Both the position numbers and the translations under genes were made by a program. A DNA stretch of 64,000 bases. Source: Botryllus schlosseri (Eukaryota). Location of the stretch: contig CM119371.1 of the NCBI GenBank assembly GCA_051294905.1, positions 20,958,001 to 21,022,000 of the forward strand, given 5' to 3'. Below the pieces are notes generated by a model. The model did no database searches. It was not told the origin of the DNA and worked only from the letters and a program-made list of their open reading frames with translations. Below are positions 1 through 64,000 of the stretch, one piece after another (position 1 is the first letter of the stretch; each line of letters begins with the position of its first letter).

Positions 1-1558
1 TAAAATAACTTATAAATTCTCGCATCGTTATTATATAGAAACGTTTTGGTGAAAGGAAAATGTATGATATACGATAAACAGGACGCACCCGTCCAAACTT
101 CGGCGAATCATGGACCGGAGCCGGATTGGATATCCGGCCGGACTTTTTCAGTTTTGGCCGGAGTCGGATCGGAGCCGGATCAGTACTTTTTTGATACGAA
201 CAGAATCTTTATCGATAAGCATGCCTTTTGTAATTAAATAACTACCAACCGCACGCCAGTAACCGCAAAGCCAGTGCGAAAATAAACGGGCAATATTTAT
301 AAATTGACGGAGCCACTGTACCGTACCACATTTATTTCCTTGTCCAGTCATCACAACAGTCATTCCTTGACGAGGCATTTTCCCCTCCAATATTCCAGCA
401 AAGTGTTCTATATGGTGTGGGCACAAGCAAATCTCACGGCTCACTGCGATTAGTCTACGTCACACGTCCATTTGGCTAAGGCAATTTAATGGTAATTTTT
501 GACCGGCTTGCCGAGCATCAAATTAATATAACAGCAAGCAAAAGCTATCTAAGAGGTATCAATCGAATGATGCCGCTGTACTGATTACGGAAATATACAT
601 TTTATTCCGCTCATAGCCTTGGAACCCCTACAATTAGCCTCGAATTTTTCATTGTTTTGAAGATTGACATTGTGACGCAAGAATGCTGCCTGGCTAAACG
701 AAACCGCATGCCAGCAGCAAATGAGTGGCTGCGAGGCGAGAGTGAGAGTGCTCAGCTGCCATCACTGATTTCTTGATATATACCTTGCTTGTAAAAGATT
801 CTAATTGTGAAGGCAGAGCATACCCATAGGCTTATAATCCCGGCAAATATAATTTACAAGCTTTATACAGCTGATATGAATATTGTACGATCTTTCACAT
901 CCGGTCCACCTGTTCTGAAGCATAGACACGCCTATCTATTATGGTAGGTAGTCGTTGGTCCCTTATAATGCGGATATGGTACACCCCAGTACAACCCATA
1001 CGAGTGGTACACCCTTCGAAAATTATGGTACACCCGATCGTGTTCGAACACCCGACTGGATAGCCCTGAACTTTATAATGATATAGATATAGTTAGCATG
1101 ACCTGCACAACCCAGATCCATCCATGTCTATTATAAATCTCATGTATTTAACATATATGCCACGAATTGGGATAAGCGTTCATTGGGATGCAAATCAGTG
1201 AGCTCCGATTGTACGCTTAGGTATTAGGAATGTCGCATTGGGGCACTATGCCCTCAAATTCCTCAATAACTTCATGATTTCAAGCCTCTGTGAAAGAAAC
1301 CATCAAACACATACTTTTAGGCAGACAAAGTAAGGGTGGTTTTGGCGGTTCTGAAGGGCACCTATTCCGAATATGACCACAGTATTTTTGTTGAAATTGG
1401 CTCTTGTTTTGGTGAAAACCCATTGGTTCTTCGAATTGGCTTTTGTTTTGGAGATAACCCACGGGGCTATTTTGACCGGAAATCTCCCATTTTCGCTTTA
1501 TTGGCTAGATGGAACATCGGCTCAGTAGTAGTATTGCCTTCAGAAATTCAATCCAGTC

Positions 1559-2807
1559 CAGGGGTTCTCAATTGGTGGGCCATGGCCCTCTAGTGGGCCA
1601 CAGGAGCTTTTGAGGTGGGCCACAAAGCCATTCAGAAAATTTTAGAAATAATGCAAGTTTGGTGTTATTATTTTTATGATAATCGCTAAAAAGATATTTA
1701 TAATATTTAATTATACGTAGGCTACGTAAAGCTTTTTATCCAACTGTGATGATACGTAGTGGCACGCACGGAGTCAGCATGTACAAGTCGAAAAAGGGAG
1801 GAAGAAACGGCGGCTTTTCCCACTGGCCATGATAACCTATGCGGCTAACAGCAACTAATATTATTTCGAGTATATAATAACTGGAAGATAATGATTAAGT
1901 AACCAAGTATTCCGGCAGGGTCATATGTCGCATGCCACTGAAAAGGGTGTGCAATAAACTCGGAATGAAGTCTAATTGATGTATAGATTTACTGTACTTG
2001 AGCAAGTTGAATTATTGGAAGATAAAAATAGCCACAATTGCATATTATTCGCAACTTTTGGTGGAGTTATACTGCACCACCGCAACGAATCGTAATGGAT
2101 TGATGATTTAGCGGAGCGGATTGATGATTTAGCGGAGCGCATTAATCTTTGGAGTCGGTTTAAAATGTCCGCCCTGGAAATCATTATACATAATGTAAGA
2201 GTCACATGAATTGATTGTATCATCGGATTGAATATTCTGACATCGCAACTTCAGTTGGTTTGGTACAAGACATAATGTGCAATTGTGCATTGTACAGCAT
2301 GCATATTAAAAAATCTTTATCCACTTCTCTGTAGTAGGCCTACCCCATTCACCAATGAATTGTTTGAAGCTGACCAAGAATGATTATATTTATTTCCCAC
2401 AATAGTGGAACTATGTCAATCACACAGTGGATGCGTGGATTTGATCATTGGGTTTCGCGAGGCGAATGGAGCAGCAGACGATCATAACATAGACGGGGGT
2501 TTTAGCGTATGATCTACCAGGGAAGTAACTGCTGTACCCAAACCCCTAATTGCAGGAGCTCGAAGGTGTCCAAGATTAGTTCGTTGGTCGTTTGTTGAAG
2601 GATATTTATTCGAATTGAAAATTTTGGTCGCATTTAAATATCAACAGTAAATAAAGAGAAAAATGCGCATATTTCAGAGGAATAGGGATATCGGCGCCGT
2701 TAAATACCACGCATTGAACAGGAATATGACTCCAAGATAAGAGGTGGGCCACAGCACATGTTCAAACCGGAAAATTGGCCACGGCCAAGAAAGGGCTGAG
2801 ACCCCTG
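1559..2807. mobile_element. Non-autonomous hAT (Charlie-like) element
   Basis: TIRs CAGGGGTTCTCA / TGAGACCCCTG; 8-bp TSD atccagtc/atctagtc; internal ~2078-2600 is similar to ~40818-41300. Confidence 0.8.
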
Positions 2808-3089
2808 ATCTAGTCGTTATTTTTACACTCAGAAGACTCTTTTAAATGATAATACAGCAACAGCACTATATTTAGGGGTATTGACTTCTCATATTTATAG
2901 ACTTTCACGAATATCATGTACATAAATAAACTCCGGTAATGTATAGAAGTATATTCCAAGATACTCAAATGTGACAGTAATTCAATCAGTTTGACGTCAC
3001 CCACCTATTGTAAATTTGAAATAATCAGTTCCCATATAATATTATTAATTTATTTTGAAGCACAATTTTTTTTGCGATGTTCGCCTGTA

Positions 3090-4304
3090 AGCAATTTAGT
3101 GCAGTTTCTCGAAAGGTTCCAGCTAAGGTCTCTCATGATATCTTCATGTCATCTGCCCTGATATCTTTATTTTCCTGTTTTGATGTCTTGGTGGAACCTT
3201 TCCCCTTGCTAATCAACAAGATGATCAGGTAATATATTATGATGACTGAACAGGAAGTGAACGTTTATGCTCGTGTTTGTTCCGAGTTTTCCATATGCAG
3301 ATACGAATTTTTGGACAAACTGTTTGTAGTTGGGTGATTTGTGATCATCTAAAAAGTTTCATTCACTACATATTAGAAGAAATTCCATACAGTGAACTCC
3401 TTAATCTGAGATTGGAATCTTTTATCCTTATTCAAATCCAAAATATATCAAATATACCAGGTTTAAGCTTCTCGTTTGATAGCGATGCTAGGTGTACCCA
3501 TTTTATTGACTCAGCGGGGAAATTTTGCATTTACAAGTGAAATAAAATGAGACGCATATGAGTATTGTAGTTAAGGTTTTCAAAGACAAATTTTATAGTT
3601 TTATGCTCCTCTTTAATCTTGGTAGAATGACCACTTGATAAGCAAAATGTGTATTTCCATTGTGCAAAGTACAATAGTAAGGTTTGATAAGCTGCTTTTT
3701 GGACAAACAAAATTTCGCATCAGGTCTATCAATATTGTCAGAATGCCGTCAAGAAGAGAGTGTCACCAATTATTTATTGACTTGTCGAAATTATAGACAC
3801 CATAGTAAGAGTTGTCGAGAACATGTGTCGGAGGAAGAATATCGCTCCAGCCGGAACGAACTTGTTGACGAACGCGCGTATTCATCCAGACGTTGTGGAA
3901 TTTGTTCTTGCCACGAAGCTATATATTTGAGTTTATACATTGTAATGTAATGCCCACCCCTAGATGTTAAATGCTTTTTGGGATATGGAAACAAAACCAC
4001 CTGCGTTATAATCGCTAATCAAATGATAATCAACAACAACTGAGAACGACATGAGGGTTCTTCAAAGTAAATTATATAATAATGCGCAGTATAAATTTAG
4101 TAACAAACTACGATTTTCGTACTACAAAGTGAAATATTCAAGGGTAAATACAGTAATTTGGGGCTTTTTAGCGGTATAAATATCTTCTCAACATGAGCCA
4201 ATCTGGCAAAACTAAAGTTATATTTGTCGTAAGCAACCGCGAAAACCCCAGACACGGCACTCAGATGTTCTGCCCAAAAGAAAAAATCATTTTGTTGACC
4301 AGTG
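3090..4304 (-). mobile_element. Degenerate Chapaev3-like (CMC) DNA transposon remnant
   Basis: Minus-strand fragments SGHSTKIKEEHKTIKFVFENLNY, LSNEKLKPGIFD and a frameshifted QG-RFHQDIK...RYQGR...IMRDLSWNL; terminus CACTGGTCAACAAAA starts at 4304 on the minus strand; many stops and frameshifts. Confidence 0.65.
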
Positions 4305-4339
4305 TAATCAATAAGAAGATAATTATATGTAACATATTT

Positions 4340-4551
4340 TCATCAAATATCTAATTCAATTTCGCGAGTAACAAACATCATGTACGGCTTGTTTCCGGAC
4401 AATAAACTTTTTTAAGCCTCTCAATTGCTCAATTTCCATGCACAGTACATGGACGAATTCCGTTGCAATCAAAATGAAGTTATTGGTTTCGTGTTTCGTC
4501 CAAGATGTGCCCGTCGTGTCAGAGCGGTTAATTTGATACGAAAAGTGTATC
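4340..4551 (+). pseudogene. Possible decayed last exon of an upstream atlastin-like GTPase domain
   Basis: SRVTNIMYGLFPDNKLF / (frameshift) KPLNCS...MKLLVSCFVQDVPVVSERLI* resembles atlastin [23 protein letters not shown]...YIKIYQGEELP; splice sites unclear; flanked by transposons ending at 4304 and starting at 4600. Confidence 0.3.
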
Positions 4552-4599
4552 GTAACCAAATACCAAGAAACTTGTCGAAGATACCGCATCAGCATAGAT

Positions 4600-5583
4600 C
4601 AGGGGTGGGCAAACTTTTGAGCTCGCGGGCCGCATTCAACATCTGAATCCATTCGCGGGCCGCACTATATAAAATTGGGATTATACACCAAAACGCAATA
4701 TTGGTATTTGATTATATAATGAGGACATGGAGATAATAGATATGCTTATTTAAAACATACCAAACATTACTTTGATTATATCGTACAAGCGTGAGAAACA
4801 GTGGCGAGATTTCATAGGCTGGTCGACCTCAATAACCAATTAATCAAAACTACAGAGATGAAAGTCGGTTGTCCCGATTCTTAGAATAGGATTGAAATAT
4901 AAATCTGTGAGCAGCGATCTGTTCATAGATTTACCAATTTTACTTTTGGTACAGTTCCAGGACACACAATGCTAACAGCATCATAACCATGTTAGCTTCA
5001 AACACGCTTCTACTATTTGTAGACAAAATATAAATGCCCTATAATTATACGCATACAGAGAACGAATCTACCTAAGACACGCGCGAATCCTTTTTATAAG
5101 CACACCACTGAAATAAATAAAACTGGAGTGGCCAATCTGAAATCACACTCGTGATCCGAATTATGCCAATCTTGTATAGAATTTCTGTGATGTTTAACAA
5201 TTGAAATCTTTGAAACTGCGTGGACATTGAGATCGGGCTGTCGGGCTGCCAGAAATTGAACATAAAAAAATAGGAAGTATTTACGTTAGAATTGTATGTA
5301 AATCGCGCGTAGCGCGATAAAAAAATCCGTCGAGCTCAGCTCCGTGCCCTCGTCAGATGCTTTCACGACCCCCAAGGGGGCACGCCCCTCCGTTTGAAAC
5401 AACTGTCTTAGAATTATTACGGTGAAGTATACTAAAAAAAGTTTCATCAAGTCCCCGCATTAATTCGATATTTAGCACGCATTTCATCAATATTTTTAAT
5501 AAGTTTCTTTAAACTCTCGCGGGCCGCACATAACGGTGTTGAGGGCTGCATGCGGCCCGCGGGCCGTAGTTTGCCCACCCCTG
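4600..5583. mobile_element. Non-autonomous hAT (Charlie-like) element
   Basis: TIRs CAGGGGTGGGCAAACT / AGTTTGCCCACCCCTG; TSD gcatagat/gcgtagat; GCGGGCCGC subterminal motifs. Confidence 0.85.
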
Positions 5584-5730
5584 GCGTAGATGAACGGCTG
5601 AGCTGGAGTATTCACTCGATGACCGATATGTCCGCTGACTTGGGTGTGAGCAACAAAAATTCTTTTTGTGATCGGCTGAGTCGCTCGAAACCAAGAGAGG
5701 TTGTGCATAGAAAAGCAGCAAATAACATAT

Positions 5731-5995
5731 GTGGCGATATAGCGTAGTGTTGGGACCAGAGCTGCAAAACAGGGTTCGAGTCCTACCCAGATCGAATCCA
5801 GAATTTAACTAAAGTGTCTAAGGTTTATCTAGGTTCCTGCTGGGCATGTGATCCGCGTAAGCGATGTCTTTAAAATGCCTCCAACTGGGCCGTGCTATAA
5901 GTCGGTAAATATGGAACCTTAATAAAGAATATCGGTCTGGTGTAAAATGACCAATGTAGTCGAAAGGCCATAACTACAATAAACAACAGCAATGA
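5731..5995 (+). mobile_element. tRNA-derived SINE, near full length
   Basis: A-box-like TAGCGTAGTGTTGG and B-box GGTTCGAGTCC (5773-5783); body (TCCGCGTAAGC...TGGGCCGTGCTATAAGT...CTGGTGTAAA) recurs at 34720-34915 (-), ~30170-30335 (+) and ~26415-26650 (-); AAC-rich tail. Confidence 0.65.
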
Positions 5996-6155
5996 TATGA
6001 CAGCTTTAATTTCGGACTGACTTCAATGAGTTGGTGTAAACTAAGGATATGAAATTGCACATCGTTTTATGCAACGTCATCTCTGCTCCCGTCATGCTTT
6101 CAAAACACAAGACTAACTAAATCGCATCCCCGATAGTCGTGCTGTTCTTCTAGAT

Positions 6156-6861
6156 CAGTGGTTCCCAATCTTTTTTGACTTGTTCCCCCTTTGGCCGATA
6201 TTTTAGCTAGAATTTCCCCCTATGAAAAAGTATCCTGTTACAAAAATGTAACGCAGCTATTTGTTGACTGAGCAATTAATGGCGAAACATATTCAGATAT
6301 GTCCGAACCATGGCGAATGCGGATTGCACTAAACTTTGATAAAGTATAGTCAAATTTGACCTGTTTTTGACCGATCGGGTAGCCGCTGACCAAAAATAAA
6401 TCACCAAGTCCGCTTTCTATGGACGTGAGTTGAATCGATGAATTTGGTACGGTATGTTTTTCACGTTGGCTCATATGTTGGTTTAAAAAGTTAAACAATT
6501 TCACAAGCGGCCTTGTTGTGAATTCGGCTTGACGTTATCCTGCTTAGTAGCAATTTGGTTGAGGGGCTGTCGCGGACCCAACAAAATAATCTCCTGAGCA
6601 TCACTTTATCAGGGGGTGTAATAGCTACGCAAGGTATTTAAACATATACCTAGCTTGAAATCCGCCAAAGAAACATACAATTGTAAAGAACTAAATTAAC
6701 AGTTCCATACCATAAAAATCTAAAGACCTTGTGAACCCAGTGTATCTTCCGATACAATGCCAAAGCTAGATTTCCCTTTCAAAATTAAGCCAGATTACCC
6801 CCTGAAAATTTCAAAATTCCCCCCAAAGGAGGGAATCCCCCCCCCCGGTTGGGAACCACTG
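6156..6861. mobile_element. Non-autonomous hAT element, family A copy 1
   Basis: TIRs CAGTGGTTCCCAA / TTGGGAACCACTG; TSD ttctagat/tcctagct; homologous to 34333-35234, 58387-60570 and 63691-64000. Confidence 0.85.
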
Positions 6862-6899
6862 TCCTAGCTAGTTATGAAATTCCAAATAACTATCTAAAA

Positions 6900-8085
6900 C
6901 AGGGGTCATCGACCTTTTTGCAGCCAAGAGCTACTTACTTCTTGGGTACTGATTAAAGCGACGGGGTACTATTCACTCGCGCCGCTTACCCGTCCAGACT
7001 GAATTTCCACTTTGATATTCATATTTCATATATAGCACTGGAAAGGAATCATATTGCGGTAAGACTTCTAAGACAGTCTTGTAAAAGCAAAACATCTGCT
7101 TTCAACTAGCTAGTCACTAACATTTTTCAAGAAACAATGAATTACTTCGCACCTTGTTTGTATACATAGCCCAAGCAGTACTTCGTCTGCTCATACAGCC
7201 CCCCCCCAACCTCCCCAATAAGGACGTTGCTGTTGAGCCCCATATGATAATAAACCCCCCCTTGCCAACGTTTTGCTACAACCAGTACAGTACGTTTTAC
7301 TTTCATAGGGGGCCTGTGAATAACTGTAAGCAGTCGCTCAGGGCTTCAAAAAATTATCATATTCAGGTTGGAAATTTTGTCTATAATATTGGTAATTGCT
7401 ATATAATATAATGCTATCAAATTTTCAACGTCTCTCATACTACGTTATAAGATTTACTGGCAGAGCTGAAGGAGTTGGTGACTTCAAATAACGATAAAAA
7501 ACGCATCCCTATTCCGCACCAAAGACAATTGGCAATTTTTGGTTTCGGTCAACATGCGGAGGTCATTTTAAACTTTTTGTGGTAGTTGCTTGACTCAAGG
7601 AGCGCTGAGTCTGATTACTCAGATCGCGCGGCTGTTAAGTGCGGTTTTATTTGGTAACACACTCCGCGAAGTCGCATGTTGGCCGAAACTTTAGAAGTCT
7701 TGGTATTGGTTTAGGTAATGACCGTCGCTGAAATGCCAAATTTGTTTTATAAATAACGAGTTATCTTTTGTCTTTGCGCTAAGGGTAACCATACTAAAAA
7801 GTAAACATTTGAGTACAGTAAACCACGTGGAGCGCGGGGGAAATTTGAAGTTCTCATTGATTTACGTGTGAGCTATAAGCTCAAGTTGGGTAATAGATAG
7901 GATTAGACACCAAAATCGCAAAAATATGTATATGCTACGAGCTACAATCATTTCTAAATGACGTGTGAGTGTGATTTAAAGAAGCTAATTCAATCAATCA
8001 CTCCATATATCGTAGCTCACTGGTAAATCCTGCTATTCGATCTATTATTGGAACAGTCTCGCGGGCACCGCGTTGGTGACCCCTG
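6900..8085. mobile_element. Non-autonomous hAT element
   Basis: TIRs CAGGGGTCATCGAC / GTTGGTGACCCCTG; TSD atctaaaa/acctgaaa. Confidence 0.75.
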
Positions 8086-8234
8086 ACCTGAAAGAATGTA
8101 CGGATTTACCATAATAATCGATCAATAGTTTGCTAAACTACAAGAATACAATCAAGAAATTTATCGTTACGAGTCCTTGAGTCATTACTCTTCTGTTCTG
8201 TTGTGCATATAGTAATATAGGTTTATTCATACAG

Positions 8235-8303
8235 GCAAATGAAAGAGTTGCGTACGAAGACAAGTACGAACAAGCGTATAAGGAATTTTCTGAGAAGATC
8301 CAG
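8235..8303 (+). CDS. Helical-repeat (atlastin/GBP 3HB-like) gene, module 1 short exon
   Basis: ttcatacag|...|gtcaga; 69 nt, phase 0-0; ANERVAYEDKYEQAYKEFSEKIQ. Confidence 0.85.
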
Positions 8304-9154
8304 GTCAGAATATTTTACAATCTGTTATTAAAATATAAAAGCTGGCAACACAATTAGACGGAAACATTCACTCATTGAATTTCTAACCACGAATCATTGC
8401 TCGACACCAACCATTGGATTATGCATTTTACATATCTAGTTTATCCTTGTATATATTTTCAGATGCATGGTATTTTTGAATTTTTATGAGATCAGAAACC
8501 ATCATTCCAAGATTTATTGCGTCTGACACGAAACCTGCACCAGACATGATCAAATGCAATCCAATTACTTATTGGTATGCAACAATATATCGATAGATAT
8601 ATTGGCGAAGAGGTCGCGATTAAGACCTACGATTGATATTTTAGGAGTGTCGCGCTATATGGTGAATCATTCGGACCCCTATTAAGTGCACGACCAGTAC
8701 TCCCGCCATGTTGCGGTGGCTGAACTGCCGATATGGTTCTGTGTAAGCTGTCTTCCCTTAAACTTACAACGCCGCAAAGTCCTATAAGTTTACTGATCTA
8801 AATATACGCGATCTTGAAGTACGGTAGAAACAATATATTGCTCAAAGCTCCACTTGATCGGATTTCCTTATATCCAAACTATAATACGACACAGCAGTAG
8901 CACGAATAAGATATTGTCCCAAGATAATTGTTAGTTACAGTGGGGAAACGTTTGGTGAGCCAATTACTATTGATACACACAGATCCCACTAGTATAAGTG
9001 CCCGGTCGTGACGCGTAAAATATAATAGATAAACAAGCGACCGGAAATCAGAAAAGGCGCATTTTGGAGTCAGAAACGCTGTATTTTGAGCTGCCTGGTG
9101 GTCGAAAATAGGCCTTTCGGAAGTCAGAAACGCTGTATTTCGGAAGTCACATTC

Positions 9155-9412
9155 GCTGCATTTTGACCTGTGTGATACGCTAAAAGTGTCCTATATCTTT
9201 TCGCAAAATATAATCAATAAGCCGACACAGGAATTTAGAAACGCGGTGCGTTGTGCAACCTGATTTTGGAACAGATGTTCGCAGCTGCATTTTGATCTGT
9301 GTGATACGCTAAAAGGGTCCTATATCTTTTCGCAAAATATAATCAATAAGCCGACACAGGAAATTCAGAAACGCGGCCCGTTGTGCAAGCGGATTTTGAA
9401 AAACAGATGTCC
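9155..9412. repeat. Direct tandem duplication, ~129-bp unit x2
   Basis: GCTGCATTTTGA.CTGTGTGATACGCTAAAAG.GTCCTATATCTTTTCGCAAAATATAATCAATAAGCCGACACAGG occurs at ~9155 and ~9284. Confidence 0.85.
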
Positions 9413-11170
9413 GGGCGCGCGCTACCTATATTCCGTGTGACAAATGATTCTGGCATCCTGCCCGCTAACATCCTGAATTGTTTCCCGTGAAAACAGCTGG
9501 TTGGATGTTTTGTTCGGCTACAGTATACTGAACTATCGTAATATGGTATCGAGTATTACACTAGTCCAGTCAGTTCTATTACATTCAGCAGTATTCAGTA
9601 ATCAGTATTCAGCAGCGACACGAAAATATCACTTATTTCTGCTCTAACCCAAATCCTTTGCGAAGTTTACGCTTATTCAAAAAAGGTCTGAAACAATTGT
9701 AAAATCCTACCGTCGCTCATAGGATAATGCTTCAGACAAAGCGATATCTCAATCACTGCACAACCGAAGTTGAATCGTATCGGAACGCGTAAATTTGTCA
9801 CCTTGACATCAAGATTCGAACACCAACAACTTGGTGCTTTATGTTCTAACTCTAATTCTTTGCGAGTTAATCTTTTTCGCGACCAAAATCACTACACAAC
9901 TGAAGCTGAATTGTTGTCGAATGCGTTAATTCGTCACCTCGACATCGAAATAATCTTATCCAAAGTCTTTAAACATGGTACTGTGCTATATCCGCTATTA
10001 CGAATAGCGTTTCTCACTTGTAATGTCCACATATTGATTTGAAACACGTAAATTCATGAACTCCTACAACTTTATTAGCTATCCAGTTATTTTTGTCGTA
10101 GCTGGAAATGTAATCGCTAGTACATCTTACCATGGACAAGAGAGTTATTCGCAACAACATTCACACGTGTTAATCCAATTTTCACTTACTCGATTAGATC
10201 ACTACAACTTGCAAACTTAAATAATTCATCCTGGTTGTATTCATATGACTGGTCTTTTTTTTATTTTATTCAACTGTAAAAGTCGTTACTATTCTGAAAG
10301 TCAAAGTAATAACTCCGTGCATATACGACTTAACATATTAAACATATTATGTTTCGAGTACACAAGTTTGATTACCCGGTCGATCGCAGAAGAGAATTAT
10401 TTTATCGCAAGTGAATCGTATATTACAGTGTAAAAAATATAGGAATGTCAGCACCTCTTACGGGTATAGTTGTTACCACATTCACTAATTTATCCGGCTA
10501 ACTCGTCATGATCATTCTTGAAATCAATGCAAACCTGGTCACTGACTTGAGTTAACCACAAAACAGCATCATTTTTTTAATTCTGCGTGCAGCTGTTGGA
10601 TTATTCACATTCGTCGATAGAGAATATTATTGAACTCGTAAGTATGCTATTTCAACGAACTTTCGTTTTATTCCAACCGCGAAAAATAACGTCCAATCGT
10701 AAGACTTGAATCAAATCACACATTTGTTTGATGATAACACACATACAACAAAAACATTATCGTGATTTTGTAAACTGGTCATACTAATCAATGCATTTGC
10801 CAATATTAAAATACAAGTCGTCAGACCCTTTTGTTTAAAGTATCATTTTTGTAAACTGGTCATGATAAGGCGAGGTCGGCAATGACGAATCCAGATGATA
10901 AAGATCCTGCGAGTAAAAGATTGATAGAATCCTGGTTCGATGCATTGGTGTCCATTGGTGTTGCGACCCGTCCACTGTGTGCGACCTACAACGCCACTCG
11001 CCTTGCCATTTGAAATTTATTGTATGAACAATGCATCATTGCATATAAAAATCTCATGTATATATATTCAATACTTTACTTGAAAGTCGTCGCTTACATG
11101 TTTACTATTTTTAAACTAGCCATTGAACAATGATATCTAGTAGTCCATTGATGATTGTCTATTTATATAG

Positions 11171-11380
11171 AAAAGCATTTGTGGCGAATCCTTAGCGAAA
11201 ATCGAGACATCGTACGAGAAACTTTCGGCCGAGATTCTTCACACTTTTGACGAAGGAGTATCGCAATGGAAGGAGGCCAGTGAAAAAGGAAAACAACATG
11301 AAGAGAAATACAGAAATAAGCTTGTGCTTCATATGCAATATGCTATATCAGGGAAGGTTGAGGAATGGAAAATCCAGGAA
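11171..11380 (+). CDS. Helical-repeat gene, module 1 long exon
   Basis: tttatatag|...|gtatgg; 210 nt, phase 0-0; KSICGESLAKIETSYEKLSAEILHTFDEG...YRNKLVLHMQYAISGKVEEWKIQE. Confidence 0.88.
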
Positions 11381-11544
11381 GTATGGTTACGCTGTCTTTT
11401 TACACCCATTAAAATTTCCTTTCGCTTATTTTCAACTGTGAATTCTTTTAAATTGATATTTGTACTTACATGTCGTGCGTGCTGCGTTTCAAGCCTGTAC
11501 GTATATATTGAACTGGAAAATTTTATACAAAATGACTTAACACC

Positions 11545-12425
11545 TAGTAGTGTTTTCTTGGGGTTTTAAGGTTGCTGATTACGAATATCACTTTGGATTT
11601 GCCAGGTTTACTTTGGTTTAGAAGACACATGTACCATAAATACCACAAAATTGTACTTATGCGCAAATGAATTATGTGCCAATTGGTTTTTCTACCACAA
11701 TGAAAATGTTGTATGGAGCTATTCAAATTCGTCCCTGAAAAGCTTATCTGCGATACTTATACAGGGCTCATCACTGTTGACTTTTAAATGGTTATTTGTT
11801 TTGCAAGGCTAACAAAGTGGGCATCTCTGCTATATATGTTTTTGGTACAGCAGGGCCAGAGTCCAGCTACCGCAATGTACACTGATTCAAAGTCATGGTT
11901 TTGCTTTTGAGCCTAATAACTCTGTTAGTGTGTCAATAACTCTTTAAAAGGGTGGATCCGGAATATCTTCGAGTTTGCTAAATGTTTTACTGCAATTGAT
12001 GTTGTATAGAAAGAAAACTTCCTCTTTTCATCAAATTGTGGTTAACAAAGCAGTTTTAAAGGCACTTAACAAAGGGAGGAATAGTAGTTCATTTGCAGAT
12101 AATTTCGGGAACTCTCTTTAGTAGACCTCAGATTTGAATGCGGATGTCATGTTATAATTCAATATAAATAGAATAGCTTAATGCGTCTAATTATTGCAAG
12201 TAAGTAATAAAAATACCTCTATGGAAATTTCCCAAGCTACCAAATACAAAGAGTTGGTTCACAATTGTAATCTGCACGTGGAAAACATGAACATCAAAGT
12301 TCACTTCCTGTTCAGTCACATTGATATATTTCTTGATCATCTTGGTGATTAAGAGTGAAGATCAAGGGAAAGGCTTCACCAATACATCAAAACAACAACA
12401 TATAGGTGTCAGGGCAGATGAGATA
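11545..12425 (+). mobile_element. Degenerate Chapaev3-like transposase remnant
   Basis: Fragments QSGHLCYICFWYSRAR, IKLWLTKQF/KALNK, MNIKVHFLFSHIDIFLDHLGD and SEDQG/RLHQYIKT (H..H...LG..SE.GE.H pattern of RAG1/Transib/Chapaev); many stops; boundaries approximate. Confidence 0.7.
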
Positions 12426-12435
12426 CACATATAGT

Positions 12436-13604
12436 CAGGGCATGGTACGATATTGAATATAATTGGATTTCCATAATCCATACCCGCCTTAATTGTTCCA
12501 TACCTTACTGACAATTTCCCATACCATAGCAGCATTCTTCCATACCATATTTGATACTTTTTCATACTTTAGGAGTTGCCCAACCTCTTAGATAATGTAA
12601 TATATTTGATATTTTGAAATTTTATATTTCATTTATTATTCATTCAACGAAACACCTCTGATGCTCCAATGATATCCCCAAGTTTTTCGTGTCATATCAT
12701 TCATATGTCGTCAGCGATGTAGATTGCTTAACAATCGATGACGGAAAGTGAAATATATCCACATAGGATTATTCACGAATCACATCACAAGCTCATGACA
12801 TGTAAATCTAGTGAGGAAACGAACTGCTAGCAGTAGTAGTATCTATGGAATTACATGACAGAATGGTATTGTCCCATTAGAATATATATTTGAAATTAAT
12901 TTTGCATCATCACAATCATCAGGGATTTTTTAGTGACAACGGATCAAATAGCCAATTCCCTGCCAATCTGTGATTCATAAGCTTCATAAGCCAACAGCAA
13001 GATGTCCATTGTTATTTATTTTATCAGTGATAACCAGATTTCATGATGTTACATTGCGTGTTGCAGGCCGCATGGCGCAACGTCTCTCCGAGAAAAAACT
13101 ACATAAAAAAAAATATAATGCTGCTTGAGTAAAATGGGTATTTCGTGATGATCCTCCGACCAAGGCGCTAGAAATTATTCCCAAGTTCAACAAATTATTA
13201 TAAAAAAATTATGTAGGCTACTCGCAACAGAGTCTTCGATTTTAAAACCCCCCCTCGTAGTTTACGGAGCGGCAGTTGCGATAAGCGAAATGCAAGTTGT
13301 AACGCGACAGCGGTCGAATATAATTCGTTTTTATATTCAAATTGGAATATTTATCAATATTGATATTTTGCCTTCATATGCGCGTTGCACAACTTTATTG
13401 TCTTTAAATAGGCGTCGACATGGGTGGGTGAGTCATGAATCGCATTATGAGATATTGACATATACAGTGAACGATTTTCTTAGGTATGCAAGTAATTTGA
13501 AAATCCGAAAGTAGGATGATTGTCATGTTTCTGGCAAAATTTCCAAAGTATGGAAGAGTTCGGAACAAAAATTTCTGCGTCATACCATACCATACCATGC
13601 CTAG
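12436..13604. mobile_element. Non-autonomous hAT-like element with CCATAC subterminal repeats
   Basis: Starts CAGGGCATGGTA, ends TACCATGCCTAG; multiple CCATAC motifs at both ends; imperfect TSD. Confidence 0.55.
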
Positions 13605-14675
13605 CATACGAGGGCCGACTATTGCTAGAACTTTTCGAAAGATGCCGTAGTAATTACCCACAAGCTAAAATGGTTTAAGAAACAATTTTATTTCAAGATA
13701 AATTAATATTTTTCTGTTCCAAATGATGATGTTGAATTCATAATAAGTGCTTTATGACATAAAACTGATTCAATTACTGCATCGTTATTTGAATATTTTA
13801 TGTACGAACTTATTTATATGATAGGGGTTTCTGTAGCCTACATGATATCCCTGAGTCTTGAACTAGGATAAATGTTGCTGTATTATGTTTTAAAAGTACT
13901 CTTCAGTGTGTCAAAATTACAATTATATTGAATTATAATTGAATAGGTACTTTCTGTGTAGCCCATACAGCGGGAATATTCAATTTCAGTCGAAACAACA
14001 CCATGGGTTATTTCCAAAACCAGAGAAAATTTGATGAAATGCCAAAGCCGTATTCGGAATCAGTGCGATTCAGACCGCCAGAAGCACTCTCACTTTTTCC
14101 GCCTAGCGCAAGTTTTTGTTGCCGGTAAATCCGTGGAAAGTTTGAAAAAACTTAAAAAGTCGCAGAAGTTGCATTTTGCTCGGTTGACTGAAAAAAATGT
14201 CAATTTTCCGGCTCAGCTCCCGAAATACCCGTAAAAGCGTTACTTCGGTGCTGATTTACGATGTTTCAGTCGACTTTGGCCGTGTATTTCAAAAAATCGA
14301 AAATACTTTCATGAAAAACGGAAAAAGTTGCAAAATGTTGCGAAAAGTTGCATGAGAAAAATGGACAAAAGTTGCAAAAAGTTGCACTATAAGATTCCTT
14401 CAAACAGCTTAAAAAAGCATTCTACATATCTTACGAGTATTTGGGAAGCTGCCGGAAGCTGTAAAAAAAATTTGCAAAAGTTGCAAAAACTTGCCCTAAG
14501 ATGACCAGTATTATCATATTGCAGTTAACTTTTTCATTCATTTGAGTGCTAATCGCCGCGATTCAATTATAGTAAGATTTTTTTGATAATTTTTTCTGAA
14601 ATTATTCTGACCTTATTTCAATAATATTGTTGACAGGCATGCTTGACTACTAATTTATTATCACTTTTTCACTAG

Positions 14676-14744
14676 GAAAACAGACAGTTAAAATTGAGAT
14701 TGAAATCTGAAGAGTTATCTGAACAGTACGTTAAAAGTGTGAAA
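14676..14744 (+). CDS. Helical-repeat gene, module 2 short exon
   Basis: tttttcactag|...|gtgagt; 69 nt, phase 0-0; ENRQLKLRLKSEELSEQYVKSVK. Confidence 0.85.
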
Positions 14745-17700
14745 GTGAGTATTGATTTCCTCCATCATAATTTTGAAGATATATGTCCGGGAATATCATG
14801 ATTACAAAATTAAAATATCGAAACAACATTGCAAAGTTGTTGTTATCATCCTTTTTCTCGGCAGGACAATCGCCTTTCTCAAACCCCAACTTATCTCTCG
14901 TTGTCCCATTGATATCGCACCATTTTGGCAGAATATAAACTATCGTTGTACAAACAATTGCTTTGGTCACCTAATTGTTTACTACAATATCAATATGTAA
15001 AATGGTTTAGTCGTCAACTACATTGGACCCCAATGCATGGATTGTGGAACTATTGCTACCTATCACATTGGTTATAATTGTGACTCAGGAACTTGTGACT
15101 TGGTTACAGCCCAGTCACAAACTTCTTGCACGAAATGTTGTAAATCACGCACCAAAAATCACTGAACTTCGTATTTACTATTCGTATTTACTAAATACAA
15201 GTAATGAACATTGAACTAGAATGTCCCACCTTGGCACGCACAATGTTGGTATATGTCGGTTATATAATGCTTCTTGTTCTACAGTCCCATTCCATTTAAA
15301 CTGTCATGATCGTTACTGATGACAAACGTATACGTGACTATGATATCGGTGGCCTAACCTCAGTACATAAGAAACAATTCTCTATTTCAGCTGGTAAGAT
15401 AGCGCAGAGCAGGGGTGTCAAACATACGGCCCGCCAGACGATTTCATGCCGTCATAATAATCCCTCAAGACAACAAATGTTGTGTATGATTATAGAGCGC
15501 ATTCTAACCAGCATCTGACAGAGATCTTGCGGTTTCACTCTAGTCATCAGTCGGGAAAGGGGCCAGAAAATAGGCTAGTTCTTCACAAAAGAGATAACGC
15601 CAATGTGAAACTGTTATACGCACGTAACATGGAGAATAATATTTACTCACAAAATCTAATTCAAATGTCGCACCGCTGTATATGTATTTGCTCAAAATCT
15701 CACCGACATCCGAATCGCGATTTAATACTGATGAACCAAATTAAAAAGCCCACGTTTACACTCAAATCTCTTGTAAACCTTACACCGCATACCCAGGGCT
15801 TACACCAGATTACGACTAAAAAAGGTAGCATAGCATTATGCCAACATGAAATTCGACAATGCCAATATTTATCGTCGTAACTGTTTTAGTGTTAACAACA
15901 GTGTTGGGGTCTGATTTCGTGAACCACCTTTTGGGGTGTGTATACCCACTCTTTTCGCTAGGAGTGTAGTCTTCTACTATAGATTCCCAATCACCGTAGG
16001 CTACTTATCTATCATTCAACCAGCCAATCACCGTATTATTGCGGATTCGATTCCATTGTTTGCCAAAAAGAATGTTGCTAGAATATACTCATGTGATCGG
16101 CGATATAATGTAAAATACTTCCACGTATACCGGCTTGATACTCTAGTATCAAATCAACAAGAGCATATATTTTGACGCAACATATTGGAAGAATTTGACT
16201 GGTCCGGGCCACGAGCGATCGCATGGTCGGAATCCGGCCCGCTAGGTAGAAAATTACCAATGTAGTCGACACACTTTGAATAGACAAAAACGGTCCTCCT
16301 CTCTCCCTCCCCAAACCCGTACAGCTTTCAACAGAAACCAAATGCCAGAAAATACCAAATATAACAACATACCCGCTGCAGGGGATGACATATTTTCTTC
16401 ATCATGCTATACATAGCATTGGAATGGTTGGCATACACTCTTTTAACTACTAGAAAAGTGTTATGTAGCCTACTCCAATGCGCGAGTAATGATGGTGATG
16501 TAACCTGTCGGGGTGCTGATAACTTCAGATATAGTCAACCACCCCCATTCATGATATTTCACCCTCACTATAGTGCTATCGATGCTATAGCATCGTGACG
16601 ACTAAGAATAATAGAGGTCAGCAGTACTTACTCATAATACTAATATTTCGCTCTCTTTATTACTGTGATGACTGAAAGCATTGCTTCATTGTCACGATAT
16701 CTGAGACACACATGTGCTCCATATACAATTGATATAGCTGAAAAAAATTCTGGTAGACCAGAGGACAGGTTGTACAAATTTGTTAGTTCGAGGGCTCAAA
16801 ACCCCGGCAGTTGAGTCAGAGTTGTAGTCGGTATATTGAAAATGTGTGGAGTCGTAGTTGTAGTCAGTATAATGAAAATGTTTGGACTAGGAGTCGGAGT
16901 TGGAGTCGGTGGTAAATGTACCGACACCGCAGCCCTTCTCAAAAAAATAATTTATTTGAATATATTGGGTCTGAAGACATGTAGATAATACGAACATATA
17001 TCATTAAATAAATCAAATATCGACTTGATAATAACGCGCACGCGTCAGAAGCATTAACGAGATTTACATGCTGATCATACTCAATATACAATTTGGTAAA
17101 ATAAGATGAAAGCCGATTGTGCCGATTCTTAGGACAGGATGGACATTTTAATCTGTGGACTCTGAACTTTTCATAGATTTGCTGATTCCCATGTGGGTTT
17201 AATTTCAGGATACACTATGCTGACACCATCAAGTCCAGCACATGACCTTTGGATACGCTTGTGAAAATGACCAACTGTGTTAGCACTTAGCATGCACAAA
17301 CCCCGTTATTCACATTCTTTTGCGAATACGACACCAACAGAATTTACTGCAGCCTCAAAAATTTTTTTTGATTCGTAGCTCATAATTTCATACATTGTGC
17401 CTATATATAATTCGGATCTTCGGTTTAAAGCAGGGATATCAAATTCAAATGTGCTTGTGGGTCAATTTCCTATTTTTTTTATGAGGTGGGCCGCAGAATC
17501 AAATTTCGGGGTATTCAATGTTTTTCGAAGTCAGCATTGTATGATGGAACCTTGCAAATTGATATTCTACCAACACCGTGAAAATGTGATTTACAATCGT
17601 ACAATTGATGATGTCATTGTCCAAGTTGAATTGAAACAGCGTTAGATTAACCTTCGAACAGAATATATTTAATATCGCCCATTGCCGTGACCGCGGTGGT

Positions 17701-18286
17701 GCGTACCACTGCGCTACTAGTAACATGAATGAAGAGACACAAGATGTGACTAATTATAATATCCATCAAGAGGCTAGCAGAATGTCAATGTTTACCACAA
17801 CGACTTCCTTGGATAGCGAAAGACGCTAAGCAACCTAAACCTGTTTGGTCTTATTCTCTGTGAGATATGACAAGTTTGTTGCGTACGTGGTTCTAACCAA
17901 GTCAAGACGTTCCAAGTCACACGTCCTTCCATCATTTTAACGTTTGACCCACTCTTCTCGAGTCATTTTCAATTTATCACCGAATCATCCGGGGTAATTC
18001 TATGAATGTTAGTGCCCACGTCAAAGTCAGAATGTTCAGTCAAGAATCATATACGGCTCATGTTTTGCCATGATGAAGAGGCGAAAAGAAGTAACAGCAG
18101 ATCTTCCACCACATACTAGAATTTGAAAGTGATATGATAGTTGGGTTTGCTGTGTTGATTCAGGATTTGTGGGCAATTTTCGAGTGGATTTTAAGCTTTG
18201 AAATTGTCCACTGGTCTAGCAATATGTTACTCTAACGGAATCAATGATTTTAAATAGCAGATTGAATATGTTCGCTATACTTTCAG

Positions 18287-18463
18287 AACTGTCTTACCGT
18301 GGACAAACTTAAATCCAAGACCAAGACCTTCATTTCAAAAATAATAAAAGAAAAATCTGAATCGAAATACGACAGGAAACATTTTGAGCAACTCATAGAC
18401 ACAAAATGTAAAGAAATGAAGCAACGTATCGAGGAAAGAGAAGAAGAGGAAAAAAAGGCAAAG
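18287..18463 (+). CDS. Helical-repeat gene, module 2 long exon
   Basis: tactttcag|...|gtgaaa; 177 nt, phase 0-0; NCLTVDKLKSKTKTFISKII...FEQLIDTKCKEMKQRIEEREEEEKKAK. Confidence 0.82.
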
Positions 18464-18699
18464 GTGAAAATTATTTATTGTGACTTCGAGGAAATGCAAA
18501 AATCCACTCGTGCGAAGTCAAGGCATCTCAATATTTTAACATATGTCAGGTCACAGAACTTTATAAATTGAATCCAATGAAGTTGAGTACCGTCTAATGT
18601 TCCGCTGTAAATGAATATTAAGTATTCATATATTTCCGACCACTCAGTTCAGTTTAATGTGAGGGTGTAGGTAAATGCATATAGGTTAGCCTAGTCTGT

Positions 18700-21600
18700 T
18701 CATAGGCAGTCGCAATGACATAAAAAAACAAATCACAGTGAGCCGTGTTATAAGTCGACAGCAGAAGAAACAATCTGGATATACCGCACCTGGACGTACC
18801 CGCCGTTGGAACAGGCGCATGACCCCAGACGACTCGTCAACTCCCAACACACAGCAACACCAAAGAGGAGATATTTCTCAACATGGTGCCTGTGTAACAC
18901 CGAACAGTGGCACACAAATCAGCTCCGCTGCAAGAGAAAATTAGAAGGGACTCATATGGAGTAAAGAAGAGTATAAAGTGAAAATGAAATGTCACTTCCT
19001 GGCCAATCATGAAAACTCGGCAGGAGTAACCGAAGAAACTTTTCAAAAATGGAAAGTGAGAACAAAGAACTATCCAATCCTGGCAAATATGAGACGCCGT
19101 GTAATTAGGGTTGGGACTTCGGGATCAAATTTCAAATCCCGGGATCGGGATTTCCCGGGATTTTCGCTCCTCAATCCCGGGATTGGCAAAGTAGCAAAAT
19201 GCACATACAACTACACAGACAACATTTATTCCTTGTAATATTGACGCAAAAACATGCTCCCGTGAATACGAATGAAACGCAGCGATCGAAAGCCACCCGG
19301 ATAAGGAGCGTTTAAATTCATGTACCGTCTGCTTCGTGTAGGAGTTGATTTGTCCAACGTGATCGAAAAACGTCCATCATTCCGTTACATTGCCATAAGC
19401 TCCTCTTCCACACACTTGCGGATTTTTTTGTGCTCGATCGCGAAGTCCCGAACCCGTTTGTGACATCTTGGCAAGTTATCGCCGTCAGCCATGAAGGCCC
19501 GACGAATTTGCTCACTTTGGAGGAATTTGTTTAAATGCTAGCCCGTCCACAGCAGTTAACTGACTAGGAAGTTCATCGAACCGAGGATTATGCGATTTAG
19601 AAAAGGAATGGTATTTTTTGACTTGCCCGATTGAGTGATGCGGATTAATTTAATTACTATCATGTGTACGGACCTTAAATGCGTTACCAGTCACTTTTTG
19701 CTATACCAGTGGTTCCCACCCTTTTTTCGTCTCATCGCCCCCTAATCAACCTTGACACAAATTTTCGCCCCCCATCCCCTATCCCCTATCATTCACCTAA
19801 CTACTTTGATCGCCAAAGAATTGAGTAAATAAAAAGGTATTTTTTCCGAGTAGGTGCTCCAAAAACCGGTTTCCGCCGTTAATTTGACCATTTTTAGTCA
19901 ACTTTGGTGTCGTATGCAGAATAAGCCACTGCTACGATTCGTAGACTACGACGGAAATGATTGTGCAGTTCATTTTATGCCATAGTTGGTTTTATTATCA
20001 TAACTGTGAATTCTTTTAGACAATCAGCCGAATTTGTAACACTGCTTTATTACCAAAATAAGAGACACGACGCTACGTAAGCCTTGGTAGATGCTGTTTA
20101 CAAATCCCGGGATTTCATTGCGATTAATCCCGGGATCGGGATTGCTTCAAATCCCGGGATCCCGGGATCGGGATTTCCCGAGGTCCCAACGCTACGTGTA
20201 ATCAGAAAATTATCAGAACAAGAGCTCGCAGAAATCGAAGGCGAAATTTGTAACAAAATCACAGAAAATTCTGAGGCACTAGAACTTCAATTTGGCCACG
20301 ATGGCCTGAATCCACAACAAGCACCTGACGACCCGAACATCGCAGAAGTAGAATTACAAAACATCATCGGGCACCCGAATGAATCAAAAACACCTTACGA
20401 TGAGAAAATAGACACGGAATTAGAATTAGAGACCAAAAATCAAGTCATCGACCGAGTGATCTCCACATTGGATATAAATGACAGAGTAAATTTACCTGAC
20501 CTACAAATTACAAAGAAACTGAAAACTGATATTCCAGTAGCGAACAAATTTTTTACAGAAACCATACTACATGCAATTTTGAATGAAAAACAAGGAGAAA
20601 CGCTACAGCTATCTCAGAAAGACACTGCAAAATACCAAGAACTCTCAACAAAGAAAGGAACGATATGCCAGCTTGGCAACGTGGAATTGAACACAAAATC
20701 GTAAAGCTAATGTGTGACGTTGCGATACTCTCAGAACTAAAAAAAGGAAATGCTTCCCGTAAACTAAAAAAAAAAACAAGGTAAAAAGAATAGAACAGGA
20801 GCACCAAACCAAGTTGCAGTCAACAGAAAAAGTGACAATGTTGCAAGAAGAATTAAAAATGAGAATATGCACCAAAGCACAAGGATTGAGACGCTATATA
20901 ATACAAGAAACACAATACCGCCAAAACTTGTTATTTGCTCGCAAACCTGGCCAATTTTTCCGAATGATGAAACAGAAGTCAAACCACAAAATTACCAGCA
21001 GTACAATACCAGCCACCGCAGATGTGGAATCATTTTGGAAGAAAATATGGGAAACCAAAAATTCGCACAGCTCATATGAAAATTGGGTAAAACACCTCCA
21101 CACTGACCACCTACAAACACCAGAACAACAATGGTCAGAAATACCCAATCAAGAAATCAAGGAGGCCCTAAAATACTCACTGAATTGGAAAGCAGCTGGT
21201 CCTGACCAAATCAAAAACTTTTGAATAAAAAAACTAACTGTAACTCATGAATACCTAGCAGCAACCTACAGTGAGCTATTATCCTCAACCAACTCGCACG
21301 AGATACTAACCTGGTTCACACAAGGGATCACCTATCTTATTCCACAAAATGAAAACACCAGGTCCTCAAGAACTACTGGCTGATAGCATGACTGACAACC
21401 ATGTTTGAAAACCGCAAGAGGAGACACACTAACCTCAGCATGTGGCATGGATAAACTACAAAAAAGCTTTTGATTATGTCCCTGACACATGGATACTGAA
21501 CACAATGCGTATGTACAGAATTAATCCGATCATCGTCAGATTTGTTGAGAACTCAATGAATATTTGGCATACAAAACTGTTGATAAAACATGACCGAGGT

Positions 21601-23646
21601 GAAACAGAAACCTGTAAATTCAGATCCACAATGGTATCATTCAATCCGTCTCATTCTCACCACTGCTATTCCGCCTCAGCTTATCTCCACTCAGTGAGTT
21701 GCTAAGATAAAATAAAGTAGGATACGAGATAAAAGAAAGCAACAAACTCTGATCTCAAACGATTCATGGAGGATCTGAAAATGTATGCGAAATCCAATGA
21801 CGACCTGAATATCCAAATGAAAATTGTTGAGGAGTTTTCGGAGGATGTTGAAAACGAAATTTGGCGTGGATTAATGCTCAAATCTTACCATACGACGTGG
21901 AAGAGCCACTAGCATTGATGACATGAATTTCAGACATAAATTTCAAAATGGACGAAGTCATAACATAACTGAATGCTGAAGATCACTATAAATATCCGGT
22001 GATCTGTGAAAATGACAACAATAAGCATACTGAAATGAAATCAAGTCTAAAAAAGAATACATTAGCAGGCTCAAGTCAATCCTCAAAACAGAACTCAATT
22101 CCCAAAACAAAATCAATGCCATAAACAGTCTTGCAGTGCCTGTCTTGAGATACAGCGTTGATGCGGTGAACTGGCGCAGAGATGAAGTCAATAAACTGGA
22201 CACAAAGACGAGAAAACTGATGACAATGCACCACATGCATCACCCAAAATCTGATACGCAAAGGCTGTACACCCCTCCCCCCCCCCCCCAATAAAAGTGG
22301 TCGATGCCTACAAGAAATTAGACAAACTTTCAAAACAGAAATCATCGGATTGTCACAGTACATCCACTACAGCGGTAACATTACTGCAAACTAATTGCAC
22401 AGGAAGACAAACAGCGCAAAACAAAATATTTGAGTTATCGACACCACAAGTACGCCAGAGAAGTCAACATGGAAACAACCAACCTGTACACTAATGAAAA
22501 CACTTTTGTCAAACCCACAACAATAGTAAAAGCAGCACGAATTCAATACAACAACGCAACACTCAAAATGAGAGAAACGATATGGGAGTCGATGTCTCTT
22601 CATGGACAGCACAAGAAGGTAACTTCACAGCCCCATGTAGACGAGCTTCCATTGACCTAGCTATCCAGCTCTGGCCTGAAACCGGCAAGCGAAGGATGCA
22701 TTTTCGCAGCACAAGACAAATCGCTTCCTACAAAATACTATCGCAAAAGAATTCTGAAGCAAAACACGGACGACAACTGCAGAATGTGCCACAACCAAAA
22801 TGAAACTATAGTACACCTCATGTCCGGCTGTGGTGCACTTGCAGCTAGCGGTTGCCGGTTACACATGGAGACACAATAGTATCGGACACTACATTCATCT
22901 TGAATTATGCAAACATTTTAACATCATCACTTCGGCAAAAAAATGGTATGATAACAGCACAAGTGACAGAAAACGACCAAATAAAAATTATGTGGGATGT
23001 ACCAGTTATAAATGACCGCCAAATCAGGAGCAACCGTCCGGATATGATTATCAAAATAAAAAAATAAAAAGAATGCTTATTCATTATACTGGCCGTCCCA
23101 GTTGATCAAAACATACTACAAGAAGAACCAGAGAAACAGTCGAAATACGCAGAGCTCAGAATGGAATGTGTGAAAATGTGGCGATGGAAAAGAAACATTG
23201 TACCGATCGTCATTGGCACTACAGGGATCATAAGCAAAAAACTCATGTGACATATCCAAAAGATTCCGGGTAACGTTCGATTCGATATGATCCAAAAGAT
23301 CACGTTATTGGGCATTGTTAATATTCTTCGGAAGCCCTTGAATTCACCACTGAACTAAGATTACAGTTGTGCACGTGAATCACAGCATAAGTTCTGTAAT
23401 TTCGATTCTTCAATTTCAATCATCTCTATCTCTGCTCTGCAGCCCGTGCCAATTCGTCATCTACCGGAATTCAGTAATCTGACCTCTTTATATATTGCAC
23501 AGGAATAGCAATTTGACTATATTACTGAAATTTTAAAAATTTACTCCAATCCCGCCATTTTTCTTTGGGGGGAGGTTGCTCCCTGATTATGTGTGTATTT
23601 ACCAATTTTACTGTGAACTAGGAATATAATATTAAATAATAATAAT
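18700..23646 (+). mobile_element. Degenerate non-LTR retrotransposon, R4/Dong-like (RT plus C-terminal restriction-like endonuclease)
   Basis: N-terminal WSKEE..MKCHF..LANMRRRVIRKLSEQEL; RT motifs NWKAAGPDQI, GITYLIP, AWINYKKAFDYV, FMEDLKMYA; CCHC CRMC..ETIVHLMSGC; RHN; MWD..RPDMII; KYAEL; IVPIVIGTTG; many stops and frameshifts; (TAA)n tail at ~23637-23646; 5' end approximate. Confidence 0.88.
19106..20194. mobile_element. Non-autonomous hAT element inserted in the retrotransposon ORF
   Basis: TIRs TAGGGTTGGGAC / GTCCCAACGCTA; perfect TSD cgtgtaat; ATCCCGGGAT subterminal arrays; removing it restores RRRVI-RKLSEQ. Confidence 0.9.
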
Positions 23647-23957
23647 GCGCATATTCTTCGGAAGGCCTTGAATGCACCACTAGACTGAAATTACACTTGC
23701 GAATCACAGCATTATTTCGATTATTTCGATTCTTTATTTTCAATCATCTCTACCTCTGCTCTGTAACACTTGCCAGTTCTTCTTTTACTGCAATTCTATA
23801 TTCTGGCCTTTTCATGTATTGCCTAGGAATAACAATTTAACTGTATTACTGAAATTTTAGAAATGTACTCTATTCTCGCCATTTTCCTTTGCGGGCAGGT
23901 TAGTTCTCGTATTATTGGTGTACTTACCAGTTTTACTGTGAATAAAGAAAGTAATAT
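23647..23957 (+). mobile_element. Second, 5'-truncated 3' end of the same retrotransposon family
   Basis: ATATTCTTCGGAAG.CCTTGAAT.CACCACT... at 23651 repeats 23321-23630 with divergence. Confidence 0.8.
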
Positions 23958-24122
23958 TGTGTAGGCTACGTTACGGAGAATGTAGATCAGGCTTGCAGTC
24001 CAGGATGGGAGTATGATTCTGTGGTGGCGACCTTCATTGAATGAGAAGCCGGATGACGACTATGAAGGCAGCGTCGTCAACATAAATGTAGGCGGTCCAC
24101 TTATTGAATTTATTTTTAAAAG

Positions 24123-24191
24123 GTATTAAGACAAGAAATGTGTGAATATGAGGTTACCAAGTTGCACGACCAATTCGAGATGAAGATTCGG
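24123..24191 (+). CDS. Helical-repeat gene, module 3 short exon
   Basis: tttttaaaag|...|gtgagt; 69 nt, phase 0-0; VLRQEMCEYEVTKLHDQFEMKIR. Confidence 0.85.
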
Positions 24192-24389
24192 GTGAGTAGG
24201 AATGTGAATTATTTTCATGTTCACGTTATCGTTTATCAGTCCCCGGTGTGGAAGACATGACTTAGGCCAGTGGCTCTCGATACTACTGCCCTGGGGTGGC
24301 ACGAGAAAATGAGCGAATGAGGTAATAAAGTAACCGTTGACATATTACTAAAAATAGGGACGTCAACACTATAAGATGTAATTCATAAG

Positions 24390-24967
24390 CAGGGTTGTAA
24401 CCAAGTCACAAGGCTCCGAGTCACAAGTCAATTTCACTTTATAATTTTGATTTGAGTCAAGTCGAGTCATTTTCAACTCACCAGCGAGTCAAGTCCGAGT
24501 CCAAGTCATCGATCAGAGGGTCGAGTCCGAGTCATGGTATTATGACTCGAGTCGAGTTCAAGTCAATACGTTGACTGCTCAGTTCCCAGCTAAAGTGTTG
24601 TTAAACTCACTTTTTATAACTCTGTTTGGTGATTTTGAATGGTTCGCATTTATAATATAGTAATTTCCCTCACTTTTACCAGGTTCTGATCGCATTCTCA
24701 CGTGCTAGTACCAATATACGAAATCCCAATAGGGTGGTTACTTCACTATTCTTCGAAATTACGATATAATATCGGTCTTGACCGTCTGCGTCTCGAGTCA
24801 TATGATTTGGTTCGAGTCATGCGCAATGACTCGAGTCCAAGTCGAGTCAATACACAGATTGACTCGAGTCGAGTCGAGTCATTTCCGTTTTTTGAGAAAA
24901 TGACTCGAGTCAAGTCGAGTCATCAGAAAATCGTGACTCGAGTCTGACTCGAGTCATTACAACCCTG
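24390..24967. mobile_element. MITE (hAT) with GACTCGAGTC arrays
   Basis: TIRs CAGGGTTGTAA / TTACAACCCTG; perfect TSD ttcataag. Confidence 0.9.
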
Positions 24968-25604
24968 TTCATAAGGAGATGCATCAAAACGTCGTCACCA
25001 CGAGGAATAACTTTAAGTAATCAACTTAGAAACAGATCGAGCACTGCATATCTATCAGGATCGAATATTCGAAGTATTTTTGCAAAAAAGACCTATGATC
25101 GCAATGAATGTTACTTTTATTGAGTGTTAGGGATGACGAGGGTTTTGTTTTAACGTACCACCCGAGAGAGCGCTTACACAGAGACATGGTTTCGCAATTT
25201 TCCGTCCAGTAATATAAATTAAAATTTGGTCAATGCAGGTATTCCATCCTTCTCGAAGTGCTTTTAAATCATAATGTCACTACCCACCCCCCTCCCCCCA
25301 CCCCCCACCCCTAAAGGCGTATTAGAAAAAACACCCAACTGGCAACCACTGACTAAAGTCAATTAGCTACCGTAAATGGTTAGCCTCCCAAATATTGAAG
25401 GCTACCCGGGATACTCGAAATGCTTGGTGCCACGAATTTCCCTATTAGATGGTGACGCGAGGTTGGAAATCTTGAGAACCACTCATCTGCATGGGCCAGA
25501 AAATATCGTGTTTTAGGAGTCTCGATTTTTATATACTTATCGGCATTTAGGACCCTATATCGAGAGACAAATTTCAAGCAGAGCAACTTTTCATTCATTT
25601 TCAA

Positions 25605-25970
25605 AGTTGAATAGTATAATCATATTGAAATGAACCTGAATATTTTCCGCTGCAACTCGTCAGGGGTAATCGTCACCAACTAGTAGAGAATGGGGGAAAA
25701 CATTCTACACCAACAATTGTATCACAAAATATGACGTCACCAGCCTGAAATTTCGAATAAATGAGCGTTGAATATTCATTATGCATCAATAATGAACGAT
25801 CTCTTATTCGAAAGCTCATTCTGGTGACGTCGTATTCTTTAAGTGTTCTCTCCAATTCTCTACTGGTTGCTGACGATTACTCGTGATTAGTGTCAACGGA
25901 ATGTATTCGAGCTCATTTCAACATAAATATACTTATCAATTATATATTGTAGTTCTGTACCTCCAAGAAG
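25605..25970. mobile_element. Long-palindromic MITE, superfamily unassigned
   Basis: Arms ATATTGAAATGA..GGTAATCGTCA.CAAC.AGTAGAGAAT..ATGACGTCACCAG and their reverse complement; half copies at ~41650-41800, ~55327-55500 and ~28300-28380. Confidence 0.65.
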
Positions 25971-26166
25971 CTTTTTAAATTTTTAAAGTTGCATCTATTT
26001 TTTCCTGGTAGCAGAGAAGAATACTGTTTATTGCAATTCATTGCCGAAACTATTTTCTCGCCTTTCAACTTGCACCCCGTATGAGAATATTGTTGTGCGG
26101 TTCATGTTGTGAAATTAATTTACGCTATAAAAGAACAATTATTACCTATAGATACAACATTTATAG

Positions 26167-26370
26167 ATGGTCAAAGGCACGACGAAAGAAATGATCGAGG
26201 CATCATCTAAGAAGCTATTTGTCGAAATGCTGAATAATTTCAATGAAACGGTATTAAAGTGGGACGAAAAAAAAGGCAACGGAGAGGATATGACCAAGTA
26301 CTACACTATACTTGAGCAAAAGATGAAAGTCACAATTAAAGCGAAGGTTACGGAATGGGTAAAGCGAAAG
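26167..26370 (+). CDS. Helical-repeat gene, module 3 long exon
   Basis: catttatag|...|gtgaaa; 204 nt, phase 0-0; MVKGTTKEMIEASSKKLFVEMLNNFNETVLKW...YYTILEQKMKVTIKAKVTEWVKRK; clearly similar to the module 1 long exon. Confidence 0.88.
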
Positions 26371-27459
26371 GTGAAAATATGATAGCAATATTCACAATGT
26401 CAAATGTCGTTGTCTTGTTTGCTTGTTTGTGTTATTAACACAATTGGCGCTTATCCACACTTGGGTCATTTACGCTCGCACAGAAATTCATAAGCTCGTA
26501 TCTTTTGAGGTCTTTACCACTTTTTTGCTTACTTATCCGGTCTCTGATAGCATCTTTCTTGAGATAGGCCGTCTATTCTTTCTGGGCTTTTAGGAAACGC
26601 TGTATTTGCAGCGGGATCGACGATGGAGAGCCCAGGTAAACCTGCGACACATAGAAACATGTCATATTGTTGTCTTCATTTGCTTACTCACACAGGCTGT
26701 TTCGACTACAATGCTCATTGCTCACTAACAACCGTAGATGGATGGATTTCGGCAATGTGCAAAATTATCATTGCAGCCTAAAAACAAACAAACCGCTAGT
26801 CTCCAACCTTGTTATGTTGTCTGCGCGGGCCGGTCTTTCGGGATCAATATCTGCAAACTTTGCAATGAATCGCTTTTATAATAACATTAAGCTTTTTACG
26901 GCAGCAAAATGAAAATTAAATTCCATCACCGTAAAGATGGAACCTTTTTTCTCAGAAAAGCCATATTTGCCCTCTATTTTCCATTGTAATTCCTAGAAGT
27001 CATATACCGACGGCAATCAACTTTCACGCCATAATTCATGATGAATGACGTCACACTGACACGAGATATAAATCAACTATTTAGAATTCGTCACGTGAAG
27101 TTATAAGATCCACATTAACCATGAAGTCAAATGCCAGACATACGAAAACGTGACAGTTCAGCATAGCGACTTGTCGGGAACCTTTTGCAAGCTGCATATC
27201 TATATGATATTTTAGGGAAATGGAGGAAATTGACATTGATATTTTGAAGAAAACCCCGACAATTGTAGAAAACAGTAAAACTGTGAATCTACTCAGTTAT
27301 TCCATACAGAGATAATAACTTCAGCGACGCAAAATATTGTTAGCTGGTATAATTTGCATATATTTACTACTCAATTATCAAACTCCTAGGCAGTCACATA
27401 ACTTTTCTCTACCGGCTGACATTTTAACTGGAGTAGCCTACTAGCAAGCTACGTAACAA

Positions 27460-27903
27460 TAGGCTTACCAGACGTCCTCTTTTAAGAGGATTTGTCCTCT
27501 TTTTTGACTTTTTTGAAAGTGTCCTCGGAGGACGCCCTTTTGTCCTCTTTTTTGACATTTTGTCCTCTTTTTTGAAAATTTAGGTCAGATTTAGAGCAAA
27601 TTGCGAGTGATATGCCGCAAATTAGCACAGAAGTGACGCTCCGGCGGATATTTCGGAGTGAAAAACGGTGAATTTAGCTCTGAGCGAAAAGATGACCTTT
27701 TTTTTAGTCATCCACCTGGCAATGTGGAGAGATAAACGGTATTTTGAGCTCTGAGCAGAAGTGATGACTTTTTTTTTTTTTTAGTCAACTGATCACAAAG
27801 TGGGAAAAATTCACCGGTTTTTGAGAATTCTACTCCGTGTTTGCATATTGCAAATTTCTGAAAAAGTGTCCTCTTTTTACATTTTCAAAATATGGTAAGC
27901 CTA
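27460..27903. mobile_element. MITE (hAT) with TGTCCTCTTT repeats
   Basis: TIRs TAGGCTTACCA / TGGTAAGCCTA; perfect TSD cgtaacaa; related left end at 42508. Confidence 0.9.
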
Positions 27904-29564
27904 CGTAACAATCAGGAATGTAGTTGTCTATATTTGTATTTATGCATGTCACTTCCAAGAGAATTCATTTATCGCCGATTATCAGGAACACAAGGTCGAT
28001 TTAAAAACCATATTGTCACTCTGGCCAATCAATTTATTGCAAAATTCAAGATTTTCATGCGCGCGAAGTCGGTTACGGTGAATACGCGACTGATATTCTT
28101 TGCAAACGCGTTAGTCACTCAACTTTTGAAATCATATATATACTACCTACCGAACTCGAAGCATACGATTTTTTCCGATGCAGACCAATAAAAAACTTGA
28201 AGGTCATGTATCGGCCATATTGCAGAGTAAGCAGGGGTGTTCATTTGGGTCGGTACCGCACCAGAGCAATCTTTATGTATGTATGTGATATTGAAAGAGT
28301 TTCTTGGCGGTGCAAAACTTCAATATACAATTGAATATTATGTTCATATTGAAATGAACTTGACTATTTTTGACTGACACTCTCCCGCTGCATTGAGAGG
28401 AAATTAACGCAATTTAACGCAAAAAAAGTCGACCAAGCCTACCGAACGAACAACCAATGATGTTTATATCCACCTATCATGGATTAGTGCTACTGCCACC
28501 CACGTTATAACAGTTTAATTGTGCGTTCAGAAAGTGTTACGATTACAACGCAGTGAAGACCAACGTGGTTTTTTCGGCAACCCAACTTCTCCAAGCAACA
28601 CTTAAACACATACTTTTTGTAATGTAGTTTATGAATATCAGTGCCACTATGATTGTGGTTAAGTCGGAAAACGAAACGACGTTTGCAGAACAGCATAAAA
28701 CACGTCCCTAGATTTAATAGAATACGCGCATCACGCTCGGCGAAACACTCGCGTTGAACCATCCCTTGAAGCTTGATTCAGAACAGACAAAAACCAAAGA
28801 TTTTGTCACTGGGGAACATTTGTAGGATGATCCTAAAAAATTATCATGTTCTTGGGTGATTCTGACATATCACAGATCGTATTACTTCAGCCAGTACATC
28901 AGCTGTTTTCAGCCATTTGCGTCGAACTCTCGTAAGTGGTAAAGGAACAGTTTCCCTGATTTTAGTACGCCGTATTCAGCTAGTGCAAAGATCCAAAGGA
29001 CAAAGCTACTACACGCTAGTTCGATACATGATGTGGAGGAAACCACTCTTTAGAGTGTGATCAAACAATGTGAAGGGAAACATTGAGATATAAAAGTACG
29101 AAAGAATGATATAAGTCACATTTCACCTAAATTATATTATTCACCTCATTTTTGGAAGCATATCGCTGACGTCGGCGATAAATTTCGAGTAAACGCGACG
29201 AAAGAGATTTCATCAATTTAAAAAAAAATGAATATGCCAAGACAAATCTCAATTGCTACATAATGCTACATTTGTCCCCCGGAGTGCTTCCGCCCCCTTC
29301 AAAATCAAAATCAACCCCTGAGCTCGTTGGTGGGGGTTACTAAATGATATAAAGTGATGACAATTTACGTTTAAAATTTGAACTCCTGAATTGAACAACA
29401 CAAGATGCCACCATTCAGATGCCCATTGTAACCAGTTACGGTATTCTGTCGACAGAATAAGTAGCAGTTATTGTCGTAGTAGCTAGTAGAATAGTTCGAA
29501 AACATGAGATGCACATGCACAGCCTATGTCCTTTCTGAATTATTTAGTACTCTCATTTCAACAG

Positions 29565-29630
29565 GAAGAAGGTGCGACCTTCCAGAAGATAATGAAAAAA
29601 GTATTTAACGAGTTTGAAGAGCAGATCAAG
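29565..29630 (+). CDS. Helical-repeat gene, module 4 short exon
   Basis: catttcaacag|...|gtgcgt; 66 nt, phase 0-0; EEGATFQKIMKKVFNEFEEQIK. Confidence 0.87.
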
Positions 29631-30884
29631 GTGCGTATTGCTGCAAAATCTATTGTAGAATCAATTGAAATGTATGGCTTCGACGGACAGTTTAATCGCA
29701 AGGTAGAGTTCAATGTTTTTGACGTCTTCTGTTTCTGACATCACAAAAATGCTCGATGTGAACACGAGCATTAACACGAATATCGTTCATCATGTCTCGT
29801 GTTTGGGTGATATTTGAATCGCCACACTAGCTCGTTCAAATGAGACATATTGAAATAGAACGGCAAAACCGCGGGCCGCACATAGACTTTGAGAGAGTTG
29901 CAAGGCCCACCTAGACATGGAAGGTGATGTTCAGATGTCAATAAACTTATTCGATATCGGACAACACAGAGTATCACCAATATCTGGATATACCCAACAA
30001 TAAGCACGAAAAAAATCCAAGTTCTCAAATAAATATAAGAAATATCTACATCACGCACAGTCAATATTTTTGATTTTTACATAACAACATTACGTAATAA
30101 CATAATGAAAAACGTAAGAAGGTAATATTTATATAAACTAATGTGCAATTATTATTCGACGCCATCAATGGTCCACAATAGGACTCCTCCTTGCCATTTG
30201 ATCCGCGTAAGCAGCGTCTTACAAAAAAGTCTGGAAAGGGAAGTGGAAGTTCCTTTATATGTAAGCAGTCCAGGAATCACAATAAGAAATCGGTGACCAA
30301 GGCAGTCGAAACACCATAAACACAAAAAACAACAGATTACAGTTGGTGATTCGCCAGCGCTTTATATAACTGCGGAAAAAGCTGGTCCGAGAAGGCTTGA
30401 TTACAAATGATTGTAAATAAATGTGAACAAATAACATGTGCAATCACTAACTAACAGAGTGTTTGAGCACAAATGAGGTGTCATTTGACATCAGTGTAAT
30501 AAGTCTTACGGTGTCCCGCAAGTAAGCCCTCTAGCGTGAATAGAAATGAGGGCAAAATAAATCACAGAACTTGTTTTTGAAAAATCTTGGAATCCTTTAT
30601 TCGAATTTCGGTGAATTTATGGCTAATCGGTCGATTGTGGTTCTGAAATATATCTAGAATATTCGTTTACGTGTCGAGTGCAACTCACATTGGCGCACGT
30701 TGTAATATCAATCTCAAATTGTATTGCATTATCTTTATAGCAAAGCGATCGCATCAAACGTATACGCACACAAATGCAATCTCATTGTTCATTTATGTCG
30801 TTTTTTTCCTTTCAGACGCATATTCGATTCACATCATTATATACTCATATATCCAATTTTACTTACAATCAATATGCAATTTAG

Positions 30885-31091
30885 AGCATCGATGGTCCTT
30901 CCTTGGACGAATTACACGGATCCTGTCAGCGACTATCAGAAGAAACGCTGGATAGGTACTGTAATATGGCAGGAATGGATGGAGTGAGTCAGGATGGACT
31001 GCCCCAGCTAATAGCATACAAGGAGAAACTGAGAGAAAAGATGGAGAGTGCAATATCACAGAAGATTTCCATATGGTCCGGAAAAGAACAG
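30885..31091 (+). CDS. Helical-repeat gene, module 4 long exon
   Basis: caatttag|...|gtttta; 207 nt, phase 0-0; SIDGPSLDELHGSCQRLSEETLDRY...YKEKLREKMESAISQKISIWSGKEQ. Confidence 0.87.
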
Positions 31092-31544
31092 GTTTTATAC
31101 AATTTAATTTACCTGCATTTCACTTTAGAGATATATTTATAGCAAATAGAAGGCTTTAACTAATACGATTGTACTAGTTGTATGGTACATATGGTTCAAA
31201 AGTCTGTACTTAATATGAGGATGAATTAAACCGAAAGTCATATTCTAGGACATCATGTAGGTATCGAGACAATTCTGTTAGTTGGAAGTCAAACGTCATT
31301 ACGTAATCTTAAAATATTCCCAGTCCATCTGTTATACCATCTTACAATTAGGCAGAAGACTTATTGTTAGAGTATATATATCTTTATGATGTAGAAATGA
31401 CCTCCGCTGCACTGTGGACAATGCTAATGAATTCTGGTTAACTCATTTACTTTAGCCTACACGTCTCTTTGCATAATATCATCGATGCTAAATTTAATTT
31501 TTGTTTTTTTCCCCGGAGTCGAGAGAATATATTCAGTGACAGAT

Positions 31545-31800
31545 CATAGTCATTGCGGCATCATCTTTTTCCGGACATTACAATTAATTGGGATTATATG
31601 GCGTAAATGAAATCTATGTGTGAAACTTTCCTCCTTGTCATTCGTAACTTTCTATATCGGTATTGCTTCCTTTCTCGTCGAGTCCTGCCAAGATCGTGGC
31701 ATCCCATTCACGACTTATTACATCTTGGTCCAACCCGATCTCTTAATCCCTGTGGCCGAATTTTGTGATATCATCTCCTTTAATTTTAGATTCGATTAGC
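31545..31800 (-). mobile_element. Possible old LINE (RTE/L2-like) 3' fragment
   Basis: Frameshifted minus-strand pieces IESKIKEM..FGH..WTK..EW.P..GRTRR resemble LINE ORF2 C-termini. Confidence 0.3.
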
Positions 31801-32436
31801 TGAAGATGAATTATTTTTCAAAGTAACTTATATCAGAAGGTAATTACAGACCGTGGCGCACCAAACCCGTTCGGGAGAAAAGCACCACTACTGATTTTTA
31901 CAATACTACTACTAATATTAATATCGGAATTTCCACAGCGTATCACCAAACTGCATTTCGATTTACCTCATCTAAATTCAGGCCGAATACCCTTACTACC
32001 GCAACCCTAGCAAATCTCCTTGGCATAAGAACGGTCCTAGCATATATTGTACTGGTCTGTTTTCGGATGAAAACCTCCGAGGGGATTTGACCACATCACC
32101 GGAGATTGCATTGTGATGATATATTCACTGGTATGTGTGGGGATTTCGCAGGCCTCCGAGTTCACCAGACCTTTATAGACAGTATTCAACATGCATGAAC
32201 TTCTGCCAATATTACCCACAAAATACATAATATTATTTTGCATTTTTTGAAAACTCGGTTTGAAATAAAAGCTTGAGAATTTGATATTTATCGACACATT
32301 AAGCACTTTTCCCGGTCACTAGCAAGCGACTAAAATCGAGTGGCAGCCCATAGCAGTGGTCAGATCAGAAATAGAGGGATTTGAATATTTTTGTTCTCTC
32401 ATTTTCCATTATCTGTCTCATGTTTCCGCTTTAAAG

Positions 32437-32508
32437 GTAAAACATGAACGAAGACGTATCGAAAATATATTCGATGACGCATACAACGAATTCACCGGAG
32501 AACTAATG
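32437..32508 (+). CDS. Helical-repeat gene, module 5 short exon
   Basis: gctttaaag|...|gtgagt; 72 nt, phase 0-0; VKHERRRIENIFDDAYNEFTGELM. Confidence 0.87.
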
Positions 32509-33592
32509 GTGAGTGGTTATAGTGGGCAGATTAGGCACAGTACATTCACTAGAAGAGTGTTATAGCGCAGTGGTTTCCAAACTTTTCAATGCAATTCACG
32601 AAACGGTCCCTTGGAAATATTGTTAAATGACCGACGCTCCCTTACCAAATCCACAAAAAACAACACGTCAGAAATTATCGTGTCAATGTACCCCGTATAC
32701 AGCTTTTGCGACCATCTTGGCTATGTATCACATTCAAACCCAGTGGACGCTGGTCTTGGCCTCCATATGGTGATCAACCTAACATGTCTGCGATGCAGCC
32801 GCCAGGCCCTTCTTACGGCTAAGGCTATTTTCATCACTTACCCTTCATACATCCGAGTCGATCCAGAAGATCGAGTCGAAATGACTACAAACCCGTGGTT
32901 TAAAAATCAGTGTGCAGTTATTTTGTAGTTGAGCTGAGTGCGCAATTCTTAGAGTATATCATGCATTTCTGTCAATAAACTCGGTCATGAATAAGGTATT
33001 GATCCTCTCTGGGCGCACTTGATCAGACCTACTGCTTAATCATATTTATGTGTTTATGTGTGACAATTAGGACGTCATAAGATTTTTGCGTGTTGAATTC
33101 AGTCGGCTCGCTTAATTACTTTGCTGAAGCATATTGATATTCCATGATGGTAATTATTGTTGCTACTCGGAAGATTTTGCAATTGCTCACATTTACAAGA
33201 TATACAGACAAAATCCTTTTCAATTTGCATTTTACCACTGGAAGCAGTATTGTCCTCCAGGGGTTGTATTTGTACAGCGCGGGGAACATATTGCAATGAC
33301 TTGACTATATCCACGGCCGTTTATGTCGGTGCTTGGACATATCCATATCGACGGTTTGACAAACATGCAGTGATCATCTTGGGCCTGGATTTTGTCATCA
33401 CTGTTTTTCTTATCTGACAGAACAGTGCACTTCGTGGGGTAGCATGTTAGCCAAACATTCATATGTATTGGCGTGCCCTGGTTCGAAATGGTCTTCGCGG
33501 AAATAATGCACATGCAGGTTGAACAGCTCAACGAGAAGCACAATGGCCTCAAGCGATACTCTAAAAATTGCGGATCTATTGTGACCTATTTC

Positions 33593-33616
33593 TGTGTGTG
33601 TGTGTGTGTGTGTGTG
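33593..33616. repeat. (TG)n microsatellite
   Basis: About 12 TG units. Confidence 0.95.
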
Positions 33617-33934
33617 AGCGCGAATAAAATAAAGAAATTTGGGCACACAAAATTACGCGAAGCGCGACTGTATGATTTCAATTTTTTGTCGTTGGTAATG
33701 GGCTGACCTACATTTGATATACTGAGCGATTCGAAAGAAGGAAATTTAGTCATGTGTTGATCCTGGTCGACGGGCACAATCAGGGGAATGTTTTGATGAA
33801 AGCGTAAACCAATTGTAACAAATTCTGTCGGTTATACTTCGGCACTATTTCCGTCTGTCTATTGGCAACGATTACGACGTATAAATTTGAGATTCCTAAG
33901 TCCTAACTACAGTGTACATGAGCATGTATTGCAG

Positions 33935-34144
33935 ACCGCTGAAGGTGAAACCGAAGAAGTGGTGCTGGAATCGTGTAAGGACTTGAGAGAAAAAACGCTT
34001 CAAAGGGTTGAGGGCAATGTGTCGAACGAAGAAATTGAAGAAAATGAAACACTTCTGTCTCTTCAAAAAAAACTACTGGTGATTAGACTTGACGATGACA
34101 CTAGAAAGAAGATTACGGAATGGAGAAGAGTTCGGGAAGAAATG
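33935..34144 (+). CDS. Helical-repeat gene, module 5 long exon
   Basis: tattgcag|...|gtaaaa; 210 nt, phase 0-0; TAEGETEEVVLESCKDLREKTLQRV...RLDDDTRKKITEWRRVREEM. Confidence 0.87.
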
Positions 34145-34332
34145 GTAAAATACATTGCGCTCTTATTGAAATCATGACGCTTTTACAAACATACATAGAA
34201 TTGTCGATCAATATCTCGACGGCATAACAAGGATGAGATCTACACAAGGCATTTGGAAAAATGTTTGTTTACGTCAATGCAAACCAGGAGTCTCAAACAT
34301 ACGGCCCGTGGGAGGCATCTAGCCCGTTTGAC

Positions 34333-35234
34333 CAGTGGTTCCCAAAATTGTTCGTCTCGTGGACACATTGGCCGATATTTGAGCTAAAATTCCCCCCTAG
34401 GAAAAAGTTGCCTAGCTGCGACTAAAAAAGGTGCTTTTTAACGCACAACCATTTGTTGACTGAGCAAGATATGGCCAAACATATTCAGATATTTCCGGGC
34501 TATGTCGAATGCGAACCGCACTACACTTTGGTAACGTACATCGAAGTTTCACCTGTTTTTTTTACCGGTCAGGTAGCCGCCGACGAAACATAAATCACCA
34601 AGTCCGCTTGCTATGGCCTTGCGATGAATCGATGAATTCGGTATGTTTTACACGTTAGCTCATATGTTGACTTGAAAAGGTAAACATTTTCCTCAGCGGC
34701 TTTGTGCTGAATTCGGCTTTGTTTGTTTTTGTGGTATTCATGGTGTTTGTCGACTACTATGGTCATTTACACCAGGGCGATATTGTTCATTATTTTCCGT
34801 AACTGCCTACTTATAGCACGGCCCACCTCTAGGCTTTTTGTAAGACACCGCTTACGCGGAGGAGGTGGCGAGGAGGAGCCCAGGTAAACCTTCAACACTT
34901 AGGTATCGGAATTGTGAAGTCGAGCTCGGTTTGACTTTTTCCTGTTTAGCAGCAATTTGGTCAAGAGGTTGTCACGGTCCAACGAAATCGTCTCGCGAGC
35001 CCAACTTTATCAGGCGGTGTAATTTCTAGGGAAAGCATTTAAAATTACACTTAGCTTAGAATCTACCACAAAAATGCAATTGTAAAGAACTAGTTTCATA
35101 CTTAACAGTTCTACCATAAAAGTCTAAAAACCTTGCGAACCCAGTGTATCTTCCGATACAACCCTAAAGCCAGATTCCCCTGAAAAATTCAAAATTCCCC
35201 TGAAGTGGGGAATTCCTCTGGTTTGTAACCACTG
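34333..35234. mobile_element. hAT family A copy 2, carrying an antisense SINE insertion (~34720-34920)
   Basis: CAGTGGTTCCCAA...GTAACCACTG; colinear with 6156-6861 except an extra ~200 bp that matches the reverse complement of the SINE body. Confidence 0.8.
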
Positions 35235-36184
35235 CGCTAAACGAGTTTTTGGTTCTGCGAAGTAATTGTAAGGAAATTTAAAAAATGACAGTGTTACCCG
35301 ATACATTTATATAAACGAAAATAATCCCCCATGACAGGAATGTTTAATATCTTCATTTTTCATGTACCACATCATAAAAATTCCATCAGAGATGAGCGGA
35401 TATTGATTTATGAGAATCCGAATCCATCCGACGGCTAGAGTCTCTGAGGAACTAACCATCCTAACCCGAACAATCTCATCAAAATACCAATGCAAATCCG
35501 AAAAATCCGAATATAATTACTTTTCCGAAGAATCCCAATTGTACAGCTCAGCTAAGATACACTGAGGGTACAGCCTTTACCCCGTTACAAAGGCTAAGCC
35601 TAGAGTTGTCTGATTTCTATTTGCCTGGACCTTTGACAGACCACATTTAGAGTACTACCAGTCCTGTCGCAAGGGGTACCTAGGATTATGAATAAAAAAT
35701 TCCAACATTTTGTGTGTCCTGTAGTCACAAACGATGAACTTTTGTGTCCTGATTTCAAAATTAACAAAAGTTTAGACTGGTTAAACGCCCCGCACAAAAA
35801 TCTTCCAGTTTTTACTGTTTGAAAGATAGGCATTTTTTGTAGATACAGACTATATAATATATATACCGACTGATTGGAATTTAACTGACACAATTCCAAT
35901 TGCAAATACTTGAAATAGTATTTTGGTGAATTATGATTGTACAGATTGAATTAATCCGATCATTTCTTTGCTTACAGACTAAATTAAATATTTAATAAAT
36001 GATAATTAATTTCGATTTACATGTATATTGTATATATCGTATAATTTCAATTTGTCTGACACTAATCGACCCGGTTGTTCGAAAAGGAGAAAGTAGAACA
36101 ACTCGCCATATTTTCAGCGGTCTAGAAAACCGAGTAGAGGAATATGATGAAAATTTGAAAATGTCATATCATATGTGACTCAGC

Positions 36185-38125
36185 CAGTGGCGGCTCGTGA
36201 CAATATCGGGTGGTGGGGCAAGGGCTGCAAGCGACTTTTATCAAGATGACGTCACAATGGCGTTTTCCAACGTAAACAAGTAACTTAATGATGGTACGGT
36301 AACATGAATTTCCCGGCAACAGTGATTTTAACGTTTGTGCCACGAGAGGTCTGCTGGTGAGCTGTGACTTGAAGTGTGGTAACTGCGTAAACGGCGTACG
36401 GAACAAAGATTCAACACGGTTCATGTTCGCATTAGACCTGACTAATTATCTGCAGAAATGGAAATGACTATAACTCGAGAGATAGCGTCAGCCTAATTGG
36501 AAAGGTCAACGAATTCGGACAGATACGCAATTGTTATCTCATAGATTGGGCCTGTCCTATTGAATCCAAAACATCATTCTAAAGAACTAAGAATAGCAGC
36601 CTCGGAAATTTGGTCTCGGTAGTCGGTACAGCATAAGAGATTTTGGCCTTGAAACTGGAGACTGTAACACGACACATACGTTTTTATTACTGTCTTATAG
36701 GTCTGCTGCGAAATCACCTTTGGAAAATATATTACCGAATAAATACGTGGATGAAAGCCTTAAACTTGGTACACTGTTACATGACATTATCGAGAAGTGG
36801 CCTCATGGCCCTTTTCGGTATGCTACACTGTCAAAATTAATGCGAACAGACCAACACCGAATTTTGCGTAAAATTTACTGAGGAATAGGCTGATCAAGTG
36901 ATCAGCTGTTAGCCGCCATCGAAAACGAAATAACTATCGCGCTTGACAGGGGGTTGTAAGCAAATGGCTTGAAGGCCACAATTTCACGGTGAAATTGACA
37001 TTGGAGAATATAATATCAAAGTAAATATTTGAATGCAAACTGAGAATGATATCATCATCTCTGTTAACGTTACCGCAGAACACCGGCTTTTGCGTGAAAT
37101 CCGCAATGTGTTGTAGGCTAAAGTGTCAGACCGGAGCACATCTTTAGCACACTCGACCTTGATAACGAAATTACTGCCCTAATCATTGAGTGTCAGCCTT
37201 GAGACTTGGCACAGCGTTCGATACTAAAATCAAGACATACCGTGCAAAAGCTTATGACGGATCTAGGTAAGGAGCATCGTTAAAATCAATAGAGACCAAT
37301 ACCGGCTTTGCGTATAATCTGTTAGCAATAAATGACTAGTCAGCTCTCACTCGAATTAGGAAGCCAAATTACCACTAAAACAGTTCAGTGACAAACTTAA
37401 AACTTGGTACAGCGTTCGATACTAACATTAAGACTTTCCGTGCCAAATGTCATAACCGATCTCGGTATTGAACATCGTCAAAACCAATGGATACCAATAC
37501 CGGCTTTTGAGTAAAATCTGTTTGCGATACATGACGGATCAGCACACACTCAACTTCGGAAACGGAATTACTACCCTAAACTTTAAGTAGAAACCCTGAA
37601 ACTTGGGGCAGTGTTAAATACCACCATCACGACATGACAGAACAAGTTTCAAGAGTTTTCATGGTGTGAAACCCCATTAAAATCGACCTATACCAGCAAA
37701 GGTCGACTAAACGCAGATGACGGTAACAGAGTTCAGCTATAGATACGATTGTTACATCACACCTTAAGGGCACAGAGCTATCGTGCCCCGGTTGCTCGGT
37801 AATTTTATGAATAGGAGAGAGTAAATCACCGTTTCTTTATTGTGCGCGGCTTTGAGAGAATAGACAGAGAAAGCATGTTTTGAGCGCTACCGGGGCAAGC
37901 CCCGGCTAGGCATTCGCAAAGCGAAAACACATAAGAGAATTCGATTTTCGCAGAGACTTCGCTATATATGGGCACTTACAAGCGAAAGGACAAGAAGTAT
38001 ACGATTTTCGCTGTGATTTCGGTTTATATAGATAGGTGTGCGTCTATAAATGGTGAAGAATTGTTATTGAACAGAATTTTAGGTGGGGCAATGCCCCAGT
38101 TGCCCTATAGGACGAGCCGCCACTG
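36185..38125. mobile_element. Non-autonomous hAT (Tip100-like termini) with internal ~200-230-bp tandem repeats
   Basis: TIRs CAGTGGCGGCTCGT / ACGAGCCGCCACTG; perfect TSD gactcagc. Confidence 0.9.
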
Positions 38126-38423
38126 GACTCAGCATCTGTGCGGCAGAATGGTGTTGTTGTGAAACTGCAAATTGCAATGATGAGCAATAGTTTTAACAAA
38201 CCACAATACATTGATTACCAATATAATATTATCGATTCTTAAAGCAAATATATCAGAGTTATTCAATCCAACAGCCTCAACAAATCCAACTCTCAGCTAC
38301 AAACTTGGAGATGATATGGTAAAACACTACAAAACCAATCATCCACATCAATCATGCTTATTCATCGAACATGCGTATCAGTAAGCCTGGTATTCTAACC
38401 AGATGTCTACAGATGGAATATAC

Positions 38424-38842
38424 TAGAACCCGACCGATTATCGGTTCGCCGATAATATCGGGACGATATCAAACTTTGAAAGAATTATCGGTATCGGCCA
38501 GTGAAGCTGAAAAATTATCGGCAATTTTCGTGACGTCACAACATAGCGGTATAGGAAGTCAGAAAACTATAATCTTTGGCTTCTAGACTGCGAATATTGA
38601 TATATGACACATTGCTTACACTTAACAAGTGTCCAGACGTAGCGTTTCCTAGTTTATATCATGTTCAAGTATAACAATGGCTGTAAATACGTTCAAATAA
38701 ATGCTCTGAAGCTTTGAAAATGTGCTTTAATGTATATCCAAGTTCTTTTGAATATCGGCTGAATGTATTGGGGTTCTCGGTCAAGGTGTGAGATATCGGT
38801 TTAATCGGTATCAACCAAAAATCCAATATCGGTCGGGCTGTA
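38424..38842. mobile_element. MITE (hAT, Ac-like) with TATCGG repeats
   Basis: TIRs TAGAACCCGACCGAT / ATCGGTCGGGCTGTA; TSD gaatatac/gagtatgc. Confidence 0.75.
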
Positions 38843-41800
38843 GAGTATGCCAAAGATTATTAGCTGCTATCTTCTCGCTCGAATGTACTGCAGCGACGAA
38901 GTGCCTTAAAATCCCATTAGAAGTCGGATATGTCCGTTGTAGATGTCCCTGGCACTAACATAATAACAGAAAGGAGAGTAAAATTGATTGATGAAATTTA
39001 CCAGAAGTGAAAAAGGACATATATATGAAGATTAAATTTGTAGAAAAGAATACCTTTGAACTGTAAATTTTTTCTATATTTGGACCAGTGTCGAAAATTG
39101 AAGTGAGTTTGTGCGGATATTTTTTTCGATTTGAACAAAATGATTATAATTTTATTAATTTATACCAACATATTCATTAATTCCTGCTACGGGCGATTTT
39201 TTTTTCAAGTTATAACCCTAGGGTACACTGTCAGTTTTGGTTGTCGAGATGACGATTTACTCTTTTGACTTGAAATTAAAAGTCACGTCTAGTCAAAGTT
39301 ATCCAAAAATATCCGAAGCTAAGTTACAGCTATCCAAAATACCCGAATCAAAATCTTCAATCGAATCCGTATCCGATCCCACTGTCTCAAAATTATGCAA
39401 AATTCGATATGAATCATTTCCGAATCCGTCCGATGCTCATCACTGTATTTCATGACACCCTTGTACTTTCATGCTGTTCGCTACAATGTTAGTAACAAGT
39501 AGGTGACATGGGCACTGGACAGCGAATTCCGGTAAGGCAAGAATGTTCACACTTAGTTCACAGTTCAAAACAAAATTGCCAAAATGGTAGCAGCCTCGGT
39601 AGCAACCAGAATATTGAATAAATATTATTAAACCATTTCACGGTTACCAATTTAAAATATTTTGTCTTTCCCACCGCGCATACGCGTGGCCGACGTCACA
39701 TCACGACTAAAATAAAGGGAGCATAAAAATCTACCAACTTTTGTCATTGTAATCCGCAAGATACAGCCACTGTTTTCACGGTTTATAATCATCCAAAGTC
39801 GGTCTCTCCTTGTAATTTTGCCAATTTTTTTTTTTCGATCAAAAGTGTTGCCCATATTAAGCGTTTTGCTCCGTCTTGACAATGCAGCATACCATAGTGA
39901 AAAGAAACGCATTGAGTAGGATGTAACATTTCGGAATCATTTAACTTGTACGGCCCACAAGCGATCAGATGTGTGAATCTGACATGCGATCTTAATTGAA
40001 TTTGTCACCCATGATACAGACCAGAGGTTTCAAACATGCGGCCCGCGGGCTGCATGCGGCCTGCGAGGACATTTTATGTGGCCTGCGACAGCATTTTGGA
40101 TTTTCAAGTATCAGACAACGTATGCAACTGTCACATATCCTTTTAGACTTGAGAACGTAAATATCACTCTAAAACTAGTCCAAAAACTTGGAATCTCACT
40201 AAACTCTACTATTACATCATTTTCAAAAGTTACTCTGCGGTGGAAGATCAGCTAATATGTCACATTTGTAGTTCCTGATGATAAAACATTACGCGTTGAT
40301 GATGTGTGACTCAAAATTGTGATTTCGGTCCAAAAGTCAAAATCATAAAAGGACCTGTGACTTGGAACGCCGTTACTTTGTACACGGACGCAACAAATTA
40401 TCAAACTATTATGGGGAATAGTGACATACAAAAAGGCCGTAGCTTGCGTTGCGCAGCGTATATAACTATTTAATCAGGTCAATATGAAAATCATTGACAT
40501 TCTATTGTCCCCGTATGTATCGGTAATCACATCCTAGGTGTTCTTTCGTCTCTTTATCCATATTGTTATTGCCGGTGCCGAGTAAGGTAGTGGTACCCTC
40601 CATATAGCTGTAGCACCAATGAATTCTTTGACGATTAGACATTTCTATTCCAGGGGATCTTAACCAGGGGCCCGTGAACCCGTTCGGGGCACGAGAGATC
40701 TTTAGTAAATTCTCAAATATTCAACATATAATCGGGGCACGACAAATATCCGCGAGCTGCGATATAATAACGTCATCATTGCAAATTATTAGCAACTTCA
40801 CGTGAAGGTATACCTCACCACCGCAACGAATCGTAATGAATTGAGGATTTAGCGAAGCTCATTAATATTTGGAATCGGTTTAAAATGTCCGTCCAGATAT
40901 CATTGTAGATAATGTAAGGGTCACATAAATTGATTTAATCATTGGATTGAATATTCTGACGTCGCAACTTCAGTTGGTCTGGTACAAGATGTGTTATTGC
41001 ATGCATATTAAAAAAAAATCTTTCTCCACTTCTCTGTATTACCACATTCACCAATGAATTGTTTGAAGCCTATCATGAATGATAGTATTATTCCTCACGA
41101 TAGTTGAACTAAAATCTCAATCACACAGTGGATGTGTGGATTTGATCATTGCGTTTCGATATGCGAATGGAGCAGCGGACGATCATAATATACACAGGAG
41201 TTTCAGCCTATGATCTACCAAGGCTGTATAACTGCTGCACCCAAACCCCCGATTGCGGGACCTCGAAGGGGTCCAAGATTATTTCGTTGGTCGTTTGTTG
41301 GAAGATAAATGTAAACCTTTCGACGAAAATTTTCAAGTCGAATGAATATATTGAATATGCTCAAAATTTCTGCCACGAATTAGATATTAGAGTTAAAATA
41401 TCAGATTTTGTATCGATCAAAATGTGAAAATGTATAAACTTTGTCATTGGTAAACATCTGTTGGATAATGCCCCTTTTGCAACAAATTATCGAGACGACA
41501 GATTTCGCTTCATCGGAAGGGGCTGCTCACACTTTCATCTGTGTGACTTGGAGTCTACCTTTATCAAAATACTTCAGCCCAAGCATTCTCCACAGAAGGA
41601 GTTCTTAAAATAGGGCAGTGAACGTTCTCTATTTTGAGATTTGATTCCATGCTGGTGAAGTCATATTTTATGATACGAATATTGATATAGAATGTTCTTT
41701 CCAATTCTCTACTAGTTGGGGACGATTACCCCTGATGAGTTGGAGCCAAAATTCCGTGGGTTCATTTCAATATGAATATACTAGTCAATTGTATAAAATG

Positions 41801-42194
41801 TGCTATGTCGGTATCACTTTCAGATATTCAAATTGGTTTGGCACCACCTTAGAATATACTGTCGATGTTCAACAACATTCCGTTCCGTAAAGAATCCATC
41901 TCATCCAGCTATAAAATCACCGGAGGCATTTTAGCGCGATTCCTGACTAGTGATTGGTCCGGATTTAAAGCGTAACTCAATCGGTAAAGATAAAACCGAA
42001 GATTTCCTAACTATTCTCATATTATACTTCATTACAAGCATATGAGCTGTTTAAGGTTGAACCAGATATCGTATATAAGCATCAGCTTTGGTAAAATTAC
42101 TGGGGGATATGTTCGAACTAACACAACGAAACTGTAAAAAAAGATGAGAAACAAGTAACTTACGCGTTTAATTTTGCGCAATATTTATTTATAG

Positions 42195-42257
42195 GAAATG
42201 GGCATCATCAGGGACGAAATGGAGGATGCACAAGACGATTTTATCGACAACATCGAG
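42195..42257 (+). CDS. Helical-repeat gene, module 6 short exon
   Basis: tttatttatag|...|gttcgt; 63 nt, phase 0-0; EMGIIRDEMEDAQDDFIDNIE. Confidence 0.82.
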
Positions 42258-44425
42258 GTTCGTAAGCAATGGTAATGAACAGTCATGCATATAGGTAAAA
42301 TATATTATATGGACTGTTCCCCGAGCGTAGATTTGTCACAGACCACTAACGCCGTAATAGCGGTTCCCTAGCTGGTCGTCACGAGCATAGGGTAAAGACA
42401 TATGAAAGTTATTTATGTTTCATGGTTCTCCTGTTCTGATAGATTAATCGAGATTATCCTATTCTACTGATAATACCACCACATATTTCTATGAAGTGGT
42501 AATTCATTAGGGTTACCATATGTCCTCCTTCATGAGGATTTGTCCTCCTTTTTCAGAAAATCGAGAATGTCCTCCGTGAACGCCTAAATGTCTTCCTTCT
42601 TTTGGAATTCATACTTCCTTATAGCTCTGAAATTGAGTCTAATGAACTGTCATAACCAAATACCGCCACAAACAACGCGAAATTTACAATGCGATTGCTC
42701 GGACGGTAATATCGGTAGCAAGTATAGAAACCCGTTTTTCACACTGATCTAGTATAAACGTCGCAATACTCAGACGCCGAATACATTGTCTGGCCTGGCC
42801 CGAACCGTCATGGCGTAAACTTATATTCCCTTGCAAGTCATAGTCGAAATGTTTGGAAAATTAAGCGATGGAAGATATTGATGTTATGGGATTATTATAT
42901 CATTGGTTTGCCCCAGTTAATACAGTTGTCGACTTGTGAAACGTCAGTATGTAGCTCAACATTGTGACATTATCTCGCCTGAGTCGTCGCTAGTTATCGT
43001 GTACGTTCATATAGGCTATCACTGGTTGGAATCAGCAATATGACGTCACGTGACGTCATGAGGTTCATGTTCGCGTTCACACATAACCTTTCAAAAAGGC
43101 TCGCGTTCACACGAACCTGAACCTTTCAGAGGTTCACACCATACCTAGTAACCATATAATAATGTACTTGTACACCATACTTGGCGGTGACTCAGGCCAC
43201 ATTATGTGGAAGTACAAGCTGCCTTTTCAATCGTCCTCAACAATATTCTCTCTGAATTTTTACGTGTCCACAGAAACTCACCAACTCACTGCGCAGTAAC
43301 ATGAACAAGAGTGCGGAACATGTAGGGTGGCCAGGGCTAGAGTTCCGAATTACCAGCATTTTCGGTATTGTGTGGTGTTGATTAAAAAACTGTCATCACT
43401 TTGACTCGACTCCCGATTTCCTCGATTTTCGCTGCAACGGACACGATTTTTTATTGCATTTTGATGTTGTTGCTTCGTTTGATTGCAAATTAGTGATGAA
43501 CATCTAAAATGTTCCTCAATTTGGTCGGATGATCATCAGTGCCTTTTGCGCGGCTCCCATTTGTCTGTGCGCGCAAACTGTGTCAACAATTTAACGATCT
43601 AGGCCAGTAGACCGGACAAATTTATTGGCGTCTGACTCTTGATCTATGGATAATGATCAGAATATATGACGGATTTTTATATTTATCACTGATATTAGCC
43701 GATAAAAAATTATACAGTAGTCAACAGAACAATTGCACATATTTGGTTTTTAGGATACAATACACATATTAAATCAAGATGGATCCCGTACTCTAGCTTG
43801 ATTTTTCACATTGGACAACGATGTATTTCTTGTATCAATTTCATCAGCTGGTTGAATAAGCATCATTAGCTGACTACCTACTTTTAGCGTACTTCGTTCT
43901 TGACATTGTGTGATTGCGGGTCAATCTCACAGCAGAGAGTCACTAAATATTCACAAACAAAAAGCTGAATATTTCGAGCATATTTTTGTAACGAACCAAG
44001 TAAATTTTTTGAGATTGAGAAGGTTAATGTTCGTTTAGTGCTGATATTTTTATGCTGCCAGTGCCATGCCTTGACTGATCCGAAGATGAAATGTGAGGAA
44101 ATTCAATCAATGATGTTACAAATTGTAATACATGAAAAAAGTCTACAGTGCAGAACCTATCAAATTTCGTTTGTGTACGTGAACCTCTAAATATATGAGG
44201 CTCATTAAAAGAAGGCAAGCATTCGATTTGTATTGCTGAAATTTTGGTGCTATCAGTTTTATGTCCTGTACACCGGACGTTTGTTCGGAACAAGTGTAGG
44301 CTACATAAATTATTACATTAGACATGAGTGTAAATTCTCCAGTAGTTGCACGGTGTTCTGGGATAAATTTAATAAAGCCCGGATTCCAGCACCCATTATA
44401 AATAATATACAAATCTATATAATAG

Positions 44426-44629
44426 AGAATCCATGGTTACTCCGAAGATATGATGCGAAGATTGTACTCGGATCTATCGATAAAAACGCTTCAAAACTTC
44501 AAGGATCGTACAGAGTCGGCACTGAGTCTTGAATTGAGTCGCAATCGGCTGGCGACATGCATGGAGAAACTGCGAGAAACTCTGAATGTAGTTGCTATGA
44601 ATAAAGTTTACGAATGGATGAGGGAACAG
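44426..44629 (+). CDS. Helical-repeat gene, module 6 long exon
   Basis: tatataatag|...|gttgga; 204 nt, phase 0-0; RIHGYSEDMMRRLYSDLSIKTLQNF...CMEKLRETLNVVAMNKVYEWMREQ. Confidence 0.87.
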
Positions 44630-45748
44630 GTTGGAAATGCTATTCAATTTACAGCTAAATCTCTTATTCCTATTATCCCTATAATATATTTATTGATCGA
44701 TAGATGCGTAAGGGGCAATTCCAATGTGCGACACATTCAAATAACCTACTGTTTTGATAATTCAAATGACAAAATACGACTTGATTGAGTGAAACAGTGT
44801 CATAACTATTTGAGTCCTACGCTAATAAACCACTGTTTACTCAACTTAACGCGACTTGGAACTTTGCTTTATCGCACGCACGCACACTCACACACTGACC
44901 GGGCAATTATTATCGCTGATTTATGTCGTTGGTCAGCGATGAGAGGCTAACATATAAATTTGAGCAGAACACATCCTTCGGGCATAGTGTACACATGTTC
45001 AGGTAAATTGCATCCCGATCACCTAGAGGCCTTTGCACGGAGTTGCCCTACATTATATTACATATGTGTGGTATAGGCCTACGAACACAAAATTATTTTC
45101 TATTTAGTTCGACTAAGGTTAACTAAATGTGGTATTGTGTTATTTCTGCTGTCACCGGGGCTCTAGAGTCTTTTTTAATATTTTATCAGGTTTTATAGCA
45201 CGGACTCTCTAATAACCTAATATGTATGAATCATTGAAACACGACATATATCCCATCCTGTATAATTAAAATGTAGATAAAACAATTGAAGTGTTGCTCT
45301 TGTGTATGAGTCAGCAACTAATACATAGATGCATCTTACTAATTTTCTTATTACACACTGTAATGATTCAAGCACACACAACTACTAATAGACATTGGTC
45401 ATAAACGAAATTTGCGAAGTAGTCAAATAGTACATGTCTAGTCTATATATGCTATGCACTTAGTCAAGTATTCAAGGACTACGACTTGCAGTCTTTCTTA
45501 ATCATTTGTTCAACCCAAGCAGCTAAGCTACACTAGAAATTATATTAATTTTGTCAAGTGTGAAGTGGCGGTTGGTTATATTTACATCAATTTTACAACC
45601 AGACGATATATTTGCTCTGTCACAATACCATAGTATAATTCCAAAAATTGCATCAATTCGTGACTGCATCGCAAAGATACATTTTGCTTCTTTCTTCCTA
45701 TATGCAACTGAATTGTAGTTTGCAAACAATGTCCAATTCTATCTATGT

Positions 45749-46522
45749 CAGCGGTGGCCAACCTTTTCGGCTGTAAGTCGACCGATAGGAACGAACCGAA
45801 TTCGTTAACATTGAAAACCAGACTTATATGACTACGCTTTAAAATTGATATAACAATTATGTCATGAAAACACAGTGTGCAACTGTACAATACAGTCATG
45901 CCCTGGTCGCGCGAAGCACGAAATTTATTCAACGGTAATGAATGAATTCGGTCAATAAATATATTACTTGCATATATTGGGGGTCGTCTCTGTATAGCAA
46001 TGGGCTTATTTGGCAAGGACAAGATTATATGGCGTTTTAGACATAGCATAATATCGACGGTTTCGGTGAACATGCCTCTGTCATTTTGTGCAAATGTTCC
46101 ATCGCCGACGATCTCGCTTCGAACGCACAAGCGAGGTCCCATGTTGGAAGACACGTTGACTCCTAATTGCGAGTATAGTTGGACTAAATTCTTTAAATTA
46201 CTCGTATTTACAATTTCCAGGCGGGTTTCCAATAAATCATGCGAAGTGCCAAGAAAAATTTCAAGTCAAATGCATCTACTACGGAATATTCTACTTTATT
46301 GTCATATACGAAGATCTGCGATGAATGTGACTCGCCCCTGGTTATGCCAATGTGTCGCAACTGATGTTTTAGTCATCAAAATTCGCGGTCAGGCTAATCA
46401 AATTTTGGTTGGCCTTCGAATTTACCTGATGTTTTATCTAATTTCGAAAATTACGTCGCAGGTCAAATAAAACCTTCTCGCGGGCCACATTTGGCCTGCG
46501 ACGCACGGTCTGGCCGCCCCTG
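45749..46522. mobile_element. Non-autonomous hAT (Charlie-like) element
   Basis: TIRs CAGCGGTGGCCA / TGGCCGCCCCTG; TSD atctatgt/atctgtat. Confidence 0.7.
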
Positions 46523-46629
46523 ATCTGTATCGTTACTAATAACAGCGATTGCTGGTACATAAAAATCCTATTATAGTTATTATTCGTAATTTAAAAGATA
46601 TCTTTGAAAGCAATTGCTTTCATGATAAA

Positions 46630-46788
46630 AAAGTTGGAGTCGGAGTCGGAGTGGAAGTCAGGGTCATTTTCACAAACTCCGACTCCGACTCCAACCCCGA
46701 CTCCAGTCACAACAGCTTTAACGAATCCGACTCCGACTCCATTCAGCGAAATTTAGCCAAACTCCGACTCCACCGACTCCACAGCCCT
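46630..46788. repeat. GGAGTC/GACTCC hexamer array, end of a hAT MITE (related end at ~16810-16935)
   Basis: GGAGTCGGAGTCGGAGT followed by many CCGACT units ending in CACAGCCCTG. Confidence 0.7.
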
Positions 46789-48377
46789 GGTTGTCACAAA
46801 GTGTACATATTTAAGATCTTGAAGTCTTCCTATCTAATTCTATAACAGAATTTTGGTTCTATATATTCGAGTTTTCGATGTAGATTAATTTTAGATACAA
46901 TTTTCAAGTCGCCAAAATATGTTTCCACAAGTGGAGTGGTTATTTAATTCGTGTAAAATTACTTTATGAGTCATTCGGCTCAGATGAGACGAAACGATTG
47001 TGACCATCATGATAAATTTTCATCGCTAGTGGGTGATATTAAAAATATCCAGGGGAGGATTAGCTCGTTAGCAGCATTTCGTTCGACATTTCAGGGGTGA
47101 ATTATTTGGTAATGCACCGACGGTAATAATCAGTAAATACATTCCGAACAAGGTTTGAGTTTTTCGTTGATTTGTAGATATGCAACTAAGCAGTCCATGG
47201 ATGGCCAACCTGCAGCCGTCGACACGTTTGTTTTAAGGTCATTTGCGCAACGCAGAGTAATTTCAGTAATTATCAGTCTTTTACGTCAGGTACATCTGTG
47301 TAAGATTACGGACGGCTTCCACGTTCTCGCGCTTCCTCTCTCAGTCTCTCCCGTTTTCATGCGCCCGTAGCTTGATGTTTCCTGCCGACGTTATGGATTC
47401 GACTCACCATCACTCTAGGAATATTCAAGCACTGCTATGGCCATGACGTCAGCGATTAGGAGCCCAGCAGTGAAACCTCCGACACACAGAGACTTAGCAG
47501 AGTCGAGACTCCAACTAACAACCATTGCTGTCGTTACGTTGTCGCTTAGCACAATGAACCACTTGCTTTCGTCGACATGTGATGCAATTAGTATGTGATG
47601 GCGGTCGTCAACATAAGAATTGAATTTACGAATTGACTACCGAATTATTGAGAGATTTTAATTAATCACCGACGCCATTCAATGGTACTTTTTTTTTCTA
47701 TTTTAAATTAGTAGCGCACTTTGCAATCTGAGTATCACAGTACAGACACTGGCTACAGAGGAAAATGAAGCGTCGCATAAAGAAATACCATATGGATTCG
47801 TGTGCGTTTCTAGTGCGTTCGCGCGATCCCAATATCTTTCCACTATACCGACAATCCTGATCACAAGTCATGATATAATAGCCTGTAACAACGTGATTGA
47901 TATCAATTAAACCACCCCAAGATACATCATCATTATGACTGCATCTGATCACAACACGCATCAAGTATAAATAATTGGTAGTAGTAAGTGGAGCTACAGA
48001 TACTAATGACGCAGTTCATTCACGAATTCGATAAATTTTTTCCTAATCGCGCGACTGAAAATCCTAGTATGTATTCATAACAATTCGGTGCGTGAAGTAA
48101 GCCGTTGTGAATAAATAGATGAGTCCGCAGTTCATCGAAAAGGACAGGACATGAAATGATAACATGAATATTTGGCACCCGGGGAACTATTTACCACTGT
48201 GCAGTGCAATATAAGTGCAGTGCTATATTAGTAATAGAGATCTGGCCGCTATATTATATAACAAAATCGTTCGCCACCCCTGCAGTCTATATGATTGTGT
48301 GCCCCACGTATCATGAACTTTGAATTAAGCTGTATGCTGGTACTTTGCCTTATCTATATTATTTCAATATGAAACAG

Positions 48378-48485
48378 GAAATGCGGAGACGAATGATTAA
48401 AGAGAATTTGGAGAAACGGAATGACCGCCGCTTGAGGAGCCAATGGCTCGAATTGATGAATGAAAAAGCAGATACCAAAAAGCAG
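48378..48485 (+). CDS. Helical-repeat gene, exon 13 in window (extended helix)
   Basis: tgaaacag|...|gtatgg; 108 nt, phase 0-0; EMRRRMIKENLEKRNDRRLRSQWLELMNEKADTKKQ. Confidence 0.8.
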
Positions 48486-49092
48486 GTATGGATTGTTGCT
48501 ATTCCGTGCGAGAAAGCATTCATTTTAGATATGAATATTCGATTACACCGACTCAATTCACATTCAACTCTACTGAAGCAGTTGATGTTAATCATTTAGA
48601 TTTCTTAGGAATTAGCAGGAGAAATTTCGAAGTTAAAATACCAATGGGACTTTACTGTGCTCAGGATTGTTGTGCGTTTTGCAGAGATCTTCTCTTATTC
48701 GGATGTCTTTGATGTGTGATAGTTCTCGGATTCCAATACCATGGGCGCTCCTGTCCTATATTTATGATGGATGAAACAATTTACTCTTGTGCCCAGTTGA
48801 TTTAGGTTGTATCGAATCATGTTCTTATAGACGTAGTAAGATTATAAAACGAACTGGCGTCGTCACTCATAAGATTTATTGGTCAGAATGTACATTCAAA
48901 TGAAGGCAGTGTCGTCCAGAAGGACTTCACAACTGCAAAAAAATGCATCATTAAAGATTGTCTTGCATGAAAAGAAAATATTTTTAAATTTTTAAAAGCA
49001 TCCTAAAATGTACAATAAATATGCATGATTGTAAAGCCCACATTTGCAAATTCAGTGGGACCGTATGAAATATGAGGCATCTACATCGTAGG

Positions 49093-49517
49093 TAGGGTTG
49101 CATTTAAAACAAACGGTGTTTAAAAACACTCTATTTGAAACATGTTTTAAACAGTATTTTAAAACAAGGCCTAAAAAATGTATTTTTTTAAGTTGTAAAA
49201 TAATGTCATAATTGTGAAAACATTTTGTATGAGCCTACGGACGATTACCACCCGATATAGGCGACGTATATCGATATGGGATGGTTGGAACCCTTAATAG
49301 TCTGTTCAACAGCAATAGTACATATATTTCGTCAAATGAGCTATTTTTACCCTATATTTTCAGTTGCCAATGTCATCCACTGTGACTTCAAAATTAAATA
49401 TTCGTGATGTCATGACTTTTTAAAAGCCTAACAAGCAATAGAAAAACATGTTTCAAATTAGGGCCTTGTTTTAAACATGTCTGTTTTAAATTGATTTTTG
49501 TTTTAAATGCAACCCTG
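49093..49517. mobile_element. MITE (hAT) with TTTAAAAC repeats
   Basis: TIRs TAGGGTTGCATTTAAAAC / GTTTTAAATGCAACCCTG; perfect TSD atcgtagg. Confidence 0.9.
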
Positions 49518-50252
49518 ATCGTAGGTAACCCTTGATCATGCTAAATTACCAATAATAAATTAGGTTGTTTTGCCACGATCCACTGGTTTTAGAATTGTCT
49601 ACTTCAAGACGCGTAGCAATAGTTTTTTTTTGCACTGGAAAAAATGTGATCGAAAATTGATGCCAACTTGTACTAAAGCTAATCGCAGTGCTCTTTTGGT
49701 CAGAATGTCCAGAACAGGGGTTGGCATACTACGGCTCATGACATCACTTTGTGCGTCCCGCGAAGGCATCGAGAAACGTAACAAAAATGTAGATATACAT
49801 TTGGTTGTTGGCGCAATACTGTCCTCGAGGCTAACGTATTTTGGAACATATCGATTACTTAATATCCAGGAATATCAAAACGGAAATGACTTAGTTCGGA
49901 TCACAATTGTGATTCATAAGTACACTCTAAATCGGCAAGGTCGTATTGAACACTTCATAACATTTTATTCTGCGTACAGACACACTTTTTGGGCATATGA
50001 ACGCATTGGGCCATTATCGTCGCAACACTTCTACGTATTTCTCCGTTTATATGTAACACTTCGCCACTGCGGCTTACTTTCAAGAAAATTTATACTCCGT
50101 TATTTATCATCAATTTCGCATTCATAAACTATCGGTAGGTTCGGGGATCACATAAAATCATGGTGTATGTAAAATAATATTATTCAACTGACCAAACCAC
50201 CAAGTTTAAGGGTAATATTTGAACAAAATATACATATTTCCCTGTGACGCAG

Positions 50253-50431
50253 AGGGGTCACCACCTTCGTTACGGTAGAGCGCGCTCGATTTCAGTTTGG
50301 AATTTGAATTGGTGGTTCGTCAGGCTTCAGGCAGAGAGTAGGGTACACGAACAGAGTTGGCGGAATGGATATATTGAAGCAGTTTCTGCTACCTGATGGA
50401 GTAAAGGATCATAACATCCATGTACTGTAAG
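50253..50431 (+). pseudogene. Decayed atlastin-like G-domain exon A1 (pre-P-loop)
   Basis: gacgcag|...|gtatgg; FVTVERARFQF...MDILKQFLLPDGVKDHNIHVL* vs atlastin ALNRILLSEAVRDKEVVAV; in-frame TGA at 50305 and TAA at 50428; ends in phase 1. Confidence 0.6.
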
Positions 50432-51741
50432 GTATGGAAATGCGGTAAATGTTATTGAATATATGTAATGTGAGAATAGTCATAAAATGAGCTCGTTTTG
50501 ACATGGCAATAAGGTCGTTTGTTTTAGCTGTTTTAGTAGAATACTGATATCCCTTATTCATATGAATGTTCTTTTGAAGTTTTCTAGTATATGATTCGTC
50601 CGATCTTATTGCTGGATGATCGAGCTCCGAATCTGATAATATACCAGGCTGCGACCAGGTCCAGTACTACGGTACTGATGGGAAGCTGATATCCAACTAA
50701 CTTTTTGACGTATAGATAAAGGGATGTTCTCTCTATCCACACTGAAATATCCCTATGTAGGCGATATTGTGGTCCATTGTGGACAAGTACTGCAATTTCA
50801 GCAATTGAATACCGGTATGACAGCCATGCAACGGTTTGGGTGGTTTTTCAACTGCAACACATTTTACACTGTACTGTTGATTCCAAGTGGTAAGGTTTTA
50901 ACTAAGACAGTTTTTTTGACATGTCAAAATAGGTCAAAATTTTGTCAAAATTGTACCATTAGGTTAAAATTGCAAAAATTGTTTACAAAGTCAAATTTTT
51001 TTTGGCAACTTGCATTTCGTTTGTATCATAGATGATTGCACTGTCGGTGAACTTATCATTTTACAATTTACATCTGGTAGCCTACTTTATAGTTCTACCG
51101 TTGTAGACGGACCATCGTCTGCTCATTGTGAATCAGAAACTGTCAAATGAAATAAATGCTCAACGTAGCCTACTGAATTATCCTAACTGAAGCAAGATTG
51201 CGTGGGCATTGGTTCTTCTATTAGAAACCGTATGATGAAAAATTGCGATGTAGACAACTTTGTCACATTGAAGCAACACGGTGTGTCACCTGCAGTGTAC
51301 CCACAACTTCAGTGTTGACGGCAAACAACTGCTGCTGGTGAACGTTTTTTCCCCATTCTTGCCAAGCTACTTAGTAAGGACAGACACTTTCTACCCGAAA
51401 ATGTGGGAAAGTATCTTTCGTTAAACTACAACAAAGTTTTAATTATTTCTACCATAATACGAGATGTAACTAATACTGGAATTCTTCATGGGTCTAGATT
51501 TCGATAAAATAAGGTTTCTTCATGTAAAAATTTGTCAGTTTTCTTGCCAAAAGATATTTTTTAGGTCAAACTACTTTGGAAGAATAGACAGCTCCAGCCA
51601 GAAATAAAGATAAGTACCGGTAGTACAATTCTAATATTATGTCAGAAACACCTAATTCAAGTACATGGGGTCAAACTTAAGTTTTTTATCGTCAAAATAT
51701 GTGTGAATGTGGATTTTTTAGTCAAAATCTTCCATTTTTAG

Positions 51742-51896
51742 GTCCACAAAATCGCCCCAATAACAGCACAGCCAAACAAACAATCTTTTCAACAAACCAT
51801 GGATCACAAGGGGTAATATTTGTTTTGCCCAATCCTCAAATTTGACTTTCCCGAGTTTATTATGATACGGTCACTGAACTAAACTCTATTTTGCAG
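51742..51896 (+). pseudogene. Decayed atlastin-like G-domain exon A2 (P-loop/switch 1 region, motifs lost)
   Basis: catttttag|...|gtagta; phase 1-0, matching the phase-1 end of A1; GPQNRPNNSTAKQTIF...PQI*LSRVYYDTVTELNSILQ; TGA at 51843. Confidence 0.5.
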
Positions 51897-52194
51897 GTAG
51901 TATGTATTGAAATTGACACCTTTTTGAAATGCATTTGCTGTATGGAATACTGGTAAGCATCACGGTGTTTTGTAAGTGAACTGGTATATCCGTAATGAAT
52001 TTGAGTCTGTTGCATTCGGTTATCTTCGTGCTAAAGATTTTTATGAATGTTTGCTGATAAAATTTCACTAAAATTGTTAGCAATCCAGGAAGTATACTAC
52101 CCGTGCCATTTCATTACCTAATTATTCTATGAAAGACACCCTTCTGTGACACAGAACTTATTGCAGAAAACAGCAACTGTATTCAGTATGATAT

Positions 52195-54242
52195 CCCTTT
52201 GTGGACTGAATATATTCTCTATGGTTGGAAAAATTATTTCTATGCGTAACTTTAATTGTTTTGCCTCAACTTAGACATTGGTCAACAAAATTTTAATTTT
52301 CCTTTTATTATTAAATATTTTAAATGTTTGTCGCAAATTTGCGACATCAGGCTTTCGCGACAAAAATCGAAACAAAACAGGTCAATTTTGACAATTGAAA
52401 TTATTGGTCAAAATTAGCCAAACAGGTATAGTTTTTGTTCAGGCACAGATGTACATGACATTTGACACATTTTATAACAGGTTGTTCGTCATGGGTATGT
52501 CTCTTGCATCTCTGCCTGGTGTCCATGGAAGGCGTGTGACCCACTTGTTCACGTTGGGGTGGGCTTTGTTGGTCCTCTTTTCATTTTCTTATGATACTCC
52601 TGCTGGATACAGAGAGATGACCTCGGTCTTTTTCCCCTGTCACTAATTTTCCATACGTTACCAGGTATTCTGCATATAATTTGGTGCAAGCAGATATTTT
52701 TGCATCTGTTGCGGAAATTGTACAAAAAAAGTCTCGTCAGTACAGCAATTAACTATTGACGACAGCAATATCAACCAAATTTCAATTTTACTAACGGGAT
52801 TAGCTTTGAGAAAGGTACTGGCCAGTATCACACTGCGATTGTCATACCACTTTACTGCCCAAATACTAACGCCGGCCAGAGAAACCTCCTTTACTACAAA
52901 TCTCACTCTCCTTGTCCTGAAGTCTGTGCCATTACTGAATTGACCGCCACTCAGTATGTTTGATCGCACGTTTGATCCTACTGCAAAAAATCACATGCGA
53001 GATGAACTATGAGCAAGAAAGATTTGATCTGCTTCCATCGATCTCGGGACATGATGTCAGAAACTTTATCATATCTAGTATCATTGGCCCATTACAAATA
53101 GGATCTTGGCATTTTCACGATAGACATATGCATGCAACTTCCCAAGCCTTTTTCAATACCGTCTCCAGTCATCTACATTGCCTTCGTTGGATTAGTTTGA
53201 ACGGCAAATAAATTGCTCTCATAAACAATCCAGTCCAGCAATTCCGCTCCAACAAAATATTCGATATATGCGTGCGGAGAAGAAATAGAATAGTCACTGT
53301 CGAGCAATTCTGCCTTCCATTAGGAAAGTAGTAGCCAGGGATCTTTTCACCTTGAATTGTTTTCCATACTGGTTTTCGTTTCGGTTCATGCGGTGTACAT
53401 GCTATGACCCGGTGTTTTCCCTTTCCCTACTTTTAAAAACACGATTGAGGAATCTTCATCAGATTCATCGGTACAAGAGGATTCATCCGAACTCATTTAT
53501 CACATAGCAGCAGAAGTTGCTGCAGTAGAACGTTCTTCATCGTCAGAATCACTGCCACCATCTTTACTGCCTTTCCAGTTTACCGTCACTTGATGAGTGA
53601 TTTTTCCCCATAAACACATCTGGTATCCATTTCCGCAACAGCAATTTCTGATTGAAATTATTGACAATATTTGTTACTTTTTAGCACTATTCTAGTAGTT
53701 AGTTTACATATTTATTGTCATTATGTGATGTATCAAGGCACTTTCTTGACTCGTGAAGTTGGTGAATCTATTCCCCTCTTTTCTCACGTAAATACCTATT
53801 CCATATGGAAATATTTCAGTAGTAGGAATGTTGTCAGAATTTACCAACAAAGGGCTAATGACGCAAATTCGCATCACTCCCCATTTTCAACTTTGCCAAG
53901 AAGTATAACACATTATTGATCCAAAACACTTCTGGCTATGTGATTTATGGTGTAAAGAATCCTATACATATTTTTATAAACGAATATACTCACCAAATTC
54001 TTCGACCGCGAAGCAACAAAGAACGTGGGTCCATTGACTTCACTCAGACATGCCAATGAAACAAACAACGTCCGGGACACCCACCTTTCACTCCAAACAC
54101 TCTATTTTAAAAGGCGCCAAAGGGATGTTCAGAATGTGTACTTTCTGCGACGGCCGTCGTGGCCATGCCAAGTATGCGTGAAGTCAGTACAAAATGATGT
54201 AATTCGGTATGTACCGAATTTGTTACGCTAGTCCACAAAGGG
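52195..54242 (-). mobile_element. Degenerate piggyBac transposon with ATAT target-site duplication
   Basis: 13-bp TIR CCCTTTGTGGACT at both ends; ATAT on both flanks; minus-strand AVKWYDNRSVILASTF and C-terminal KCVKCHVHLCLNKNYTC. Confidence 0.9.
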
Positions 54243-54314
54243 ATATCTACGTGATTACTGAGTAGTTCATTATTGTACTGCAAATTTTTGAAACATATAT
54301 TTTCTTTTCAATAG

Positions 54315-54514
54315 TCTTGGATTGATCCTCAAATTCGTCCAACTGATGTCGACTCTTTGGACGGAGCCCCCTGGATCTACCGTGCCTGCGCTATCAGACA
54401 ATGTTGACAGTGACGTGAGGACTGAGGAGTCGTTCGTAACGGGTTTTGTGCCGGCACAGTCATCTTATGCGATACAGACCTTTGTCTCAAGAACCCATGG
54501 ATACATATGATTAT
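54315..54514 (+). pseudogene. Decayed G-domain exon B, copy 1
   Basis: ttttcaatag|SWIDPQIR...|gtaagc; frameshifted with stops; paralog of 55563-55753. Confidence 0.55.
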
Positions 54515-54885
54515 GTAAGCCTATTTATTTATTTTTTATATCACCATTGATTATGTAATTTCCTGGTTTTTGCAGTCCTACTTTTCTCACGAACCATCTC
54601 GCAGAGTAGCCTACGGACTATTCGGTATGAGCTGAAAAAGGCTTCATCTGTGTACACTGTACAGTGTACACTGAACACTGAACAGAGATGTAGTTGAACG
54701 TAATGAGCTCATCTAACTTGTACTTTAACTATTGCTTACTGAGCTATAATGGGCTAGGTCAGTGGTTCTCAACCTGGGGGGCTGAGCACCTCTCTTGCGC
54801 TTCTGTAACCTACCTGTGTGAAATATTTATATTTACTTCTGCATAATATTTACAATTTTCCTTTGGTGTTTATCATATTTTCTAG

Positions 54886-55005
54886 GAGCAGCATTTGGAT
54901 TTGACCTGTAAAAAGATGGAGCCGCCATGGCACGCCACGAATCAGGGACTCATCAAGCCTGGGTTGCGGCTGATGGAAAGAATATGAAAATGCCCTAATG
55001 TTCAG
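54886..55005 (+). pseudogene. Decayed G-domain exon C, copy 1, truncated at the duplication junction
   Basis: ttttctag|EQHLDLTCKKMEPPWHATNQGLIKPGLRLMERI*K vs atlastin [31 protein letters not shown]. Confidence 0.55.
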
Positions 55006-55562
55006 GTAGTATGTATTGCAATTGGCACCATTTTGAAATGCATTTGGTGTTTAAAATACTGGTAAGCATCGCAACGTTTCTTAAGTAAGCTGGTATATCC
55101 TTAGATAATAAATTTGATTCTGCTGCATTAGGTTATTTTTATGAATGTTTGCTGGTAAAATTTCACTAAAATGATTAACAATCCAGGAAAGTATGCTACC
55201 CGTGCTGGAGTAAAATTGGTGGAAAGGTGACATGCAACTTTCCATTCCATCAATTAATTGTTCTATGAAAGACACCCTTTTGTCACATACAATTGTATCC
55301 AGTCTGATATCTGCGTGAATACCGAATGCTGGTGACGTCATATTTTGTGATACGATTGTTGATATACAACATTCTTTTGAATTCTCTACTAGTTGCTGAT
55401 GATTACCCCTGACGAGTCTCAGCCAAAAATATTTGGGCACATTTCAATATGCATATACTATTCAATTTTATATTGAAGTTTCGTACCTCGAAGAAGCTGT
55501 TCGAATATTGAATAGTTCCCTTGTATAGCAAATTTTTAAAACAATTATTTTCTTTTCAACAG

Positions 55563-55753
55563 TCTTGGATTGATCCTCAAATTCATCCAACTGATGTCGA
55601 CTCTTCGAAAAGAGCCCCTGGTTCTACCTTGCGTGCGCTGACAGACAATGTTGATAGTGACGTGAGGAGTCATCTGAACGGATTTTGTGCCGGTGCAGTC
55701 ATCTTTTGCGATACATACTTTTGTCTCAAGAACCCATGGAAACATGTGATTAT
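55563..55753 (+). pseudogene. Decayed G-domain exon B, copy 2
   Basis: ttttcaacag|SWIDPQI...DSDVRSHLNGFCAGAVIFCDTYFCLKN|gtaagt vs atlastin [27 protein letters not shown] (R, F, I, aromatic and L in register); 191 nt, not a multiple of 3. Confidence 0.55.
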
Positions 55754-56331
55754 GTAAGTCTATTTATTCATTTCATATATCACCATTGATTATGCAATGT
55801 GCTGGTTTTTGCAGTCCTAATTTTCTCAAAAACTATCCATATATGCCATATGAGCTGATGAAAGGCTTGATCTGTATACTGTACATTGAACAGAGGTGTA
55901 GTTGAATGTAAAGATCCGGTGTAACTTGTATTTAAACTATTGCTTACTAAACTATACTAGGACTAGGTGAACATCAAATTGAGATCATTTCCCTTAACCT
56001 GCTAATTCCAATGAATTGCGTTAATTAAATTTAATCAGAAATGAAGGATTTTGAAAGATTTACAACAGTTACAATTACCGCAATGAAGGAAAAGTATTCA
56101 CACCTTCGATAAGATGTCACAAAGTTTTTGTACTAAAGACAATCAATGTGTCCTTTGTCTGATATATTTTCTCGTCTCAATTCAAAGCAGCTATAAAATC
56201 TTAGAATCAAAGCTATATGTAAAGCCTACCGTACCGTATGTCAATTATTATAACGGAAATCTGAACCCATAGGAACAACGGTTCTACTACATTTATTGTC
56301 AGATCTTGTTTGCAATCAATTATATTTTCAG

Positions 56332-56430
56332 CAAAACGAGGTTGATGAAGTCAACTGTCTCCTTCTCTAAGCCAAATTGAGAGACAAACGAATATAATCC
56401 AAGACCCGAGCGCATGTCTTATTGAAACAG
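56332..56430 (+). pseudogene. Decayed G-domain exon X
   Basis: tattttcag|...|gtaccg; 99 nt, phase 0-0; QNEVDEVNCLLL*AKL... vs atlastin [16 protein letters not shown]; two in-frame TAA. Confidence 0.55.
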
Positions 56431-56784
56431 GTACCGTAATCTTTTTGTTTTGTGGACCATACAAATTTACATAGACTTGCAACGTTCTGCTATAAATTTC
56501 ATTCTGAGTTACAGTTCTGCATTCTCACAGTTGCCTGTGCGTCTGAATGTCAATGTAACTGTCAAAATGGCAGAATTAAAAAAAAAGCAGACCTAATTAA
56601 GGATATTTTTATTAGTCGTTTTGCTAATTTTAGTCCTGCTCAGTGATTGGATTTCACATGTATCCGAGCACCTTTCCTGTGCTTCTGTAACCTACATGTC
56701 CGAAATATTTATATTTATTTCTGCATAAAATTTAGAATTTTCATTGACATATTCAAAACTTTGGAATTTAATCACATTTTAAAG

Positions 56785-57282
56785 GAGCGCAACTTGGAGT
56801 CGACCAGTAAAAAGAAGCAAACACCATGACACGCCACAAATCAGAGATTCACCGAGCCTGGATTGCAGCTGATGGCAAGAATATAAAAATGCTTCATTGA
56901 AAATGGAGTATTCAGAAACATTGTTGACGTTTTGAGCTGCTATGCATTGGATTGTCACACCTTTAAGTAGTGGTTCTCAAACAGGAGAAAGCATTTGAAG
57001 GGGCATGAAGCCGCAGTCAACTAAAATCTTTTTCGCACATGGCAGCTTGTAATTATTTCTCTGTGTATGGTCAGAATTTAATGTTTGAATATTCTCTCAT
57101 CAACAACCATTACCGTCACTGCCATCCAACTATCCGTTGGGATTTCTGGTTGCTTTTTTAATTTTATGATACGACGATAAGGGGTGTATGAAATTTTTTG
57201 CTATCATAAGTGGGGTGTGCCCAAAAATGTTTGAGAACCAATGCCCTAATGACTTCCAGATTTCATTTTTTGCAGCAGACTG
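56785..57282 (+). pseudogene. Decayed G-domain exon C, copy 2, interrupted by a MITE (56968-57243)
   Basis: ttttaaag|ERNLESTSKKKQTP*...PGLQLMARI*K...FRNIVDVLSCYALD vs atlastin IHSCFTNISCFLLP; frame resumes after the MITE and TSD and runs to a phase-1 donor gtaaat. Confidence 0.55.
56968..57243. mobile_element. MITE (hAT)
   Basis: TAGTGGTTCTCAAAC / GTTTGAGAACCAATG; degenerate TSD cctttaag/ccctaatg. Confidence 0.7.
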
Positions 57283-57650
57283 GTAAATAATAACAAAATC
57301 TTTTCTATAAATCTGCAGAATTTGTATGGACTCAAAGAAACAATTCTTTGTTGTTCAAACTAAAGTGATTGGCATTAACCTGATACAAATACTTGTAATG
57401 CAAGCACTAGAATATTTTTGATGCCTGGTTAGCAGGCCCAATTTCATTAAGAGTGAAAAAATACTTATGGTTGGTTATCATGGTAGTGGTAGTGATACTG
57501 ATACATTCATTGTTTGTTTGTTTATAATAAAATTAGGAATTTACAAACCATAATTTGATTAGTTTTATATAAGTTGTAATGATTTGTGATGATCATATTT
57601 TCCGCTGTTGATCATGTTTTCCGCTAACGGACGTAACCAATTAATTTGAG

Positions 57651-57894
57651 TCCATGCCCCTGTCACAAGAGTTTCAGATACTAAATGATATTTTGTTATC
57701 ACTATCCCAATGCATTCATTTTCATGATTGAGCGAGTTGCATGATATTTGTTGTGAGTTTGCTCTTAATCATTTGTGATGTTCGTAATTTCATGGACTAT
57801 TCCGGAAACGGTTTCAACTGCTGATTTGAATTTATGAAACCCTGTCACAGCAGCTATTGGAAATTTGAATGTTTGCACGTATTTAATAACCCAG
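57651..57894 (+). pseudogene. Possible decayed final G-domain exon D
   Basis: LSQEFQILNDILLSL...ICDVRNFMDY loosely resembles atlastin [16 protein letters not shown]...ITCRGLVEY; several stops; donor cag|gttggg; acceptor uncertain. Confidence 0.3.
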
Positions 57895-58386
57895 GTTGGG
57901 TATTATAAACGTCATTTATTATTGAATCAATAAAATCTGATTTTATTTTGAGCCCTGCGTTCCGGTGACTAGTCAACCAGCCACTTTGAGACTGAACACT
58001 TTTTAGGTAAACACCTTTAATTTAAACACTTCGCAACACCTTTAGGCGTTCAATTTTTGGATCACGTTTCGTGTTCAATTTTCCGGGTTGAGCAACACTT
58101 CAAAACTTAGAGTGTAGAACTTCAATTTTCAGTGCTGTACACGAAAAAAAGATTCTCGATTAAATATATAAGATTCGTTCTCTGTGCGCAGTTTGGTATA
58201 ATTCGCTCTCCAACTCATTCATACTGAAATTTCCAAATGAATAATAAAAGTGAAAAGTTTTGAGTACGTGAAAAGTACGTGAAGAGGCAAGTTTGACACA
58301 GTACGCCTGATATGCTGCTTATGACGCTGTGAGCATTGTGTATATTGAAGTTGAACAAACGCTGAATCAGCATAGATCTACTAGCT

Positions 58387-60570
58387 CAGTGGGTATCAAC
58401 CTTTTTCATCTCCCCTTGGCCGATCTTTGAGCCAAAATTCCTCCCTAAGAAAAAGTTTCCCGGTGACTAAAAATGGTGCTTTTTTACGACAACCATTTGT
58501 CGACTGGGCAATATATGCCCAAATATATTCAGATATGCATGCCCAAACTATGTCGAATGTGATCCGCATTGTTACACTTTGGTAAAGTACCGCGGGCTAC
58601 TTTCATATCAATTATTTAGCACTAGGTTTATTTATTGTTATTTGGGGATTTACTAAATCAAAAGAAATTAGGTCATCACTTTCCGTTATGGTAGCATTGC
58701 TCTAAATTTGACATGTTTTTTCTGCCGTTTAGGTAGCTCCTGACTACAAATAAATCACCAAGTTTGCTTTTGCGATGACGTTGAGTTGAATCGATGACTT
58801 CACATGTTTTTCACGTTGGCTCAGATGTTGGTCTAAAAAGATGAATATTTTCCGAGGCGGTCTTCTGTGCTGCATTCGGCATGACTTTTCCCTGCTTAGT
58901 GGCAATTTGGTCTCTAGAGGTCAAACGAAATTTTCTCGCGAGCCTCACATTTTCAGGGGGTGGAATTTCTACAGAAAAAAAAGATTATAAAAAGCATTTA
59001 ACCATATATCTATAGCTAAGAACAGGGTTGCCATCGACATAGACCGAAAAATAAGGACAGTCGAAAAATTAGATTAGCATGAAAAATCGTTTTTGAACAT
59101 ACTTTGTATTTATACGAGCAGTAGCATATCACATTCCATACTTTTCGCCAAAAACAATCTGCTCCAGCAACTCCTTGTTATTAGAAAATGCTTCATGGAT
59201 CTCACGAGAGCTCAGGTCTAGGTTTATCTTTACTCAGGGCCGAAACAGCACTTCGTCAGCCCCCCCCCCCAAAAAAACGTTGATCTTGCCTCCCACCCCC
59301 CATAGGGTGATAAACCAAACTTCTCCACCTCGTTGTGATTAGAGGCGTCCACCAAGATGGAAAAAGGCCGTACACCATGTTTAGACAAAATCATTTTTGA
59401 GCGTATGGAGCAAGAACTCGAGTAACAATGCTTGTAGTCTTGGTCCTGGCCGAAAAAATATTTGTGATGTTGGAATCGGCAAATATTGTTTTGAACAATT
59501 GCGATGTGAAATCGTTGGTGAGGAATGATTGCTGGTGTTTGACACTATGGAATGCCCAGGTACCCTCTGCAGCAGCAGCTGCCTTGTCGTCTGTGGTCGT
59601 TGGTGCTGATCGACTGGCTCAAATTAATCATTATGACACACTTCTTGCGTTTTGGGCTATCAATGTGAGTTGAAATAGCGGTCTTTCCTATAGCCTCCAG
59701 GTTAATGTCACAATTGCAGATATTGCTATGTGCGAAACACTCGCCCTTGGAACTTCGTTAGATATCTTTGAATTCTCTCTCATAATAGTCACGAAAAACG
59801 TTTTTACGCCTGCTCATTTTTACTAATCAGATTTAGCCTTATTAGTAGCTAAAACTATGTGTGCAAGTGCAATATAATTTAGAAAAAAATTTCAATTATT
59901 AATAGCTTTACTACTTTTTAACCAATGTGTAGACTGCACTGCGCCTTTTTTCACTACGCCTTAAATGCGGCCTTCCCCACCGCTTGAGCTTATTCTGCTG
60001 TAGACTAAACAGCAGGAACTTGGTACTGCTGTTTACTGCTAAAATGACGTCCGCCGTGGTAGCTTGGTACAGACGAAACCAATCACGGCCCGAGCTTTCT
60101 CACCACTTGGAAGTCTAATCTTATGGTGTGTACGTCACGAGAGTTCCTTTCCTTTATGATATCATAAAATCTCGATACAAAAGCATAATTTATGAATATT
60201 ATGCAACACAAATACCAGAGGAAAACGATCGAAGTTCTGTAGTGGTTGAAAATAAGACAAAATAAGGACGCAAGTCGAAAATAAGGACATTTCTTAGAAA
60301 TAAGGACAGTCGAGTTTTCTAAGACGTGGGCCTTCAAAATAAGGACAAATCTTAGAAATAAGGACGGTATGGCAACCCTGGCTAAGAATCTGCCAAAAGA
60401 AACATACAATTGTAACGAACTAGTTTCATACTTTACATTTCTGCCATAAAAGTCAAAAAATCTCGTGAACCCAGAGCATCTTGCGTTGCTACCCTATAAA
60501 GCCAGATTCCCCCCTAAAAATCTCAAAATTCTCCCCAAGGGGGGAATTCCACCCCAGTTGGGAACCACTG
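58387..60570. mobile_element. hAT family A copy 3 with nested insertion
   Basis: CAGTGGGTATCAAC...GTTGGGAACCACTG; perfect TSD tactagct. Confidence 0.88.
59023..60380. mobile_element. hAT (Blackjack-like termini) with AAATAAGGAC repeats, nested in family A
   Basis: TIRs CAGGGTTGCCAT / ATGGCAACCCTG; perfect TSD gctaagaa. Confidence 0.9.
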
Positions 60571-60745
60571 TACTAGCTGATCACGGCCCGAATACTCAAA
60601 TTTCCAACCTTTTTTAAGAATCGGCAAAACCTATTTTAATTTTGACGAATATATTTAAGATAACCAGCTTATAAAATCTCGTTAATGTTTCTAACGCATG
60701 TCCGACCATCAAACCCATGTTTAAATCATTTTGTTCTGTCTATAG

Positions 60746-62889
60746 CAGTGCTCTTCAACCGTTTTCGTCGTGGTACACCGTTTTACCGTTAGTTCGAAAC
60801 TCGTACATAACACACCGATTCCTCATAGTAAGCGTAATCTATGGATGTTCAACCTTTATGCTATTCATACCGGTTATACATAGGGGCTACATATATAGCA
60901 TAGGGACTCATTCCGGTGAGAGTGTCACATACTCCCGTGAAATTGGCTATTGGGAATCTCGCAGGAAAAGGCAACTGGAGTCCTTTTCTAGTCGCACAAG
61001 GCGCGAAAAAAAAAATCAACTGGAAAATCGATAATATCGATAGTCGATAATATCGGTTGTTTCATATATCACTGTCAAATATTTACCCAATTTCAGCTGA
61101 CGTGATTAGAATAACTGGTATATGATGATGATGCATCCTCTTGTTTTTAATAATCCCTTTGTTGCATGTTGTTATTTTTGACCTCTCACCGGGATTGTGG
61201 GCATAGCGGAAATATATATTTGAATTGCCTAAACGTACCAGATAAACTTCATTCGTCAGACGCACCCGATTATGACTTGGAATTTATTTATCGGATGCAT
61301 ATTTTCCTCTGCGGTTCGCATTTGTGCGGTGAAGCTCTGATCACACTAATACAATAAAAACGAAAAATCCAAGTCTCTACCGGGGGTCCACTAATCATTT
61401 TCAGGGGACCGCAAAATCTCCGAATTTGCAAAATGGTTCAGAACCAAATTTGTATTTTTTTGAATTAGAGAAATCAAAAGCCAGTATTTCTTCATAACTG
61501 CTAAAACTTTAAGACTCACATAAACATAATGTCCGTCTAACTAATATGAAGTATTTTACTGCGCGCACTAATTTTAATTTTCAAATTCCTAATAGATTAT
61601 TGATACAAACATATTTCGGTTTAAAGACGTTTTGTAGCGGCGCTGGATTATATTTGTTAGAAAAACAAACTATTCGGAGATATGCATAACCCCTATTCCA
61701 GAATAATTCAAGATGGGTAGGCAGATAGAAAAGACAAGGTTGGACGTTAAATGTTCCTTAAAATTATGTTTCTCAATTTGGTGCCATATTTGTTGCGATC
61801 ATATCCAAAGTTGGCGGGAGCGATACCCGTTATTATCACACTCACCACCAACAATCTTCGAGGAAATGTATTTCCGAACTATCAAATTTCAGTTGGATAT
61901 TTTCAAGACACGGCCGCGCTTTCAAGAAATGCAGCTACACGATTCATTTTGAACTAATAAAAGTCTTCCCAATTTCTATAAATAGTATGACGTTTATGGT
62001 TGCGGTCACGGTTATAAAGTCATATGCTCAAGTGCCGCATTATGTTGAATCGCATTCTCAATAGTCGACAATGACATATTCTATATCACGGCTCTTCAAT
62101 CGGGTGTTTCGTACACCATGGGATGTATCAGACCCACATTAAAATGGTTCAATGACTAGCTATCACAATAAATAGGCACGTTTATGCCTCAGAACACGAT
62201 GACTGGGTGTGCAATAGTACAGTGTTCATATCAGCTGTACGCAGTTTGTAAATTACAGTTCTTTCGTGATGTCAGAAGCAAATGCTTTTACAATCCTGAT
62301 GGGACTTCAAAAATAACAACATGCAACAAAGTGTTTAATAAACCTTTAATATGTATTATCATTAATTTGGTACCGCGAATTTTCAAAGACACCCTCTACA
62401 TCCGCTCTATCAGTTAATCCCACCACATGGGCTAAGAATGCATAAATATTTGACGGTATCATATGAAACAACCAATAGTATAGACGAGGTAGAAAAGGAG
62501 TCCAGGTGACATTTCCTAGCATTTATACTCACATTTCGGTGCATAGACATAGTAAGTTTCCGTACATCAGAAAACTTCTTTACGCAACGTATATCTCAAT
62601 GAATCAGTGATGTCAAAGAACCCCATAATGGATATCCGCGGTGTCAAGTTTCCCATAGCCCATTTATCGTGAGTATATGATTTCGAGATGCGCCTTGACG
62701 ATTATACGCCAGAGGGCGGTTGTATGTATGCTATAATTGCAATCGAAATACGGCCATGAATAGCAAAAAGGTTGATCACCCCTGTCTTAGGCTTAGCACG
62801 GAATGAGCGTGTTATGTGGACCAGGGGTGTACGAGATTCAAGTAAACGTTAAACGGGTGTACCACGACGACAAATGTTGAAGAGCACTG
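60746..62889. mobile_element. Non-autonomous hAT element, probably with internal insertions
   Basis: TIRs CAGTGCTCTTCAAC / GTTGAAGAGCACTG plus TCGTCGTGGTACACC subterminal inverted repeat; TSD gtctatag/gtctatat. Confidence 0.88.
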
Positions 62890-63107
62890 GTCTATATGTT
62901 GCCAAAAGCAGATTTCACTTGTAGTAAATAATTGATTGCCCCTTTACATTCTCTATTTCTTGCAATATGTTAATAATATAAATCTTTGTGTTAAGACGAA
63001 ATCTGAATGGAATCGGAAGGGAAAACACAAGGGCTGGACAGTGAGAAAAACCTCATTACAATGACATGCTATTGCACAATATAACACTGAGTCTTACCTT
63101 TGTTTAG

Positions 63108-63341
63108 GAAATAAAGTCACTAAGCTTGAATGATCAGGACATGCAAGATATTTACGAAGAGATGCGGCGTATCGTACTATGCGAGTATTGGTCGACTAAT
63201 CTGCAGAGCATCGAAAAATTAAGCTTGAAGTATTTGAACGTGAAGTTATTGGATGCATGGGAGCAGATTACAAAGATTACTGGACTTCAGTCGTATCTTC
63301 CATTATATCCGTTTCCTAATATAAATGACAGGGCGGATGAG
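63108..63341 (+). CDS. Helical-repeat gene, exon 14 in window (3HB-like long exon)
   Basis: cctttgtttag|...|gtcagt; 234 nt, phase 0-0, open; EIKSLSLNDQDMQDIYEEMRRIVLCEY...YLNVKLLDAWEQI...; its link to exon 13 is inferred. Confidence 0.75.
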
Positions 63342-63690
63342 GTCAGTTTATTTTCTGACTTCGACCATATGCATGCCTAATTGCTTAGTCAACAAATTGC
63401 TTGCAGCATATCAAAATAGGCAGTCTATGTGAAGCGTCTTGGCTCTCACCAGAGCAGATTTCAAAAGCGATGACTTGCATACCAATAAATTGGCGACGTA
63501 GTCCTCGCGATCCATTTAAACTATTCAAGTGATCGATCCTACTAATGCATTTCGGACTGCAATTTATTGCGATACATGTGCCATAATGGATTGGAGAAAG
63601 TCTCCTCAAAAGTTTTGCGAATACCTCTTTCCTTTTCATCAGCAATCTGACGTTGCTTAAGTGACGCGAGTAGATTTGTTCCCATTAATT

Positions 63691-64000
63691 CAGTGGTTTC
63701 CAACCTTTTTTCTCTCGTGCCCCCTTTGGCCGATATTTGAGCTAGAATTCCCCCCTATGAAAAAGTTGCCTGTTACTAAAAAAAATGTGCTTTTTAACAC
63801 GTAACTATTTGTTGACTGAGCAATTATTGGCCAAACATATTCAGATATGTCCGAATTATGGCGAATGTGGACCGCACTAAACTTTGATAAAGTACAGTCA
63901 AATTTGACCTGTTTTTACCGGTCGGGTAGCCGCTGACCAAAAATAAATCACCAAGTCCGCTTGCTATGGACTTGAGTTGTTTCGATGAATTTGGTACGGT
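63691..64000. mobile_element. hAT family A copy 4, cut by the window end
   Basis: Starts CAGTGGTTTCCAACC; closely similar to 6156-6454. Confidence 0.88.

Follow-up and report, generated by a model that had tools for sequence, protein, structure and literature searches.

A gene running through a 64,000-nt stretch of the Botryllus schlosseri genome (GCA_051294905.1, CM119371.1, 20,958,001-21,022,000, forward strand; hereafter the window) most probably encodes an anchorless GTPase of the dynamin superfamily, atlastin branch, whose stalk was lengthened by copying a short and a long bundle exon in tandem. We give this reading a probability of about 0.7. Fourteen exons in the window are interior coding exons of one predicted + strand gene of ~104 kb, for which the G-domain exons are partly defined.

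Exons of the stalk and the gene that contains them

A preliminary description of the window had proposed 14 alternating short and long exons (8235-63341) splicing to one frame, and this observation was confirmed. All 14 are AG/GT-bounded and stop-free on the + strand with the lengths it gave, all 14 are in phase 0 at both ends, and together they form a frame of 1962 nt, or 654 aa, with no stops. AG..GT stop-free pieces of exactly such lengths are frequent, at 8-10 per intron. The interpretation placed on the exons was, as a whole, partly supported. They do not form a stand-alone hidden gene, as had been suggested; the interval takes up the middle third of a gene with exons on both sides, which extends 24.5 kb upstream and 16 kb downstream of the window. 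The exons are listed below in window-relative coordinates.

S1, 8235-8303, + strand: 23 aa, predicted first helix of module 1; preceded by the last G-domain exon
L1, 11171-11380, + strand: 70 aa, predicted second and third helices of module 1
S2, 14676-14744, + strand: putative short exon, 23 aa; AG/GTGAGT, stop-free
L2, 18287-18463, + strand: 59 aa, charged, helical; possibly a degenerate, shortened module 2
S3, 24123-24191, + strand: putative short exon of module 3; AG/GTGAGT, stop-free
L3, 26167-26370, + strand: long exon of module 3; leave-one-out E 2.6e-9
S4, 29565-29630, + strand: short exon of module 4; AG/GT, phase 0
L4, 30885-31091, + strand: long exon of module 4; leave-one-out E 5.5e-9
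S5, 32437-32508, + strand: short exon of module 5; 72 nt, the canonical atlastin exon size; AG/GTGAGT
L5, 33935-34144, + strand: long exon of module 5; leave-one-out E 1.8e-4
S6, 42195-42257, + strand: putative short exon of module 6; AG/GT, stop-free
L6, 44426-44629, + strand: long exon of module 6; leave-one-out E 3.1e-6
S7, 48378-48485, + strand: 36-aa helical exon, conserved C-terminal part; not a demonstrable module
L7, 63108-63341, + strand: 78 aa, conserved C-terminal part; not a demonstrable module
Tail exon 1, 66126-66278: colinear, past the window end
Tail exon 2, 71690-71776: colinear, past the window end
Tail exon 3, 79631-79936: colinear, past the window end; a stop follows

Membership of the atlastin family, also proposed in the preliminary description, is borne out by GBP/atlastin G-domain exons lying 3-24.5 kb upstream of the window on the same strand. 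Matches to Pfam GBP (PF02263) are colinear (positions 10-45, E 1.5e-4; 70-120, E 1.9e-9; 190-231, E 0.061), and the G1, G3 and G4 motifs are intact. Atlastin-1/3 was the best PDB match both for the exon with the DTQG motif (E 5.3e-7; GBP1/5, E 0.5-0.7) and for the P-loop exon (E 4.5e-5; GBPs in 0 of 22 matches). For the last G-domain exon, a significant atlastin match was not found. Over the 654 aa of the spliced frame no membrane anchor was found, the maximum Kyte-Doolittle mean over 19 aa being 0.41. The C-terminal tail is basic and amphipathic (helical hydrophobic moment 0.86), and a CaaX box is absent from the C-terminal end. The gene (C) belongs to a five-gene tandem cluster with paralogues A, B, D and E.

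Relatedness of the modules

Each of the long exons L1 and L3-L6 was sought with a profile made from the other four, among the 2507 stop-free frames that six-frame translation of the window yields. Every one ranked first of 2507, with E values of 8.4e-11 for L1 and of 2.6e-9, 5.5e-9, 1.8e-4 and 3.1e-6 for L3 to L6, and the best unrelated frame had an E of at least 1.2. The same five exons carry both the xxGx[ST] start and the K[VI]xxW end that had been pointed out earlier. L2 (E 480) and L7 (E 26) were not recovered by the long-exon profile among these frames, so that of the seven modules originally claimed, five (1 and 3-6) are demonstrably related. S2/L2 is a plausible degenerate sixth module. 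S7/L7 is not demonstrably a module: it has no profile match and is also present in paralogue E, from which modules 3-6 are absent.

By themselves, the short exons give a weak signal of relatedness at the sequence level. In the window, the short-exon profile placed S1, S4 and S5 at rank 1 (E 0.25-0.49; S4, 0.36; S5, 0.25) and S6 at rank 3 (E 4), and did not find S2, S3 or S7. Every short exon from S1 to S6 has the ending [EQD][FY]xxx[IVL]x. Among AG..GT stop-free candidates, 8 of 333 on the + strand share it and none of the 279 on the - strand does, a count that is partly circular because the motif was composed after inspection of these exons. S2, S3 and S6 are putative exons, predicted from splice signals, an open frame, this post hoc motif and a conservation largely common to introns.

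In a tree of modules, every module of C pairs with its counterpart in D. Exons orthologous to L1 were found in paralogues D, E, A and B; A and B have one long-exon match each, and the cluster holds single-module paralogues, compared with five modules in C. Paralogue E has, in colinear order, the G domain, S1, L1, L2, S7, L7 and three tail exons, with identities to C of 61% for S1, 42-44% for L2 and 45% for L7 (E 1e-13).

Coding constraint and origin of the repeated unit

Comparison with the recent paralogue D revealed coding constraint. All 14 exons have the same length in D and contain no stops. Gap openings between C and D number 0 in 1962 nt of exon and 285 in 30,624 aligned nt of intron (9.3 per kb); the intron rate predicts 18.3 for the exons (P 1.2e-8). 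When the 133 substitutions between the two copies were placed at random, all frames stayed open in 3 of 5000 trials. The lack of any indel or stop from 14 exons in both copies therefore points to constraint on the reading frame. Identity to D is 96% for S1, 86% for L2, 87% for L3, 90% for L4, 86% for L5 and 81-85% for L6, without indels, and S2-S7 and L7 are likewise conserved without an indel. GT donors are kept in D at 14 of 14 exons and AG acceptors at 13 of 14, an in-frame AG 3 nt downstream taking the place of the 14th.

It is conceivable, but quite unlikely, that the locus is a duplicate lacking function or expression, or that the model is partly wrong and S2, S3 and S6 are unused, the apparent constraint reflecting a young C/D duplication. 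Relaxed constraint would also fit the pN/pS between C and D, which is 0.52 for the stalk and 0.86 for the tail. Exon identity (about 93%, 6.8% mismatch) is only modestly above that of introns (about 90%, 10.3% mismatch), the three putative exons were not recovered by the short-exon profile, and since all exons are in phase 0, any exon skip would keep the frame. Such decay is, however, difficult to reconcile with 1962 nt free of indels and stops in both copies, with the rarity of open frames under random substitution, with the retained splice sites in D and the intact G1, G3 and G4 motifs, and with the exons shared with the older paralogue E, which remain open frames there.

The resemblance of the modules to the atlastin three-helix bundle, the central claim of the preliminary description, held for exon layout and position but not for sequence. 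In the canonical atlastin gene of the same genome (L027, on C11), a 72-nt exon corresponds to ATL1 350-372 (E 0.0095), the following 70 codons correspond to ATL1 374-443 (E 1.6e-18), and all introns are in phase 0. A second atlastin-like gene (L028) has a 72 + 198 nt pair. The modules studied here measure 63-72 + 204-210 nt, and module 1 occupies the bundle slot of L027 exactly, directly past the last G-domain exon. The link to the bundle rests on this position and exon structure. Similarity to the ATL1 sequence, put forward in the preliminary description, is statistically undetectable when all modules are used (hhalign P 0.16-0.19; runs at 0.17, 0.16 and 0.19, the last scoring 11.8 against 9.3 +/- 1.9 for 200 column-shuffled controls). 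A profile of module 1 only aligned with the canonical bundle in register over 20 columns (P 0.022). Pfam GBP_C (PF02841), which it had been proposed to look for, matched neither the modules nor anything in the whole genome at E <= 10, and the modules had no match in profile searches of the PDB. AlphaFold2 models suggest a helix-loop-helix in both L1 (pLDDT 85.4; helices 8-31 and 38-69) and L2 (pLDDT 87.8; helices 5-24 and 30-58).

The modules could be genuine coding repeats of a lineage-specific helical or coiled-coil type, spectrin-like or plain hairpins, that do not descend from the atlastin bundle and instead took the place of the original middle domain or were added after it. We consider this unlikely: module 1 sits exactly where the bundle does and agrees with three other atlastin-type genes of the genome in its two phase-0 introns and, nearly, in its exon sizes, the weak alignments to the bundle are all in register, and the helices, of 23, 24 and 32 aa in that order, have suitable lengths. 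Pfam spectrin gave no match at E <= 10. Less credible still is that the gene is a relative of GBPs rather than atlastins, with modules that duplicate a portion of the GBP helical domain. Pfam does label the G domain GBP, a family spanning both groups, and a soluble protein with a long helical stalk encoded in a tandem cluster is GBP-like; in PDB matches of the G domain, atlastin nevertheless scores better by some six orders of magnitude (5.3e-7 versus 0.5), and neither the P-loop matches, the genome-wide GBP_C search nor the C-terminal end gave any sign of a GBP.

Proposed architecture and comparison with known systems

In the favoured reading, tandem copying of the bundle exon pair, the ancestral layout would be that of canonical atlastin, with a short phase-0 exon encoding helix 1 and a long exon encoding helices 2 and 3. 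This pair would have multiplied in tandem in C and in its recent duplicate D, giving five clearly related bundles (1, 3-6) and, in S2/L2, probably a sixth in degenerate form, followed by conserved helical exons and the basic amphipathic tail. If the gene is expressed and whole modules fold as bundles, the G domains may dimerise head-to-head in a GTP-dependent manner, like those of atlastin and GBPs, with bundle 1 as the lever and the extra bundles as a rod some 20-30 nm long. Instead of transmembrane segments, the amphipathic helix at the C terminus would bind membranes reversibly. Such a product would be soluble and, like BmAtlastin-n and GBPs, could be recruited as a tether or coat protein; it may act in defence.

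Canonical atlastins (human ATL1-3, Drosophila atlastin; PDB 3q5d/3q5e, 5vgr, 3x1d) share with this gene the G-domain motifs and, as seen in L027, a helical unit of a short phase-0 and a long exon directly past the G domain. A C-terminal amphipathic helix, described for atlastin in the silkworm report (PMC4926086), is also common to both. Canonical atlastin has one bundle, whereas the gene studied is predicted to have five to six in series; the long exon of L027 runs directly into hydrophobic segments, whereas transmembrane segments were not found here. The module sequences are too diverged from canonical atlastin for significant profile matches, and the gene, unlike canonical atlastin, sits in a five-gene tandem cluster. 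Another atlastin-like gene of the same genome (L032, on C1 near 29.0 Mb) also repeats the short and long pair (72 + 195, 72 + 210 and 72 + 186 nt), but is compact (8.5 kb) and lies 8 Mb from the gene studied. Its modules were detected weakly by a canonical atlastin profile (E 0.015-0.028) and not by the profile of the modules studied (best E 0.48), and the two arrays are therefore either old separate lineages or independent amplifications.

Atlastins that lack a membrane anchor and have an extended helical middle domain are already known. BmAtlastin-n is described as a 770-aa antiviral protein of this kind, and it and silkworm Atlastin3/4 as a group proposed to act in defence (PMC4926086). By that description, the likeness is at family level: an atlastin-type GTPase domain, a helical middle, no transmembrane segments and, as in the gene studied, a C-terminal part without assigned function. 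The middle domain of BmAtlastin-n is described there as coiled-coil, not as tandem three-helix bundles. GBPs are, according to a review, soluble dynamin-like GTPases whose helical stalk is long and whose paralogues lie in clusters and evolve fast (PMC9005921). GBP1-7 have these features and the G-domain superfamily in common with the gene studied, but possess a single GBP helical domain in place of a stalk of repeated units; the gene studied, for its part, matches GBPs far worse than atlastin in the G domain and has neither a GBP_C match nor a CaaX box. Spectrin rods consist of tandem three-helix units of ~90-106 residues and are conceptually alike, the unit here being ~91-94 aa; unlike in spectrin, the origin of the unit can be traced by position to the atlastin exon pair.

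Exons of the window and their relatedness

The window has about 39% G+C, contains no long bacterial-type open reading frames, and belongs to an assembly of 495.5 Mb. The preliminary description had claimed a gene of alternating short (S1 to S7) and long (L1 to L7) exons, each pair Sn and Ln forming module n. Exons were located from the lengths stated in that description, and 14 of 14 were recovered, adding up to 1962 nt and a single frame of 654 aa. The start and end motifs quoted for the long exons are likewise present in L1, L3, L4, L5 and L6.

Exons located in the window. All are AG/GT-bounded, stop-free and in phase 0 at both ends.
8235-8303, + strand: short exon S1, 69 nt
11171-11380, + strand: long exon L1, 210 nt
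14676-14744, + strand: short exon S2, putative
18287-18463, + strand: long exon L2
24123-24191, + strand: short exon S3, putative
26167-26370, + strand: long exon L3
29565-29630, + strand: short exon S4
30885-31091, + strand: long exon L4
32437-32508, + strand: short exon S5
33935-34144, + strand: long exon L5
42195-42257, + strand: short exon S6, putative
44426-44629, + strand: long exon L6
48378-48485, + strand: short exon S7
63108-63341, + strand: long exon L7

Leave-one-out searches, in which a profile of four long exons was run against the 2507 stop-free frames from a six-frame translation of the window, returned the omitted exon as top match for L1 (E 8.4e-11), L3 (2.6e-9), L4 (5.5e-9), L5 (1.8e-4) and L6 (3.1e-6), and the best unrelated frame reached only E >= 1.2. 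The five long exons are clearly related beyond chance, and the internal repeat signal that had been anticipated is present. L2 (E 480) and L7 (E 26) fell outside this sequence family in the same profile search. The short exons are too small to stand on their own sequence evidence. S1, S4 and S5 ranked first in their leave-one-out searches, yet at E values of 0.25-0.49, and S6 ranked third; S2, S3 and S7 were not recovered by the short-exon profile. When a profile of S1, S4 and S5 was run on the introns, it picked neither S2, S3, S6 or S7 nor any better candidate, and stop-free AG..GT pieces of matching length are frequent (8-10 per intron). The splice contexts of S2, S3 and S6 are strong, and S1-S6 all terminate in [EQD][FY]xxx[IVL]x, an ending shared by 8 of the 333 + strand candidates of comparable kind and by none of the 279 on the - strand; this count is only partly independent, because the motif was written after seeing these six exons. 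Two more stop-free AG..GT pieces with the same ending lie at 1321-1389 and 3254-3325 (+ strand), inside the 11-kb intron that leads from the last G-domain exon to S1, and are probably there by chance.

Pfam searches returned nothing relevant at E <= 10 for eight long and short exons, and no match for nine other large frames of the window. Elsewhere in the window, a run of broken frames resembling a decayed retroelement occupies 20081-23354 (+ strand) in the L2-S3 intron, where the + strand is A-rich (AT skew 0.215 over 20001-24000); four of these frames gave nothing in Pfam at E <= 0.01. Small tandem repeats at 2097-2143 and 16813-16886 (periods 21 and 36, about two copies each) have no evident tie to the gene.

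Extent of the gene, its G domain and coding constraint

The exons had been described as a hidden gene in their own right. This could not be upheld: they are the middle of a larger gene, with G-domain exons upstream and tail exons downstream. PF02263, the Pfam family of the GBP/atlastin G domain, matched on the + strand at 11.4 kb before the window starts, and open frames in the 40 kb upstream of the window carry legible G-domain motifs, namely GxxRxGKS (P-loop, G1), TTG (the switch I threonine), DTQG (G3) and RD (G4). PF02263 matched three of the upstream exons in order, at model positions 10-45, 70-120 and 190-231. Three tail exons lie 3' of L7, beyond the window end; they are colinear in a paralogue (E, below), and the position of the stop is shared by the gene studied here (C) and paralogues D and E.

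Exons outside the window (window-relative positions).
-24.5 kb, + strand: P-loop exon
-18.0 kb, + strand: switch-I exon
-11.4 kb, + strand: DTQG exon
-6.1 kb, + strand: RD exon
-3.0 kb, + strand: last G-domain exon
66126-66278, + strand: tail exon 1
71690-71776, + strand: tail exon 2
79631-79936, + strand: tail exon 3, with the stop

With the upstream and downstream exons included, the gene covers about 104 kb, and its product would be of the order of 1100-1200 aa, an estimate made with the 5' end not defined. The predicted protein has a GBP-type large G domain with G1, switch I, G3 and G4, as expected of the atlastin/GBP clade. Exon-level matches in the PDB place this domain nearer to atlastins than to GBPs: the DTQG exon matched atlastin-1 at E 5.3e-7, atlastin-3 at 2.8e-5 and GBP5/GBP1 at 0.5-0.7, and the P-loop exon matched atlastin-1 at E 4.5e-5, with no GBPs among its 22 matches. 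The last G-domain exon found no atlastin in the PDB and nothing by BLASTP against the corresponding exon of the canonical atlastin; against L028, an atlastin-like gene on contig C10, it gave an end-to-end BLASTP alignment at E 0.15. A 599-aa open frame upstream of the P-loop exon (L001:6446-8242, + strand) resembles, on inspection by eye, a LINE-type reverse transcriptase.

Searches of large protein libraries were empty. The module profile found none among 5.8 billion proteins (longer class) and none at E <= 0.001 among 1.84 billion representatives, and the P-loop exon found none among the 5.8 billion (longer class) from 7 candidates. Because even a G-domain exon finds nothing, these libraries evidently lack this lineage, and the result says nothing on rarity.

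A comparison with paralogue D, about 305 kb downstream (loci L007-L018), was used to examine coding constraint. D is a recent segmental duplicate in which introns are alignable too, and it retains 14 of 14 exons with identical lengths, no indels and no stops. GT donors are kept at 14 of 14 splice sites and AG acceptors at 13 of 14; the acceptor of L1 in D (L011 near 4360) has changed from AG to CG, with a new in-frame AG 3 nt downstream, use of which would shorten L1 by one codon. Exons of C and D differ at 133 of 1962 nt (6.8%) with no gap openings, whereas the aligned introns differ at 3139 of 30,624 nt (10.3%) with 285 gap openings (9.3 per kb). If gaps opened as often in exons as in introns, the exons should have had 18.3 of them (P of none = 1.2e-8), and when substitutions were placed at random all 14 frames stayed open in 3 of 5000 trials. 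Between C and D, pN/pS stands at 0.52 in the 14 exons and 0.49 in five pieces of G-domain exons, and reaches 0.86 in the three exons of the tail. Both copies have therefore retained the exons as coding sequence, in a gene that is evolving fast.

Origin of the modules and history of the cluster

The layout of the atlastin three-helix bundle was established in L027, the canonical atlastin of the same genome (contig C11). Directly after its last G-domain exon comes a phase-0 exon of 72 nt, which aligned to ATL1 350-372 (E 0.0095), and the first 70 codons of the next exon aligned to ATL1 374-443 (E 1.6e-18) before the exon runs on into hydrophobic segments. Passages of PMC10954664 place S398 of ATL1 at the centre of the second bundle helix and N440 in the linker after the bundle; therefore the 72-nt exon and its successor encode the bundle. 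The arrangement recurs in L028 (72 + 198 nt). Gene C has S1 (69 nt) and L1 (210 nt) next after its last G-domain exon, with intron phases as in L027, and modules 3-6 have exons of 63-72 and 204-210 nt. AlphaFold2 modelled L1, given with an alignment of 13 related exons, as a helix (8-31), a loop and a helix (38-69) with a mean pLDDT of 85.4, and L2 as helices 5-24 and 30-58 joined by a loop (pLDDT 87.8). The modelled helix-loop-helix of L1 together with its 23-aa short exon would provide three helices of bundle-like length. Since L2 has a fold like that of L1 and S2 carries the short-exon motif, S2/L2 is plausibly a shortened and diverged sixth module.

Direct comparison did not confirm the sequence resemblance to the ATL1 bundle that had been proposed. 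Aligning the modules to the canonical exons with hhalign gave P 0.17 for the long exons and 0.16 for the spliced modules. With three more bundles in the target profile, P was 0.19 and the score 11.8, compared with 9.3 +/- 1.9 for 200 column-shuffled controls. Only the run with a profile of five module-1 exons went lower (P 0.022 over 20 columns). All of these weak alignments were in the expected register, and adding L032, an atlastin-like gene 8 Mb away on CM119371.1, as a bridge did not raise the score. The suggested affinity to GBP_C fared no better: the long exons had no match at E <= 10, and an exon-wise search for PF02841 over the whole genome, which is insensitive, gave none at E <= 10. 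Pfam gave no spectrin match for the exons at E <= 10, structure searches with the two-helix L1 model brought up only generic helical matches, and PDB profile searches with A1 and A5 found no atlastin or GBP. Derivation of the modules from the atlastin bundle is argued instead by position, by exon structure and by the relatedness of modules 3-6 to module 1, not by direct similarity.

Further evidence comes from a cluster of five + strand paralogues (A-E, with C the gene studied here) at 20.56-21.46 Mb of CM119371.1, in each of which a G-domain match lies 10-28 kb upstream of a long-exon match. All modules are found in paralogue D. In paralogue E (loci L019-L026 and L031) the G-domain exons, S1, L1, L2, S7, L7 and the tail exons occur in colinear order and modules 3-6 are absent: the L2-to-S7 gap of E is only 4.8 kb and the module profile matches E once. 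Paralogues A and B each have at least one long-exon place, the same single place for four different module queries, with AG/GT-bounded long exons of 204 nt. These layouts therefore point to an ancestral order of G domain, bundle, S2/L2, S7/L7 and tail, into which tandem duplications of the exon pair appear to have inserted modules 3-6. In the tree, the C copy of each module groups with its D copy, so the insertion preceded the C/D duplication. Identity between modules is only 18-32%, which implies either an old amplification or fast divergence after it; the long-exon tree is a star and does not resolve the order of duplication. S7 and L7 are better read as a conserved C-terminal region than as a seventh module. 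That they belong to another gene was considered and rejected, since in E, too, they lie in one colinear series with the G domain and tail exons. Amplification of a bundle exon pair in an atlastin-family gene thus stands as the core of the preliminary description; its count of seven modules was too high, with five related modules and S2/L2 as a plausible sixth, and backing from sequence similarity or fold tests was not obtained.

The rest of the genome holds related genes. L032 has three exon pairs (72 + 186 to 210 nt) that the profile of gene C modules did not detect (best E 0.48) and that a canonical profile detected weakly (E 0.015-0.028), and it is therefore a separate lineage from the gene C modules. 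L028 (C10:10488001-10498000) is a compact gene with P-loop, DTQG and RD exons and the bundle pair, after which charged helical exons stand in place of transmembrane segments, making it another anchor-less family member. Genome-wide, PF02263 gave 36 exon-level matches on contigs C1, C2, C4, C6, C10, C11 and C13, with clusters including C6 9.9-10.36 Mb, C10 0.85-1.37 Mb and C4 25.26-25.33 Mb, a distribution that points towards a large family of atlastin/GBP-type genes. Introns of several atlastin-like genes (window 24401-24947, + strand; also locus L003, L027:3051-3557, and paralogues D and E) share a dispersed repeat with translated frames rich in S, R, V, E and K (of the '...RVKSS...' type), and this repeat is the source of non-colinear protein matches.

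Membrane anchor, proposed working and known relatives

Canonical membrane-fusing atlastins have two transmembrane segments after the bundle, and L027 shows clear hydrophobic segments within the exon of helices 2 and 3. No transmembrane segment was found in the 654 aa of gene C, where the maximum 19-aa Kyte-Doolittle mean was 0.41, 38.5% of residues are charged and there are five prolines. The three tail-exon frames reached 0.83, 1.65 and 0.47, the stretch at 1.65 being charged and amphipathic. Within the exons identified, the predicted protein would lack the canonical anchor; with no transmembrane segments it would be a cytosolic protein open to recruitment. The final 18-20 residues ahead of the stop make up a basic stretch (helical hydrophobic moment 0.86 over 18 aa) and are predicted to form a C-terminal amphipathic helix as in atlastins, which might bind membranes. 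Some GBP members end in a CaaX prenylation box; the terminal frame of gene C ends in ...RPRQQ before the stop, without CaaX, as do the ends of D and E.

Atlastins and GBPs are mechanochemical GTPases in which a helical lever beside the G domain uses GTP hydrolysis to tether, fuse or coat membranes. By analogy with passages on atlastin/GBP mechanisms in PMC10954664 and PMC9005921, GTP binding would bring about dimerisation of the G domain, the adjoining bundle would serve as the lever, and the C-terminal amphipathic helix would bind membrane. Five or six bundles in series, with helices of 24-32 residues, might form a rod of about 20-30 nm.

On a broader proposal, which we hold to be unlikely, though not negligibly so, stalk length would be an evolvable variable in this family: the tandem cluster would hold paralogues with a single bundle (A, B and E) next to others with five to six (C, D), and the unrelated gene L032 would have multiplied its pair separately. 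The symmetric phase-0 pair would then be a building block amplified more than once, tuning the reach of a soluble GBP-like GTPase that tethers membranes or coats pathogens, with fast evolution (pN/pS 0.5-0.9) driven by pathogen conflict. A series of near paralogues that vary in nothing but how many lever-like bundles they carry (one versus five or six) would let the effects of stalk length on reach, oligomerisation and membrane action be asked. The gene further gives a clear illustration of how a domain is amplified through duplication of a symmetric exon pair.

No description of tandem atlastin bundles was found in the listed titles and abstracts of literature on atlastins, repeats, exon duplication, invertebrate expansion and innate immunity. 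The finding widens the little-studied group of anchor-less atlastins of invertebrates, one of which, BmAtlastin-n, is antiviral according to the relevant passages of PMC4926086; a review raises the question of whether such atlastins assume GBP-like defence roles in invertebrates (PMC9005921). Tandem clustering, varying module number and high pN/pS in gene C fit a defence role without proving it. Among described proteins, silkworm atlastins of the anchor-less BmAtlastin-n type come nearest; as portrayed in PMC4926086, they would have in common with gene C an atlastin-type G domain, a long helical middle and no transmembrane segment, a likeness of described architecture.
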